NCBI GenBank assembly: GCA_000934665.2 | Contig: JYFJ02003401.1 | Coordinates: forward strand, 1 to 42,320 | Direction: 5' to 3' | Length of the DNA: 42,320 nt | From: Catajapyx aquilonaris | Taxonomy: Eukaryota | In this document: piece after piece, positions 1 to 42,320 of the stretch | Layout: the number at the start of each line of letters is the position of its first letter | Numbering within the stretch: position 1 is the stretch's first letter | Made by a program: the position numbers and the translations under genes | Notes under the pieces: model-generated | Told to the model about the DNA's origin: nothing | The model's input: the letters and a program-made list of their open reading frames with translations, nothing else | Database searches by the model: none

Positions 1-130
1 GGTAAAAAACTACCCCTGGTGATACCCATGGGGCATATGTGGAGGCCTCCGTATCGATCTGTTTAGGTGACAGACAGAGAGACAGACAGACAGATATGGG
101 TCTGGAAATATGTATTAGATTAGTGTATGT

Positions 131-379
131 AAAAGGGAAAGTTTGTGCGTTTGTCTCATTTCGTACCCATTATCTTGCACCCATTTCTTAGCAAGAAAAA
201 AATAAGAAAAAAAAAACGCACGAAAGTAAGGAAGCCTGTGACCGCGCATGGTGAGTAAGAAACAAGTAGAAAATGGGTGCGGACTGGGTATTAAATGGGT
301 TTTAAAAAAATTGGTGCAAAATGTGTACGAAATGGGTATGAGATTGGTATGAAATGAGAAAAAACAAACGTTTTCTTTC
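131..379. mobile_element. Degenerate inverted-repeat element (MITE-like) in parvin intron
   Basis: Left arm aaagtttgtgcgtttgtctcatttcgtaccca roughly mirrors right arm tggtatgaaatgagaaaaaacaaacgttttcttt; internal cgtaccca/tgggta repeats. No TSD resolved. Confidence 0.4.
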
Positions 380-639
380 AGGCAATTGTACTATAATCGA
401 CTAGATACTAATAATGTGCGTATAGACTTCCTCATCTCTCTCATCATCCTAACAGCCCAATCTGTCCCTTTACATAGAACCACCATAAATCATAATTAGC
501 CCTACTATAATTAAAGGGCCCACGCTCATTTGAGTTCCCCGTGACGTCACCACCACCACAATCCTTCATCCATAAAAGGCAAAAGAGTCTGTCTGGTGGA
601 GAGTGCCACGCCCTTTATCATCCATCGTCATTTTATTAC

Positions 640-754
640 CTTCCTTGATCCTCTTCTTCCTTCCCAGCGTCCCGATCTTGTCCCAGAAGGACTCGTCCTT
701 GTCGTCCTTCCTCGGGGTCTGGGGACGGGGAGACTTGGGGCGAGGAGAGGCCAT
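640..754 (-). CDS. Parvin: Parvin, first coding exon (gene continues beyond the left edge of the window)
   Basis: MASPRPKSPRPQTPRKDDKDESFWDKIGTLGRKKRIKE matches the arthropod parvin N-terminus (RPKSP...SFWDK..TLGRK). Phase-1 donor G|gtaata at 639. Confidence 0.85.
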
Positions 755-807
755 GTCTCGTCTGAATGAAACAGAGAGAGACCCGATCCGGACCAGCAGA
801 ATCTAGG

Positions 808-866
808 CCAAAATGGTGGTGGGCGGAGCCTATTAAAGACGGATGAATGAGAGTGGGCGGAGCTTA
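808..866. promoter_or_regulatory. Two GC boxes (GGGCGGAGC) in the parvin/THAP divergent promoter
   Basis: gggcggagc occurs twice (~820, ~855) just upstream of the parvin ATG. Confidence 0.45.
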
Positions 867-870
867 GAAA

Positions 871-1205
871 GGAACGGAGCAAACAGAGGGAACGGAGCAG
901 ACAAAAGGAACGGACTGGACGGAGGGAACGGACTGGACGGAAGGAACGGACTGGAAGGAAGGAACGGAGCAGACAGCTAGGGAACTGACTGGACGGGAGG
1001 AACGAAGCAGACAGAGGGAACGGTGCAGACAGAGGGAACGGACTGGACGGGAGGAACGAAGCAGACAGAGGGAACGGACTAGACAGAGGGAACGGAGCAG
1101 ACAGAGGGAACGGACTGGACGGGAGGAACGAAACAGACAGAGGGAACGGAGCAGACAGAGGGAACGGACTGGACGAGAGGAACGGAGCAGACGGAAGGAA
1201 CGGGA
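871..1205. repeat. Purine-rich minisatellite built from GGAACGGAGCAGACAGAG / GGAACGGACTGGACGG units
   Basis: About 19 alternating ~17-19-bp units seen directly; explains the low-complexity ORFs 628-1230 and 864-1532. Confidence 0.95.
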
Positions 1206-1323
1206 AGCGGGCGTCGGAATGCGGTTCCAAGATGGCCGCTCTGGAAAGTTAATCCAGAGCTGGGTAACCTTCAATGACTTATTCACATGCACCTGACTTG
1301 AATGTTTTGCAGCTTTTATTGCG

Positions 1324-2755
1324 ATGGGTTGCAGCGCTGCAAACTGCACTAACCAAGGCGTAAAAGGCAAGTGTCGCCTTTTCCGGTTCCCTCGAGACGA
1401 GGACGTCAGGGAGAAATGGAAGGTAGCCTGCGGAAGGGGTGACGATAAGTGGGAACCCACTGACGGGAACAGGTTGTGTGAGGTATAGGTTTTTACCAAC
1501 ATATTGGTATTTTGATCGAGTGCTTCGAACAACTAATTGACTGCATTTTTGTAGCTCCATTTCGAAGCCGACGCTTTTGAAAGGAACAGACAGGATGGCA
1601 GGCTGCTATTGAAAAGAGGTGCACTACCAACGTTGTTTAACTTCCCACACCCAGCTGCGCCACAAGTCAAGAGGAAGTTGCCGCAAAAGGTATATGCTGC
1701 AACAGGGAGGTAATGAGTGTAGAAACATGTATTAAGACAGCAGCTGAATTGGACCGCATCGGGACCTAGGCATTTTTGTCCAATAATTAACGTTAAAGTG
1801 TGTAGAACCCCCCCTTCACAATAAGCTGCATGATTTACAAAGAGTCACATACTGTAACATAAAGGAAATGATTGTGTGGGTTTTCTTACAAGGTTAGACA
1901 TGTGAGTGCATGATGTAGAAGACAGGTAGAGAATACTAAGGAAAAAATTCAGAGGGACATTGGGGCCGTGCAGACGGGCCAAGCTTAGCCGCGGCTGGCC
2001 ACGCCCGCGACGGTTCACACCTAGCGGCCCCCTAGCAAGGCCACGGCCAGGCCACGGGCCAACTTCCTGGAAGTTGGCCAGCCGCGGCCAAGCTTTGCCG
2101 TCTGCACGGCCCCAATATGTCTAATGAGTGCAAGGGAAACTTCACCTCAGGCTTGCACAGTGTAGAGTGAGACCAATGAAGGAGAATGTTCTCACATAAG
2201 CTCTTTTTGTCCATTTTAGCGTGCTTTGTTGGCCGATGAAATACATGATCAAGTGGGCAAAAGAAGACTGCTCCAAGGTGACGTGGATGATGGTACGAGT
2301 GGCCATGAAGGCAACACTGCCGCAAATGAACACGTGACAACAGAGGAGCGCCTAAAACAAGAGAATGCCTCGCTGAAGCGACAGTTGCTAAAAGAGAAAA
2401 GAAGACACCGGGTCCTTGCTAATAAGCTATCCGCCATTTTCAATGGAGATCAGATGGCTGTCCTAGCTGGAACTCGTTGCAAGAAGTGGTCCAAAGAAAC
2501 AATGCGTAGGTCACTTCAAATTCGTCTCGCAGTTGGATGTGCTGGTGAGTAGGCTATGTATGGTGTGTCCACTCAGTGTCAACAGCTATAAATACTGTAC
2601 AGATTGTGACAGGGAAACCCATGTTGTGTACGACGAGGTACTGTATGATTTACTTTCCGTCTCTCTCAGGGTATAACACATTGAGAAGGATGGGATATCC
2701 GTTTCCTTCTTACTCGTCAATTTGCAAGAGGTTTTGCACCTCGTGCAGAACATGA
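1324..2755 (+). CDS. THAP-domain protein derived from a P-element (THAP9-type) transposase, internally deleted; exons 1324-1482, 1555-1689, 2220-2544, 2670-2755 (~234 aa)
   Basis: Spliced translation MGCSAANC...FRFP...W...C...W.P....LCE|LHF..........LK.GALPTLF is a C2CH THAP domain with an AVPTxF-like box. It is followed by a coiled coil (ERLKQENASLKRQLL) and the P-transposase motif KWSKETMRRSLQIRLAVGCAG|YNTLRRMGYPFPS. All introns are GT-AG and phase-consistent. Confidence 0.85.
1962..2113. mobile_element. MITE (PIF/Harbinger-like) in THAP gene intron 2
   Basis: TIRs ggggccgtgcagacgg / ccgtctgcacggcccc with an extended palindrome; flanks att / aat. Confidence 0.8.
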
Positions 2756-2876
2756 AGGTCGGTGCTGATGGTGTTTGGAAGCCGTATCGGACTGGCATCA
2801 TATTGACAACTGAGAGCATCGTGACTCGCATTAGAGATCGCTTGGATGAGGGTACAAGTATGTCCTGACTTCCCGA
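2728..2876 (+). pseudogene. Out-of-frame remnant of the late P-element transposase region
   Basis: Alternate frame WKPYRTGIILTTESIVTRIRDRLDEG/YKYVLTSR resembles the KPFQxGI...YLLTxR segment before the catalytic QDxLE motif. It is frameshifted and ends before that motif. Confidence 0.65.
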
Positions 2877-3378
2877 AAGGCGAACATTTGAAACATTGAG
2901 ATAATTCGTTGGCGCTGGCCTTTTTTTTGTTTATCAGTCACTTACATATCGCTGTACGTGCTCATTACACTGGAGAAAACTAGGGTTACGGTTGTTATGG
3001 CTTTAATTTCAAATTCCAAATAAATACAATTTTCAGAGCCGATTTTAACATTCGGCGTACAAGCGTGGGTTCAGACACCTTTATTGCAGTGATTGTCGTA
3101 AGGCACCACGATCCCCCTCAAAGCACGCATTTAACGAACAGTACGTTGGGAAATGCACGAGAAACTAATAGTGGCCTTGAAAACAATGTAACTGATTGTT
3201 TCTAAAAACCAGATTAGTGACAACTTTTAACCGTACCATTCTTTGCCTGGTTACAACTCAACCATTCTTACATTTCAAATCCGTATAGATCAAATGAGCT
3301 TCGCTTCAAGAGCAAACTAATTACAGCCACCCATTACTTTTAAACCTTGATGAGGGCTGTACCTTTTTTTTTTTTGGT

Positions 3379-4962
3379 TCATGTGCAATGGGGAATTCTT
3401 AGTAGCCCGCCATTGGGTCTTGCAGAAATTAGAAGGATGCTGCTGGCAGCCCGGAACTGACTGAGGCCCTCCGAGCTCAGGTCCAAATTGTGGCACATGT
3501 TGAGCTGAAGGTACCGGAGGTTGCGGCATCTCCTCACCAGGTCAAGGAGCGAATCGTTGGTGACCTGGTTGCTTCTCATCAAGCGTAATTGAGTCAGAAG
3601 AGGGCAGTTTGCAGCAATGGCCGATATGCAACCGTTGCTCAGCTCAGTGCAATTAATAAAGCTGATCTTCTCGAGGCCACCAACGATGTTCGGCTGGGAG
3701 AAAAACCGCTTCAGAGATTGTACCATTCTGCCTCTGCACGTCTCCAGGGTCAAACTACGGAGGTTGCGCAGTCTCCCTATCCCGTCATGCAGGCCAGTGT
3801 TGGTCAAGACGGAACAGCCTAGGATATTCAGCTCCTCCAGCTGCAGGAAGTTTGCAAGGAGAAGGAAGGATTCCCGGTTGCGGAAGGAAGAGACAGTGAA
3901 CTTCCTCAGCCGGCTTCCCACACTGCAGGCCAGCACTTCCACTTCCTGGCCAGCACCGTTCATGTAGAGCACCACCTCAGTCAGATTCGGCCAGTTTCTC
4001 TCGGTGAACTCACTCGATGGCGGAGGGAAATCTTCACTACACAGGGTCATCTTTTCCAGCTCTTGGCAGGAACTAAAAATGTCCAGGGGATGTTTCCAGT
4101 AATTCTTGTGACTGTCGAACTCCATCCACACATAGATTTCCCGCAGTTCCCTGCACCTGTGTTATGAAAATAAAATGATGAACTGCCAATAAATGACACT
4201 CTGCTACACCCAGCCTCCTTTACTTACTCTTGTGCAATCAGTTCCAGCGTATCCTGCGACACTGAGGCAGCCACAATTTTGAGACGCTTGAGGTGAAGAA
4301 TGCTATGGGCTACTGCTTCCAGCAGCGAATCACCATCCTCTCTATCCCAATGCCTCAATTGAATTGACTCCAGATAGGCCCTGTTGCTCGTGATCATAGC
4401 CACCGATTCCGCTGCAGTTAAATGGCGGCCATCCAAGGTCGCCTTCTTCCTAAGACCCAGCCACTCCTTGGTTATCCTGTTCCAATCTTGGCACACCAGT
4501 GCGAGACCCTTGTAGATGGACTTGTCCTCCAAGTACGAAAACACCTTTGCCTTCATTTCGTCGGGCAGGTCCGCAAAGGTCTTGACGCTAGCCTGCAATC
4601 GACAATAAATTGCGTATGTAAACACATTTAAAGTACCGACATAATTAGCACTCACCGTTGATTCTACTTGACAATGTTGCTGGTTGCTGCCACTACTCGT
4701 CTTGCCCGCACAAGTCGGCTTCTTGTCTCGTAACTTGGAATCGACCGCTGATTTTCCCTGCACCTCCGAGACACCCAAACCGACAGCAATCTGAAACAAA
4801 AATCGACGGGTCGCAACTGTTAGAAGCACATATAATCATGTAGTCATGCAAATTAATGCGTGAGTACCGACAGTACTGGTGGGGTCACCCCAACGCCATA
4901 CAGACGACACCAACACAGACAAATTTTATTGTATTCTTTACCCTTCTTCATTGTTGTTGTTG

Positions 4963-5018
<56 letters not shown>

Positions 5019-5154
5019 TTTATTAATTTATTATTACCATCCCCCTGCCCACGCCCAGCCTCTTTCTCTTCGTGGCCCTCGTCTCCACGGTGTTCCAACC
5101 CTTCTCCTCAGCCTCCCTCGCCATCCTCTGCCTCTCCATTCCTCGAGTCTCCAT
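3379..5154 (-). CDS. F-box/LRR protein copy 1; exons 5154-5038, 4790-4656, 4592-4228, 4156-3379
   Basis: F-box LPDEMKAKVFSYL...LALVCQDW plus cysteine-containing LRRs (CPLLTQLRL, CRNLRYLQLNMC). Splice sites are phase-consistent; the exon-1 donor is inferred (ATG|gtaata). Confidence 0.85.
4951..5036. repeat. (TTG)n(TTA)n microsatellite inside the ancestral exon 1 of copy 1
   Basis: Seen directly; absent from paralogous exon 1 sequences. Confidence 0.95.
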
Positions 5155-5264
5155 CGTTCTCCCCTCAACAGAACAAACGTGTCGCAACAATCAACCGAGG
5201 GTTCGAACCGAGGCAACAAAGAAAAGGAATTTCATCAGAGGGACCCGACGAAATTTCGACCGTT

Positions 5265-5548
5265 TCCATTGTGGGCGGCCATATTGGAATCCAAAACAAC
5301 CTGTTGCCAGATTTCGTTCGTCCTTTCGATAACTAACGGAATCATTTTAACCCGACCAATAGTGCAATCGTACAAGTAATTTAATATAATTGCACATTGC
5401 ATGAATTAACTGTTGCTCGATTACTTTATTAGCAAGAAGAATGTGGTTGGCTGCGTCCGGATTTCTGGTGACGCACCCACCGGTTGCGTCCGAATAAACA
5501 GAGGGAACGGACCAGAAACGACGGTAGGAATGCGCCCAAGATGGCGCT
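5265..5548. promoter_or_regulatory. Conserved promoter cassette (copy 1)
   Basis: ccattgtgggcggccatatt ... gctgcgtccggatt..gtgacg..ggttgcgtccgaat..ggaacggacc..cgacgg..ggaatgcgcccaagatggcg; recurs upstream of most array genes. Confidence 0.75.
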
Positions 5549-6007
5549 GACCTTCATCGATCCAGGAAATTATGTGGCGATAATTAATAATTTCTGGCCA
5601 TAATTTGACCTATTTTGCTAATTTGGCAGTCGAGACGCCCAGTTAATATTGGTCAGCATAATATGAGTTACAAAGGAGAAGTCTCGGTGTTTAGGGACGC
5701 ACAACATGAGCCTTTGCACTTGACCATTCGTTTTATCAGCTAGTTACACCGTGCTGTTACATGCTCATTACATCACTTTAATTTCATTTCCAAGGGTACA
5801 TCTTCAATGCAAGCTACATGCGCATAAGGCGTACAAAATATTGCTGGTCACATGTGGATTCAGATACCACAGCGTATTGCAGCGATTGTCAATAAATAAA
5901 TATGGCACTGCAAAGCCCACTCAATGTAATGCAATATATTACAAGTTTAACACTGAAAAATTGTATGTTGGGGGAAAGTACAACATAAGAAATTGAGGAG
6001 GGAATTA

Positions 6008-7761
6008 CTAGGAATCAATGGCAGGTGCGTATATTTTAAGAGTGCTTCTCACGGCCTGGAACTGACCAAGGGCCTCAGCGCTCCGGTCCAACTTGCGGCA
6101 AGCGAAGAACTGAAGGTTCCGAAGATTGCGGCATCTCCTCACCAGGTCTAGGAGCGCATTGTTGGTGACCTTGTTGGTTTCCACCAAGCACAAATGAGTC
6201 AGAAGAGGGCAGTTCATGGCAATGGCCGATATGCAACCGTTGTCAAGAGTTAAGCAATGATGGATGCTGAGCTTCTCAAGGCCACGGACCACGTTTGGCT
6301 GGGAAAAAAACCTCTTCAGAGCTTGTGCCATGCAGGGGTGGAACCTAACCAGGGTCAAGCTACGGAGGTTGCGCAGACTCCCCATCCCGTCTTGCAGGTC
6401 AGCTTCAGTTAGGAAGACACAGCCTGGGATATCCAGCTCCTCCAGCTGCGGGAAGCATGCGATGAGACGAAAGGACTCCGAATTAACCATGGAAGAAATC
6501 GCCAGTTTCCTCAGCCAGCCTCCCACACTGCGGGCGAGCACTTCCACTTCCCTGTCAGATCTGGCTCCGAAAAGCGTTACATCAGTGAGTTTTGGCCAGT
6601 TTCTCGCGGCGATCTCTTTCGATGGCGGCGGGAACTTCCGATCATGTATGGTCATCGTTTCTAACTCTTGACAGGAACTTAAAATGTCCAGGGGATTCTT
6701 CGAGTAATTCTGGTACAAGCTGAAGTTTCTCAGGTAGATGTACCGCAATTTGCTGCACCTGTGTTGTAATAATGAACATAAGTAAATAACACTTCGCACA
6801 CACTATGTCAACCCTCCTTCACTTACCTTTGTGCGATCAGTTCCAGCATATTCTGTGACAGGGAGGCATCAGCAATACTGAGACTCTCAATATGGGAAAG
6901 TCTCTCGGCTACTACTGTCAGCAGCAAATTAGCTTTCGCTTTATTCCAGTGCGTGAAGGTAGCTGCCTTCAGACGGGTCCTGTTCCTCCTTATCATAATT
7001 ATTGATTCCTCCAGAGTCAAATGCTGGCCATCCAATGTGATGTTCCTCCTGAGACCTAGCCACTCCGTGGCAACCCTGCGCCAATCTTTGCACACCAGTG
7101 CGAGGCTCTTACGAAGCAATTTGTCCTGCAGGTACGAGAACACCTCCGCCATCATTTCGTCAGGCAGGCTGGCAAAAGTCTTGCTGCTAGCCTGCAATTA
7201 TCAACAAAATGCCTCAGCAGGATACAGGGAGTTTCCGAATTCAGCCGATAAACTTGTAGGGGTCATAGCCAAGACCAAGAGTTATTAGCTCTTGGGCAGC
7301 CCTGTTACCAAGGTAATTAGCTTCATGTCATCCCCCCACTCACCGTCGCTTCTACTTGACAAGGTTGCTGGTCTCCACTCGTCTCAGCTGCACGAGTCAC
7401 GCGAGACTGCTTCTTGTCACGAATCATGGAATCGGCCACCGATTCTCCTGGTGTCACCTTGATCTCCGATACACCACCACCAACCTGAAACAAAATCAAA
7501 GGGTTGCAACTGTAAGAAGCAGTCATGCAAAAAATTAATTGCAATTATACAGTACTGGTGCGGTCACCCCAAAGCCATACAGATGACACCAACAATAATT
7601 TCCATTTTATTTTTCACCTCTTTCCATGGCTTCTCCTCTTCCAGCCCCCTGCACAACTCGACCCTCCTTCTCTTCGTGGCCCTCGTCTCCACGGTGTTCC
7701 AACCCTTCTCTTCGGCCTCCCTCAGCATCCCCACTCTCCTCATCCTTCTGGTCTCCATCAT
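6008..7761 (-). CDS. F-box/LRR protein copy 2; exons 7761-7618, 7484-7344, 7191-6827, 6758-6008
   Basis: Same four-exon plan; F-box LPDEMMAEVFSYL..LALVCKDW; open LRR exon. Confidence 0.9.
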
Positions 7762-7925
7762 CCCGCTTCCTCCTTCCAACCTCCCTATCCCACCCTCTCC
7801 TGTGGGTCCAGAGAGACCTTCCTCTTCCAACAATGAAGCCGCAACCCAACAAAGACTGGCAACAATCAGGCCTAAATCCGAAAAAAAAAAAGGATAAAGC
7901 GAAAGTTACAAACGAACTTCCAACG

Positions 7926-8220
7926 TTCCATTGCTGGCGGCCATCTTGGATTCGCTCAACATACACCGTTGCCAGATTTCTCATCTCGAACTACAACCGG
8001 CCCCTCGATTAAACCGGACAATTAGCACAATCACGCAAGTTATTTGATACAATTGCATTTTTTTGGGTGTATCGCATATTAACGGTTGCTCGCTACTTTT
8101 ATCAGCAAAATTTAAGAATATTGTCGGATGCGTCCGGATTTGTTTTGTGGTTGCGTCTAAATTTATGTAACGTAAGGAACGGACCTAAGGCGACGGCCAG
8201 AACGCACCCAAGATGGCGCT
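7926..8220. promoter_or_regulatory. Conserved promoter cassette (copy 2)
   Basis: ggcggccatctt ... gcgtccggatt ... ggaacggacc ... gaacgcacccaagatggcg. Confidence 0.75.
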
Positions 8221-9137
8221 GATTTTTTTGTGCAATCCCAATTAAATAATTTGCGATTTAATAATGTCTTGGCCCTAACTTGAGCTCCTAGAGGGCATCT
8301 GACAAGCTGAGCACTAAGTTGATATTGGTAGCCATAATATGAGTTACGAAGGAGTCTCAGTAATTATGGAAGTGCAATTAGCCTTTTGAATGTGATGTAC
8401 ATGCTCATTACATGATGGAAGACGGAAGTATCACTTTATTTTCATTTCCAAGTGTACATTTTCAATGAAGCAAACTGTGGATTCGGCATACAAAATATGT
8501 GGATTCAGCCTTATCGCAGTGATTGTCAATAAGGCACTGCAATCCTGCAAAGTAATTGCAATCATGAGTTTAACGCAAGACATACACAACGTAATACTGG
8601 CCATGAAAACAATATAACAACCGATCGTGTCAATCGCAGCATAGTTTATCTGGAAAAAAACTAAGGCGTTCCAGATTTCCCTTCTTTTTGTGGGCAGGAA
8701 ATTCGTAGGGTATGACCACAACATATGCAAGTGGCCCTTGAACAAGACTTCAACACTCTTGTATCAGCCAGTTACTGTGCTGTATGTGCTCATTACATCA
8801 TGGAACAACCCAGACACTGTTGTATCACTTTCATTTCATTTACAAGGGTACATTTTCAATGCGGCCAAATATGCATTCGGTATGCAAAATATTGCTGGTC
8901 TTTCAACATGTGGATTCAGATACCACACCTTATCGCAGTGATTGTCAATAAACAATTAAATATGGCACAGTAATACCTCTCAAAGTAATGATATTACAAG
9001 TTTAACACAATGAAAAATTGTATGTTGGGGCAAAGTACCACATAAGAAATTGAGGAGGTGCGGTGGCCGAGATGGTAACGTATTTCAAAACCTTGATGAA
9101 GCTCACAGTTTTTTTGTTCCTTCCCAGTAGGGAATTC

Positions 9138-10860
9138 CTAGGGTGCAACGGCAGGTGCATCAATTTGGAGCGTGCTTCTCACGGCCTGGAACTGACCAAG
9201 GGCCTCAGTGCTCAGGTCCAACCTGTGGCAAGAGAAGAGACCAAGGTTCCGGAGATTGCGGCATCTCCTCACCAGGTCTAGGAGCGCGTCGTTGGTGACC
9301 TCGTGGGTTTCCACCAAGCATAAATCAGTCAGGAGGGGGCAGTTCAAGGCAATGGCCGATATGCAACTGTTGTCAAGAGTTGGGCAATGACAGATGCTGA
9401 GCTTCTCAAGGCCACGGACCACGTTCGGCTTGGAAAAAAACCTCTTCAGAGCTTGCGCCATGCAGGACTGGAAGATAATCAGGGTCAAGCGGCGGAGGTG
9501 ACGCAGTCTCCCGATCCCGTCTTGCAGGCCAGCTTCAGTTAGGAAGAAACAGCATAGGATTTCCAGCTGCTCCAGCTGAGGGAAGCATGCAATGAGATGG
9601 AAGGACTCCGAATTAACCATGGAATAAATCGTGAGTTTCCTCAGCCAGCCTCCCACGCTCTGGGCGAGCACTTCCACTTCCCTGTCAGCGTTGGCTCCAA
9701 AAAGCTTTACATCAGTGAGTTTTGGCCAGTTTCTCGCGGTGATCTCTTTCGATGGTGGAGGGAATTGCCGATCATTTATGGTTATCGTTTCGAGTTCTTT
9801 ACAGGAACTTAAAATGTCCAGGGGATTCTTCGAGTAGTTCTGGTACAAGCAGAAGTTTCTCAGGGAGATGACCCGCAATTTGCCGCACCTGTGTTGTAAG
9901 AATGAATATTTAAGTAGATAACACTTAGCACACACTATATCGACCCTCCTTCACTTACCTTTGTGCAATCAGTTCCAGCATATTCTGTGACAGGGAGGCT
10001 TTGAAAACACTGAGACTCTCAATATGAGAAAGTCTCTCGGCTACTACTTTCAGCAGCAAATTAGCTTTCGCTTTATTCCAGTGCCTGAAGATCACCCCTT
10101 TCAGACGGGTCCTGTTCCTCCTTATCATGATTACTGATTCCTCCAGAGTCAAATGCTGGCCATCCAATGTGATGTTCCTCCTGACACCAAGCCACTCCGT
10201 GGCAACCCTGCGCCAGTCTTTGCACACCAGTGTGAGGCTCTTACGAAGCGATTTGTCCTGCAGGTACGAGAATACCTCCGCCATCATTTCGTCAGGCAGG
10301 CTGGCAAAAGTCTTGCTGCTAGCCTGCAATTATCAACAAAATGCCTAAGCAGGATACAGGGAGTTTCTGAATTCAGCCGACAAACTTGTAGGGGTAATAA
10401 CCAAGACCAAGAGTTATTAGCTCTTGGGCAGCCCTCATCCCCCCACTCACCGTCGCTTCTACTTGACAACGTTGCTGGTCTCCACTCGTCTCAGCTGCAC
10501 GAGTCACGCGAGACTGCTTCTTGTCACGAATCATGGAATCGGCCACCGATTTTCCTGGTGTCACCTTGATCTCCGAGACACCACCACCAACCTGAAACAA
10601 AATCAAAGGGTTGCAACTGTAAGAAGCAGTCATGCAAAAAATTAATTGCAATTGTTCTTTACACCCCAAAGCCATACATATGACACCAACAAGAATTTTG
10701 GATTTCATTTTTTCACCTCTTTCCATGGCTTCTCCTCGTCCATCCCCCTGCACAACTCGACCCTCCTTCTCTTCGTGGCCCTCGTCTCCACAGTGTTCCA
10801 ACCCTTCTCTTCGGCCTCCCTCAGCATCCCCAGTCTCCTCGTCCTTCTGGTCTCCATCAT
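9138..10860 (-). CDS. F-box/LRR protein copy 3 (recent duplicate of copy 2); exons 10860-10717, 10591-10451, 10323-9959, 9888-9138
   Basis: Introns and flanks nearly identical to copy 2; all exons open and phase-consistent. Confidence 0.9.
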
Positions 10861-11022
10861 CCCGCTTCTTCCTTCCAACCTCCCAATCCCACCCTCCTGT
10901 GGGTCCAGAGAGACCTTCCTCCTCCAACAATCAAGCCGCAACCCAACAAAGGCTGGCAACAATCAATCTAAATCCGAAAAAGAAAAAAGGATAAGCAAAA
11001 GTTACAAACGAAATTCCAACGT

Positions 11023-11310
11023 TCCATTGCCGGCGGCCATCTTGGATTCGCTCAACATACACTGTTGCCAGATTTCTCAGCTCGAACTATAACCGGCCCC
11101 CGATTAAACCCGACAATTAGTAAAATCACGCAAATTATTTGATACAGTTGAATTATTGTACATTACAAATATTAACGGTTGCTCGTTACTTTAATTAGCA
11201 AAATTGAATATTGTCGGATGCGTCCGGATTTGTTTTGTGGTTGCGTCTAAATAGATGTAACATAAGGAACGGACCTAAAGCGACGGCCAGAACGCACCCA
11301 AGATGGCGCT
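11023..11310. promoter_or_regulatory. Conserved promoter cassette (copy 3)
   Basis: Same motif order as 7926-8220. Confidence 0.75.
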
Positions 11311-11814
11311 GTTTTTTTTTTGTGCAATCCCAATAAATTATTTGCGATTTAATAATGTCTGGCCCTAACTTGCGCTCCTGGAGGGCATCTGACAAGCTGA
11401 ACACTAAGTTGATATTGGTAGCCATAATATGAGTTACCCAAGAAGGAGTCTCGGTAATTATGGAAGTGCAATTAGCCTTTGAATCTGTGATGTATACATG
11501 CTCATTACATGAAGTATCACTTTATTTTCATTTCCAAGTGTACATTTTCAATGCAGCAAATATGCGGATTTGGCCTACAAAATAGGGCTAGTCTTTCAAC
11601 ATGTAGATTCTGCATCTTATGACAATGATTGTCAATTAAATAAGGCACTGCAATCCCGCAAAGTATTGCAATCACAAGTTTAACGCAAGACATACACAAT
11701 GTAATACTGGCCATGAAAACAATATAACAACCGATCGTGTCAATCGCAGCATTCTTTATCTCGAAAAAAACTAAGGCGTTCCAGATTTCACTTTTTTTTG
11801 TGGGATGGAAATTC

Positions 11815-13996
11815 TTAGGATATGACGTTGTAACTGCGGGTGATACGCCCAACTCGTGGCTTGAAGCGGGGTTCTGCAGAAATTTGGAGGGTGCTGCTCG
11901 CTGCCTGGAACTGATCCAGGGCCTCTGCGCTCCTGTCCAGCTTGCGGCACCAGTTGAGCTCGAGGTACCGCAGGTTGTGGCATCTCCTCACCAGGTCAAG
12001 GAGCGAATCGTTGGTGACCTCTTGGCATTCCTCCAGTGAAAAGTGAGTCAGAAGAGGGCAGTTCGCAGAAATGGCCGATACACAATTGTCGTCCACTGTT
12101 GAGCAACCATACAAACGGAGCCTCTCAAGGCTACCCATGACATTTGGCTTAGAGAAAAAGCTCTGCAGACCTTGTGCGGTGCAACTTAGTGCAGTGCAGT
12201 AGTGGAACTTTACCAGGGTAAGGCTACGGAGGTTGTGCAGTCTCCCGATCCCATCGTGCAGCCCAGTGTCAGTCAAGTAGAAACAGGATCGGATTTTCAG
12301 CTCCTCCAGCTGCGGGAAGTGTGCGAGGAGAAGGAAGGACTCCCGGTTGATGAAGGAATCGATGCTGAGCTTCTTCAGCTGCCTCCCAAGAGTGCAGGCC
12401 AACAATTCTACTTCCCTGTCAGCAGCGAGAAATGATGCATCGACGAGTTTCGGCCAGTTTTCCCCAGTGCCCTGGGGTGATGGTGGAGGCAAACCTTGTC
12501 CATAAATGGTCATCTTTTCTAGCTCTTGGCAGGAACTCAAAATGTCTAGGGGATGCTTTGAGTAATGCTGACACCAGCGGAAGTTTCTTAGGTAGATTTC
12601 CTGCAGTTCGCTGCACCTGTGTCATAAAAATAAAAGTAATGACACTTAACGCACCATATCGACCTTCCTTTACTTACTCATGCGCAATCAGTTCCAGCAT
12701 GTTCTGTGACACTGAGGTATCCCAAACACAGAGACGCTTCAGGTGAGGAAGATTATTGGCTACTACTTTCAGCAGCGAATCAGCATCCTCTCCATTCCAG
12801 TCCATCAACGTAACCGACTTCAAATGGGTCCTGTAGCTCACGATCGCATGCACCGATTCCTCCAGAGTCAAACCCCGGTGGTCCAACTGCATGTTCTTCC
12901 TAAGACCCAGCCACTCCTTGGCCACATTGCACCAATCCTTGCACACCAGTGCGACTGTACAGAGCGATTTCACATCCAGGTACGAGAACACTTTTGCCTT
13001 CATCTCATCAGGCAGGCCGGCAAAGGTCTTGACGCTAGCCTGTAATTGTCAGCAAATTGGTTCAGTGTGTAGATATACAGGGTGATTAGTTAAACAACAA
13101 AAAAGTTTGATCACCCTGTATACGTATATATGAACAATCACCATTTTTAAGTACAGGTATTGAGTACGTTGCTAAACTCAGCGGCTGTCAGGCTCGCTGA
13201 TAGGTCAATCTTCACTGAGGGCCGTTTTCTCGAACAGTGGTTCAAATGTAAACCCGGTTCAAAGCCGGTTTAAACCCTTGACAACAGCCTAACAACAATC
13301 AAATCAGGGATTAAACTGGCTTTGAACCCGGTTTACATTTGAACCACTGTTCGAGAAAACGGCCCTGAATTCAACAACGTTTTCGCTGCCTAGTTCTGCT
13401 ATTCCAAGATGGCCACCATTTGCCGGCGCCCTACGCGAAAGCCGCTTCGCCTAGCAACCCGTGTTGAATGAACCAACAACGATGCGCTCAACCGCTTCCG
13501 TCGCTGTGGCAGCGGCCGAGTTTAGCAACGTACTCATTGCGAGTCTCAGCAGTCCAGTAACCTGAAATAATTAGCTTCTTGTGATCCCACACTCACCGTT
13601 GTATCTACTTCACAATGCGGTTTGCTGCCTCCACTGGACTGGGCGGCGGGAGTCACACGAGCCCGCTTCTTGTCATGACCCTTGGAATAGGCCATTGCTT
13701 TTCCTGGCGTCTTCACCTGCACCTCGGACACACCCAACCCGCCAGCAATCTGAAACAAAATCAAAGTGTAACAAATGCAGCCATGTAAAATAGTAACAAT
13801 GGTTCCGGGCAAAAGTAGTTGTGCGGTCACTCAAAGGCCATACAGATGACATATTATTTTTCACCTTTTTCCATGGCTTCCCCTGACCCCGGAACAACTC
13901 GACCCTCTTCCTCTTCATGGCCCTCGTCTCCACCGTGTTCCAGCTCTTCTCCTCAGCCTCCCTCAGCCTCCTCATCCTCCTTGTCTCAATCATCAT
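11815..13996 (-). CDS. F-box/LRR protein copy 4; exons 13996-13865, 13749-13597, 13039-12678, 12616-11815
   Basis: F-box LPDEMKAKVFSYL..VALVCKDW; LRR exon open; intron 2 enlarged by MITEs. Confidence 0.9.
13078..13118. mobile_element. 41-bp Tc1/mariner-type mini element
   Basis: TA|cagggtgat ... atcaccctg|TA. Confidence 0.7.
13162..13535. mobile_element. MITE with 3-bp TSD (ATT), PIF/Harbinger-like
   Basis: TIRs gagtacgttgctaaactc / gagtttagcaacgtactc; ATT on both sides; empty site ggtattgtgagtctc in the paralogous intron at ~16575. Confidence 0.9.
13219..13365. mobile_element. Nested Harbinger-type MITE
   Basis: Long TIRs gggccgttttctcgaacagtggttcaaatgtaaac / gtttacatttgaaccactgttcgagaaaacggccc; TSD TGA. 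Confidence 0.9.
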
Positions 13997-14160
13997 CCAG
14001 TGCTTCTTCCTCTTGGGTCTTCCGCTCCCCTCAAACCCTGTGGGTCCACAGCGACCTAGGGCTTCCAACAATCAATCTTCAACAGTTCTACGGCTCGCAA
14101 CAATCAACCGGGATCAGAAAATGGAACAAACAAAAAGCTCAAGCCCACGAAATTAGAACG

Positions 14161-14460
14161 TTCCATTGTCGGCGGCCATATTGGATTTCCATTCGGCTAC
14201 ACTGTTGTCACATTTCCAATTCGAACGGACTTGGTAAACCCACAGAAAATAGCGCTATCGTACTGTACAAGTCATATAATGTAATTTTATTTTCATACAC
14301 AGCATCAATTAAAAATGGTTGCGCCAATTACTTCATTAGCTAAAAAATTATCGGCAGCGTCCGGATTTTGTGTGACGTACTATTGGTTGCGTCCGAATAT
14401 GAGCGGAGGGAACGGACCGGAAAACGACGGTCGGAACGCACCCAAGATGGCGCCGCAACA
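14161..14460. promoter_or_regulatory. Conserved promoter cassette (copy 4)
   Basis: ttccattgtcggcggccatatt ... ggaacgcacccaagatggcgccgc. Confidence 0.75.
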
Positions 14461-15082
14461 ATCAATGAATTTTCCGGACTATTTTTGACATCATACAGTT
14501 TTTTAAAAAATGGGGAAAAAATATATATTTAAAATTGATGATTTTTTTCGAATCATGATCTTCGGTTTCTCGGCCAGTACATGCAATCATTACATGTTCG
14601 AAATTATTATAACAGTTGAATAATTATTTCAGTTGAATACATGGTATATCAATACAGCTGATTAGCGTACAAGTGGTCTTCGATTCAGATACCTATCCCT
14701 TAATCACAGTGATTAATAAGGCACTGCAATCTCACTCAAAATACTGCATTTACAATAATTGAACACAACAAATGGTTACGTTGAAAAATACGCAACTTAA
14801 GAAAATGACACTTCCCATGAAAACAACATAACCACTGATGGTCTCAAAAGGCATTTTAGTGACAACTCTTGACTTGAACATTCTTTATCAACTTTAACTC
14901 AAACTGTTCTTACTTTTCCAATCCAAATAGGTTAATGAGCAAACTGATCCGCCATCATTTTAACCTCCTGAGACCTGATGTCCAATATATTGGACATCAG
15001 GTCTCAGGAGGTTAAATATTCCCTTACAGGCCAGGCATGTTGGGATCCGCATTAACCAGTGGTGGATTTGCACAATCGTTAA

Positions 15083-15269
15083 AGGCGCGTTAGCGATTTG
15101 ATGATTAGCGATTTGATGAGCGAAGTCTTTGGCAAGTGATAACATTGAGGAGTAACCAATATTGTTTGAGGTGAAAGTAACAATTTTGCCTCAAACAATA
15201 CTGGTTACTTGGATTAGTCAGCCTCGGCGACGGCTTCGCTCGTCAAATCGCCCACATGTAAACGCACCT
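15083..15269. mobile_element. MITE with TTAA TSD and AGG...CCT ends (Kolobok-like)
   Basis: TTAA|aggcgcgtt ... aacgcacct|TTAA; single TTAA at the empty site in the paralogous flank ~38850. Confidence 0.75.
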
Positions 15270-15380
15270 TTAATCATTCACCCTGATGAAGCTAGGGATG
15301 TGTCAAGACACGTGGCTTGAATTACTTATACAAGGAAATTTGGAGCATAATGTTGGCCGCCTGGAACTGACCCAGGGTCT

Positions 15381-16880
15381 CTACGCTACAGGGTTCAGCT
15401 TGTTGCCCCCGATCAGCTCAAGGTCCAGGAAGTTGCGCCACACCCTCACCAGGTCTCGGAGCGGGCGATTGATGACCAGGTGGCTATTCACCAGGCAAAA
15501 ACAAGTCAGGAGAGGACAGTTCATGGCAATGGCTGATATGCAACCATCATCCAGTGTTAACCCCCAAGAAAGCCGGAGCTTCTCGAGGCTGCCGACCACG
15601 TTTCGCTTGGAGAAAAACCTCTGCAAACCTTGTGGCGAGCAGTGGGAGATGCATTTCAGGGTCAAGCTACGGAGGTTGTGCAGTCTCCCAATCCCGTCTT
15701 GCAGGCCAGCATCAGTTAAGTGGATGCAGGAGTCGATTTCCAGCTCTTCCAGCTGAGGGAAGTGTGTGAGGAGAAGGAAGGACTGCGGATTACTGAAGAA
15801 TACAACCGTCAGTTTCCTCAGCTGGCTCCCCAGAGTATGGGCAAGCACCTCCACTTCCCTATCAGCGTCGTCTATGAGAAGTGACACGTCGGTGAGTTTC
15901 GACCAATCTCGCCCGGTGACCTTGTTCAATGGCGGAGGGAAACTTCTACCACGTATGGGGGGATGTATGGTTATCTTTTCTAGCTCTCGGCAGATACTCA
16001 AAATGTCCAGGGGATGCCTCCAGTAATGCCGATTCCAGGTAAAATTGCTTAGGTCAATTTCCCGAAGTTCGGTGCACCTGAGGTGTAAAATTAAAAGTCA
16101 TGAACTGACAATAAATGACACTGAACGCACCATATCAACCCTCCTTTACTTACTCTTGTGCAATCAGTTCCAGCGTCTTCTGTGACACCAACATATCAGA
16201 AACACTGAGACACTTCAGGTGAGGAAGACTCTGGGCTACTACTTTTAGCAGAGAATTAGCATAATATCCATTCCAATGCCTCAAGTTAATCGACTTCAGA
16301 TATGTCATGTTGCTAGTGATCGTAACCACAGATTCCTCCCGAGTGAAGTGCCGGCCGTCCAAGGTCATCTTCTTCCTAATGCCCAGCCACTCCTTGGCCA
16401 CCTTGAACCAATCTTTGCACACCAGCGTGCTCCTGTAGAAGGATTTCTTGTCCAGGTACGAAAACACCTTTGCCTTAATCTCATCAGGCAGGCTGGAAAA
16501 GGTCCTGCTGCTAGTCTGCAATTAACAAGAATTATGTAAAGTAGTATACAGTTGACACTATGGACAATGATCAGGTATTGTGAGTCTCTGCAGCCCAGTT
16601 AGCTCATTGTCATCCCCCACTCACAGTCGCTTCTACTTGACAATGTTGCCGGTTGCTGCCTGCCTTCTTTTTTCACCTTCCTCCGTGGCTTCTCCTCCAT
16701 CCCCCTGCCCATGTCCAGCCTCTTCCTCTGGTTGCTGCCTGCCTTGTTTTCCACGTTCCTCCTTGGCTTCTCCTCCACCCTCTTCCTCTTCGTGGCCCTC
16801 GTCTCCACGGTGTTCCAACCCTTCTCCTCAGCCTCCCTCCGCATCTTCATCCTCCTGGTTTCTACCCTGGTCTCCATCAT
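15381..16880 (-). CDS. F-box/LRR protein copy 5 (exon 2 mostly deleted, C-terminal frameshift); exons 16880-16677, 16515-16154, 16077-15381
   Basis: F-box LPDEIKAKVFSYL. A +2-nt shift near 15390 replaces the conserved E.LGQFQAA tail with a stop. The exon-2 remnant (16625-16660) is fused behind the exon-1 donor. Confidence 0.75.
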
Positions 16881-17185
16881 CCTGCTTCTTCCTTCCATCC
16901 TTCCAATCCTCACCCTCTCCTGTGGGTCCGGGGATCTGTCCTCCAACAACCAAGCCCCAACCAACCGCCTCAACCTCAACCAAAAATTCTCATCAACCTA
17001 AGCCATCAACAGCCACAGGAGACGCTCACACTGTTGACAGATTGCCCAAATTAGAACGAACTTATGCACAGTTAAACCAGACAAAATACATCAGTCACAC
17101 AAGTTGTATAATATGACAGAATTATTTTTGCACATTACATTATAATTAATTTGCTCGTTAGATTAGCAAAATTGAAGCACGTGGT

Positions 17186-17295
17186 CGGGTTGCGTCCGGA
17201 TATCGAGTGACGCGTGTTTCGGTTGCGTCCGAATATGAGCAGAAGGAACGGACCGGACACGACGGTCGGAACGCACCCAAGATGGCGACGCAACA
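17186..17295. promoter_or_regulatory. Promoter cassette core (copy 5; left YY1-like arm lost)
   Basis: gttgcgtccggat..gtgacg..gttgcgtccgaat..ggaacggaccgg..ggaacgcacccaagatggcg. Confidence 0.7.
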
Positions 17296-18031
17296 ATTAA
17301 TGATTAAATAAAATATATTTCTGGTGTAAATGTCAGGTTTAAATTCGAGGATTTATGGATTTGGAAGCAGAAGCATCCGTAATTTAAGCGACATTTTTCA
17401 AGGTGATTACACTGATTATTTATGGGGGTTTTCCGAGGAGAGTGAGGATCGTTTCTTCCATTGTTCCTTTTTGTTGAGGTTGTTTCCATGTAAACCTTGA
17501 TAACGTCAGAATTACCGATATTAAAATTTGAAAAATAGGTTGAAAGTGGTTAATTTTTTTGAATAATGATCTTCGCTGTTGCCGGCCTAATCTTTTTTTC
17601 GGGCAGTGCATGCACATTACATGTTCGAAAAAAACTTTTATTGTAACAGTTTAATTTCAATTGAGTGCATGGTGTCAATACATTCAGCGTACAAGTGGTC
17701 TTTGATTCGATTCAGATACCATGCCTTTATCAGAGTGATTAATAAGGCACTGCAATCTCACTCAAAATACTGCATTTGCAATAATTGAACACAACTTAAG
17801 AAAACAACACTTCCCATGAAAACAACGTAACCACTGATGGTCTCAAAAGGCATTTTAGTGACAACTCTCGACTCAAACATTCTTTATCAAGAACTCAAAC
17901 AGTTCTTACTTTTCCAATCCAAATAGGTAAATGCACAAACTGGTTACATCCGCCATCATTTTAAATATTCCCTTTCAGGCCAGGCATGTTGGGATCCGCA
18001 TTAACCAGTGGAGGATCTGCGCAATTGTTAA

Positions 18032-18196
18032 AGGCGAGTTCACATGTGAGCGATGTTATGAGGAGTGACCCGAGTAACCAATATTGTTTGGGGTGAAAGT
18101 AACAATGGATTTTTGCCTCAAACAATACTGTTTACTTGGATTTGTCAGCCTCGGCGACGGCTTCGCTCATCAAATCGCCCGCATGTACACGCACCT
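18032..18196. mobile_element. Second copy of the TTAA MITE at the orthologous flank position
   Basis: ttaa|aggcgagtt ... acgcacct|ttta; internal sequence matches 15083-15269. Confidence 0.75.
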
Positions 18197-18303
18197 TTTA
18201 TCATTCACCCCCGATGAAGCTAGCTCTTGACTGTTCATGCACAATGGAGAATTGCTAGGATGTGACATGAATGGAAGGGATGTGTCAAGGCATGTGGATT
18301 GAT

Positions 18304-19717
18304 TCACGGAAACTTGGTAATTTCGAGCATGCTGTTGGCCGCCTGGAACTGACGCAGGCCCTCTAAGCTCAGGTCCAGCTTGTCACACCAGATGAACAGA
18401 AGGGGCCGGAGGTTGCGGCATCTCCTCACCAGGTCTAGGAGCGGGCCGTTGGTGACCAGGGGGCAATTCATCAGGCTAAAACAAGTCAGGAGAGGGCAGT
18501 TCCTGGCAATGGCTGATATGCAACCATCATCCAGTGCTGACCAACAAGAAAGGCTGAGCTTCTCCAGGCTACCCACAACGTTGGGCTTGGAGAAAAACCT
18601 TTGCAGACCTTGTGGAGTGCAGTCGCGGAAATAGTTCAGGGTCAAGCTACGGAGGTTGTGCAGTCTCCCAATCCCGTCTTCCAGGCCAGCATCAGCTAAG
18701 TAGCAGCAGGATTGGAATCCCAGCTCCTCCAGCTGAGGGAAGCATGCGAGGAGAAGGAAGGACTCCGGATTGGTGAAGTAAGTGACAGTGAGTTTCCTCA
18801 GACGGTCCCCCACGCTGAGGGCAAGCACTTCCATGCCCCTGTCAGCACTGCCCATCAGAAGCGATACATCAGCGAGTTTTGGCCAGTTTCTCCCGGTGAC
18901 CTTGTTTGATGGCGGAGGGAGATGTTCATCATCATCATATATGGTTATCTTTTCCAGCTCTCGGCAGGAACTCAATATGTCCAGGGGATGCCTCGAGTAA
19001 TCATCACACCGTTTGAAACTCCTTAGGTAGATTTCCTGTAGTTCGCTGCACCTGTGTCGTAAAAATAAAAGTAATGAACTGACGGTAACTGACACTTCAT
19101 GCACCATATCGACCCTCCTTTAGGCTACTTACTCTCGTGCAATCAGTTCCAGCATCTTCTGTGGCACTGACGTATTAAAAATAACGAGACGCTTCAGGTG
19201 AGGAAGACTCTCGCCTACTAGTTGCAGCAGTGAATCAGCCTTCACTCCACCCCAATCACGCAAGGCAATTGACTTCAGATGCGTCTTGTTGCTAGTGATC
19301 GTAACCACAGATTCCTCCAGAGTCAAACGCCACCTGCTCAAGACCATCTTCTTCCTAAGACCCAGCCAATCCTTGGCCACCTTGAACCAATCCTTGCACA
19401 CCAGCGTGCTCCTGTAGAGGGATTCCCAGTCCAGGTACGAGAACACCTTTGCCTTCATCTCATCAGGCAGGCTGGAAAAGGTCCTGCTGCTAGTCTGGAA
19501 TAATTATCAGGTAAGTATGCAAATAGTAGTATACAATCGACACTGACAAATTTGTGTAGTATATTTGATTCGTCACCTTTCTCCGTGGCTCGTCTTCCAT
19601 CCCCCTGCACAACTCGACCCTCCTTCTCTTCGCGGCCCTGGTCTCCACTGTGTTCCAACCCTTCTCTTCAGCTTCATCCATCACCCTCAGTCTCTTCATC
19701 CTTCTGGTCTCCATCAT
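18304..19717 (-). CDS. F-box/LRR protein copy 6 (three exons; exon 2 absent); exons 19717-19577, 19494-19133, 19051-18304
   Basis: Phase-0 exon-1 donor joins exon 3 across an 82-bp intron; all exons open. Confidence 0.88.
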
Positions 19718-19956
19718 CCTGCTTCTTCCTTCCATCCAAAGCTGCCTCAACCAAAAATTCTCATCAACCTCAGCCATCAACAGCCACAGGAGACGCTCTC
19801 ACACTGTTGACAGATTGCCCAAATTAGAACGAACTTATGCACAGTTAAACCAGACAAAATACATCAGTCACACAAGTTGTATAATAATTATGACAAATTA
19901 TTTTTACACATTACATTATGAATTAATTTGCTCGTTAGATTAGGAAAAGCACGTGG

Positions 19957-20068
19957 TCGGGTTGCGTCCGGATATCGAGTGACGCGTCTTTCGGTTGCGT
20001 CCGAATATGAGCAGAAGGAACGGACCGGACGCGACGGTGGGAACGCACCCAAGATGGCGCCGCAACAA
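19957..20068. promoter_or_regulatory. Promoter cassette core (copy 6)
   Basis: Near-identical to 17186-17295. Confidence 0.7.
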
Positions 20069-20336
20069 TTAATGATTAATAAAGTTTCTGGACTACTTTT
20101 GACATCATGCAGTGGGAAAAACTCGGGGAAAAAAATGTAAGAAGCAGTCAAATTTTGGAAATAAATGATCTTCTGTACCAAACAGTTGTTCAACTTGCGT
20201 CAGAGTTCAATATATTCTCTGGCAAGGAACTAGTCAATAACAATCAAAATTACTTGCACGCCTGTAACTATACATCAGATTATTGGGCCATTAAGGCCGA
20301 AGCATTCATTTTTCCGGGGCCTGCAACCATACTTAC

Positions 20337-21411
20337 AGAAAAGCTATGAAGGCGACAAAGGGTGGAATCCAAGGGGGTGGAATGGTTTCCACTCCCGTGG
20401 CAAATATGAGGATATTTTTCTTCGTTATCCATCTAAAAATGAGGTACATACATAAATATTTGGGAGGATTTGGGTGAGAATCTTCCCCTGCTAGGTAAAT
20501 AGGAAGCGGTGTAGAGGTGGGCATGGTCATAATAAAGGATCTCTTCTAGGATATGTTCTTCATATCCCTCGGACCATTGAAATATTTATTGTGTACTTGC
20601 TTGCAATAACGTCAGATGAGAAACGAAACTCAGTTTTTAATGCAGATTCAGGGTTGTTTTCACTTTTTCATTGACCACATTGGAAAGAACCACTCTCAAT
20701 AAAATTTTTATGGTCAGAGAGGTCACGATTTCCTGGAAGATATCCCTGTAAAGGTGAGTTACTGAAAATGATCTTTTACCTTGTACGGCCTGCAAATAAT
20801 ATTAAGCCGGTTGGCCATTGCCCACCCCTCTTGGAGCCGCCTTCATTGGAATAAACTGGTTGAAAGACCTCTTCTAGGTCCTCTGCCGTTCGAGGCCTTT
20901 GTCACACAAGATATACTCAAAGGAGGACCCTGGGTTTTTGATAACTTCATCAAGGACACCAAGGGTCTTCAACCAATCCTTAAATCTGAAGAAAAACACT
21001 GAATGAAGATCGGAACACTGAAAATATGCACCACATTCAGGGTGCGGAAACACTTGATGAAACTGTGGGGGATGGTAGAGGTACTGTAGGTCTGTAGGAA
21101 ATAATCACTGTAAGCGTATGTGTTGTGGGTCTTTGCAGCCTTGAATCACTTTACTACTGACCAAAGTTTTGGTATGTTAAATATTATATCCTCACCATGT
21201 GTAGGTCAAGTTGTCCTGGAAAAAATTACCTGGCTGAGGAGGAGTTTTACGTCTTCCTGGAGGACGTCCTTCTCATTGCATTGGACATTCTCCAGGAGCT
21301 TTAGGCAGCACCTACACAGCCGAGTGTTGAAAAATCTTGGTGCTGGACCACCATGAACTAGTGACATCGCCACCATTTGCCCAGCATAAAAATAACAGTG
21401 CTTCTGGTAAG
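20337..21411 (-). pseudogene. G2E3-like HECT E3 ligase pseudogene fragment (exons ~21411-21230, 20985-20780, 20432-20337)
   Basis: YFYAGQMVAMSLVHGGPAPRFF; FKDWLKTLGVLDEVIKNP...ILCDK...YLQAVQ; ILIFATGVETIPP: three collinear G2E3-type HECT motifs bounded by GT-AG sites, with frameshifts. Confidence 0.8.
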
Positions 21412-21417
21412 CTGATG

Positions 21418-21745
21418 ATGCTTTGAGAGTAACAGTTGTACCAGTTGAACTTCTCCAGGTAGATGCCCCGCAGTGCGCTGCACCTGCGTCATACACATAA
21501 AATAATGAACTGGCTGTAAGTGACACTTAACCTGCTATACCCACTCACTTTTGTGTGATCACTTGCAGCGAATTCCGTGACACCAAGGTATCTTCAACAT
21601 TGAGACGCTTCAGATGAGGAAGACTCTCGGCTACTACTTTTCAGCAGCAAATCAGCATCCTCTCCATTCCAGTTCATAAAAGTAAGTGACTCCAGATGGG
21701 TCATGTTGTTCATGATCATCTGCACCGATTCCTACACAGTCAAAG
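21418..21745 (-). pseudogene. F-box/LRR fragment (3' half of exon 3, intron, first ~22 codons of exon 4)
   Basis: ESVQMIMNNMTHLESLTFMNWNGEDADLL... and CSALRGIYLEKFNW; frameshifted and lacking the F-box. Confidence 0.85.
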
Positions 21746-21757
21746 CATCTCTCTGGA

Positions 21758-21809
21758 GGACCTCAGAGGTGGAAGGCTGTGGCGCTAACCACTCCGCCAC
21801 CGTGTCGCC
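21758..21809 (-). mobile_element. tRNA-derived SINE head fragment
   Basis: Minus strand ggcgacacggtggcggagtggttagcgccacagccttccacctctgaggtcc contains an A box; same family as the 36.5-36.9 kb SINE. Confidence 0.75.
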
Positions 21810-21832
21810 ATAGGGGAGAGCCTGTCATCCCC

Positions 21833-22001
21833 AAGACCTGCTTCGTAGCTGTCCAAGACTTCAGAAGCAGCAGTCTAGGATATGAAATAATGTGGTCTGG
21901 AACTCTGCATCATGAACTACTGCCGAAAGGCCAGTTGCACGGTGGTATGGCACAAATGTTAACTAATTCCCACGCCAATGGCAACCAAGTTAAAAGGTAT
22001 C
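21833..22001 (-). repeat. Partial duplicate of the 25690-25830 intron/exon boundary of the C14orf93-like gene
   Basis: caagacctgcttcgtagc(t)gtccaagacttcagaagcagcag..ctagga.atgaaataatgtg..tctggaactctg aligns with 25689-25765 and continues to caaccaagttaaaag. Confidence 0.85.
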
Positions 22002-22019
22002 ATTCATACTGCTAACATG

Positions 22020-22622
22020 ACATAACACTAGCAGGAGGACACGATGGAGCAGTTGGAGCTTGCGGATTATTAAATAACTATTATGAAGAATATTATAATG
22101 AGTTATGACAAGATTCATAATATGTGCTATGTAATTGACCATTACAAATGACGAGAATGTTATTCAACCGTAAGAAAAAAACCGATGGTATTAAAGTCAA
22201 TTCTAGTTATATCAAGGTTAATGACAAAGAATACTGCTCATTATGCTCAATCAAAACTCCGCTGACGTTACATCATGTACTCTACGACTGCGGCTTCTCC
22301 TTGGGAGCCAGAAGATATGCATACGAGCTAAATTTCCGAAACACACAAAATTCACACTGTTTGTGACAGTATCCCTAAATCTCAAGTTTTTTTCATTATA
22401 TTTACGTACTTTTTGGTAATTCACAAAAACATGATATTTTGCGATATTGTTATGTAAATATAATTTAAACAATTGTCAAGAGATTAAAATGTGCTATCTC
22501 AGTCTCAGTGTATTAAGAGATGTAAGAAATAATTGTGTAAAATTGCATGGGCAACCTCCTCCTAAAAAGGTGTCAACCTTAAATGGGGTAATTAATAAAA
22601 ATAAAAATAACAACAACGACAA
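22020..22622 (+). mobile_element. 3' fragment of a non-LTR retrotransposon
   Basis: YCSLCSIKTPLTLHHVLYDC is a CxxC...H...C zinc knuckle typical of LINE ORF2 C-termini; followed by an A-rich tail aataaaaataaaaataacaacaac. Confidence 0.6.
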
Positions 22623-22659
22623 CAGTTGGTAAGTGAATAAAATAATGCACCCCAAGTTT

Positions 22660-25600
22660 TCAGTGCAGGCGCACGGCCCATTCAGGTCCCCCTGGAGGTG
22701 GCGGCCTTTCCGAGGCGCCTGAGAGACGCCTTGGAACCATAAGGTCCCTTCCCCTCTTGGTTGTACACCTCTCCTCGTACAGGGCGTCCAGTTTTTTAAA
22801 CGTCCTCCTGGGTTTTTTCCGCAGCCAGGGCAGTTGTTTGACGAGGAAGATTTTTTTCCCCCTCCCTCCTTCTGCTTCCTCCACATCGCTCTCCTCACTT
22901 GACATGTAATCCTTTGTGAGGATCTGCCTAGCCTTCTTCCTGTCTTCTGCTGCTGCCAGGTGCTGGAGAGCAGTAAGCCTTCTTTCCAACTTCTGAAACA
23001 TACAATTATGTAAATTAGAGAGACAAACTATAGAGCCTATACCTTCGGAAAAAATTGCATAGACTATCTTTTTATCTTAGTGTACAGTAGGCCCTACATG
23101 TATGGATACATCTATAAATTAGCTATAATTAATTTTACAAATTAATTTTATTGCATTACACGTCATTCCCACTCGTGAGCACGCACAGGTTAATGATCCT
23201 TGTTGCGACTGAAAACCTTGCCCTTGTGGAGCTCAATTCACACTAATAATGTTCCAGTTCTTTCTATGACGCATGAAATACATAAAGACATGTTTTCTTA
23301 CCTCTAAAATCCTCGCATTTCGTTTGGATTTGAGGCTATATGCCTCAAATGTCCCCTTTTCCTTGCTCCTCTCCCGCCTGACCAGGGTTTTGTAGTAAGT
23401 TCGTACTGCTTCTGCAAGGAATAATAATATTACTGATAAGAATCAGGGACTTGCCATATAAATTGCACAATTACTGATATGTCTTCACTAAGTAATTCGC
23501 CTAAGCAGGTTAACATCGCTTTGACTAGTTATCATGGTTGATTGCGCAGTTCATATTATGTTATAATCACTTAATTTTGAACTAAAAATATTACACAGTC
23601 CAGAACAGAGGGGCCGTCAAAGAAGCGACGGATGGGGTCCCCCGGGGACAGCAAGGAGGAAGGGGATGCTGCGAGACGGGACGGGACGGGAGAGTTGGGG
23701 AAGATCAAAAAACGGCTGGGTGCGAGAGGTGAAGCGTGAAGGAGAAGGTGAACGAGATGGAGCAGAGGTGGTCAGGGAAGACGACCGAGCTTGAAAGGGA
23801 GGTGAGGCAGCTGAGGAAAGAGACGGAGGAGATGCGGTGGGAGAGGGAGGCCACGTGAAAGAAACTGATTGAATTGGAGGACCAATAACATCTGATGTTA
23901 TACAAAGACCACTCCTGATTTACTAGATTATGATTACATCTGGTGCACCGACAAAGTGGGCACTTGGTCAGGGGAGACGGAGTGGCGCCGCGGTAACGCG
24001 CGCGCCCACGGATGTTAAGGTCCCGGGTTCGATCCCAGCCCGGGGACACCCCCTTCATCTCGTGCAGAGGTCGGTCACCTCTGGCTTCGTCTCGGGTGGT
24101 ATTTCCTACAGACTAAACCACCCGGGGGAGCTCACTAAAAATGGCCACACGTCAGATGCACTGCACTTGCACATCCCCTCCTGTCATCCTGCCCGTGGGC
24201 CCGGGCGATACGTATAAAGGCTCCAATGTATACAACAAATAAAGGTCCATGTGATAAACCCTGATAGGGTGAAAGCATTACCCAAACAATTATTATTATT
24301 AAAATTAAGTGGGCACTTGGTGACCAACTGTAGAGAAACAGATTTACACCTGGTTAGTTGGTATAATAGACCACAGATAGGGTAATAACTTATACTGATT
24401 ATTACTTCTAATTTCATCCACTGTCCATATATTAGCGGGATCTTCAGTGACTCGAACCTCCTTGATCATTCTTCTGGAAAACTCCAGATTTCTTGGGTGT
24501 GTGAAGCTGAAAAATAAAAAATTACTGTAATACTTCAGAAATAAAGATACACACTCTTTGTCGTCAAATATTTTCTATCAGGTACAGTCTTTGAGATATG
24601 AATTTGTTGTAATTAATCTCCTGATGTATAACATCTCCATCATATCATTTATCCAGAGATTCATGCCTAGGCTGCGTTAAACATTTTTTTCAAAGCTACA
24701 GTAGCTATTCTCACCAATGTCCAAAATCGAAGAGGACTTCTCTGTTCTCTTGCAGCGCCTTGTATACTCGATGGACTGCTTGCTGAAAAGAGGAATAAAC
24801 GAAAACCTGAGTGAAAAACTTGACTGAAGATCCAATCAGCACACTTAGAGTGAAACCCGCCAATGTCACCCAATTGTTGGACAGCGAATGTGATCTGCTG
24901 CTTCTTTGCGGCACAATATTGGCGTGCAGGGTGCCAATGTTTCTGTCTAGGTTTCATTGTTGTAATGTTATCCAGCACGGCAAGTTAACAATGATCCTCA
25001 CATTACTTACATGGATTAGGTTCCTCTTCCTCACCCTTCTCCTCGAGGAATGAGCCATGTCACGTGATGCTTCCTCAGCTGCTGACTCGCCTCCCTCACT
25101 CGCCATTGGTGCACCCTTATCCGCAGTTGGTGAAGCAGTAGTCTGTGGGTGTGAATCAATGTAGGAAAAATTTTCCCATCGTAAATTGCTGCTTAGGCCA
25201 CATGCGTACATGTTCACAAAATGATTTAAAATACTGTCACAACAATGGCATTGGATACAGCCATGAGAAATACTTCCAAGGCAAGGTATCTGCACCTTCC
25301 ACTCCATGCAGGGGTGAGAATATATGAAGGGGCGAGACAAGAAGGTGAGGATTGGAAAGAAGTGTTAGTGAGAACTCAGAAGTGACTCGTACTTCCTCTA
25401 AAAATTACGCCCTGTTACATCACTGAGCCAAACATACCTTTCCATTTTCCTTCTTCTTCTTCTTCCCCTTCACGGCAACAGAGGCATCATCATTTGAGCG
25501 ACGAGGTGGAATATATTCTTCCTCCGAGTCAGAAATGGACTGATAACTGCAATCTGCGTCCTTGTAGGCAGGAGCCTTGTAGTTCCCTTTCCCCCCCATA

Positions 25601-28472
25601 ATGTAACTACATACAGATGCTCCTTCTCTCCTTGTAATAATTTTGTTCGGACCACTTGCCCGCTCGATTGATGTATCTGCTGCAGTGGCAAGACCTGCTT
25701 CGTAGCAGTCCAAGACTTCAGAAGCAGCAGCCTAGGAAATGAAATAATGTGTCTGGAACTCTGGATCATAAACTACTGCAAAAGGCCCAGCGGTATGGCA
25801 CCCACACAACCAAGTTAAAAGATATCAGTTATCAGAATGTTTCATGTGCAAGATATCCACCCACTAGACTAGAGAATTAAGAAAGCATCCAATATGTTGC
25901 CGGAAAGTTACTCACAGTAGCTTCTCTGGTCACCCTTTCACTTCGGACTCTTGCTGGTTCACGTGAGGGGCTACTTAACACTGAAGGTGCCTGATTATCC
26001 TCTGCTCGCCCTCCATCATCTGAGACTCCAACTCCACCAATCTGGGATAATAAGTAAAATAATGTGGCACAAAAAACACACTAAATGCGCAAAGGGTCAT
26101 TATTCCTTAAAAAGGGGGAACAAGTCCCATTTGTTCCTTACCATATTATTTACAGCAGGATCTTTCCCCCTCTTTCCCCTTCTCTTTGAGCCACTGGCTG
26201 AGCCGCATGGAGAGCCATTTGCTTCCCATTCCAAGATTTCAGTTGCAGTGATCTAGAATACGAAACAATAATTAAATTGGCATAAGATCACAAGTTATTG
26301 AGACATGACGAATTTTCCCTGCTAATTTTGGAACACCATCTATCATAGCTGTGCAGTGCCTTTCAAACTTTGTTGTTGATGATTAGCAACACTGCACATG
26401 TTTACTTGTTCCCCCCCCCCCCTCTCATTACACTTCAAAATTACGGCAGATTTAACATAATCTCAAGTACATGGAACCTATACAGGGTGAAGGGAAACTC
26501 GCAGTTGGTGCCTAAACTTCCAGAATAGAGGGGTGTCCGACTTCCAGCTAATGTGCCCATACATATTGATAGGCTTTTCCACGGTTCCAGAAAAATTGTC
26601 CAACAACAGGAGTTTTACATTATTAGTTTTGCGAGTACTATAAGTGTACCTGGTGATTGTACGCAAGTTTCCCTTCACCATGTATGTACCACAAGGATTG
26701 ACACAGCTGCACATCCATTGCCAACCAAATTACATCAAAAGCATTTCACCTGCATAGTAGAGTTTAAATTGATTCCAAGTTCAGGTTGAGGATCTCCCTC
26801 AGTTCGTTCGGCGACTCCATCTGCATCTTCACACTGGACGTCTCCCTCACCTGAAAGATCATCATGAGTGTTTTCTTGTACATCTGTATACACAATGTAA
26901 TCAATTTGTATTTTTCTAAAATTAAGGTGTATTAGTTCAACAAGGGTGCAAACAGTGACATTCCAAAAAATATACGCAAACGTGTCAGTCATTAGGCACT
27001 GTAATGGCTCCAATAAAAAATTTCTGATTATATCATGTTACCACACCACAACTTCAATATGCAGTACTTCTACTGTTCGTGGTGGTGGGGTTTGCGTTTC
27101 TCCCATGACCCCAAGAGCTATACCGGCGGTAGCTTCGTCTACTGGTAGGGCCACCCAAGCCGGACAGGTCTTTGGGATAGGAGACAGACTAAGAGAGATG
27201 CCAGTCTTTCCTCTCTTCTTTTTCCTCTTCGTTTCTCCCTCCATCTGTCCCACCTTTGCTTCTTCTTACAGCCAGATAGCCACAGTTGCTTTGGCTTCTT
27301 CCAAATAAACCAACTAAACCAAACTTCTACTGTACTAATATCAAACAATAGTTCTAGGTTCAACAAAATACATGGTAAAAAGAATTGAAAAATAGCACAG
27401 CTTGACTTGCTCAATGCGGCTCAGACTCAGCAGATGTGCATCTGTGTGTGTGCCACATTATCAGTTAGGCAAGTGATACTAATCACAGAAACAGTGTAAT
27501 TAAAAAGGCCCATATTAGCTAACAATCACAATGCAATGCATGATATGCCTGCATTGAAATACTCTGAACATGAGAGCCAATGTTCTGCTCAAAGTGCCTG
27601 GCACACTACGAATGACACTGACTGTGAGCAGTTCGGTATTTCTCACTCACCAAGCCTTTCATTGATAAATACATAATAATGCATAAAGACATACTTGCGC
27701 TTGAAGAACTTCCATTTGGAGGGTCGTTGTAGCCAATCAGAGCAATAATTTCTCTGATATTCTCTGCAGTCTGAGCCTCCAAATTTTGTGTCTGATATTC
27801 CTGTAGGATGTGGAAAAACATGATGAATTCCTCGAATCATGGTATGATGGCATAATCTCCTACATATGAGTAATGTTCTCCTATTGTAATGCTCTTTGCT
27901 CTGATAAACATATGATAAACAGTGCAGCAATGTTGAAACCCAAACAACATTAATTAATGCATTTCCATTGAAACATAAGTGACAGATTTTGAGTACCTAG
28001 CCTCTGAGCCATCATGAACCAGTTCCATCGACATTTCAGTTGAACTCTCCAGCAGCACTACAGTTATCCCAAGCACCCCACATATTTCATGACCGGCTTC
28101 TCCACTAGTTAACCTTACCCATCTGCCCTGCACTCCTTCCATCCCGATCATCATCTGCTCCACCTTGAACTGGTCCGCTTCAACTTTGACAGCCGTGGTA
28201 AGCCCACCAGGTTCACTTTCAGCAAGGCCAGTCGTAATACATTGGTCTGACGGATGGTGGTTGGGAACCGCATCAGTAGCTAACAAAGGAAAACATTTCA
28301 AGTCACACACATGACGCTTTCTCATTGGGTCCATATACTACTCACGCTGATGATTCCTGATGAGCCACTCTTCCAGCATGCCCATGACCCCGTCCCACTT
28401 GTCCCAACGAGCAAAGAAGCCCTCCAAACAGCCCCTGACTGATCTCAGCAGCTCCCTGTCCTCAGAGTCCAT
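22660..28472 (-). CDS. C14orf93/DUF4616-like protein, ~600 aa, 12 coding exons: 28472-28346, 28279-28119, 27800-27695, 26883-26750, 26252-26142, 26041-25916, 25731-25438, 25142-25011, 24782-24715, 24506-24406, 23411-23302, 22992-22660
   Basis: All introns GT-AG; phases chain to 1803 nt without a stop. The C-terminus AVRTYYKTL..R..R...YMSSEES..VKQLPW....F..LD....R...S.RPPP..P.WA resembles the C14orf93-family domain; the N-terminal half is low-complexity. The 5' exons are less certain than the 3' ones. Confidence 0.7.
23600..23886 (+). mobile_element. LINE ORF1 coiled-coil fragment in intron
   Basis: VKEKVNEMEQRWSGKTTELEREVRQLRKETEEMRWEREAT*KKLIELEDQ resembles the heptads before the LEDxSRR motif of LINE ORF1; contains stops. 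Confidence 0.5.
23969..24306 (+). mobile_element. Full-length tRNA-derived SINE with 15-bp TSD
   Basis: A box tggcgccgcggt, B box ggttcgatcc, (att)n tail; TSD aagtgggcacttggt at 23954-23968 and 24307-24321. Confidence 0.92.
27072..27203 (+). mobile_element. RTE-clade retrotransposon 5'-UTR-derived fragment
   Basis: cgtggtggtggggtttgcgt...atgacc..agagctat...gtagggccacccaagccggacaggtc matches the conserved 5' UTR of RTE/BovB/Expander-type elements. Confidence 0.7.
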
Positions 28473-28667
28473 GGCTTGAATATCCTGTTATGTGGACACC
28501 CCCCTTTCCTTTTATCCCCACGCTTCCCTCCAACCTGTCCTCGGTGCTCCTCCTGGACTCCCTGAATCCAATGGACGGAATGGTACCCGTTTCCCACGAA
28601 AATGTGTCGCCTAAACGCTCTTCAAGTCATCTCAAACCTGACCATCAAAAAAAATGTGCGAAAAGTC

Positions 28668-28971
28668 CCATTGTCGGCGGCCATCTTTGATTAATCTTCC
28701 ACACCGTTGCCAGATTGCGCCAATTCGAACTAACGGGACAGTAACGGACAGAGTAAAAAGCAGATCAAACACGTTGTGTAATACAACAGCATTTGCTGTG
28801 TACATTACATTAATTAATTGCTCGTTAGATTAGCACTATAATAATAATTATTGAAGAATGTTGCGTCCGGATTTTTTGAGTGACTTGTCCCGTGGTTGCA
28901 TCCGAATATGAGCAGAAGGAACGGACCGGAAGCGGCGGTCGGAACGCACCCAAGATGGCCGCCGACAATGG
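28668..28971. promoter_or_regulatory. Promoter cassette upstream of the C14orf93-like gene, with a perfect 20-bp terminal inverted repeat
   Basis: ccattgtcggcggccatctt (28668-28687) and aagatggccgccgacaatgg (28952-28971) flank the same core as in the F-box copies. Confidence 0.8.
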
Positions 28972-29220
28972 AAGTGCTCCAATTTTGAAATCTGAACCTT
29001 TTTATTCTTACTTTTCCAATCCAAAAATAGGTTAATGAGCAAACTGGTTACATACGCCATAATTTTAAATATTCCCTTTCAAGCCATGGGATCCACATTA
29101 ACCAGTGGCGGATCTGCACAATATTCGTACACCCTGAAGAAGCGCATACTTGTCTGCTCGTCCAAAGCAGGGATGAATTGTATGATGCGACATTGTGATT
29201 GCAAAGACTGGTGGCTTGAA

Positions 29221-30262
29221 TTACGGATATGTGGAAATTTGCAGGGTGCTGCTTGCCGCCTGCAACTCACCCAGGGCCTCAGCTGACTGGTCCAGGTTGT
29301 CGCACCAGAAGAGCTTCAGCTGCTGGAGGTTGCGGCATCTCCTCACCAGGTCTAGGAGCGGGCCGTTGGTGACCTCATTACATCTCCACAAACAGAAGTG
29401 AGTCAGGAGAGGGCAGTTGGCAGAAATGGCCGATATGCAACCATTGTCCAGAGTTGAGCAATAAGAGAGGTCGAGCTTCTCAAGGCTACCCACAATGTTC
29501 GGAATGGAGAAAAACCTCTGCAACCTTGTGCAGTGCAGGTGTCACACCTAACCAGGGTCAAGCTACGGAGGTTGCGCAGTCTCCCGATCTCATCTTGCTT
29601 CTACTTGACAATCTTGTTTGCTGCCTCCCTTCGTTTCGGCTGCACAAGCCAAGCAGGATTCCTCCTCGTCACGAATCACTGAATCGGCCGCTGATTTTCC
29701 CGGCGTCTTGTCCAGCACCTCCGAGGCACCCAACCCACCAGCAATCTGAAACAAAATGAGTGTAAAAGATGGTCGCACATGTAATCATGCGGTCGTGTAA
29801 AAATGAATGCGACAGTTCCGTGCATAATGATAGGCTGATGGTCAGCACCGGTGCAGTCACTCCAAAGCCATGCAGATGACACCAACAAGAATATCCTTTC
29901 TTTTTTTCACCTTTCTCCTTGGCTTCTCCTCCAGTTCCATGCACAACTCAACCCTCTTCCTCTTCATGGCCCTCGTCTCCACAGTGTTCTGACCCTTCTC
30001 CTCGGAAGAAACCAACCGCTGGCCCCCGAGAGTGCGGGCCAACACTTCTACTGGCCTGTGGGTGTTGCCTACGAGAAACAACAACTCGGGGAGCCTTGGC
30101 CAGTTTCTCCCAGTGACCTCGTTCGATGGCGGGGGGAACGCAACCTCAGATCATTAATGCTGGTTATCTTTTCCAAGTTCTTGGCAGGAACTCAAAATTT
30201 CCAAGGGATGCTTTAAGTAATTGTAGTACCAGTTGAACCTTTTCCCGCAGTCTTCTGTACCT
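29221..30262 (-). pseudogene. Scrambled F-box/LRR pseudogene(s)
   Basis: Minus-strand order: exon-4 start (30260-30010), exon-1 end (~30005-29911), intron, exon 2 (29745-29591) fused directly to the last LRRs (29590-29221). Exon 3 and the F-box are missing. Confidence 0.85.
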
Positions 30263-30638
30263 GTGTCATAAGAAGGTGACATGTGGCAGCAATTTTGGGA
30301 TCAAGTTCTTGGTTAATTGTTGGGTGAACAATTATCGGCTGGTTACGTAGAGAGCAGGCTTGTTAGGGGGAAGGATACAACTGTCCGTTATTGTTGTCAA
30401 TTTAATTTCAATTCCATGTGTACATAGAGCAGCCAAATGTGCGTCGGCATGAAAATTATGACTCGTGTTTCAACATGTGGATTCTGCACCTTATGGCAGT
30501 GACTGTCAATTAAATAAGGCACTGCAATCCAGCAAAGTATTGCAATCACGAGTTTAACACAAGACAACCTATGTTGAGAAGTGCTCACTGGTAAACACTT
30601 CAAGCTTTGAAGCTTGCACTGTTTTTGTGAGCAGGAAT

Positions 30639-32406
30639 TTACCAAAACATGGAATACCAGCCAGTGATGGGAAATAGAGAAATTCGGAGCTTGTCACTGG
30701 CCGCCTGCAACTGACGCAGGGCCACCGCTCTCCCGTCCACCCTGCCGCACCAGTTGAGCTCAAGGTGCTGGAGGTTGTGGCACCTCCTCACCAGGTCTAG
30801 GAGCGAGGCGTTGCGGACCTTTTGGTTTCTCACCAAGCAGAAATGAGTCAGGAGAGGGCAGTTCATGGCAATGGCTGAGATGCAACCATTGTCCAGGGTT
30901 TGGCAATAAGAAAGGCTGAGCTTCTCCAGGCGGCCAACTATGTTTGGCTTGGAGAAAAAGCTCTTCAGAGGTTGTGCCATGCACCAGCGAAACTTTGCCA
31001 GGGTCAGGCTACGGAGGTTGTGCAGTCTTCCGATCCCATCCTGAAGGTGAGTGTCAGTCAAGATGGTACAGTCTTGGATATTCAGCTCCTCCAGCAGTGG
31101 GAAGCGTGCGAGGAGAAGGAAGGACTCCGGGTTGACGAAGCAATTAAACTTCAGCTTACTCAGCCGGCCCCCCACACTGCAGGCCAAAACTTCTACTTCC
31201 TTGTCAGCATTGTCCATGAGAAGCGACACGCTGGTGAGATTCGGCCAATTTTGCCCAGTGAACTCGCTTGATGGCGGAGGGAAACTTCCAGCACCTATGG
31301 TTATCTCTTCTAGCTCCTGGCAGGAACTCAAAATGTCCAAGGGATGCTTTGAATAAACGTCTTTCCAGTTGAACATACTCAGGCAGATGCTCCTCAGTGC
31401 ACTGCACCTGGGTCGTAAAAATAGAAGTAAGGAACTGGCCATAAACGACACTTAACTTGCCTCCTTTACTTACTCCTGTGCGATCAGTTCCAGCATATTC
31501 TGCGCCACATTGGTATCCTGAACACTGAGATGCTTCAGGTGAGGAAGCTTCTCCGCTACTACCTCCAGCAGCGAATCAACCTTCACTCTCTTCCAGTCCA
31601 TAAGAGTAAGTGACTCCAGATGGGTCATGTTGTCCACGATCACCTGCACTGATTCCTCCAGAGTCAGAAGGTGGGCATCCAAGACCATCTTCTTCCTGAG
31701 ACCCATCCACTCCTTGGCCACCCTGCACCAATCTTTGCATACCAGTGTGAGGGTCATATGGATGGTTTTATCATCCAGGTACGAGAACACCTTTGCCTTC
31801 ATCTCATCGGGCAGGCTGACAAATGTCTTGAAGCTATCCTGCAATTGTCAGGAAAATGCTTAAGTATGTAAACAAGTAATGATCACTTTAAGTGCCGGTA
31901 ATGTGAGTCTCTGCAGCCCAGTCACTAGATAATTAGCTTCATGTCATCCCGCACTCACCGTCGCTTCTACTTGACAATCTTGTTTGCCGTCTCCCTTCGT
32001 CTCGGCTGCATAAGCCAAGGAGGATTCCTTCTCGTCACGAATCATGGAATCGGCCGCTGATTGTCCTGGTGTCTTGGCCTCCACCTCCGAGGCACCCAAC
32101 CCACCAGCAATCTGAAACAAAATTAGTGTAAAAGATGGTCGCACATGTAATCATGCGGTCCCGTAAAAATTAATGTGGCAGTTCCATGCAAAATTATTGG
32201 CTGATGGTCACCACTGGTGCGGTCACCCAAAAGCCATGCAGATGACACAAACTAAAACTTTGATTTAATTTCACCTTTCCCCGTGGCTCCTCTTTTTCTT
32301 CCTCCACCCCCCTGCCCATGTCCACCCTCCTTCTCTTCATGCCCCTCGTCTCCACAGTCTTCCTTCCCTTCTCCTCGGCCTCCCTCGGCGTCCTTCTAGT
32401 CTCCAT
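30639..32406 (-). CDS. F-box/LRR protein copy 9; exons 32406-32275, 32111-31959, 31838-31474, 31407-30639
   Basis: All exons open and phase-consistent; F-box LPDEMKAKVFSYL..LTLVCKDW. Confidence 0.9.
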
Positions 32407-32497
32407 CAGAGAACAACGGGTGGCAACAACCGACCGAAGATTCGAAAGGCAACAAAATAGGTTCAGCGGAGGACATGAAATTCGAACTTTTTTTTTT

Positions 32498-32783
32498 TTG
32501 TCGGCGGCCATCTTGGATTATTTCAACGCCATGTTGCCATATTTCCCTCATTCGAACAGACGAATCTATAGTTATAAAGTCGACAAATAGTGAAATCATA
32601 CAAGATATTGAACACAATCGCATTTTCTGTACATTACATACATTAATTATTGCATATTATTTAGCAAAAAAATGGAAGAAATATAGGTTGCGTCCGGATT
32701 TGGAGTGACGCGTTCGCACGTGGTTGCGTCCGAATCGATGTAACTGATGGAACGGACTGGAAGCGACAACCGGAACGCACCCA
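32498..32783. promoter_or_regulatory. Promoter cassette (copy 9; right YY1-like motif lost)
   Basis: ttgtcggcggccatcttgg ... gttgcgtccggatt..gtgacg..gttgcgtccgaat..ggaacggactgg..ggaacgcaccc. Confidence 0.7.
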
Positions 32784-33299
32784 AACACATAACAGTTGCG
32801 GTTTTCGAGCTTTAATTGACTTTATTTACAATTATTTGTTGCCCATTATTGTTGCAAATGATCCCAACAGAGAGGTTACATGAGGGAGACACGTACCTGG
32901 CATTCAGATACCTTATGGCAGTGATTGTGAATTAAATAAATAAGGCACCGCAATCCCAAAAGTATTGCAACACTAGCTACTAACTATATGCTGGAAAACA
33001 TGCAAAATAATAAATTAATACTGGCCATGAAAACAATGCAACTGTTTCAAAGGCAACTTTCGTAGCAACTTAGCCGGTACAAACTTGACTGTTGAGACAG
33101 TTTACATTCATTGGTAATGACACTCTTGGTAATGATCATTGATTAACCGCGAATTGCATTTGAATCGTTTCCAAACATTAAAAATAAAAAAATCCCGTTC
33201 ATGTCAGGGATGTTGCGATCCACTTTAACTAGTGGAGCATCTGCACAACATTCGTTCACCTTTGATGAAGCTTGCACTTGTCTGTTCATGGATAGGAAT

Positions 33300-33632
33300 T
33301 GCAGCTCTTTCAGTTGCAGAAAGCTTTGCCAGGAGAAGGAAGGAATCTGGTTTACGGATGAAACCAACTGCAAGTTTCCTCAGCTGGCCCCCCTTAGAGT
33401 GGGGGCCAACAACTTCTACTGGCCTGTCGGTGTTGCCTACGAGAAGCAACACCTCAGTGAGCCTCGGCCTGTTTCTCCCAGTGACCTCGTTCCATTAGCG
33501 GAGGGAACCTAAGGTCATTTACGGTTATCTTTTCTAGTTCTTGGGAGGAACAAAAAATTACCAAGGGACGCTTTGAGTAATTGTCGTACCAGTTGAACCT
33601 TTTCATGTAGATTTCCTGCAGTTTTCTGTACC
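33300..33632 (-). pseudogene. LRR exon-4 5' fragment, paralogous to 30010-30260
   Basis: DRPVEVV..QLRKLAVGFIRKPDSFLLLA with frameshifts; flank 33640-33810 matches 30270-30440. Confidence 0.8.
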
Positions 33633-33999
33633 TGTGTCATAAAAAGGTGACAAGTTGGGATCACGTTCTCAGACACTGGGTAATTGTTGGGTGAACAATT
33701 ATCGGCTGGTTACGTAGAGAGCAGGCTTGTTAGGGGGAAGGATACAACTGTCCATTATTGTTGTCAATTTAATTTCAATTCCATGTGTACATAGTGCAGC
33801 CAAATGTGCATAGGTGTACAGTGTTGGACGTAAACCGAGGCATGCTCCTAGCGACATTTTCCGAAGCAGCAGAAGAAGGAATCGAAGATAAGGATAGTGC
33901 AAGCCGAGCGAGCAAGATTCCTTCTTCTGCCGTTTCGGAAAATGCCGATAGCAGCATCCAGCGATTTGTCCAACTCTGTACATAGTGCAGCCAAATGTA

Positions 34000-34195
34000 C
34001 CCCCGCGAGCATAAAGATGGAGACGGCAGGCCCTTTTTTGACCTTCAATTACCCGACTCAAATATGAATGAACTATTTTTGGACCGAGTTAGCTGCTTCA
34101 GGCGTGTGTTCATGTATTTATGGCAGTATATTTGATACTGTAATTGCTGAGATTGGCAGAGCAGCCTGCCGTCTCCATCTTTATGCTCGCGGGTG
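34000..34195. mobile_element. TA-flanked MITE (Tc1/mariner/pogo-like)
   Basis: TA|cccccgcgagcataaagatggagacggcaggc ... gcctgccgtctccatctttatgctcgcgggtg|TA; empty site at ~30440. Confidence 0.88.
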
Positions 34196-36537
34196 TACAT
34201 CGGCATGAAAATTATGGCTATGGTCTAAGGTTATAGCAGGGGAACGCAGGCTCAAAATTTTTCGGGATGCATAAACTGTTTCCTGCAGCAGCCGGTGGCC
34301 AGACCGGGAACCTCCCACAAACCACCCCCTCAGGAGGGCTACGTCACCGCGTGCAATCACTCCGGTAGCATGCGCGCAGGCTTCTACCAGCATAGAGGTC
34401 CAGGCGGCCAACTTTGTTTGGCTTGGAGAACAAGCTCCTCAGAGGTTGTAACATGCACCAGCGAAACTTTGCCAGGGTCAGGCTACGGAGGTTGTGCAGT
34501 CTTCCGATCCCATTCTGAAGGTGAGTGTCAGTCAAGATGGTACAGTCTTGGATATTCAGCTCCTCCAGCAGTGGGAAGCGTGCGAGGAGAAGGAAGGACT
34601 TCGGGTTGACGAAGCAATTAAACGTCAGCTTACTCAGCCGCCTCCCCACGCTGCGGGCCAAAACTTCTACTTCCTTGTCAGCATTGTCCATGAGAAGCGA
34701 CACGCTGGTGAGATTCGGCCAGTTTTGCCTAGTGAACTTGCTTGATGGCGGAGGGAAACTTCCAACACCTATGGTTATCTCTTCTAGCTCCTGGCAGGAA
34801 CTCAAAATGTCCAAGGGATGCTTTGAGTAAACGTCTTTCCAGTTGAACATACTCAGGCAGATGCTCCTCAGTGCACTGCACCTGTGTCGTAAAAATAAAA
34901 GTAATGAACTGGCCATAAGTGACACTTAACTTGCCTCCTTTACTTACTCCTGTACGATCAGTTCCAGCATATTCTGTGCCACATTGGTATCCTGAACACT
35001 GAGACGCTTCAGGTGAGGAAGCTTCTCCGCTACTACCTCCAGCAGCGAATCAACCTTCGCTCTCTGCCAGTCCGTCAGAGTAAGTGACTCCAGATGGGTC
35101 ATGTTGTCCACGATCACCTGCACTGATTCCTCCAGAGTCAGAAGGTGGGCATCCAAGACCATCTTCTTCCTGAGACCCAGCCACTCCTTGGCCACCCTGG
35201 ACCAATCTTGGCAAACCAGTGTGGTCATATGGATGGTTTCCTCCTCCAGGTACGAGAACACCTTTGCCTTCATCTCATCGGGCAGGTTGGCAAATGTCTT
35301 GGCGCTAGCCTGCAATTGTCAAGAAAATGCTCAAGTATGCAAACAAGTATTGCATAAGCCCTGATCATTTTAAGTACATGTGTCGTGCGTCTCTGCTGCC
35401 CAATTACCGAGATAATTAGCTCATCGTCATCCTGCACTCACTGTTGCTTCTCCTTTACAATGTTGGCTGCTATCTCCATTCGCCTTGGCTGCAAGCGACA
35501 CACAAAACTGCTTCTCGTCACTGATCTTGGCATCGGCCACTGATTTTCCCGCCATCTGCGCCTGCACCCCCGAGACACCCATGCCACCAGCAATCTGAAA
35601 CAAAATGAAACCGTAACAAACCAAACTCAGGATTGCATCTGCACATACACAAAACAAGTGACAACAAAGGACCACTTTATCATGTATTAATTTAAATTAA
35701 CCCATAGTTTAAGCAATTATTACTTTTTCTCATTGAAAAAAAGGCTCATGGAACGGCCCTGTCCATCTGTGTGTGGACAGGTATCAGGGCCTGAACAGCA
35801 TAAGATAGCGACAAACATTTTTTGGATTCAGCTGACCCTAAATTAGGTTTCATGGACAACATCCTGTGCCCGGCCACATCCGATTTTACTGAGCCCACTC
35901 CATCCACCAAGGTCAAGTCTACATGCTTTAGGCCAGTATCTTCGACGTCTCATGCAAACCTTGCGACGGCCCCGGGTCCGCCCTAGCTAGCTCATACCAA
36001 GCAAACTCGGGGTTCCTGGAGCACTGGTTTTTATTGACCTTCTGGGTCCCAAGCTGCTTGAGTACAGACTGGCCCTTGTTAGGTCTCCCCTCCATCGGAG
36101 CCCCCGCAAGCGGCTATCAGCGATTATGTCACCCTGGAATCAACTGACCTGGCATGGCAGAGAGGAATCTTATGGCCTCGCTCTGGACATTTGACCCCAG
36201 GCATGGGTGGCACTTTAAGTTAACCGCCCCCGCCTACGTGGCCAAATCCGGCGTACAGCCCATTGACACCTTGCCTGCCCACCTTGCGGTCCTCAAAACC
36301 AGGACAACGACGCTGCCGAATTGGCACGCCAAAATAAACCTCGGCTGCTCCATCAACCGACACCACGTCTTGAACCCCAGTAGTAGTTAATTTTGTTACT
36401 TAAAAATGTGATACTCTCCCTGGCAGAACCCTGTCAACTCCCTTCTGCGAGCGCCTCCCGCAGGTTTGCGAGAGATGAAGATTACGGCCTTAGAGGTTGC
36501 TGGGCAACGAGAAATGAGGCTGACAACACTCTACGTC

Positions 36538-36597
<60 letters not shown>

Positions 36598-36935
36598 GAT
36601 ACCCCGTGATAGGCCTCCATGGTCCTCTTAGGGCATCATCTTTTAAATACCCAAACTTTAATAATTTCCTGCGCTGTGATGGATTTTGATGGCGGGGGAA
36701 ACGAGAGAACCCCGAGAAAACCCACGTGAACACGGAGAGAACCCATCGAAACTCTATCCACAGAAGTATCCTCCGTCTGACCCAGGGATCGAACTCGGGA
36801 CCTCAGAGGTGGAAGGCAAATCACATGCAAGCGTGATTCGAGTAGACCTTTCCTCGTTGCCAAGGAAATTCAAATTATTGGACAACTATGACAGAGTGAG
36901 GGCGGCATGGTGGCAGAGTGGTTAGCGCCGCAGCT
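36538..36935 (-). mobile_element. tRNA-derived SINE (V/Meta-SINE-like central domain) with (ATT)n tail and rearranged head
   Basis: Minus strand: B box gagttcgatccc, central cgtgggttttctcggggttctctcgtttccccc, (att)~19 tail. The A-box head appears inverted at 36900-36935. Confidence 0.8.
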
Positions 36936-37027
36936 AACCACTCCGCCCTGTCATAGTTGTCCAATAATTTGAATTCCCTTGGCAACGAGGAAAGGTCTAC
37001 TTGAATCACGCTTGCGTGTGATTTGCC
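36815..37027. repeat. 80-bp inverted repeat with an inner hairpin
   Basis: 36815-36894 is the near-perfect reverse complement of 36948-37027. Confidence 0.92.
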
Positions 37028-37777
37028 AATCTATAGCATTAAAGTGCTTGCGGTGTGTGCGTATAAGCCATCTGATTGGGCCACCGCATATTGTTACCGC
37101 CACCTCCCCATTGGCCCGCCATCGTGTGCCACGGGGGTGTAAACAACTCCTGGGTCGCCGGCGATACTGTCCATTCCTTTCTCTGTATTGTTGCCCGGTC
37201 GGCACTACTGTGAAGTTGCGAATAGTGTCGTTGGTCTCAGCGGGTCGTGCAGATACAGGAAGTAATGTTCAGAGACCTTTTAATGTAAATTTGGTATTTT
37301 TATTTTTTCAAATTAATTTTTGATTAATTTTCACCTTTCTCCATGGCTTCTCCTCTTCCTCCTTCACCCCCCTGCAGCTGCCCATGCCCTCCTCCTTCAT
37401 CCTCTTCGTGGTGGCCCGTGTCTCATCCACAGTGTTCCAACCCTCCTCCTCCTCCTCCTGGGCTTCTCTCTTCATCTTTCCAGTCTCCATCATCATCCAG
37501 TGCTGTCCTCCAAACAATCAAAGCCGCAACCGAATTGTACGGGGCTCCCCGAAAGAATAAAAAAATTAAAAATCAAGATAAATATTTTCGGCGTGGCGTC
37601 CCTTCCCGAAATTCCCGAACAACATGTTGCCAGGTTCACTATTTCGAACGGACGTAAACCAGACATGTTATTTTTAATACGAATGTATTTTTTTCTACTT
37701 TTACATATTATAATATTAGCCCGTTGCTCATTTTTTACATCATTAGTAAAATTATTATTTAAAAATAAGAATGCTCT

Positions 37778-37870
37778 CGGCTGCGTCCGGATTTGGAGTG
37801 ACGTCCCTGGTTGCGTCCGAATAGAAGTAACAGAAGGAACGGACTGGGAGCGACGGCCGGAACGCACCCA
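37778..37870. promoter_or_regulatory. Promoter cassette core (copy 10)
   Basis: gctgcgtccggatttggagtgacgt..gttgcgtccgaat..ggaacggactgg..ggaacgcaccc; both YY1-like arms degenerate. Confidence 0.65.
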
Positions 37871-38040
37871 CGTACATCGATAAGTGATTATCGAGCTGTA
37901 ATCGACTTTAATTATCAATTTACTGCTCATTATTGCCGCGAATTATCGCAGGAGAGGTTACATGAGGCAGTGACGCGCCTGTCAGATACCTCATGCGAGT
38001 GATTGTGAATAAATAAAACAATGAGGCTCACTCTCTTTAA

Positions 38041-38167
38041 CCCTGTAATGTCCACTGGGTCATATCTGGCACACACCTTAGTGCAATTTTTGCCATTTTT
38101 ATATTTCCTGTAAGTGCCAAATTGCTCTAAATGGTGTGCCAGATATGACCCAAGGGGCATTACAGGG
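38041..38167. mobile_element. piggyBac-type MITE
   Basis: TTAA|ccctgtaatg.cc..tgggtcatatctggcacac ... gtgtgccagatatgaccca..gg.cattacaggg|TCAA. Confidence 0.8.
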
Positions 38168-38909
38168 TCAAGTATTTATTGCAATTAAGAAGTTCAACCC
38201 AACAACAAACTGCATGTTGATAAATACACAGCATCATGTGTAATACTGGCCATGAAAACAATGTAACTTTATCGTTCAAAGGCAACATTTTAGTAACAAC
38301 TTTCAACAGTAACATAATCTCGTTCTTACATTATCCATCATTATTGGTAATGAACTAACGATCCTTCCTTAAATGCAAACTGTTATCGGCCAGCTACTTG
38401 TGCTCATTGCTTGATGGAAAAACTCTCTTGCTGTTTGCACCAGCTTCATTTCAATTTAATACATGGTTCGGCATACAAGTACTTTGCATGGATTCAGATA
38501 CACCTTTTATCACATGATTGTCAATAAATAAGACACCGCAATCCCACTCAAAATACTGGGTTCGCAATATTGAACACAACAAACGGTATGTGGGGAAAAC
38601 AGGGCTACAACATAATAAAATAATACTGGCAATGACAACGATGTAACCGATTGGTTTAAAAGCAACATTAGGAACAACTTTCAACAGGAACTTCATCTCA
38701 ATTGTTGAGCACTTTACATCCTTGCTGGTAATGATCTTTGCTTAAAAACAACCTGGTCACATTTTAATCACTTTCAATCACTTTAAAAAAAATCCCCGTT
38801 CATGCCAGGCACGTTCGATCCCCGTTAACCAGTGGAGGATCTGCACAATTGTTAATTTGTCCACCTTGATGAAGCTCGCACTTGACTGTTGATGCGCAGC
38901 AGGGAAATC

Positions 38910-40636
38910 CTATGAAATGACGTAGACGTGATCGATGCGTGGCTCGAAGGAGGGAAATGCGAAGATTTGAAGAGTGCTGCTGGCAGCCTGCAACTTATCG
39001 AGGGCCTCCGCACTCCGGTCCAGGTGCCAGCACCAGATGAGCTCAAGGCGCTGGAGTTTGCGGCATCTCCTCACCAGCTTCAAGAGCGAGGCATTGGTGA
39101 CCCCATGGGTGTGCACCAAGCGGAAACGAGTCAGAAGAGGGCACTTCGCAGCAATGGCTGATATGCAACTGTCGTCAAGAGCTGAGCAATATGAAAGGCT
39201 GAGCATCTTGAGGCTACCCACAACAAGTGGCTGGTAGAAAAACCTCCCCAAATCCCATGCACAGCAGGTGACATTTTCCAGGGTCAAGCTACGAAGGTTG
39301 CGCAGTCTCCCAATCCCACCGCGCAGTTCCCTTTCTGTCAAGGAGTAACAGGTTTGGAGTTTCAGCTCCTCCAACTGAGGGAAGCATGCGAGGAGAAGGA
39401 AGGACTCTGGCATGTTAAAGGAATGGATGTGGAGCTTCCTCAGCTGGCTCCCCAGGCTGCGGGCAAGCACCTCCACTTCCCTGTCAGCACCGTTTATGAC
39501 AAGCGACACGTCTGTGAGTTTCGGACAGTTTATCCCAGTGGCCCAACTCAATAATCTATGAGGCATTTGGCCAGCTATGGTTATTTTCTCCAGTTCCCGA
39601 AACGAATTCAAAATGTCCAGGGGATGCCTGTAGTGCCAGTTCCAGCTTCTCAGGCGGAAGTCCCGGAGTTTGCTGCACCTGCATTGTAAGAACAAAATGA
39701 TGAACTGTGACACTCGATGCCCTATTTCCACCAAAACTTTTTTACTTACTTTTGTGCAATCCGTTCCAGCATATTCTGTGACACCGCAGTATCATAAATA
39801 ATGAGACACTCGAGAAGAGGAAGATTCTCAGCTACTACTTGCAGCAGGGAATCAGCATTTGTTTCATTCCAGTTCTTCAAGGCAACTGACTCCAGATGGG
39901 ACATGTTGCTCGTGATCATCTGCACAGATTCTTCCAGAGTCAAACGCTGGCTGTTCAAGGTCAGCTTCTTCCTAAGACCCAGCAACTCCCTGGCCACCCT
40001 GCACCAATCCTTGCAAACCAGTACGACACTCGTACGAAGGGTATTCTCCTCCAGGTATGAGAACACCTTTGCCTTCATCTCGTCTGGCAGGTTGGAAAAG
40101 GTCGTGACTTTAGCCTGTAATTGTCAAGATATTGCTTAAGTATGTACACAAGTAATGATCATATTAAGTACAGGTACTGTGTGTCTCTGGAGCACAGTAA
40201 CCGAGATAACTAGCTCATTGTCAACCCACACTCACCTTCGCTTCTGCTTGACAATGTTGGTTGCAGCCTCCCGCAATCTTGGCCTCACAAGTCACAAGGG
40301 TCTGCTTCTCATCATCATGAATCTTGGAATCGGCCCCTGATTGTCCCAGTGTCTTTGTCTGCACCTCCGAGACATCCAACCCACCAGCAATCTTAAACAA
40401 AATAAAAGAGTTGTAACTGTAAGAAACACATGCAATCATGCAATCATGTAAAAATTAACACGATAGTTCCAGGCGAAAGATTGACTGACGGTCAGGACTG
40501 GTGCGGTCACCTAAAAGCCATACAGATGACACCTACACAGGCGTCTACACAAATATTTATTGTATTTTTCACCTTTCTCCTGGGCTTCTCCAGAACCTCA
40601 TTCTCTTCGTGGCCCTTGTTTCAACAGTGTTCCAAC
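38910..40636 (-). pseudogene. F-box/LRR copy 11, 5'-truncated; exons 40391-40236, 40114-39750, 39678-38910 open; exon-1 remnant 40636-40573
   Basis: Exons 2-4 intact. Exon 1 lacks its METR start, ends in phase 2 relative to WNTVETRATKR, and no promoter cassette lies upstream. Confidence 0.7.
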
Positions 40637-40809
40637 GTATTGTAATTACAAGTTGCAGACAAAAATCGGTACGTTGGAAAATATGCAACAATGCAAAAAC
40701 CGGTTTCAAAAAGCAACATTAGTAAGAACTCTTGACATTAACATTCTTTTATGTAGTAAAAACACAACTGTTCTTACATAACAAATCCATATAGGTAATG
40801 AGCTTTCCT

Positions 40810-41172
40810 TAACAGCCACCTTTGCGTCTGCCTGCTGCTTCTGGCTGACCTTCTCCACCGGAGGCCCCTGGGTCTGTCCCGGAGCAGAGTTGGTCAGAAG
40901 AAGCGCAGGCTGGGAGTCCGAGGCTCCTCCTGCGTCCTTCCCGCCGCCTCTGGAGGTGGGAGGTGGGGCAGAATTGGGTCCGCCCCTGCCCCCACCTCCG
41001 CTCCTCCCTCCTCCAGAAGAGCTCATCTGTTTCGTCCCGACTCGGGTGGTGAACCTTGGTCTCTTGCAGACGGTGCCTCAAATAGGCGTGTTTGGGATCT
41101 CCCAATTCACTGGGAGCAGGGGTTTTGAAAGGGGAAGGTGCTGCTTTTTTATGTACATGCACTATTTACAGT
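40810..41172 (-). other. Unidentified coding-like exon (Gly/Pro-rich), probably degenerate
   Basis: Acceptor tctttctcgtttcag at 41173; GC-rich codon-like sequence reading ELGDPKHAYL / GTVCKRPRFTTRVGTKQMSSSGGGRSGGGGRGG across an apparent frameshift. Family not recognised. Confidence 0.35.
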
Positions 41173-42100
41173 CTGAAACGAGAAAGAAAATGCCAAAATT
41201 AAGCCACAGTTCCCTTAAAACTTCCGCATCATTTTATGGATGTCCAGTTAATTTTCAATCAGCAAAAGGCGTACTGCAAAAATACATTCTTTAGAAGACA
41301 CTACATGCATTTACAGTGGAATTGCCCACAAAATTCAATTCCTGGCAACACTAGTTCTACAACACAAGTTGGTATTATTCCAATCCGCTAACAAATGAAG
41401 CAAACAAGAGCCCGGATACATTATTGCCAAGTAATTGCGTTTACATAGCTCTTCAATTATTTTCCAGAGAAGTACAGGTGTGCACTTGAAGATGGTCCAA
41501 TTTTTGAAAACAACCGGAGAAACAGGAGTCGAAAACAGGGCAGAAAAATGACCCAGGCTGTTAACCTTGCCTCGGTGTCGTATGAGGTCCAAGTTTACAA
41601 TCGCAGGCCAGAGAGGACGCCTCGCTTGCACTCCATGGGCAGTAAAGTGAGTCTGTAGCTAGATCAATTACCACACAATTAGTCTGCCCTTTAAGAAAGA
41701 AAAACAGCGTGGTAAGAATAACAAATCAATAACGCAGCCACGAATGGAAAAGTGTGCTCAAATTAATTCCATCCTCAAGGTGGAATCAATCGACTGTACC
41801 GCTGCTTTTGTTATGATCAAGTCGCCTCTCTGTAATAAATTAATGAAAGTGCTTGTTCAACGTAACTTGCTGCAAATTGACACACGAACACTGCAAAGTT
41901 AAAGCATATTTGTTTAAAAAAATCAGTCTGCATGTCAGCAAACGGATAACGCTTTAATATTTATCTTTGACATCATAGGCAATATCTTCTTGAGCACGAT
42001 CCCACCTGAACTACGATCAAACTGTCAACAGAACACACGCTTCAGCAATCAACAATGAAACTCCAGGCTGCCAACCCCAGCGCAACAATCACCAGGTGTA

Positions 42101-42320
42101 CCAACCCAGTGGTGCCAACCCTTCAATTACAGACCAGTGCAGTGGCGCCAACCCTTCCATTACAGACCGGTGGAGTGGCGCCAACCCTTCAATTACAGAC
42201 CGGTGCAGTGGCGCCAACCCTTCAATTACAGATTGGTGCAGTGGCGCCAACCCTTCAATTACAGACAGGTGCGGTGGCGCCAACCCTTCAATTACGAACT
42301 GGTGCGGTGGCGCCAACCCT
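42101..42320. repeat. 33-bp minisatellite (ggtgcagtggcgccaacccttcaattacagacc) running off the window edge
   Basis: At least 6 tandem copies seen directly. Confidence 0.95.

Follow-up and report, generated by a model that had tools for sequence, protein, structure and literature searches.

A cassette of about 95 bases that recurs nine times in a contig of Catajapyx aquilonaris is, on the evidence of its sequence, most likely the shared promoter module of a tandem array of F-box/LRR genes. The window (the whole stretch of DNA analyzed) comprised 42,320 nt of contig JYFJ02003401.1 (GCA_000934665.2), and all counts and searches were made within it unless stated otherwise. A preliminary description of this DNA had proposed that the cassette is a promoter module, and the proposal was supported in that the cassette forms a conserved footprint and lies in the CpG-richest DNA of the window. 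We regard the result as a well-documented, conserved promoter module accompanied by a transposase relic, and not as a demonstrated transposon-built regulon.

RESULTS

Nine cassettes in the spacers of an F-box/LRR array

We found GCGTCCGGAT nine times, always on the plus strand and each time as the first word of a cassette (Table 1); 0.02 copies were expected from shuffles, and nine were reached in none of 100 shuffles. The words followed one another in a fixed order in every copy, namely, GCGTCCGGAT, GGTTGCGTC(C/T)(G/A)AAT, GGAACGGAC, CGRCGG, and GGAA(C/T)GC(A/G)CCC, with four invariant words common to all nine. The linker between the first two words varied from 21 to 34 nt, and the spacing from GGAACGGAC to GGAACGCACCC was 23 nt. 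GTGACG was present in six cassettes; AAGATGGC then followed in seven (it was not found in the copies at 32690 and 37783), and the cassette end read CCAAGATGGC in seven. GGAACGGAC occurred 16 times in the 42 kb (0.17 expected), 9 times in cassettes and 7 times in a minisatellite, and nowhere else. The common order of the words at nine sites, the presence of GTGACG in most copies, and the trailing box in seven had been described before and were all confirmed. Three of the nine start positions given with that description were right; the other six (5265, 7926, 11023, 14161, 28668, and 32498) lie about 190 bp to the left of the first listed word and point to a second conserved block, the minus-facing CCAAGATGGCCGCC box.

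The cassettes sit in the spacers of the tandem array. The array genes run along the minus strand, whereas AAGATGGC of the cassette faces the plus strand; cassettes and genes are thus arranged head to head. The gene behind the cassette was an F-box gene in eight cases and an unrelated non-F-box gene (28470 leftwards) in one; when eight exon-like ORFs of the latter were compared with Pfam, no family reached its cut-off. A further F-box copy with open exons (38910-40636) and three fragments are without a cassette. The earlier statement that the cassette precedes nine array genes is correct for the eight F-box genes and has to be amended for the ninth gene and for these cassette-free copies. The open-exon copy and unit 9, which has neither of the boxes described below, count against a promoter module.

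The product of G1 scored above the Pfam cut-off for F-box-like (5.1e-8), and LRR families scored below theirs. Relatives in the protein collection were distant, with three matches, the best of them at 31% identity to dynein regulatory complex subunit 6 (FBXL13-type). At three listed joints (Table 1), contigs of run X5 omit 68 to 152 nt with CT..AC ends, and a contig also joins 4154 to 4226 across the G1 intron. None of the X5 joints was found in DNA run X1, and we therefore attribute them to minus-strand splicing of G1, G2, and G3. Alongside these spliced minus-strand contigs, no plus-strand transcript from the nine array cassettes was seen; at the leftmost, partial copy (see below), it is the THAP gene that occupies the plus side.

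Table 1. Coordinates of the genes, cassettes, and boxes in the window
Feature	Position	Strand	Details
Minisatellite	871..1203	+	18 units of 18 bp, each starting GGAAC; unit types GGAACGGAGCAGACAGAG and GGAACGGACTGGACGGGA
Partial tenth cassette, 3' half only	1185..1241	+	Ends in TTCCAAGATGGCCGC; 83 nt upstream of THAP start codon
THAP gene, P/THAP9-type	1324..2755	+	234 aa; exons 1324-1482, 1555-1689, 2220-2545, 2671-2755; stop 2753-2755
G1, F-box/LRR	3382..5154	-	Exons 5154-5038, 4790-4656, 4592-4226, 4154-3382; 463-aa open model
G2, F-box/LRR	6008..7758	-	tblastn; X5 joints 6756>6825, 7190>7343, CT..AC ends
G3, F-box/LRR	9138..10857	-	tblastn; X5 joint 9886>9957, CT..AC ends
G4, F-box/LRR	11815..13990	-	tblastn; nested MITE-like elements in intron
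G5, F-box/LRR	15381..16877	-	tblastn
G6, F-box/LRR	18304..19714	-	tblastn
Multi-exon gene behind cassette 7	22660..28470	-	First coding exon 28338-28470; ORF-based
G8, F-box/LRR	30639..32406	-	tblastn
F-box/LRR copy behind cassette 9	34344..37458	-	Long first intron; body 34398-35594
Cassette 1	5453..5548	+	Plus-facing CCAAGATGGC box; upstream of G1
Cassette 2	8130..8220	+	Box present, no GTGACG; upstream of G2
Cassette 3	11220..11310	+	Box present, no GTGACG; upstream of G3
Cassette 4	14357..14454	+	Box present; upstream of G4
Cassette 5	17192..17289	+	Box present; upstream of G5; unit without minus-facing box
Cassette 6	19964..20061	+	Box present; upstream of G6; unit without minus-facing box
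Cassette 7	28863..28971	+	Box present; upstream of non-F-box gene
Cassette 8	32690..32782	+	No plus-facing box; upstream of G8
Cassette 9	37783..37869	+	Neither box; upstream of first-exon-like piece 37388-37458
Minus-facing box, unit 1	5274..5285	-	Variant with CCAATATGGCCGCC; leader of G1
Minus-facing box, unit 2	7936..7947	-	CCAAGATGGCCGCC
Minus-facing box, unit 3	11032..11043	-
Minus-facing box, unit 4	14171..14182	-	ATATGG variant
Minus-facing box, unit 7	28668..28687	-	One arm of 20-nt perfect inverted repeat
Minus-facing box, unit 8	32503..32514	-
Block B, representative	14199..14214	-	ACACTGTTGNCANATT on plus strand; minus strand reads CAACAGTGT

Conservation and CpG content

Across the 36 pairs of copies, median pairwise identity was 0.79 in the cassette, 0.53 between the blocks, 0.44 in the left flank, and 0.40 in the right flank; flank identities ranged from 40 to 56%, against 79% in the cassette copies, and these low values owe part to poor alignment of indel-rich DNA. 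In a nine-way alignment of 501 positions, 46 of the 76 invariant columns fell within the 86 cassette positions. The last coding exon of eight F-box copies showed identities of 0.58 for protein, 0.72 for DNA, and 0.70 for four-fold sites, from which it follows that the array is old and that the cassette has been conserved better than silent sites, by a modest margin (0.79 versus 0.70). The alternation of invariant words with linkers variable in sequence and length is the pattern of a putative binding-site footprint.

The observed/expected ratio of CpG was 0.65 for the window as a whole, whereas the nine cassettes had ratios of 1.23 to 1.76. Of approximately 843 segments of 200 bp, the 25 with the highest ratio all fell within cassettes or immediately to their left, in seven of the nine units, and the CpG-richest DNA of the window is the intervals that the cassettes close.

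Mirror-image boxes bound an interval of about 280 bp

Each cassette closes an interval of about 280 bp. In six of the nine units the interval carries two boxes in mirror image, 263 to 279 nt apart, of which the minus-facing one lies in the leader of the F-box gene. CCAAGATGGC was counted 12 times against 0.13 expected: at 7 cassette ends, in 3 minus-facing boxes, once upstream of the THAP gene, and once inside an intronic repeat (13404). The left neighbor gene is preceded by a near-copy, CCAAAATGGTGG, at 811-822. Between 15 and 35 nt inside the minus-facing box is block B, whose columns GTTG, CA, and TT are invariant in all nine units; a strict pattern search finds it in six (7963, 11059, 14199, 17028, 19801, and 28701). 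Its minus-strand reading we take to be initiator-like. A TTGCTCG..TTAGCAA element accompanies it further inside the interval.

GSCGCCATYTTG is described in PMC2715227 as the strict initiator (sINR), which about 1.5% of human promoters carry between -10 and +5. Compared by eye with this human consensus, the cassette-end box matches at 12 of 12 positions when read on the minus strand in units with GGCGCCATCTTG, and the minus-facing box matches at 11 of 12 when read on the plus strand. The polarity of the boxes is ambiguous between the two strands, and counts of upstream ATGs (6 to 10 from the cassette-end box and 3 to 4 from the minus-facing box) do not decide it. Given the perfect minus-strand match, the cassette could be transcribed F-box leader rather than upstream DNA.

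A partial tenth cassette lies upstream of a truncated transposase gene

We also examined the 5' region of the THAP gene, which had been said to align with 28917-28962 and to follow a minisatellite whose units match cassette words. Both statements are accurate. Positions 1185-1239 are 80% alike to 28910-28962 over 55 nt (blastn E 4e-7 within the window), with order and spacing colinear; the alignment score was reached by 0 of 1,000 shuffles, and by 1 of 1,000 when the AAGATGGC part was left out. The minisatellite (TRF: period 18, 18.4 copies, 73% matches) is 95% alike to a cassette over 21 nt (881-901 versus 5496-5516), its second unit type matches the cassette center at 20017-20034 in 16 of 18 positions (by eye), and the CAGAG that precedes GGAACGGAC in its units reproduces the cassette flank. 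The THAP-side copy has AAGCGG and GATGGCCGC in common with the copy at 28863 and GGAATGCG in common with that at 5453. We read the THAP 5' region as a rearranged tenth copy of the cassette and not as its archetype.

Exon 1 of the THAP gene matched Pfam THAP (8.2e-9), continued on exon 2, with zinc finger ligands C3, C8, C52, and H55. Behind the zinc finger come a stretch resembling a coiled coil and the beginning of a helix-turn-helix region, and there is no catalytic domain. Single exons compared with Pfam gave no P-transposase match. Exon 3 gave seven matches at E <= 1e-3 (best 2.2e-6), and four of the seven matched proteins have PF21787 immediately behind the aligned part. Exons 3 and 4 follow P/THAP9-type transposases in colinear order as far as 2734, where homology ends; tblastn with six P-like proteins found nothing beyond this position in the window, and no RNase H-like catalytic domain. 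The gene evidently derives from a P/THAP9-type transposase truncated before the catalytic domain, in agreement with the earlier mention of a catalytically dead THAP protein next door. Terminal inverted repeats, as an intact element would have, were also sought around the gene and were not found: of the 17 inverted pairs detected in 1-3500, none encloses it, and the strong pairs form two small palindromic insertions. The THAP start codon (1324, plus strand) lies 570 bp from that of the left neighbor gene (754, minus strand), and array homology resumes at approximately 2932, just past the end of the relic.

DISCUSSION

The explanation that we favor, and consider probable, is that a CpG-rich promoter interval of about 280 bp was inherited by every array unit and that the THAP relic lies behind a captured copy. 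The cassette would be the best-kept part of this divergent promoter, passed on from an ancestral unit by duplication, and the interval would be bounded by two mirror-image YY1/strict-initiator boxes (CCAAGATGGCSGCC), one facing the F-box gene and the other closing the cassette. The two boxes may mark a pair of core promoters with opposite directions of transcription, and the invariant words are candidate binding sites for a sequence-specific factor, or a few such factors, that would keep the paralogues under common control. The captured copy would be the 3' half of the cassette, its central word expanded into the 18-unit minisatellite, and the transposase relic may be transcribed from it. On parsimony, a promoter captured by the THAP relic is the simplest reading, simpler than an array that took its promoter from a transposon; P elements are described in PMC7776569 as inserting preferentially around promoters.

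Parts of this arrangement resemble known systems. Both boxes are like the sINR/YY1-type boxes of TATA-less promoters treated by Yarden et al. (2009, PMC2715227), also in that the surrounding DNA is rich in CpG and lacks a TATA box; here, however, they form a mirror pair and YY1/Pho binding is putative, and the sINR consensus is human, whereas the present organism is apparently a nonvertebrate. The THAP protein is like the KP and 66-kDa repressors of the Drosophila P element (Ghanim, Rio, and Teixeira 2020, PMC7776569) in consisting of an N-terminal THAP domain and a dimerizing region without a catalytic domain. Stationary P-derived "neogenes" are also known (Quesneville 2005 and Pinsker 2001, cited in PMC3698922). 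The present gene is like them in its fixed place and lack of terminal repeats. It differs from both in that its truncation falls inside the helix-turn-helix region, with the frame ending seven codons past the end of homology, and in that it stands beside an F-box array, behind a copy of the array promoter module. Tandem arrays of F-box genes that are lineage specific and evolve fast are known from nematodes and plants, and the present array is like them in its tandem F-box/LRR copies and in a protein identity below that at four-fold sites; it differs in the single noncoding module kept across copies. Human THAP9 and THAP9-AS1 form a head-to-head pair with a predicted bidirectional promoter (PMC9326536), and here too a P-derived THAP gene lies on one side of a putative two-way promoter, with the start codons 570 bp apart. 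Unlike the gene described here, human THAP9 has retained the complete transposase, and the spacer here is filled by a minisatellite made from a word of the array promoter.

It seems unlikely, although it is the strongest of the alternatives, that the THAP 5' region and the cassette are unrelated by descent and are ordinary promoters with common motifs (the YY1/initiator box and GGAACG-type sites). The box does recur in the intronic repeat and, as a near-copy, before the left neighbor gene, and such boxes are common human core-promoter elements (PMC2715227). However, the likeness extends past the box, as the shuffles without it showed, and is colinear over 55 nt; moreover, the 9-mer GGAACGGAC is absent elsewhere in the 42 kb and its CAGAG flank in the minisatellite is that of the cassette.

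We regard as very improbable a cassette that came from the 5' subterminal region or promoter of a P-type transposon, with a KP-like THAP protein that binds the GGAACGGA words and controls the array. The THAP gene is indeed P/THAP9 derived, with its zinc finger ligand set intact and its dimerizing region kept, and GGAACGGAC is confined to the cassettes and to the 18-unit minisatellite that immediately precedes the gene. The sites that P transposase binds lie internally, close to the ends of the element, and KP acts as a dimer that binds multiple sites (PMC7776569). Against this, the gene is without flanking inverted repeats, only a rearranged half cassette lies upstream of it, and no transposase remnant was found behind the nine array cassettes. 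The THAP-side copy is a derived 3' half (expanded minisatellite, extra substitutions) which, by sharing two states with the copy at 28863, does not stand apart from the array, and its best-matching part is a box such as occurs in ordinary human core promoters (PMC2715227). The proposed origin of the promoter in a P-element end was thus not supported, and neither was control of the array by the THAP protein. A metagenome scan for further copies gave chance matches only. THAP sites follow a TxxGGGCA-type consensus, which the cassette words presumably do not fit. It is likewise very improbable that the 234-aa protein, as a natural KP-like truncation, recognizes GGAACGGAC, and perhaps GCGTCCGGAT, and that the relic has turned into a regulator wired to its own gene and to the whole array. 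In this reading, the words stand 18-fold before the THAP gene and once or twice before each E3-adaptor member of the array, and the module itself might even descend from a transposon end.

No better chance attaches to local gene conversion, or to a mobile element of about 300 bp with inverted ends, as the source of a cassette likeness that would have no present function. Arrays are prone to gene conversion, two unit pairs are near-identical throughout, and a 20-nt perfect inverted repeat joins 28668-28687 to the final 20 nt of cassette 7 (28952-28971), with weaker mirror arms in five other units. However, conversion would not be confined to the same 95 bp in all nine units and at the same time let the internal linkers diverge, no target site duplication was seen by eye beside the mirror arms, and the CpG excess points to a promoter that is active and unmethylated. 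A small structured RNA gene is hardly credible, for although the first and last words are partly complementary (TGCGTCCGG and CCGGAACGCA) and a stem is predicted, Rfam gave no match at gathering scores in the window, no tRNA was found, and the paired columns are simply invariant, with a compensatory change in 1 of 19 predicted pairs and a covariation term of -0.22 kcal/mol.

Returning to the putative promoter interval, nine old paralogues have diverged nearly everywhere except in four short words at fixed spacing, and the words therefore point to a co-regulating factor or factors. The locus offers a natural footprint for the co-regulators of a fast-evolving family of ubiquitin-ligase adaptors. 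The THAP gene behind an expanded cassette word is a test case for whether host promoters recruit transposase relics or relics supply promoters.

Invariant words of the cassette

The cassette is a plus-strand module of ~95 bp found nine times, from 5453 to 37783, in the spacers of the F-box/LRR array. GCGTCCGGAT occurs nine times in the window, on the plus strand only (0.02 expected), and is followed in all nine copies by GGTTGCGTC, GGAACGGAC, CGRCGG and GGAAYGCRCCC, in that order. The last word follows GGAACGGAC at a distance of 23 nt in eight copies and of 24 nt in the ninth. Six of the nine cassettes contain GTGACG, and AAGATGGC lies at the end of seven. The repeated, ordered cassette of the preliminary description is real and statistically solid; six of its nine start coordinates mark a further conserved block, ~190 bp to the left of the module.

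When the nine 500-bp spacers were aligned together, the pairwise identity of the cassettes had a median of 0.79 (range, 0.72-0.96; 36 pairs); outside the cassette, identity was 0.53 in the DNA left of it, 0.40 in that right of it and 0.44 on the side of exon 1. The 86 cassette positions contain 46 of the 76 invariant alignment columns. Since the invariant words are interleaved with linkers that vary in both sequence and length, the pattern resembles binding-site footprints and is unlike a conversion tract.

The F-box/LRR array

The window consists of eukaryotic DNA and carries spliced genes; its tandem F-box/leucine-rich-repeat genes were traced by unit-against-window blastn and by tblastn. 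The leftmost model in the table, G1, contains an F-box-like domain (5.1e-8, Pfam). Contigs of sequencing run X5, the kind of which is not on record and which behave like RNA-derived contigs, leave out 68-152 nt, bounded by CT..AC ends, at 6756>6825, 7190>7343 and 9886>9957, and one joins 4154 to 4226 in G1. These joints were absent from DNA run X1, which together with their CT..AC ends indicates that these F-box genes are spliced on the minus strand.

Three relatives of the array protein were recovered, all distant, the best being an FBXL13-type protein with 31% identity. Judged from their sequences, the array copies are old. Across eight copies of the last exon (3382-39791), median identity was 0.58 for protein, 0.72 for DNA and 0.70 at four-fold sites. 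Protein identity below that of the four-fold sites means that replacement changes are about as frequent as silent ones, and the comparison suggests that selection on the LRR part is diversifying or relaxed.

Within the array lies a multi-exon gene that belongs to no known family and has acidic and serine-rich exons. It shares the promoter interval of the F-box genes, comprising the minus-facing box, block B and cassette 7, so the promoter appears to have been reused with another coding body. An F-box exon fragment also was seen.

Coordinates of features in the window
Feature	Position	Strand	Remarks
F-box/LRR array	~3.2 kb to 40.6 kb	minus	all genes on one strand
G1 exons	5154-5038, 4790-4656, 4592-4226, 4154-3382	minus	open 463-aa model
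Gene of no known family	22660-28470	minus	
F-box exon fragment	21639-21794		
THAP gene exons	1324-1482, 1555-1689, 2220-2545, 2671-2755	plus	234-aa protein
THAP leader	1241-1323	plus	
Minisatellite	871-1203		18 units of 18 bp
First coding exon, left neighbour gene	628-870	minus	start codon 754, donor near 641
Initiator-like box, left neighbour gene	811-822	minus	CCACCATTTTGG
Nested elements, intron of array copy G4	13160-13545		inner element 13219-13368
Palindromic insertion, THAP intron 2	1959-2116		19-25-nt arms, 92-100% complementary
Small palindromic insertion	150-363		15-21-nt arms, 79-93% complementary
tRNA-derived look	23960-24100, 21770-21810		GGTTCGATCCC-type box B
Tandem repeat	42107-42320		33 bp, 6.5 copies, 92% matches

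Predicted promoter interval and mirror boxes

The second conserved block, located within the leader of the F-box gene downstream, has the minus-strand sequence CCAAGATGGCCGCCGACAATGG, replaced in two units by CCAATATGG. It mirrors the end of the cassette at a distance of 263-279 nt, and in unit 7 the two arms (28668-28687 and 28952-28971) form a perfect 20-nt inverted repeat. Between the boxes, GTTG, CA and TT of block B are invariant in all nine units, and a TTGCTCG..TTAGCAA element was found in seven of nine by strict pattern search. The CpG observed/expected ratio was 1.23-1.76 in the cassettes versus 0.65 in the window overall, and the 25 highest CpG windows, of ~843, all fall within the promoter interval. 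These features make each spacer a small predicted promoter, rich in CpG, with the cassette as its best-kept part.

Scanning metagenomes with the last 19 nt of the cassette returned seven loci, all in 55-66% GC contigs and none accompanied by another cassette word, and we therefore regard them as chance matches. X5, again with the caveat of its unrecorded kind, gave little or no cover in the bins containing cassettes, to which we attach no weight. A reading of the cassette as an RNA gene was unsupported by Rfam, ARAGORN and the alignment fold.

Polarity of the boxes

The direction in which the boxes fire is not settled by the sequence. In human TATA-less promoters, GSCGCCATYTTG in sense orientation represents the strict initiator, at -10 to +5 (PMC2715227). 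The cassette-end box, which faces the plus direction, matches this initiator 12/12 on the minus strand. Were the boxes strict initiators, the F-box transcript would begin at the cassette-end box, with the cassette as its leader. In the reverse orientation, with AAGATGGCGGC in sense, the box corresponds to the downstream YY1 site; none of the 12 papers listed among 848 literature matches contained this string. Boxes acting as downstream-type sites would give two core promoters firing outward. Outward firing would place the F-box start site on block B, where the minus strand carries CAACAGTGT, presumably initiator-like, ~20 nt before the box; the cassette, at ~-150 to -250 relative to the F-box gene, would then serve an antisense unit upstream as its proximal promoter. 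Upstream-ATG counts (6-10 from the cassette-end box versus 3-4 from the minus-facing box) lean slightly toward the outward-firing reading and do not decide polarity.

The THAP gene

The gene to the left of the array encodes a THAP domain on exons 1-2 (8.2e-9; ligands C3, C8, C52 and H55). With exon 3 alone, exhaustive HMMER searching returned seven proteins among 1.84 billion at an E value of <=1e-3 (best, 2.2e-6), and this search settled the P-type transposase kinship. In four of these seven, the TNP-like RNase H N-terminal domain PF21787 directly followed the matched stretch. Exons 3 and 4 are colinear with the transposase relatives, and the likeness ends at 2734, a few residues short of where PF21787 would start. 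Pfam identified no P-transposase family on single THAP-gene exons; exon 3 had no meaningful match in a PDB sequence search and none in a word-indexed protein search, and in the protein atlas the only leads, to clusters with Tnp_P_element, scored below 0.9.

No remains of the catalytic domain were found anywhere in the window, which bears out the catalytically dead THAP protein described previously, and no inverted repeats bracket the gene. With its exons colinear and both of these features missing, the gene is a P/THAP9-type transposase in truncated relic or domesticated form. In layout it agrees with the KP and 66-kDa repressors (PMC7776569). A P-derived THAP relic is a known kind of gene; literature searching turned up nothing useful on P neogenes within tandem arrays. 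Array homology restarts at ~2932, so the THAP truncation coincides with the array's left edge. No THAP coding remnants were found behind the other cassettes by blastn, tblastx or tblastn, and no X5 joints were listed at the THAP introns (X5 kind not on record), a point that we likewise leave without weight. Two features of the THAP leader were seen by eye: a 7-nt-arm palindrome, CTCTGGA..TCCAGAG, directly after the box, and a possible 48-nt intron from GTAACC at 1264 to TTTTGCAG at 1311, which would drop three upstream ATGs.

Left neighbour gene and repeats

The exon on the far side of the minisatellite belongs to an unrelated gene; near 641, an X5 contig goes on with different letters. The initiator-like box of this gene, a 9/10 match to the strict-initiator core, lies ~60 nt before the ATG and is followed by two GGGCGGAGC words. 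The 488 nt of the minus strand from 1241 down to this ATG contain no other ATG.

The G4 intron holds a palindromic MITE-like element nested in a second element with ~24-nt inverted ends. The DNA run reaches a depth hundreds of times above baseline at this place, marking both as high-copy repeats. In the outer element, TTCCAAGATGGCC stands at 13402; these 13 nt also occur upstream of the THAP gene. Two stretches look tRNA-derived by eye, with a box B as in SINEs, and ARAGORN called no tRNA in either. The tandem repeat at the right continues past the end of the window.

Origin of the cassette-like sequence upstream of the THAP gene

The likeness of the THAP 5' region and minisatellite to the cassette, pointed out in the preliminary description, was borne out. 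Positions 1185-1239 match 28910-28962 at 80% over 55 nt (E value, 4e-7), a score attained by 0 of 1,000 shuffles, or 1 of 1,000 without the box. All 16 occurrences of the 9-mer GGAACGGAC fall in the nine cassettes and the minisatellite (0.17 expected). One type of minisatellite unit repeats the cassette centre, and the cassette's own flank recurs at the junction CAGAG-GGAACGGAC.

Upstream of the THAP gene, the cassette lacks its 5' half. The THAP-side copy has AAGCGG and GATGGCCGC in common with the cassette at 28863 and GGAATGCG in common with that at 5453, so it appears to be a rearranged cassette of this family and not its source. Given this rearranged half copy and the lack of inverted repeats at the THAP gene, the proposal that the array promoter came from a P-element end is unsupported. 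P elements prefer insertion around promoters (PMC7776569). The simplest story, by parsimony and not proof, would have a transposase relic placed behind a captured copy of the array promoter, and the THAP relic is probably driven by that copy. The further idea of a transposon-built regulon, in which P-element ends would carry these words, the THAP domain would bind them and the protein would act on the array, is bold but unsupported, and we consider it very improbable.

On balance we favor, with some reserve, the account in which the cassette is the conserved cis-regulatory core of a promoter common to an old, fast-evolving F-box array; the promoter module taken alone is held with greater confidence. 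The cassette is a tidy natural footprint, of a kind already known.

What the first reader, a model, noticed from the sequence alone, without database searches (positions are those of the whole stretch)
3379..40636. Birth-and-death tandem array of ~11-12 F-box/LRR genes
Seen: co-oriented ~3-kb units with a shared exon plan and every stage of decay (intact, frameshifted, exon-deleted, truncated, scrambled). Established: F-box/LRR proteins are SCF substrate adaptors, and large rapidly turning-over F-box families in nematodes and plants are linked to pathogen or genetic conflict. Inference: a lineage-specific recognition family that I cannot assign to a conserved FBXL orthologue.
Basis: partly seen in the sequence, partly recalled or inferred. 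Interest (0 to 1): 0.7.

Follow-up and report, generated by a model that had tools for sequence, protein, structure and literature searches.

The report
Expressed tandem F-box/LRR gene array
A row of about a dozen copies of a lineage-restricted gene for a probable ubiquitin-ligase target receptor, six of them intact and several transcribed, varies most on the predicted target-binding side of the protein; this is a familiar kind of fast-evolving gene family whose targets are unknown.

Summary
On the minus strand between 3379 and 40636 lie nine gene units with an F-box exon and an LRR exon, plus four fragments.

- **Gene plan:** four exons, not two: a conserved basic leader, a loose linker exon, F-box plus three LRRs, and ten more LRRs.
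- **State of copies:** six are intact (416-481 aa). Three are open but damaged. Frameshifts occur only in fragments.
- **Not artefacts:** copies are 52-88% identical in protein, with dS 0.08-0.69.
- **Expression:** contigs of one public run join eight of my predicted introns exactly, in four different copies.
- **Family:** all nine F-box exons pass Pfam. The LRR model (pLDDT 90) matches SKP2, FBXL17 and FBXL2, but there is no orthologue. Only two unnamed proteins of about 390 aa, at about 31% identity, share the layout.
- **Selection:** omega is 0.71 overall. At the a-priori exposed xxLxLxx sites it is 1.2-1.3, clearly above the rest (0.69) but not significantly above 1.

My reading is a birth-and-death family of SCF substrate receptors that diversifies on its binding face. 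Skp1 binding, the targets and any link to conflict are untested.

The scan has noted F-box/LRR arrays before in fungi, giant viruses and Naegleria, but not this family.

The parts
3379..5154 (-). u1: intact 4-exon gene, 464 aa (exons 5154-5038, 4790-4656, 4592-4228, 4156-3379)
   Evidence: Model and translation. Introns 2 and 3 are joined exactly in a 1130-nt contig with 0 differences.
6008..7761 (-). u2: intact 4-exon gene, 466 aa (7761-7618, 7484-7344, 7191-6827, 6758-6008)
   Evidence: Introns 2 and 3 are joined in contigs. Recent sister of u3 (dS 0.16).
9138..10860 (-). u3: intact 4-exon gene, 466 aa (10860-10717, 10591-10451, 10323-9959, 9888-9138); the reference copy
   Evidence: all three introns are GT..AG. 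Intron 3 is joined in a contig. The AlphaFold models are of its exon 4 and exon 3.
11815..13993 (-). u4: intact 4-exon gene, 481 aa (13993-13865, 13749-13597, 13039-12678, 12616-11815)
   Evidence: Introns 1, 2 and 3 are joined in contigs.
15381..16880 (-). u5: open 3-exon reading, 420 aa (16880-16677, 16515-16154, 16077-15381). Exon 1 is lengthened by an internal duplication. Intron 1 and most of exon 2 are deleted. The stop comes about 25 codons early and two conserved Cys are lost. Probably decaying.
   Evidence: The predicted exon 3/4 joint is not among the joints shown.
18304..19717 (-). u6: intact 3-exon gene, 416 aa (19717-19577, 19494-19133, 19051-18304). Exon 2 is absent and the frame is kept.
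   Evidence: Contigs cover the body (depth bins), but no joint is listed.
21417..21744 (-). Fragment: 3' half of exon 3, intron 3 and the start of exon 4, inside the 9-kb spacer
   Evidence: 69-79% nucleotide identity to the same part of nine units. Weak TBLASTN hit.
28662..28969 (-). Solo copy of the unit's conserved 5' flank, with no gene body behind it
   Evidence: matches the 5' flanks of u3, u5, u6, u8 and others. A perfect 20-nt inverted repeat lies at its ends.
29236..30006 (-). u7b: remnant. Exon 1 (30006-29926) and exon 2 (29742-29596) are joined directly to the last third of exon 4 (29597-29236) with a frame change. Exon 3 and most of exon 4 are deleted.
30022..30249 (-). u7a: remnant, first third of exon 4 only
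30639..32406 (-). u8: intact 4-exon gene, 472 aa (32406-32275, 32111-31959, 31838-31474, 31407-30639)
   Evidence: Lies outside the stretch on which reads were laid.
33297..33636 (-). u9: remnant, first part of exon 4 with a frameshift
   Evidence: two HSPs in different frames.
34344..37493 (-). u10: damaged young sister of u8 (37493-37335, 35594-35442, 35309-34948, 34881-34344; 403 aa open). Homology in exon 4 ends at 34399, so the last three LRRs are lost. Intron 1 is swollen to 1.7 kb.
   Evidence: dS 0.08 and omega 0.89 against u8.
38910..40636 (-). u11: edge copy. Exons 2-4 are open (40391-40236, 40114-39750, 39678-38910; 429 aa). Exon 1 is cut at its 5' end, out of frame and without a start codon (about 40636-40573).

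Best explanation
This is a tandem, birth-and-death array of a lineage-restricted gene family of the F-box/LRR (FBXL) class.

SHOWN: Each intact gene has four exons, or three where exon 2 is lost, and encodes four parts in order. First comes a short conserved basic leader (its core holds a K-R-R-R run). Then comes a poorly constrained linker. Then comes an F-box. Last comes a 13-repeat LRR solenoid.

INFERRED from the family: the F-box docks on Skp1 of an SCF (Skp1-Cullin1-Rbx1) ubiquitin ligase. The concave face and adjoining loop of the LRR arc bind the protein to be ubiquitinated.

SHOWN: Local unequal crossing-over keeps making new copies. The sister pairs u2/u3, u5/u6 and u8/u10 are neighbours, although u8 and u10 are separated by the u9 fragment. 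Deletions, insertions and truncations remove other copies. The scaffold and F-box are kept by purifying selection. The exposed strand and loop positions change at or above the neutral rate.

INFERRED: the array therefore holds receptors of differing specificity. The basic leader may be a nuclear-localisation signal.
For: - **Architecture.** Pfam F-box-like (PF12937) matched at E <= 0.001 in 9 of 9 exon-3 translations; 37.2 bits against a cut-off of 24.3 in u3.
- **Sequence match to solved structures.** The exon-4 profile hits FBXL2 (4.5e-21) and FBXL17 (about 1e-15) in the PDB. With two outside relatives added, the values are 1.2e-28 and 3.3e-21.
- **Fold.** The AlphaFold model of u3 exon 4 has pLDDT 90.3 and pTM 0.90, with regular strand-helix repeats. 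The top 14 Foldseek PDB rows are all F-box/LRR subunits of SCF ligases. SKP2 8byl_B has TMq 0.73 and rmsd 3.0; FBXL17 6w66_B has 0.69; FBXL2 6o60_C has the best E, 7.6e-8.
- **Real, spliced genes.** All introns of u3 are GT..AG. 8 of the 15 joints shown for run X1 fall exactly on my predicted introns of u1, u2, u3 and u4. One 1130-nt contig carries u1 exons 2-4 with 0 differences. Depth is near zero in the promoter and spacer bins.
- **Selection on the frame.** Six ORFs of 416-481 codons stay open although pairwise dS among these six copies is 0.42-0.59 apart from u2/u3 (0.16). In a substitution-only simulation, 0 of 5000 ORFs stayed open at 0.25 changes per site.
- **Constrained parts.** Omega is 0.43-0.44 for the F-box. 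pN/pS is 0.44 for exon 1.
- **Exposed sites.** The a-priori xxLxLxx sites (65 codons) have omega 1.18-1.31 against 0.685-0.705 for the rest of the LRR. 2dlnL is 10.96 against the omega of the rest. 24 of 5000 random codon sets reach the observed pN/pS, and 0 of 5000 reach its pN.
- **Periodicity.** pN/pS is 0.20-0.58 at core positions p1, p4, p6 and p9, and 1.10-1.61 at p5, p7, p8 and p10. The modelled strands span p3-p7.
Against: - Skp1 binding was not tested, and no Skp1 sequence was available to me.
- The F-box part of the exon-3 model is of low confidence (block pLDDT 51-67).
- Omega above 1 is not significant for the a-priori site class (2dlnL 0.93 and 1.80).
- The significant value (omega 2.1-2.2 at p5, p7 and p8; 2dlnL 9.7-10.9) is for a subset I chose after seeing the variability.
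- Overall omega is high (0.71), and even the non-exposed LRR sites sit at 0.65-0.70. General relaxation of constraint therefore explains much of the divergence.
- Gene conversion between copies was not examined.
- The library kind of run X1 is not on record.
- Only 3 of 13 repeats in u3 keep the Cys that names the CC-type LRR (column p9).
- No substrate, tissue or condition is known.
Confidence: 0.7

Rival explanations
1. A relaxed, mostly redundant family. The genes are real, but the high rate at exposed LRR positions only reflects lack of constraint on surface residues after duplication. It is not selection for new specificities. The array is drifting toward loss, with no repertoire function.
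For: Overall omega is 0.71, and omega is 0.65-0.70 even outside the exposed sites. The a-priori site class is not significantly above 1 (2dlnL 0.93 and 1.80). 3 of 9 full units are damaged and there are four more fragments. u8/u10 have omega 0.89.
Against: Six ORFs are open at divergences where 0 of 5000 neutral simulations stay open. The conservation is strictly periodic at core positions. The post-hoc class p5, p7, p8 has omega 2.1-2.2. The F-box and leader are constrained.
Confidence: 0.22
2. The proteins act outside SCF ligases. They could be F-box-bearing LRR scaffolds or Skp1-titrating regulators, possibly in the nucleus, and the F-box is kept for a role other than substrate ubiquitination.
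For: The conserved N-terminal basic leader is absent from the two outside relatives. The F-box part is modelled with low confidence.
Against: The F-box is the most constrained part of the protein (omega 0.43-0.44) and passes Pfam in 9 of 9 copies. All top structural matches are SCF receptors.
Confidence: 0.06
3. The copies are assembly or haplotype artefacts.
For: None beyond the repetitive layout. 87 of 206 laid contigs are only 90-95% alike, which shows that further similar sequences exist somewhere.
Against: The copies differ by 12-48% in protein, with dS 0.08-0.69. u2 and u3, the closest pair in the laid stretch, each have their own spliced joints. Structural differences (exon loss, truncation) are copy-specific.
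Confidence: 0.01

Closest known systems
Solved FBXL-class SCF receptors: SKP2 (8byl_B, 1fqv_A), FBXL17 (6w66_B, 8uah_B), FBXL2 (6o60_C)
   Same: An F-box is followed directly by an LRR arc. They give the best profile hits and the best fold matches. The F-box stretch, with its L-P start and V-C-K-x-W motif, aligns with FBXL17.
   Different: Only 13-18% identity in the structural alignments. Sequence matches cover single stretches of 53-123 residues, not the whole length. Most repeats lack the CC-type cysteine. There is an extra conserved basic leader and a linker exon. No orthology can be claimed.
P0009 (386 aa) and P0110 (397 aa), unnamed proteins from public assemblies
   Same: Collinear over the F-box, the linker LRRs and the whole of exon 4. 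They share landmarks and are 30-33% identical to the window's exon-4 translations.
   Different: They lack the leader and linker exons. Their organism and genomic context are unknown, because the look-up of cluster members was switched off. They are too distant to be orthologues of any single copy.
Expanded, fast-evolving F-box families of Caenorhabditis and of plants
   Same: Many lineage-specific copies, frequent pseudogenes, and fast change in the substrate-binding part. PMC8120010, PMC8665587 and PMC3719486 were seen only as search listings with the start of the abstract. Thomas 2006 on adaptive evolution of ubiquitin-ligase adapters is recalled, not seen.
   Different: The nematode families mostly carry other C-terminal domains (recalled). 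Here the binding domain is an FBXL-type LRR, the host is an animal that earlier notes call an arthropod, and only one array is in view. Positive selection is not established.
Other ubiquitin-adaptor arrays noted by this scan: an SPOP-like MATH-BTB array in the same genome (e1-7506695), and F-box/LRR arrays in fungi, giant viruses and Naegleria (e1-7588581, e1-7573709, e1-610574)
   Same: Tandem arrays of ubiquitin-ligase adaptors with variable binding parts. These are AI notes that I did not check.
   Different: They are different protein families and organisms. No sequence look-alike of this family was found in the scan's index.

Membership tests
F-box proteins (Pfam PF12937 / PF00646) | An F-box motif of about 40-50 residues scoring above the curated cut-off | tested here: met
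   9 of 9 exon-3 translations match PF12937 and PF00646 at E <= 0.001. u3 scores 37.2 bits (cut-off 24.3) and 27.2 bits (cut-off 20.5).
F-box proteins (functional definition) | Binds Skp1 and assembles into an SCF ligase | not testable with these tools
   No Skp1 sequence of this organism was available, so no complex job was sent. The F-box part of the model has low confidence. The F-box has the lowest omega of the partitions fitted (0.43-0.44).
FBXL class (F-box followed by an LRR domain) | An LRR solenoid directly C-terminal to the F-box | tested here: met
   The models show 3 strand-helix repeats in exon 3 and 10 in exon 4 (pLDDT 90.3). The top 14 Foldseek rows are F-box/LRR proteins. PDB profile hits are FBXL2 and FBXL17.
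CC-type (cysteine-containing) LRR of FBXL proteins | Repeats of about 26 residues with Cys at the position after the strand (LxxLxLxxC) | tested here: inconclusive
   Repeat length is 23-29 residues. In u3 only 3 of 13 repeats have Cys at p9 (p9 column). The Pfam LRR_6 and LRR_FBXL15-type models stay below their cut-offs.
A named conserved FBXL orthologue group (FBXL2/20, FBXL17, SKP2, FBXL16 and others) | A full-length collinear match with clearly higher similarity to one group than to the others | tested here: not met
   There are no named close relatives. The named hits cover 15-33% of the query (Chlorokybus F-box protein, FBXL16 of a bee and of Varroa, a Phytophthora protein). PDB hits are partial stretches. 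Identity in fold alignments is 13-18%. A tree with FBXL1-22 was not built, because those sequences could not be fetched here.
Diversifying F-box adaptor repertoires (nematode and plant type) | A tandem, lineage-specific expansion with pseudogenes | tested here: met
   Nine units plus four fragments on one strand. No close relatives were found. The genome-wide count was not possible.
Diversifying F-box adaptor repertoires (nematode and plant type) | Positive selection (omega above 1) in the substrate-binding domain | tested here: inconclusive
   The a-priori exposed sites have omega 1.18-1.31, not significantly above 1 but above the rest (2dlnL 10.96; 24 of 5000 permutations). The post-hoc subset has omega 2.1-2.2.

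The most novel reading that the evidence does not exclude
The array is an arthropod counterpart of the proposed nematode 'intracellular surveillance' F-box repertoires. On this reading it is a set of nuclear SCF receptors, sent to the nucleus by the conserved basic leader. Their diversifying LRR faces would track fast-changing foreign or selfish proteins (viral, transposon, symbiont or meiotic-drive products) and mark them for degradation, with copy turnover driven by that conflict.
Probability: 0.13. Interest if true: 0.75.

Novelty: new member of a known kind. Interest (0 to 1): 0.4.

Why it matters
Large, fast-turning F-box families are textbook for nematodes and plants. The start of one abstract I saw states that they are far smaller in insects and vertebrates (PMC8120010, listing only). 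Here is an expressed, locally expanding FBXL-type family in an animal that earlier scan notes call an arthropod. Its exposed LRR positions change at about the neutral rate or faster, while the scaffold is conserved. That makes it a concrete, testable candidate for a diversified set of ubiquitin-ligase receptors. Six intact paralogues with defined variable positions could go straight into Skp1 and substrate pull-downs. If nothing special binds them, the array remains a clean example of birth-and-death evolution that shows every stage of decay within 37 kb.

Tried and rejected
- **Own genome.** None is held, so no family count was possible.
- **Protein searches.** Word-indexed searches with the LRR exon found nothing at E <= 0.001, for 'longer' and for 'near' lengths. 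The profile search gave only generic LRR hits besides P0009.
- **Exhaustive profile search.** It returned 10,280 proteins at E <= 0.001. I inspected 5 of the 150 listed, and only P0009 and P0110 share the layout.
- **Atlas.** It gave only generic F-box/LRR clusters for P0009 and for u3 exon 4.
- **Metagenome scan.** 222 pattern matches, none a relative.
- **RNA runs.** No RNA holder is listed. The single holder, X1, is of unrecorded kind.
- **Contig joints.** 7 of the 15 joints shown have non-canonical ends or extra letters and link different copies. I read them as assembly chimeras between paralogues, not as trans- or cassette splicing. 
- **Other annotation.** Pfam on 14 ORFs of the flanks and spacers gave 0 families. 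Rfam gave 0 matches and the tRNA scan gave 0 genes.
- **Core-Leu partition.** The iqtree run returned omega 1.000 and kappa 1.000, which I take as an unfitted default and ignore.
- **Scan index.** No look-alike was found for the LRR exon or for exon 1 with its flank.
- **Literature.** Three searches found no paper on an arthropod or crustacean FBXL array: F-box / lineage-specific expansion / tandem / crustacean; ubiquitin-ligase adapters / adaptive evolution / F-box / nematodes; FBXL / expansion / arthropod / tandem. This covers only the held library.
- **Rejected readings.** A two-exon gene plan. A protocadherin-like arrangement of shared exons. A transposon or viral origin, since the genes have ordinary GT..AG introns, their own promoters and UTRs, and no TE domain.

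Full report
**What is there**

The window is eukaryotic DNA (GC 41-50%). Between 3379 and 40636 it carries a repeated gene unit on the minus strand.
- BLASTN of one unit against the window gave 27 of 27 HSPs in the same orientation.
- TBLASTN with the spliced unit-3 protein gave 34 of 34 HSPs in minus frames.
- Nine units (u1-u6, u8, u10, u11) carry both the F-box exon and the LRR exon.
- There are four further fragments (21417-21744, 29236-30006, 30022-30249, 33297-33636) and a solo 5' flank (28662-28969).
- Stop-to-stop spacing in u1-u6 is 2.6-3.6 kb.
- A spacer of about 9 kb (19.8-29.2 kb) without recognisable domains splits the array.

**Gene plan**

Reading unit 3 and translating by coordinates gives four coding exons with GT..AG introns.
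- Exon 1: 144 nt, phase 0.
- Exon 2: 141 nt, phase 0-0.
- Exon 3: 365 nt. It holds the F-box plus three LRRs and ends in phase 2.
- Exon 4: 751 nt. It holds ten more LRRs and the stop.
- Total: 466 aa.

The homologous boundaries exist in the other units.

**Transcript evidence**

One public run (coded X1, kind not on record, kept as 85,611 contigs, 32 million letters) holds half of the sampled words of 3301-13300.
- Laid on 3001-23000, 8 of the 15 joints shown coincide exactly with my predicted introns: u1 introns 2 and 3, u2 introns 2 and 3, u3 intron 3, and u4 introns 1, 2 and 3. All eight have CT..AC ends on the plus strand, which is GT..AG on the minus strand.
- A 1130-nt contig carries u1 exons 2-4 with 0 differences.
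- Depth is about 0-0.9 in the bins that lie upstream of units (5002-5668, 7670-8336, 17008-17674) or in the spacer (19676-21009). The bin 16341-17007, which holds u5 exon 1, is also low at 0.68. Depth is 2.5-75 over the remaining gene-body and 3'-flank bins of u1-u6.
- I take this as spliced RNA of at least four copies. The library kind is unrecorded, so this is strong but not formal proof.
- The other 7 joints have non-canonical ends or inserted letters and link different copies. I read them as assembly chimeras.

**State of the copies**

| Copy | State |
|---|---|
| u1, u2, u3, u4, u8 | Intact, 464, 466, 466, 481 and 472 aa |
| u6 | Intact, 416 aa; exon 2 cleanly lost, frame kept |
| u5 | 420 aa open; exon 1 internally duplicated; only the tail of exon 2 is left; stop about 25 codons early; two conserved Cys lost |
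| u10 | 403 aa open; homology in exon 4 ends at 34399; intron 1 is 1.7 kb |
| u11 | Exons 2-4 open; exon 1 cut, out of frame and without a start codon |

Frameshifts occur only in the fragments u7b and u9.

**Not artefacts**

Over exons 3 and 4 the nine copies are 52-88% identical in protein. dS is 0.08 for u8/u10, 0.16 for u2/u3, 0.28 for u5/u6 and 0.40-0.69 for the other pairs. The sister pairs u2/u3 and u5/u6 are adjacent, and u8/u10 are neighbours separated only by the u9 fragment, as local tandem duplication predicts. The whole unit is duplicated, including a conserved 5' flank and 3' flank.

**Family**

- Pfam F-box-like and F-box match 9 of 9 exon-3 translations.
- A profile of exon 4 hits FBXL2 (4.5e-21), FBXL17 (about 1e-15), plant MAX2, RAD7, FBXL5 and SKP2 in the PDB, always through partial stretches (similar).
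- The exon-3 profile is closest to FBXL17 (1e-5), with the F-box aligned.
- AlphaFold gives a confident LRR arc for exon 4 (pLDDT 90.3, pTM 0.90). For exon 3 the model has pLDDT 74.5, with the three LRRs good and the F-box poor.
- The top 14 Foldseek rows are all F-box/LRR subunits of SCF ligases. SKP2 has TMq 0.73 and FBXL17 has 0.69, at 13-18% identity.
- No orthologue emerges. Two word-indexed searches found nothing.
- The exhaustive profile search found thousands of repeat-level LRR hits. Among the five I inspected, only two proteins have the same layout: P0009 and P0110, at 30-33% identity.
- The third word-indexed search returned P0009 (from a 1356-nt contig, unnamed) and named hits covering only 15-33% of the query.
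- The metagenome scan and the atlas added nothing specific.
- Earlier scan notes call this genome an arthropod with springtail-like or insect relatives. I did not test that.

**Selection**

- Whole-region omega is 0.71 (GY+F3X4; 6 intact or 8 open copies, with u10 left out of both sets and u5 and u11 left out of the first; 371 codon columns).
- The frames are nevertheless maintained. In a substitution-only simulation, 0 of 5000 copies of the 466-codon ORF stayed open at 0.25 changes per site, and 6 of 5000 (0.12%) at 0.15.
- The F-box (47 codons) has omega 0.43-0.44. Exon 1 has pN/pS 0.44. Exon 2 has 0.80.
- I fixed the LRR register from the LxxLxL pattern. The models later confirmed that the strands span p3-p7.
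- The classical exposed 'xxLxLxx' x-sites (65 codons in 13 repeats) have omega 1.18 (8 copies) and 1.31 (6 copies).
  - This is not above 1 (2dlnL 0.93 and 1.80).
  - It is above the rest of the LRR (0.685; 2dlnL 10.96).
  - 24 of 5000 random sets of 65 codons reach the observed pN/pS, and 0 of 5000 reach its pN.
- By position, pN/pS is 0.20, 0.58, 0.54 and 0.48 at core p1, p4, p6 and p9. It is 1.10, 1.12, 1.51 and 1.61 at p5, p7, p8 and p10.
- Sliding the register shows that the fast zone runs from the strand into the following loop, while the helix side stays at 0.5-0.7.
- The subset p5, p7, p8 has omega 2.1-2.2 (2dlnL 9.7-10.9). I chose it after seeing the pattern, so it is only suggestive.
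- Gene conversion was not screened.

**Mechanism**

- Shown: expressed genes encode an F-box plus a 13-repeat LRR arc. The scaffold, F-box and leader are conserved. The strand and loop positions are fast. Copies are made and lost locally.
- Inferred from the FBXL family: the F-box docks on Skp1 of SCF, the variable face binds substrates, and the copies therefore differ in targets.
- Speculative: the K-R-R-R leader is a nuclear signal, and the targets are fast-evolving foreign or selfish proteins.

**Comparison and novelty**

The array works like an FBXL receptor family and evolves like the expanded F-box families of nematodes and plants. I saw those papers only as search listings. It is not a member of any named FBXL orthologue group. 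My three literature searches found no report of such an array in arthropods. The scan itself has noted F-box/LRR arrays in fungi, giant viruses and Naegleria, and an SPOP-like array in this same genome. I rate it a new member of a known kind, of moderate interest.

**Limits**

There was no genome-wide count, no FBXL tree, no Skp1 test and no tissue or infection data. One run of unrecorded kind is the only expression evidence.

Noticed in passing
window 5275-5286, 7937-7948, 11033-11044, 14172-14183, 28677-28688, 32504-32515 (minus); 14443-14454, 17278-17289, 20050-20061, 28951-28962 (plus): A 12-base word (CAAGATGGCNGC, up to 1 mismatch) recurs in the 5' flank of the units, about 100-190 nt upstream of the start codon, often with an inverted partner about 240-270 nt further upstream. 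There are 12 matches against 0.97 expected, though the copies are not independent. In the solo flank the two arms are a perfect 20-nt inverted repeat, 28668-28687 / 28952-28971. It resembles the YY1/Pho-type core word (recalled, not tested). It could be a promoter element or the ends of a small inverted-repeat element carried with each unit.
   Followed up: partly
window 40850-41026, minus strand: Just upstream of the decapitated edge copy u11 lies an ORF with a start codon at 41026 and a possible GT donor after 40850 (177 nt, phase 0). It encodes a Gly/Ser/Pro-rich peptide. It would splice in frame onto u11 exon 2, so it may be a replacement first exon or the first exon of a neighbouring gene. 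No reads were laid here.
   Followed up: no
window 3001-23000 (run X1): 87 of 206 laid contigs are only 90-95% alike and 58 are 95-99% alike. Most copies in the window are below about 80% identical in DNA, so these contigs point to further close paralogues elsewhere in the genome or to divergent alleles.
   Followed up: no
window 35600-37330: Intron 1 of u10 is swollen to 1.7 kb. It holds a perfect (ATA)n run of about 20 copies at 36538-36596 and a 213-nt palindromic stretch at 36815-37027, 80% self-complementary. This is probably an inserted element. Pfam found no domain on two ORFs within it.
   Followed up: partly
window 21758-21932 and 25689-25787: The spacer holds a 101-nt repeat pair at 92% identity. 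At 21758 and 21809 there are 9-10 contigs with loose ends and high depth. This suggests a dispersed, transcribed repeat whose consensus has a tRNA-like GGGGATCGAAC stretch. ARAGORN found no tRNA.
   Followed up: no
window 871-1203 and 42107-42320: There are two minisatellites outside the array: an 18-nt unit with 18.4 copies, and a 33-nt unit with 6.5 copies that runs off the window end and is open in several frames.
   Followed up: no
window 16600-16900 and 19480-19740: The sister copies u5 and u6 have both lost exon 2, but differently. u5 keeps the last ~35-40 nt of exon 2 fused behind the exon 1 donor and has a 20-codon internal duplication in exon 1. u6 has a clean 82-nt intron from exon 1 to exon 3. 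The loss keeps the frame because exon 2 is phase 0-0.
   Followed up: partly

Follow-up and report, generated by a model that had tools for sequence, protein, structure and literature searches.

Copies 2 and 3 of a tandem F-box/leucine-rich repeat (LRR) gene array in Catajapyx aquilonaris concentrate their amino acid differences in a repeat-periodic stripe of the LRR domain, and codon models across the array support diversifying selection on the predicted LRR recognition surface. The hot stripe does not span the entire strand; it takes in the C-terminal half of each one and the loop that follows. We consider it likely that these sister copies are diverging adaptively at the stripe, as young FBXL-type tandem duplicates diversifying in substrate specificity. 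For the strand positions defined a priori, the pair alone gives a moderate signal. The signal is strong only once the other copies are added, through per-position omega, a cross-validated position set, and a site mixture model.

The F-box/LRR array and its transcripts

Nine F-box/LRR gene units and three fragments, every one of them on the minus strand, occupy the window, the whole 42,320-nucleotide stretch analyzed (contig JYFJ02003401.1). GT..AG introns are kept in all nine units, which are listed here with the exons of copies 2 and 3 given separately.

3382..4592, minus strand: copy 1, intact (F-box exon 4230-4592; LRR exon 3382-4155)
6008..6758, minus strand: copy 2 last exon, LRR repeats 3-12 and stop codon (6008-6010); open frame, conserved CAG acceptor
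6759..6826, minus strand: copy 2 intron between the F-box exon and the LRR exon; 68 bases, GT..AG, phase 2
6827..7191, minus strand: copy 2 exon with the F-box (about 7066-7176) and LRR repeats 0-2; Pfam match, fold, spliced contig
7344..7484, minus strand: copy 2 upstream coding exon; first in-frame ATG at 7427, frame open back to the acceptor at 7485/7484
9138..9888, minus strand: copy 3 last exon, LRR repeats 3-12 and stop codon; frame, splice sites, spliced contig
9959..10323, minus strand: copy 3 exon with the F-box and LRR repeats 0-2; protein 90% identical to that of the copy 2 exon
10451..10534, minus strand: copy 3 upstream coding exon from the first in-frame ATG; conceptual translation
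11818..13039, minus strand: copy 4, intact; frame, splice sites, joint in run X5
15384..16515, minus strand: copy 5, C-terminal end of the LRR exon shortened and degenerate
18307..19494, minus strand: copy 6, intact, sister of copy 5
30642..31838, minus strand: copy 8, intact
34347..35309, minus strand: copy 10, LRR exon truncated after about 176 residues; probable pseudogene, close relative of copy 8
38913..40114, minus strand: copy 11, intact

The frames of copies 2 and 3 are uninterrupted and free of indels, each running 399 codons from its first in-frame ATG. An earlier sequence-only reading had placed the pair at 6008 to 10323, which agrees with these models: the copy 2 stop codon ends at 6008, and the copy 3 F-box exon begins at 10323. 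The eleven pairs of strand motifs and three "helical" strings that it quoted are all present as written in both conceptual proteins.

Both copies are spliced and transcribed. In copies 1 to 4, the joints of run X5 contigs coincide exactly with the predicted introns, and the DNA run X1 lacks these joints. Because its contigs skip introns, run X5 (from a second study, kind unrecorded) is read as transcript-derived; the contigs show spliced joints, not expression levels. In copy 2, X5 contigs join 6756 to 6825, skipping the 68-base intron, and 7190 to 7343; in copy 3, 9886 is joined to 9957 (70 bases skipped). A 1,130-base X5 contig of copy 1 is spliced at 4154>4226 and 4591>4655, and copy 4 has a joint at 12614>12676.

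Domain identity and predicted fold

The array genes are probably of the FBXL type and likely encode target-recognition proteins of ubiquitin ligases. In Pfam, the F-box exon of copy 2 matched PF12937 (F-box-like; E = 4.2e-9, 36.5 bits versus a cutoff of 24.3) and PF00646 (24.1 bits versus a cutoff of 20.5), and the core F-box residues are invariant across the nine copies. Beyond the F-box and weak LRR matches, Pfam gave nothing on the four open reading frames scanned. The LRR solenoid lies directly C-terminal to the F-box, as in the FBXL class. Its predicted fold (pLDDT 88.8, pTM 0.87) has one strand and one helix per repeat, with the strands at repeat positions 3 to 7 in repeats 1 to 11. Set beside the CC-type consensus (about 26 residues, Cys or Asn after the strand), repeat lengths range from 23 to 29 residues, and by inspection Cys occupies position 9 in some repeats only (e.g., repeats 7, 9, and 11).

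The best Foldseek matches of the predicted fold were Skp2, COI1, D3/MAX2, FBXL2, TIR1, and FBXL17. In profile comparisons with solved chains, exon 3 matched FBXL2 (E = 9e-21) and FBXL17 (4e-16), and exon 2 matched FBXL17 (1e-5). Sequence searches were less specific. A word-indexed protein search with the copy 2 LRR exon returned 769 candidates, none at E ≤ 0.001; an exhaustive profile search of 1.84 billion representatives gave 10,496 matches at E ≤ 0.001, nearly all of them generic multi-stretch LRR matches. Among five sequences inspected, two (P0018 and P0098) are proteins of the same architecture; both are unnamed and transcriptome-derived, with 386 and 397 residues. Protein Atlas neighbors were generic FBXL/LRR clusters only, and no orthology to a named FBXL (1-22) was found by the word-indexed search, the profile search, or the Protein Atlas.

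Where copies 2 and 3 differ

Copies 2 and 3 group as sisters with a bootstrap of 100 both when whole genes are compared and in all three trees of gene segments, and their DNA is 88.9% identical over 2,645 aligned columns. The proteins differ at 64 of 399 residues. With the repeat register set by repeat lengths counted from the C terminus, the x positions of the LxxLxLxx motif (positions 2, 3, 5, 7, and 8 of each repeat) differ at 25/65 sites, versus 36/262 other positions of the LRR domain (Fisher p = 2.3e-5). Shifting the first repeat by three residues to follow the strand in the predicted exon 2 fold changed the results little (24/65 versus 36/259; p = 6e-5). Differences are found at 6/52 scaffold positions (1, 4, 6, and 9), at 17/185 positions on the helix side (position 12 and beyond), and at 13/25 positions in the loop after the strand (repeat positions 10 and 11). 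The contention that the copies differ mainly on the LRR concave face stands as far as x-position clustering goes, but the change extends into the loop. Replacements fall on both lineages: 21 were polarized to copy 2 and 15 to copy 3, and 27 were unpolarized.

At the DNA level, 86/751 bases (11.5%) differ in the LRR exon, versus 96/1,335 (7.2%) in surrounding noncoding DNA; the 84 bases of the upstream coding exon that start at the ATG contain one difference. The copies differ in intron 1 at 5 of 127 aligned bases and by a 25-base indel, and in intron 2 at 6 of 68 aligned bases. To call the introns nearly identical, as had been done from the sequence alone, was an overstatement, yet they are less diverged than the LRR exon.

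Codon-model tests in copies 2 and 3

Whole-gene omega for the pair is 0.57. By the Nei-Gojobori method, omega is 1.41 at x positions (p = 0.054 against all synonymous sites), 2.93 at positions 10 and 11, and 0.27 elsewhere. Pairwise codon likelihood gives 1.99 at x positions (likelihood ratio test against 1, p = 0.011), 1.89 in the corrected register (p = 0.019), and 2.51 at strand positions that face outward (3, 5, and 7; p = 0.003). At the strand x positions, dN/dS is above 1 by counting and by likelihood in both registers, as had been predicted. The variable sites also cluster; they lie on outward-facing strand residues and in the following loop. "Concave face" is defined here by DSSP strands and an alternation rule, not by measured geometry.

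Set against noncoding divergence, nonsynonymous change at x positions is in excess (odds ratio 3.4; p = 4e-7). The choice of neutral yardstick matters because synonymous sites of the LRR exon (27 of 173 changed) have diverged about twice as much as noncoding DNA. When changes are counted as events, positions 2, 3, 5, 7, 8, 10, and 11 together show 1.7-fold the synonymous change (p = 0.024) and 2.5-fold the noncoding change (p = 2.5e-6). The sequencing-run contigs gave no polymorphism inside copies 2 and 3 usable for a McDonald-Kreitman test.

Selection across the family

Codon models were our own implementations, and the per-position and mixture fits were run with branch lengths fixed or scaled. 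Overall omega for the family is about 0.6. Across eight copies, omega is 0.44 in the F-box region, 0.05 at repeat position 1, and 0.2 to 0.9 at helix positions. It reaches 2.75 at position 7, 2.12 at position 8, 2.94 at position 10, and 1.48 at position 11, with 2dl of 25 to 49 against omega = 1 for positions 7, 8, and 10. Positions 2 and 3 are below 1 family-wide (0.42 and 0.79, respectively). The hypervariable zone envisaged for the classical x positions is thus borne out as selection on this surface but not in its exact placement, since the family-wide hot spots are positions 7, 8, 10, and 11.

Per-position values are much alike when copies 2 and 3 are masked. The set of positions 7, 8, 10, and 11, picked without copies 2 and 3, has an omega of 2.56 in that pair (p = 6e-4). 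A site mixture test of the M1a/M2a type gave 2dl = 59.7 and assigned omega 2.58 to 20% of sites; 13 of the 18 sites with a posterior above 0.9 lie at position 7, 8, 10, or 11.

Alternative explanations

Relaxed constraint alone would also yield a variable stripe: a functionless surface would drift neutrally, and omega above 1 would come from multinucleotide mutations, model misfit, or small numbers. Omega for the whole x set is just 1.28 family-wide, many distant pairs have dN(x)/dS of 0.8 to 1.2 (the range expected from a complete lack of constraint), and the pair ratio at x positions is 1.55 (p = 0.09) when each multihit codon is counted as one event. Two or three bases have changed in 15 of the pair's 64 replaced codons. 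Multinucleotide mutations inflate omega in standard codon models, and part of the excess could therefore be mutational. Against neutral drift stand the values at positions 7, 8, and 10, similar with the pair masked; the cross-validated set; and the event counts at seven positions, which still exceed both synonymous and noncoding change. M2a also beats M1a, a model that already includes a neutral class, and the probable pseudogene copy 10 (dS 0.035 and dN 0.047 relative to copy 8) shows change that is spread out and unclustered, with no excess at x positions. We regard relaxed constraint as the whole explanation as unlikely.

A gene conversion mosaic, in which tracts from distant members made the clusters or conversion between copies 2 and 3 homogenized all but the strands, is improbable. 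It would account for tight clusters of differences with several multihit codons, for synonymous divergence in the LRR exon above that of noncoding DNA, and for a 5' block (7600 to 7000) less diverged (3.4 to 4.2%) than intergenic DNA (6 to 11%). However, the recombination screening that had been called for found no gene conversion tracts from in-window copies: none of 14 run tests (seven in-window copies in two directions; 110 differing exon bases) was significant, the smallest p being 0.065. This donor screen covered the copies within the window. Residues of copies 2 and 3 at the hot positions mostly occur in no other copy (27/63 are unpolarizable), and scaffold codons between the changed ones are unaltered, whereas tracts from copies 55 to 60% identical would alter them. 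The three gene segments show no supported topology conflict, and synonymous divergence is alike in strand and helix segments (p = 0.33). Decay of one or both copies, with the pattern reflecting early pseudogenization, appears very improbable. The array does contain broken members (truncated copy 10, copy 5 with its degenerate end, and three fragments), but the frames of copies 2 and 3 are whole, their splice sites are intact, both have spliced contigs, and omega outside the stripe is 0.27 to 0.44.

Under the preferred reading of diversifying substrate specificity, copies 2 and 3 are a young pair that arose by tandem duplication of a gene of the FBXL type. SKP1 would be the docking partner of their N-terminal F-box within an SCF (SKP1-CUL1-RBX1) ubiquitin ligase, and the substrate would sit in the roughly 12-repeat solenoid, with the stripe as the putative binding site. 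Since the duplication, purifying selection has preserved the F-box in both copies, along with the helices and the hydrophobic scaffold of the repeats, and replacements have outpaced silent change in the stripe (positions 3, 5, and 7, then 8, then 10 and 11, these last being the first loop residues past conserved position 9). The most likely cause would be selection for different or changing binding partners within an adaptor repertoire.

Relation to known F-box and LRR systems

Like FBXL2, FBXL17, and SKP2/FBXL1, the array proteins carry an LRR solenoid directly behind the F-box, with repeats of around 26 residues that may be of the cysteine-containing kind, and the predicted fold aligns with Skp2 chain 8byl_B at a TM score of 0.68. 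SKP1 docking and substrate capture by the LRRs would be expected by analogy with solved animal FBXLs. Canonical FBXLs are typically single-copy and conserved; the array family, unlike them, is tandem and fast-evolving.

F-box adaptors select the proteins to be destroyed in a cell, and F-box families with a diversifying binding surface are believed to keep pace with changing targets, such as proteins of pathogens or selfish elements. In C. elegans, F-box paralogues (Thomas 2006) and wild isolates are reported to show a purified F-box and a positively selected substrate-recognition domain, the recognition domains being mainly FTH and FBA rather than LRR (PMC8120010). The plant FBX superfamily is described as a comparable expanded F-box family (PMC3030570). 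The array resembles the Caenorhabditis (FTH/FBA) and plant families in its lineage-specific tandem expansion, with the F-box purified and omega above 1 in the recognition domain. The adaptive pattern for F-box adaptors is already known from nematodes and plants and is not a new principle. Unlike in Caenorhabditis, the selected sites recur strictly with the repeats of an LRR solenoid, and the genes belong to a non-nematode animal. The LRR recognition domain is not homologous to nematode FTH/FBA or MATH, so the likeness is one of evolutionary mode, not of descent.

GALA effectors of Ralstonia solanacearum combine an F-box with CC-type LRRs and are reported to show codon-model positive selection at repeat-periodic positions located in the helix, on the convex side (PMC2244805). 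Here, unlike in GALA, the strand end and the strand-to-helix loop are selected, and the genes are intron-containing host genes rather than injected bacterial effectors. A limited search of the literature on F-box selection returned nematode, plant, mammalian, and bacterial studies and no positively selected FBXL array from an arthropod or other non-nematode invertebrate.

Plant R proteins, receptor kinases, and lamprey VLRs have hypervariable xxLxLxx residues. As in these immune LRR receptors, variation in the array lies on solvent-exposed strand and turn residues, although the peak takes in positions 10 and 11 in addition to the classical five x positions. The family differs from them in lacking a signal peptide and any NB-ARC, TIR, or kinase module, with only F-box and weak LRR matches in Pfam on four open reading frames, and its output would be ubiquitylation, not signaling.

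The well-described cases being nematode FTH/FBA and plant F-box genes, the array would add an FBXL-type case in another animal lineage. Because the selected sites are cleanly repeat-periodic, sequence alone suffices to locate the putative binding stripe. The young, intact, transcribed pair forms a minimal system in which exchange of 25 to 38 stripe residues should swap partners; the idea of an adaptor arms race is therefore directly testable in a new lineage. A further reading, which we hold only tentatively and think doubtful, is that the array supplies the germline-encoded SCF receptors of an intracellular surveillance system, each presenting a different hypervariable stripe (strand end and loop of about 12 repeats) to capture fast-changing foreign or selfish proteins for ubiquitylation. 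If so, it would be an immune-like recognition system in a lineage other than nematodes or plants, with FBXL in place of NLR or TLR scaffolds. Candidate targets of such surveillance would be proteins of viruses, intracellular parasites, transposons, and drive elements.

The copy 2 and copy 3 genes and their array

Translated searches with the two large open frames of copy 2 retrieved from this eukaryotic sequence nine units that combine an F-box part with an LRR part, together with three family fragments. The units of this tandem array are referred to as numbered copies, with copies 2 and 3 as a sister pair.

F-box/LRR units and family fragments in the window (approximate, kb)
3.4-4.6, minus, F-box/LRR unit
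6.0-7.2, minus, F-box/LRR unit
9.1-10.3, minus, F-box/LRR unit
11.9-13.0, minus, F-box/LRR unit
15.4-16.5, minus, F-box/LRR unit
18.3-19.5, minus, F-box/LRR unit
30.7-31.8, minus, F-box/LRR unit
34.4-35.3, minus, F-box/LRR unit
38.9-40.1, minus, F-box/LRR unit
21.6-21.8, family fragment
29.2-30.2, family fragment
33.3-33.7, family fragment

All nine units share one exon structure, with GTAAGT donors, CAG acceptors, and an intron of 61-81 bases between the F-box and LRR exons. The LRR exon is truncated in copy 10. In copy 5 (15384-16076), it stops ∼30 residues early, its C-terminal end is degenerate, and substitutions in its last repeats affect several cysteines and leucines that are otherwise invariant; copy 5 may be decaying, though its frame is open, and trees were computed with its tail masked. 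All family-level analyses cover the copies in the window.

Copies 2 and 3 comprise 399 codons each, with zero indels between them.

Exons of the sister copies
Copy 2, minus: 7427-7344 (from the first in-frame ATG), 7191-6827, 6758-6008
Copy 3, minus: 10534-10451, 10323-9959, 9888-9138

Contigs from X5, a run of a second study whose kind is not on record, contain joints exactly at the predicted introns: 4154>4226 and 4591>4655 in copy 1, 6756>6825 and 7190>7343 in copy 2, 9886>9957 in copy 3, and 12614>12676 in copy 4. All of them have CT..AC ends in plus-strand orientation, corresponding to GT..AG in the direction of the genes. None of these intron joints is present in the DNA sequencing run, X1. 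Thus, copies 1 to 4 are transcribed and spliced as modelled; the contigs report presence only, not level, and no run is recorded as RNA.

Translation may begin upstream of the modelled start, which would make the proteins ∼68 residues longer. A candidate upstream coding exon of copy 2 (7618-7761) has an ATG at 7761 and a GT donor after 7618, and its open frame is in phase with the exon starting at 7484; recognisable counterparts of its peptide occur ahead of copies 3, 4, 5, and 6. No read joint is listed among the contig joints for the intron after this putative exon. Copies 1 and 11 do not share the in-frame ATG at 7427, and the copy 1 contig from X5 extends 9 letters upstream of 4791.

Protein family and fold

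The middle exon matches the Pfam F-box-like model above cut-off (E=4.2e-9). Among solved chains, a profile built from eight LRR exons hits FBXL2 (9e-21) and FBXL17 (4e-16), as well as MAX2/D3, RAD7, FBXL5, and TIR1, while a profile of the F-box exon matches FBXL17 and F-box/WD proteins. AlphaFold models were confident for both the LRR exon (pLDDT 88.8, pTM 0.87) and the F-box exon (pLDDT 83.0), and the top Foldseek ranks were Skp2, COI1, D3, FBXL2, TIR1, and FBXL17. By architecture, as read from these profiles and predicted models, the family is an FBXL-type SCF substrate receptor, with SKP1 binding as a prediction. No named orthologue was found by word-indexed protein search, profile search, or Protein Atlas clusters.

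Divergence between copies 2 and 3

The two units are 88.9% identical over 2645 aligned columns. Bootstrap support for their sister relationship is 100, both in a whole-gene tree and in trees of three separate segments of the gene. No part of the duplicated unit has diverged more than the LRR exon.

Differences per aligned bases, copy 2 versus copy 3
Upstream intergenic: 77/978
5' region: 8/162
First coding exon: 1/84
Intron 1: 5/127, plus a 25-base indel
F-box exon: 24/365
Intron 2: 6/68
LRR exon: 86/751

In 200-base windows, divergence is 9.5-13.5% in the LRR exon, 6-11% in intergenic sequence, and 3.4-4.2% in a 5' block (7000-7600 and 10130-10700) that covers the putative 5' region, first coding exon, intron 1, and F-box. 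Either constraint acting on the promoter and F-box or a conversion tract of more recent date could account for the low value of this block. Synonymous divergence in the LRR exon (27/173 sites; 13/94 at four-fold sites) exceeds non-coding divergence (96/1335), with p=0.002 against intergenic sequence and p=0.026 for four-fold sites. Candidate causes of this excess are multi-nucleotide mutation, CpG effects, and conversion from unseen paralogues. Either the excess or the low 5'-block divergence could be due in part to conversion from paralogues outside the window.

The two proteins differ at 64 of 399 residues. The peptide strings quoted in the sequence-only reading, which held that the sisters differ mainly on the LRR concave face, were all found exactly as given in the two proteins, and its observation on copies 2 and 3 is confirmed.

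Clustering of replacements by repeat position

The protein sequence was divided into 13 repeats, with the register taken from repeat lengths. We chose a priori the x positions of the LxxLxLxx strand motif (2, 3, 5, 7, and 8; the x set), and positions 1, 4, 6, and 9 are here called the scaffold.

Copy 2/3 differing sites, and omega (dN/dS) over eight copies, by repeat position
Position 1: 0/13; 0.05
Position 2: 1/13; 0.42
Position 3: 6/13; 0.79
Position 4: 3/13; 0.40
Position 5: 6/13; 1.28
Position 6: 2/13; 0.49
Position 7: 7/13; 2.75
Position 8: 5/13; 2.12
Position 9: 1/13; 0.77
Position 10: 9/13; 2.94
Position 11: 4/12; 1.48

Replacements were concentrated in the x set (25/65 versus 36/262 elsewhere, p=2.3e-5), more so when positions 10 and 11 were added (38/90 versus 23/237, p=2e-10). 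At positions of at least 12, only 17 of 185 sites differ. Shifting the first repeat by three residues, as the exon-2 fold indicates, changed little (24/65 versus 36/259, p=6e-5).

In the predicted model, DSSP assigns strand to positions 3-7 in repeats 1-11 (3-6 in repeats 6 and 7), positions 8-13 form the strand-to-helix loop, and the helix starts near position 14. Positions 4 and 6 are conserved hydrophobics within the strand; thus, positions 3, 5, and 7 face out from the sheet of strands. In an LRR solenoid this sheet makes up the concave face (PMC3138743). The placement of the differences on the concave face therefore stands in part. Positions 3, 5, and 7 are strongly hit in the pair (18/39 differ), but on the predicted models the family-wide peak would cover the strand's C-terminal end plus the opening residues of the loop, along one rim of the concave face and not at its center.

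Evidence for selection on the putative recognition stripe

Between copies 2 and 3, Nei-Gojobori counting gave dN 0.085, dS 0.148, and omega 0.57 for the whole gene and omega 0.63 for the LRR exon alone. At the strand x positions, where a dN/dS check had been proposed, the ratio exceeds 1, at 1.41 by counting and 1.99 by pairwise likelihood (p=0.011; elsewhere 0.43). Counting gave 2.93 at positions 10-11, 0.29 for the scaffold, and 0.26 at positions of at least 12. The likelihood model, run in our own code, was of the GY94 type with F3x4 frequencies and a synonymous rate common to classes, and p values are against omega=1. It returned 2.12 for the x set plus positions 10-11 (p=0.002), 1.89 for the x set in the corrected register (p=0.019), and 2.51 for the outward-facing strand residues 3, 5, and 7 (p=0.003).

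Two results weigh against selection in the pair: a counting test of the x set versus all synonymous sites gave p=0.054, and 15 of the 64 codons with replacements carry two or three base changes (multi-hit codons). With each multi-hit codon counted as one event, the x-set ratio falls to 1.55 (p=0.09), or to 1.70 (p=0.024) with positions 10-11 added. These event-based ratios are still 2.3-2.5-fold over non-coding divergence (p=4e-4 for the x set and 2.5e-6 with positions 10-11).

Among more distant copies, pairwise dS is 0.26-0.64 and thus unsaturated, and pairwise dN(x)/dS lies between 0.70 and 1.5. A fixed-partition model on the eight-copy tree put omega at 1.28 in the x set (p=0.007) and at 1.49 with positions 10-11 (p=2e-6). 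Per-position estimates, with branch lengths and kappa fixed, ranged from 0.21 to 0.88 over positions 12-26, with 0.44 for the F-box region. With copies 2 and 3 masked, positions 7, 8, 10, and 11 stayed hot (omega 2.46, 2.03, 3.20, and 1.57). In cross-validation, this set, picked without the pair, differed in the pair at 25 of 51 residues, with omega 2.56 (p=6e-4).

A site mixture test (M1a versus M2a, own implementation, branch lengths scaled from an earlier fit) gave 2dl=59.7 and placed 20% of sites in a class with omega 2.58. Naive posteriors exceeded 0.9 at 18 sites: seven at position 7, four at position 10, two at position 12, and one each at positions 3, 8, 9, 11, and 18. Copies 2 and 3 differ at 13 of these 18. 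Taken together, support for diversifying selection on a periodic, putative recognition stripe, comprising the strand end and following loop, is moderate from the pair alone and strong once the family is included.

Alternative explanations

Gene conversion from the copies in the window left no significant trace in 14 run tests over 110 differing exon bases (smallest p, 0.065). Homogenisation of the helices was rejected: synonymous divergence shows no difference between positions 1-8 and those from position 9 onward (p=0.33), and thus the helices are kept by protein-level selection, not recent copying. Nor is the change limited to one lineage, as 21 of the 63 differing codons with a usable comparison to other copies were polarised to copy 2 and 15 to copy 3, with 27 unpolarised.

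The pattern might instead represent decay of the sister copies. However, their frames are intact, both show splicing, and omega outside the stripe is 0.27-0.44. Truncated copy 10 likewise speaks against decay, as its comparison with copy 8 (dS 0.035, dN 0.047) shows no x-position excess. Copies 10 (34347-35309) and 8 (30642-31838) are a second young pair in which replacements are scattered rather than strand-clustered, and so offer a helpful contrast within the array to the sister pair.

Comparison with known F-box families

The array of copies 2 and 3 has evolved in the same mode as nematode F-box families. For these, PMC8120010, citing Thomas 2006, describes tandem expansion in which the F-box is under purifying selection while the recognition domain is under positive selection. 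A further case is that of plant F-box families (PMC3030570). The GALA effectors, which combine F-box and CC-LRR, show repeat-periodic positive selection on the convex helical side (PMC2244805); in contrast, the helix side is constrained in the Catajapyx array. For invertebrates other than nematodes, full-text literature searches listed no publication describing an FBXL array of this sort. The array adds a member to an already known pattern of F-box family evolution.

Other features of the window

Within 3300-13400, some contigs link different copies: two from X5 (12616 to 9961 and 13040 to 7646) and one from X1 (7470 to 10578, with 76 letters shared). These joints are most likely assembly chimeras at words common to paralogues, with trans-copy transcripts as a less probable reading.

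At the array edge, on the opposite strand, lies a THAP zinc-finger open frame (1297-1488, plus; Pfam PF05485, E=9.7e-9), adjoined by a purine-rich, low-complexity long open frame (628-1532); the THAP region may be transposon-derived. A long trinucleotide microsatellite (∼4940-5030) between copies 1 and 2 translates as Y, I, or L runs in open frames, and reads are cut there.

Follow-up and report, generated by a model that had tools for sequence, protein, structure and literature searches.

How does a gene of another kind come to occupy a place in a tandem array of F-box genes, behind what appears to be the array's own promoter? The question is raised by a locus in a 42,320-nt stretch of DNA from Catajapyx aquilonaris (contig JYFJ02003401.1), referred to here in its full length as the window. 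A first-pass annotation had described this locus as an intact C14orf93/DUF4616-like gene that shares both the promoter and an exon of the F-box family, and had suggested that promoter and leader exon together act as a portable expression module.

The array and the embedded gene

On its minus strand the window holds a tandem array that repeats every 2.6-3.5 kb or so, the units of which carry an F-box exon (PF12937, E=4.9e-10; seven F-box exons by motif) followed by exons that look leucine-rich-repeat-like by eye and have no Pfam LRR match at E<=0.01. A search with a profile of the front halves of six units locates pieces of units at 12 more places, and there are nine copies in total of a cassette of some 300 bp that stands at the front. 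In an intact unit no intron separates this cassette from exon 1, whose start codon is found about 95 nt below the second conserved box. Then come exon 2, of 135-156 nt and phase 0-0, and exon 3 with the F-box. The neighbours of the embedded gene, with their F-box and LRR-like exons, are as expected of FBXL-type F-box/LRR tandem arrays, whereas the gene itself has neither an F-box nor an LRR match in any exon (hmmscan), and the cassette is what it has in common with them. The slots beside it contain broken F-box copies.

Chaining exons by splice site and phase on the minus strand gives an open frame of 589 aa in 12 coding exons, from the ATG at 28472 to the stop at 22660 (Table 1), which bears out the earlier description of a 12-exon ORF of about 600 aa and is evidently the same model. 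Each of the 11 introns has GT-AG ends and a pyrimidine-rich acceptor, and the phases are compatible throughout. A variant of 13 coding exons and 623 aa is also open, but it aligns more poorly to the relatives described below, in which the end of one exon and a 46-nt exon together fall into a 34-residue gap. Use of the earlier and weak donor at 24406, together with skipping of the small exon, yields the 12-exon, 589-aa form; with this short form of exon 10 the bit scores to relatives rise (for example from 72.8 to 87.8), gaps fall from 51 to 17, and the exon 10/11 junction is crossed by 16 alignments as against 4 for the 13-exon form. The long form of exon 10 reaches 24350 and then requires an extra exon at 24282-24327.

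Table 1. Coordinates of the embedded gene, its cassette and the neighbouring scars, as positions in the window
Feature	Position	Strand	Basis and remarks
Promoter cassette	28640..29010	-	probable promoter and start of 5'UTR; blastn, alignment A1, nhmmer
Inverted repeat, upstream arm	28952..28971	.	perfect 20-nt, 100% complementary
Inverted repeat, downstream arm	28668..28687	.	100% complementary to upstream arm
Coding exon 1	28346..28472	-	start codon 28472-28470, closely preceded by an in-frame stop
Coding exon 2	28119..28279	-	chain; later alternative donor possible
Coding exon 3	27695..27800	-	chain; weak coding signal
Coding exon 4	26750..26850	-	chain; weak coding signal; alternative acceptor at 26915 possible
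Coding exon 5	26142..26252	-	phase 0-0; chain
Coding exon 6	25916..26041	-	phase 0-0; exon claimed to be similar to F-box exon 2
Coding exon 7	25438..25731	-	first 43 nt and 70 nt of the preceding intron duplicated at 21832-21953
Coding exon 8	25011..25142	-	one relative (P0026) aligns from residue 372, within this exon
Coding exon 9	24715..24782	-	conserved C-terminal domain begins; homology
Coding exon 10	24406..24506	-	short form, weak donor; favoured by relatives
Coding exon 11	23302..23411	-	homology to relatives
Coding exon 12	22660..22992	-	contains stop codon; most conserved part; phmmer relatives
Direct duplicate of intron/exon 7 junction	21832..21953	-	122 bp, ~92% identical to 25801-25689
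F-box exon 3 fragment, 3' part only	21543..21745	-	nhmmer E=2.3e-53; repeat families D14, D15

The support for this chain is uneven along its length. Alignments that run from about residue 385 to the end confirm that the last four exons, and in part the one before them, belong to one coding unit. Among 236 relatives none matches the first 386 residues, the best E being 0.39. Exon 7 has no usable match in the ESM Atlas, and exon 1 has a sub-threshold Pfam match to the spectrin repeat (E=3e-4, 20.9 bits against a cut-off of 35). Codon usage was tested with the F-box/LRR exons as training set, a leucine-rich one poorly suited to acidic, glycine- and serine-rich exons: the model frame is best in only 7 of 13 exon pieces, exons 1, 7 and 8 have their highest score in that frame, and exons 3-6 score as intron-like. 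An exon chainer that maximises length reaches 2248 nt on the gene strand, compared with 1052, 1583 and 1650 nt in three controls (the opposite strand and two reversed sequences), picking partly different exon ends. The chain thus beats its controls, but the exact 5' structure is not unique, since the chainer finds other open chains.

These results bear on a smaller gene, in which only exons 8 or 9 to 12 would be real (about 200-270 aa), the upstream chain would be unused and the cassette would not be its promoter. The relatives are mostly 100-320 aa long, the homology begins only at residue 372-388 or so, exon 8 carries in-frame ATG codons, and both the intron-like codon scores of exons 3-6 and the ease with which alternative chains are built are in keeping with such a gene. 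It would leave without a role, however, the strong pyrimidine tracts at all 11 acceptors, the matching of phases along the whole chain, the preference of exons 1, 7 and 8 for the model frame, and a first ATG that has an in-frame stop upstream and is placed behind the cassette as the F-box start codons are. We regard the truncated form as unlikely, and take the locus to hold a real and probably functional gene that encodes 589 aa.

A metazoan domain family at the C-terminus

A phmmer search with the last exon alone against 1.84 billion representatives returned 196 relatives at E<=0.001 (best 1.4e-14), the closest being 46% identical over that exon. In the chained protein, residues 385-587 align to relatives across four exon junctions with up to 87.8 bits, and identity over whole-domain alignments is 28-38%. 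The last exon conserves all four columns that are invariant in the family alignment (A2, 32 sequences including this exon, with a further eight columns nearly invariant). The domain, some 200 aa encoded by exons 9-12, is compact and alpha/beta, and belongs to an unnamed metazoan family with a scattered distribution, often in multiple copies per genome, in sponges, cnidarians, flatworms, a brachiopod and an echinoderm. Named relatives, all of them uncharacterised, come from Lingula, Patiria, Actinia, Actinostola, Acropora, Montipora, Macrostomum and Ephydatia. The domain of about 200 aa aligns over its full length to such relatives, among them Lingula anatina LOC106175311 (XP_013412708.1), Actinia tenebrosa LOC116294229, 'uncharacterized proteins' of Acropora and Montipora, and hypothetical proteins of Ephydatia muelleri and Macrostomum lignano. 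None of the relatives, which are mostly of ~100-320 aa or fused to other parts, has the 385-aa N-terminal part of the gene. Among 86 of them, three have a transposon-type domain: in one a DDE endonuclease, in another a reverse transcriptase and in the third a zinc knuckle.

AlphaFold2, given the Lingula relative and the 32-row alignment, predicts helices and a small sheet with a pLDDT of 83.5 overall and above 90 across the domain. No PDB sequence scores below E=0.35 with the family profile, the family having no solved structure; Foldseek finds no PDB neighbour at E<=0.001, and the strongest hit of a wide VIA-align comparison (Z 7.0, a 69-residue helical piece) lies within the stated noise. 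What this brings out is a widespread metazoan domain family with a confidently predicted fold, without a Pfam model or a structural neighbour. A word-index search among longer proteins with single exons (the last exon; F-box exon 3) returned nothing, which counts as weak evidence.

The N-terminal part of about 385 aa is lineage-specific and largely of low complexity, with basic clusters, and by eye the protein starts with an acidic, hydrophilic stretch. To judge from the basic clusters and acidic serine patches, the protein may be nuclear.

The assignment to C14orf93 finds no support in these searches. The Pfam comparison that the first-pass annotation had proposed for the last five exons was run with hmmscan on all 12 exons singly (E<=1 or <=10), with a library presumed to contain PF15394, and gave no PF15394 row; the model likewise matches none of 236 relatives (150 at E<=0.001 and 86 more), and no named C14orf93 protein was returned in the protein searches. 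PF15394 comes up in a single place, an ESM Atlas cluster near the last exon (rank 11, score 0.95) of whose members 12% carry it. The protein encoded by C14orf93 (RTFC; mouse 4931414P19Rik; DUF4616, PF15394) is comparable in overall size to that of the embedded gene, and both have basic clusters of the nuclear-localisation type. For the mouse homologue, two predicted bipartite nuclear signals and a predicted signal peptide in the first 17 residues are reported (PMC10163356); that protein, as described there, starts with the signal peptide whereas the one encoded here starts with the acidic stretch. We do not file the gene under C14orf93, and a remote relation is conceivable.

The shared cassette and the likeness of exon 6

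The claim that the gene sits behind the same cassette as the F-box genes holds firmly. The unit profile matches 29010-28640 over model positions 19-396 (nhmmer, E=1.7e-55), blastn finds 28662-28969 to be 67-84% identical to eight other loci in the window, and the nine copies, of which this is one, align with 52 invariant columns (A1). The cassette has the same orientation as in the F-box units and lies directly 5' of the first coding exon, and above it stands the standard inter-unit sequence (29005-29122 is 85.6% identical to 17903-18025). The start codon of the embedded gene is about 196 nt below the second box. Homology to the F-box units stops near 28640, about 150 nt above the start codon, and the join therefore lies in the 5'UTR. 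One putative promoter block serves unrelated coding bodies here, those of the embedded gene and of the F-box family.

The gene's cassette is 57-65% identical to those of the F-box units, which are 56-70% identical among themselves. In an unrooted and weakly resolved tree it groups weakly (75/80) with three F-box cassettes, and it has the longest end branch (0.40).

The shared exon is a more difficult matter. Exon 6 is of phase 0-0 with the borders quoted in the first-pass annotation, which had likened it to F-box exon 2. DNA profiles of five or seven F-box exon 2 copies with 30-nt flanks match it at 26053-25978 and 26052-25990 (E=0.0039 and 0.0031), on the correct strand, with the acceptor aligned base for base and with the phase of F-box exon 2. 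The whole-unit profile matches 26069-25910 with E=0.0016 on a 9.2-kb target, or about 0.007 when scaled to the whole window. Two ends of F-box exon 2 copies are among the top three non-self blastn matches of exon 6, at E=0.26 and 0.9. In the shuffle test that had been suggested, 200 block-wise dinucleotide shuffles of the window scored at most 10.2 bits, below the 11.2 bits of the exon 6 site, and the next non-family sites in the real window score 4.0 and 3.9 bits. Against this, two other DNA profiles of F-box exon 2 miss the exon: the exon-only profile has no match to it in the window, and the one with wider flanks gave nothing at E<=10. A protein profile of seven copies, searched against 1357 ORFs of the window, places exon 6 at E=30 (1.3 bits). 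The profile alignment requires indels that are not multiples of three, which explains the failure at the protein level. Global identity is 44-51% between exon 6 and F-box exon 2 and 70-81% among the F-box exon 2 copies. The resemblance is weak, picked up by the DNA profiles with 30-nt flanks and by the whole-unit profile and lost in the exon-only, wide-flank and protein profiles, and we give real homology about an even chance.

Two further details that had been cited for the resemblance fare less well. The quoted F-box peptide is a composite, no single copy having all three of the quoted pieces, and the 'ag|GCT' at the start of the next exon, said to be shared with most F-box exon 3s, is found at 4 of 7 starts and carries no weight.

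Position is also at variance with a portable module. F-box exon 2 directly follows a first exon that is continuous with the cassette, while its counterpart in the gene is the sixth coding exon, separated from the cassette by some 2.6 kb and by five unrelated coding exons, and F-box exon 1 has no likeness to any of exons 1-5. The sharing of the putative promoter stands, and the leader-exon half of the module idea does not.

Possible routes into the array

Any account of the locus starts from what is shown: an unbroken reading frame along the chain, homology of both C-terminus and cassette, and scars of rearrangement close by. These scars lie below the gene. The duplicate of the intron/exon 7 junction at 21953-21832 is a dead pseudo-exon, running by eye into a stop; a short tRNA-like repeat piece follows (ARAGORN found no tRNA gene in such pieces), and then the F-box exon 3 fragment. 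This fragment and the 122-bp templated duplicate show rearrangement between the gene and F-box units. Cassette, exon 6 and fragment are collinear, as in one F-box unit. The fragment looks younger than the likeness of exon 6, since it is 84% identical to the exon 3 of one particular unit (family D14).

The shared patches also differ in their level of divergence. Between deep F-box lineages the median identities are 74-83% for exons, 69-73% for introns and 61% for cassettes. Exon 6 is less similar to its counterpart than F-box introns are to one another, whereas the gene's cassette is as alike to F-box cassettes as these are mutually; with likeness levels so far apart, cassette and exon 6 need not have moved together. 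If introns mark the neutral level, exon 6 is too diverged for the age of the cassette and the patches moved separately; if gene conversion has homogenised the F-box bodies, the true age is to be read from the divergence of the cassettes, and exon 6 may be just as old.

The explanation that we favour, with a confidence just short of an even chance, is that a real gene occupies one slot of the F-box/LRR array and that its body was captured behind the array's promoter through rearrangement. Transcription would most probably start from the slot's copy of the 300-bp cassette, which would bring co-expression with the F-box genes. The gene body would have come behind the front end of an F-box unit by DNA rearrangement within the array, in what we infer to be the direction of promoter capture, the presumed join lying in the 5'UTR. 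The likeness of exon 6 would then be a separate and probably older trace, outside any promoter-plus-leader module. A captured domain fits with relatives that are short, lack the gene's N-terminus and in a few cases carry transposon-type domains, and the weak grouping of the gene's cassette inside one cassette clade was likewise counted for capture.

The direction could also have been the reverse, with the gene as an old resident from which the F-box founder acquired the promoter, possibly along with a copy of exon 6, before the array expanded around it. A split that predates the array would be expected to leave exon 6 far less similar to the F-box exon 2 copies than these are to one another, as is found; the in-register DNA match of exon 6 (E~0.003) and the long end branch of the gene's cassette, only weakly attached inside its clade, point the same way. 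Yet that cassette is no more distant from the F-box cassettes than deep F-box lineages are from each other, F-box exon 1 resembles none of exons 1-5, and the C-terminal domain family, multi-copy as it is, looks typically captured. We consider this reversal improbable, to about the same degree as the 3'-only gene. Still less credible is a silent locus left behind by rearrangement of the array, a copy not expressed or already decaying with its frame still open, and with the likeness of exon 6 due to chance: the protein-level E-value, the two failed DNA profiles and the broken F-box copies in neighbouring slots are compatible with it, but 12 exons run without a stop or frameshift, all family-invariant residues are kept, and exon 6 outscores every other non-family site of the real window by 7 bits.

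Capture of the gene body by the array's promoter, the reading we prefer, has parallels in host-transposase fusions, in which domains are captured by exon shuffling (Cosby et al., bioRxiv 10.1101/2020.05.07.082677), and in the capture of TE domains by F-box genes (bioRxiv 10.1101/2024.12.17.628972). As in the cases reported there, a foreign domain of a multi-copy type stands here behind the front end of a host gene family. They differ in that only the promoter and about 50 nt of 5'UTR are clearly shared here, no coding exon of the family being fused in frame at the front, and in that a mobile-element origin of the domain is only hinted at by the 3 relatives in 86. The promoter sharing is an ordinary-looking case, and the result, read from sequence, stands at the level of annotation. 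If the gene is transcribed from the cassette, it would offer a clean natural example of one promoter block for two unrelated protein families side by side, and it would point to array rearrangement as a regular route to expression for new or foreign coding bodies.

A bolder and rather doubtful extension would treat the 300-bp cassette, with its two inverted 20-nt boxes, as a reusable promoter that has more than once come to front unrelated genes in this animal. The gene here would be built on a domain of mobile-element type, the likeness between exon 6 and F-box exon 2 would record an older exchange of coding exons with the array founder, and arrays would act as nurseries that give foreign coding bodies expression.

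The boxes themselves deserve a last remark. The arms of the inverted repeat are separated by 264 nt and are perfect only in the cassette copy of the embedded gene. A MITE-like mobile cassette was considered and rejected, the perfect 20-nt repeat being present in one copy only and no clean target duplication being seen by eye. The box core in the arms resembles what we take to be a YY1 site. The downstream arm contains an ATG which, if transcribed, would open a short upstream reading frame.

Cassettes and introns of the F-box units

Between deep lineages of the F-box units, the minus-strand array members in which a promoter cassette of about 300 bp is followed by exon 1, exon 2 and an exon 3 with the F-box, the cassettes are less alike than the introns (window-wide median identities of 61% and 69-73%, respectively), a possible sign of gene conversion within the transcribed portions of the units or of rapid turnover of the cassette spacer. 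The gene, the 589-aa chain of 12 coding exons lying inside the array, has its own copy of the cassette, and an ATG within the second conserved box of this copy starts a 20-codon frame (28684-28622) that stops ahead of the gene's start codon. As read from the sequence, a transcript starting above that ATG would carry this frame as an upstream ORF.

Damaged and unusual F-box units

Directly upstream of the gene lies a broken F-box copy (29589-30005) that retains exons 1 and 2; since its exon 2 passes straight into repeat-exon sequence, its F-box exon has been deleted. An nhmmer profile of six unit front halves, run on the window, places a cassette with exon 1 at 37324-37872 and exon 2 with exon 3 at 34941-35620, apparently parts of one unit, and their separation by 1.7 kb therefore suggests that intron 1 carries a large insertion. 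The same search of the window detected no cassette for the front half at 39743-40636.

Small open frames and repeats

Minor features of the window
Feature	Position	Strand	Remarks
Tandem array, repeat family D11	851-1221		~20 copies of a purine-rich 18-nt unit
Open frame, 106 codons	21206-21526	minus	Below the F-box fragment (exon 3 piece) 21543-21745
tRNA-like (SINE-like) repeat piece	21750-21832		At the junction of the duplicate, a copy of the gene's intron/exon 7 junction
Short open frame, charged, coiled-coil-like	23733-23858	+	In an intron of the gene, opposite strand
tRNA-like (SINE-like) repeat piece	23960-24140		Inside an intron of the gene

A Pfam scan of the 106-codon frame gave no match, and ARAGORN called no tRNA genes in either tRNA-like piece. 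The short plus-strand frame adjoins the intronic one of these pieces.
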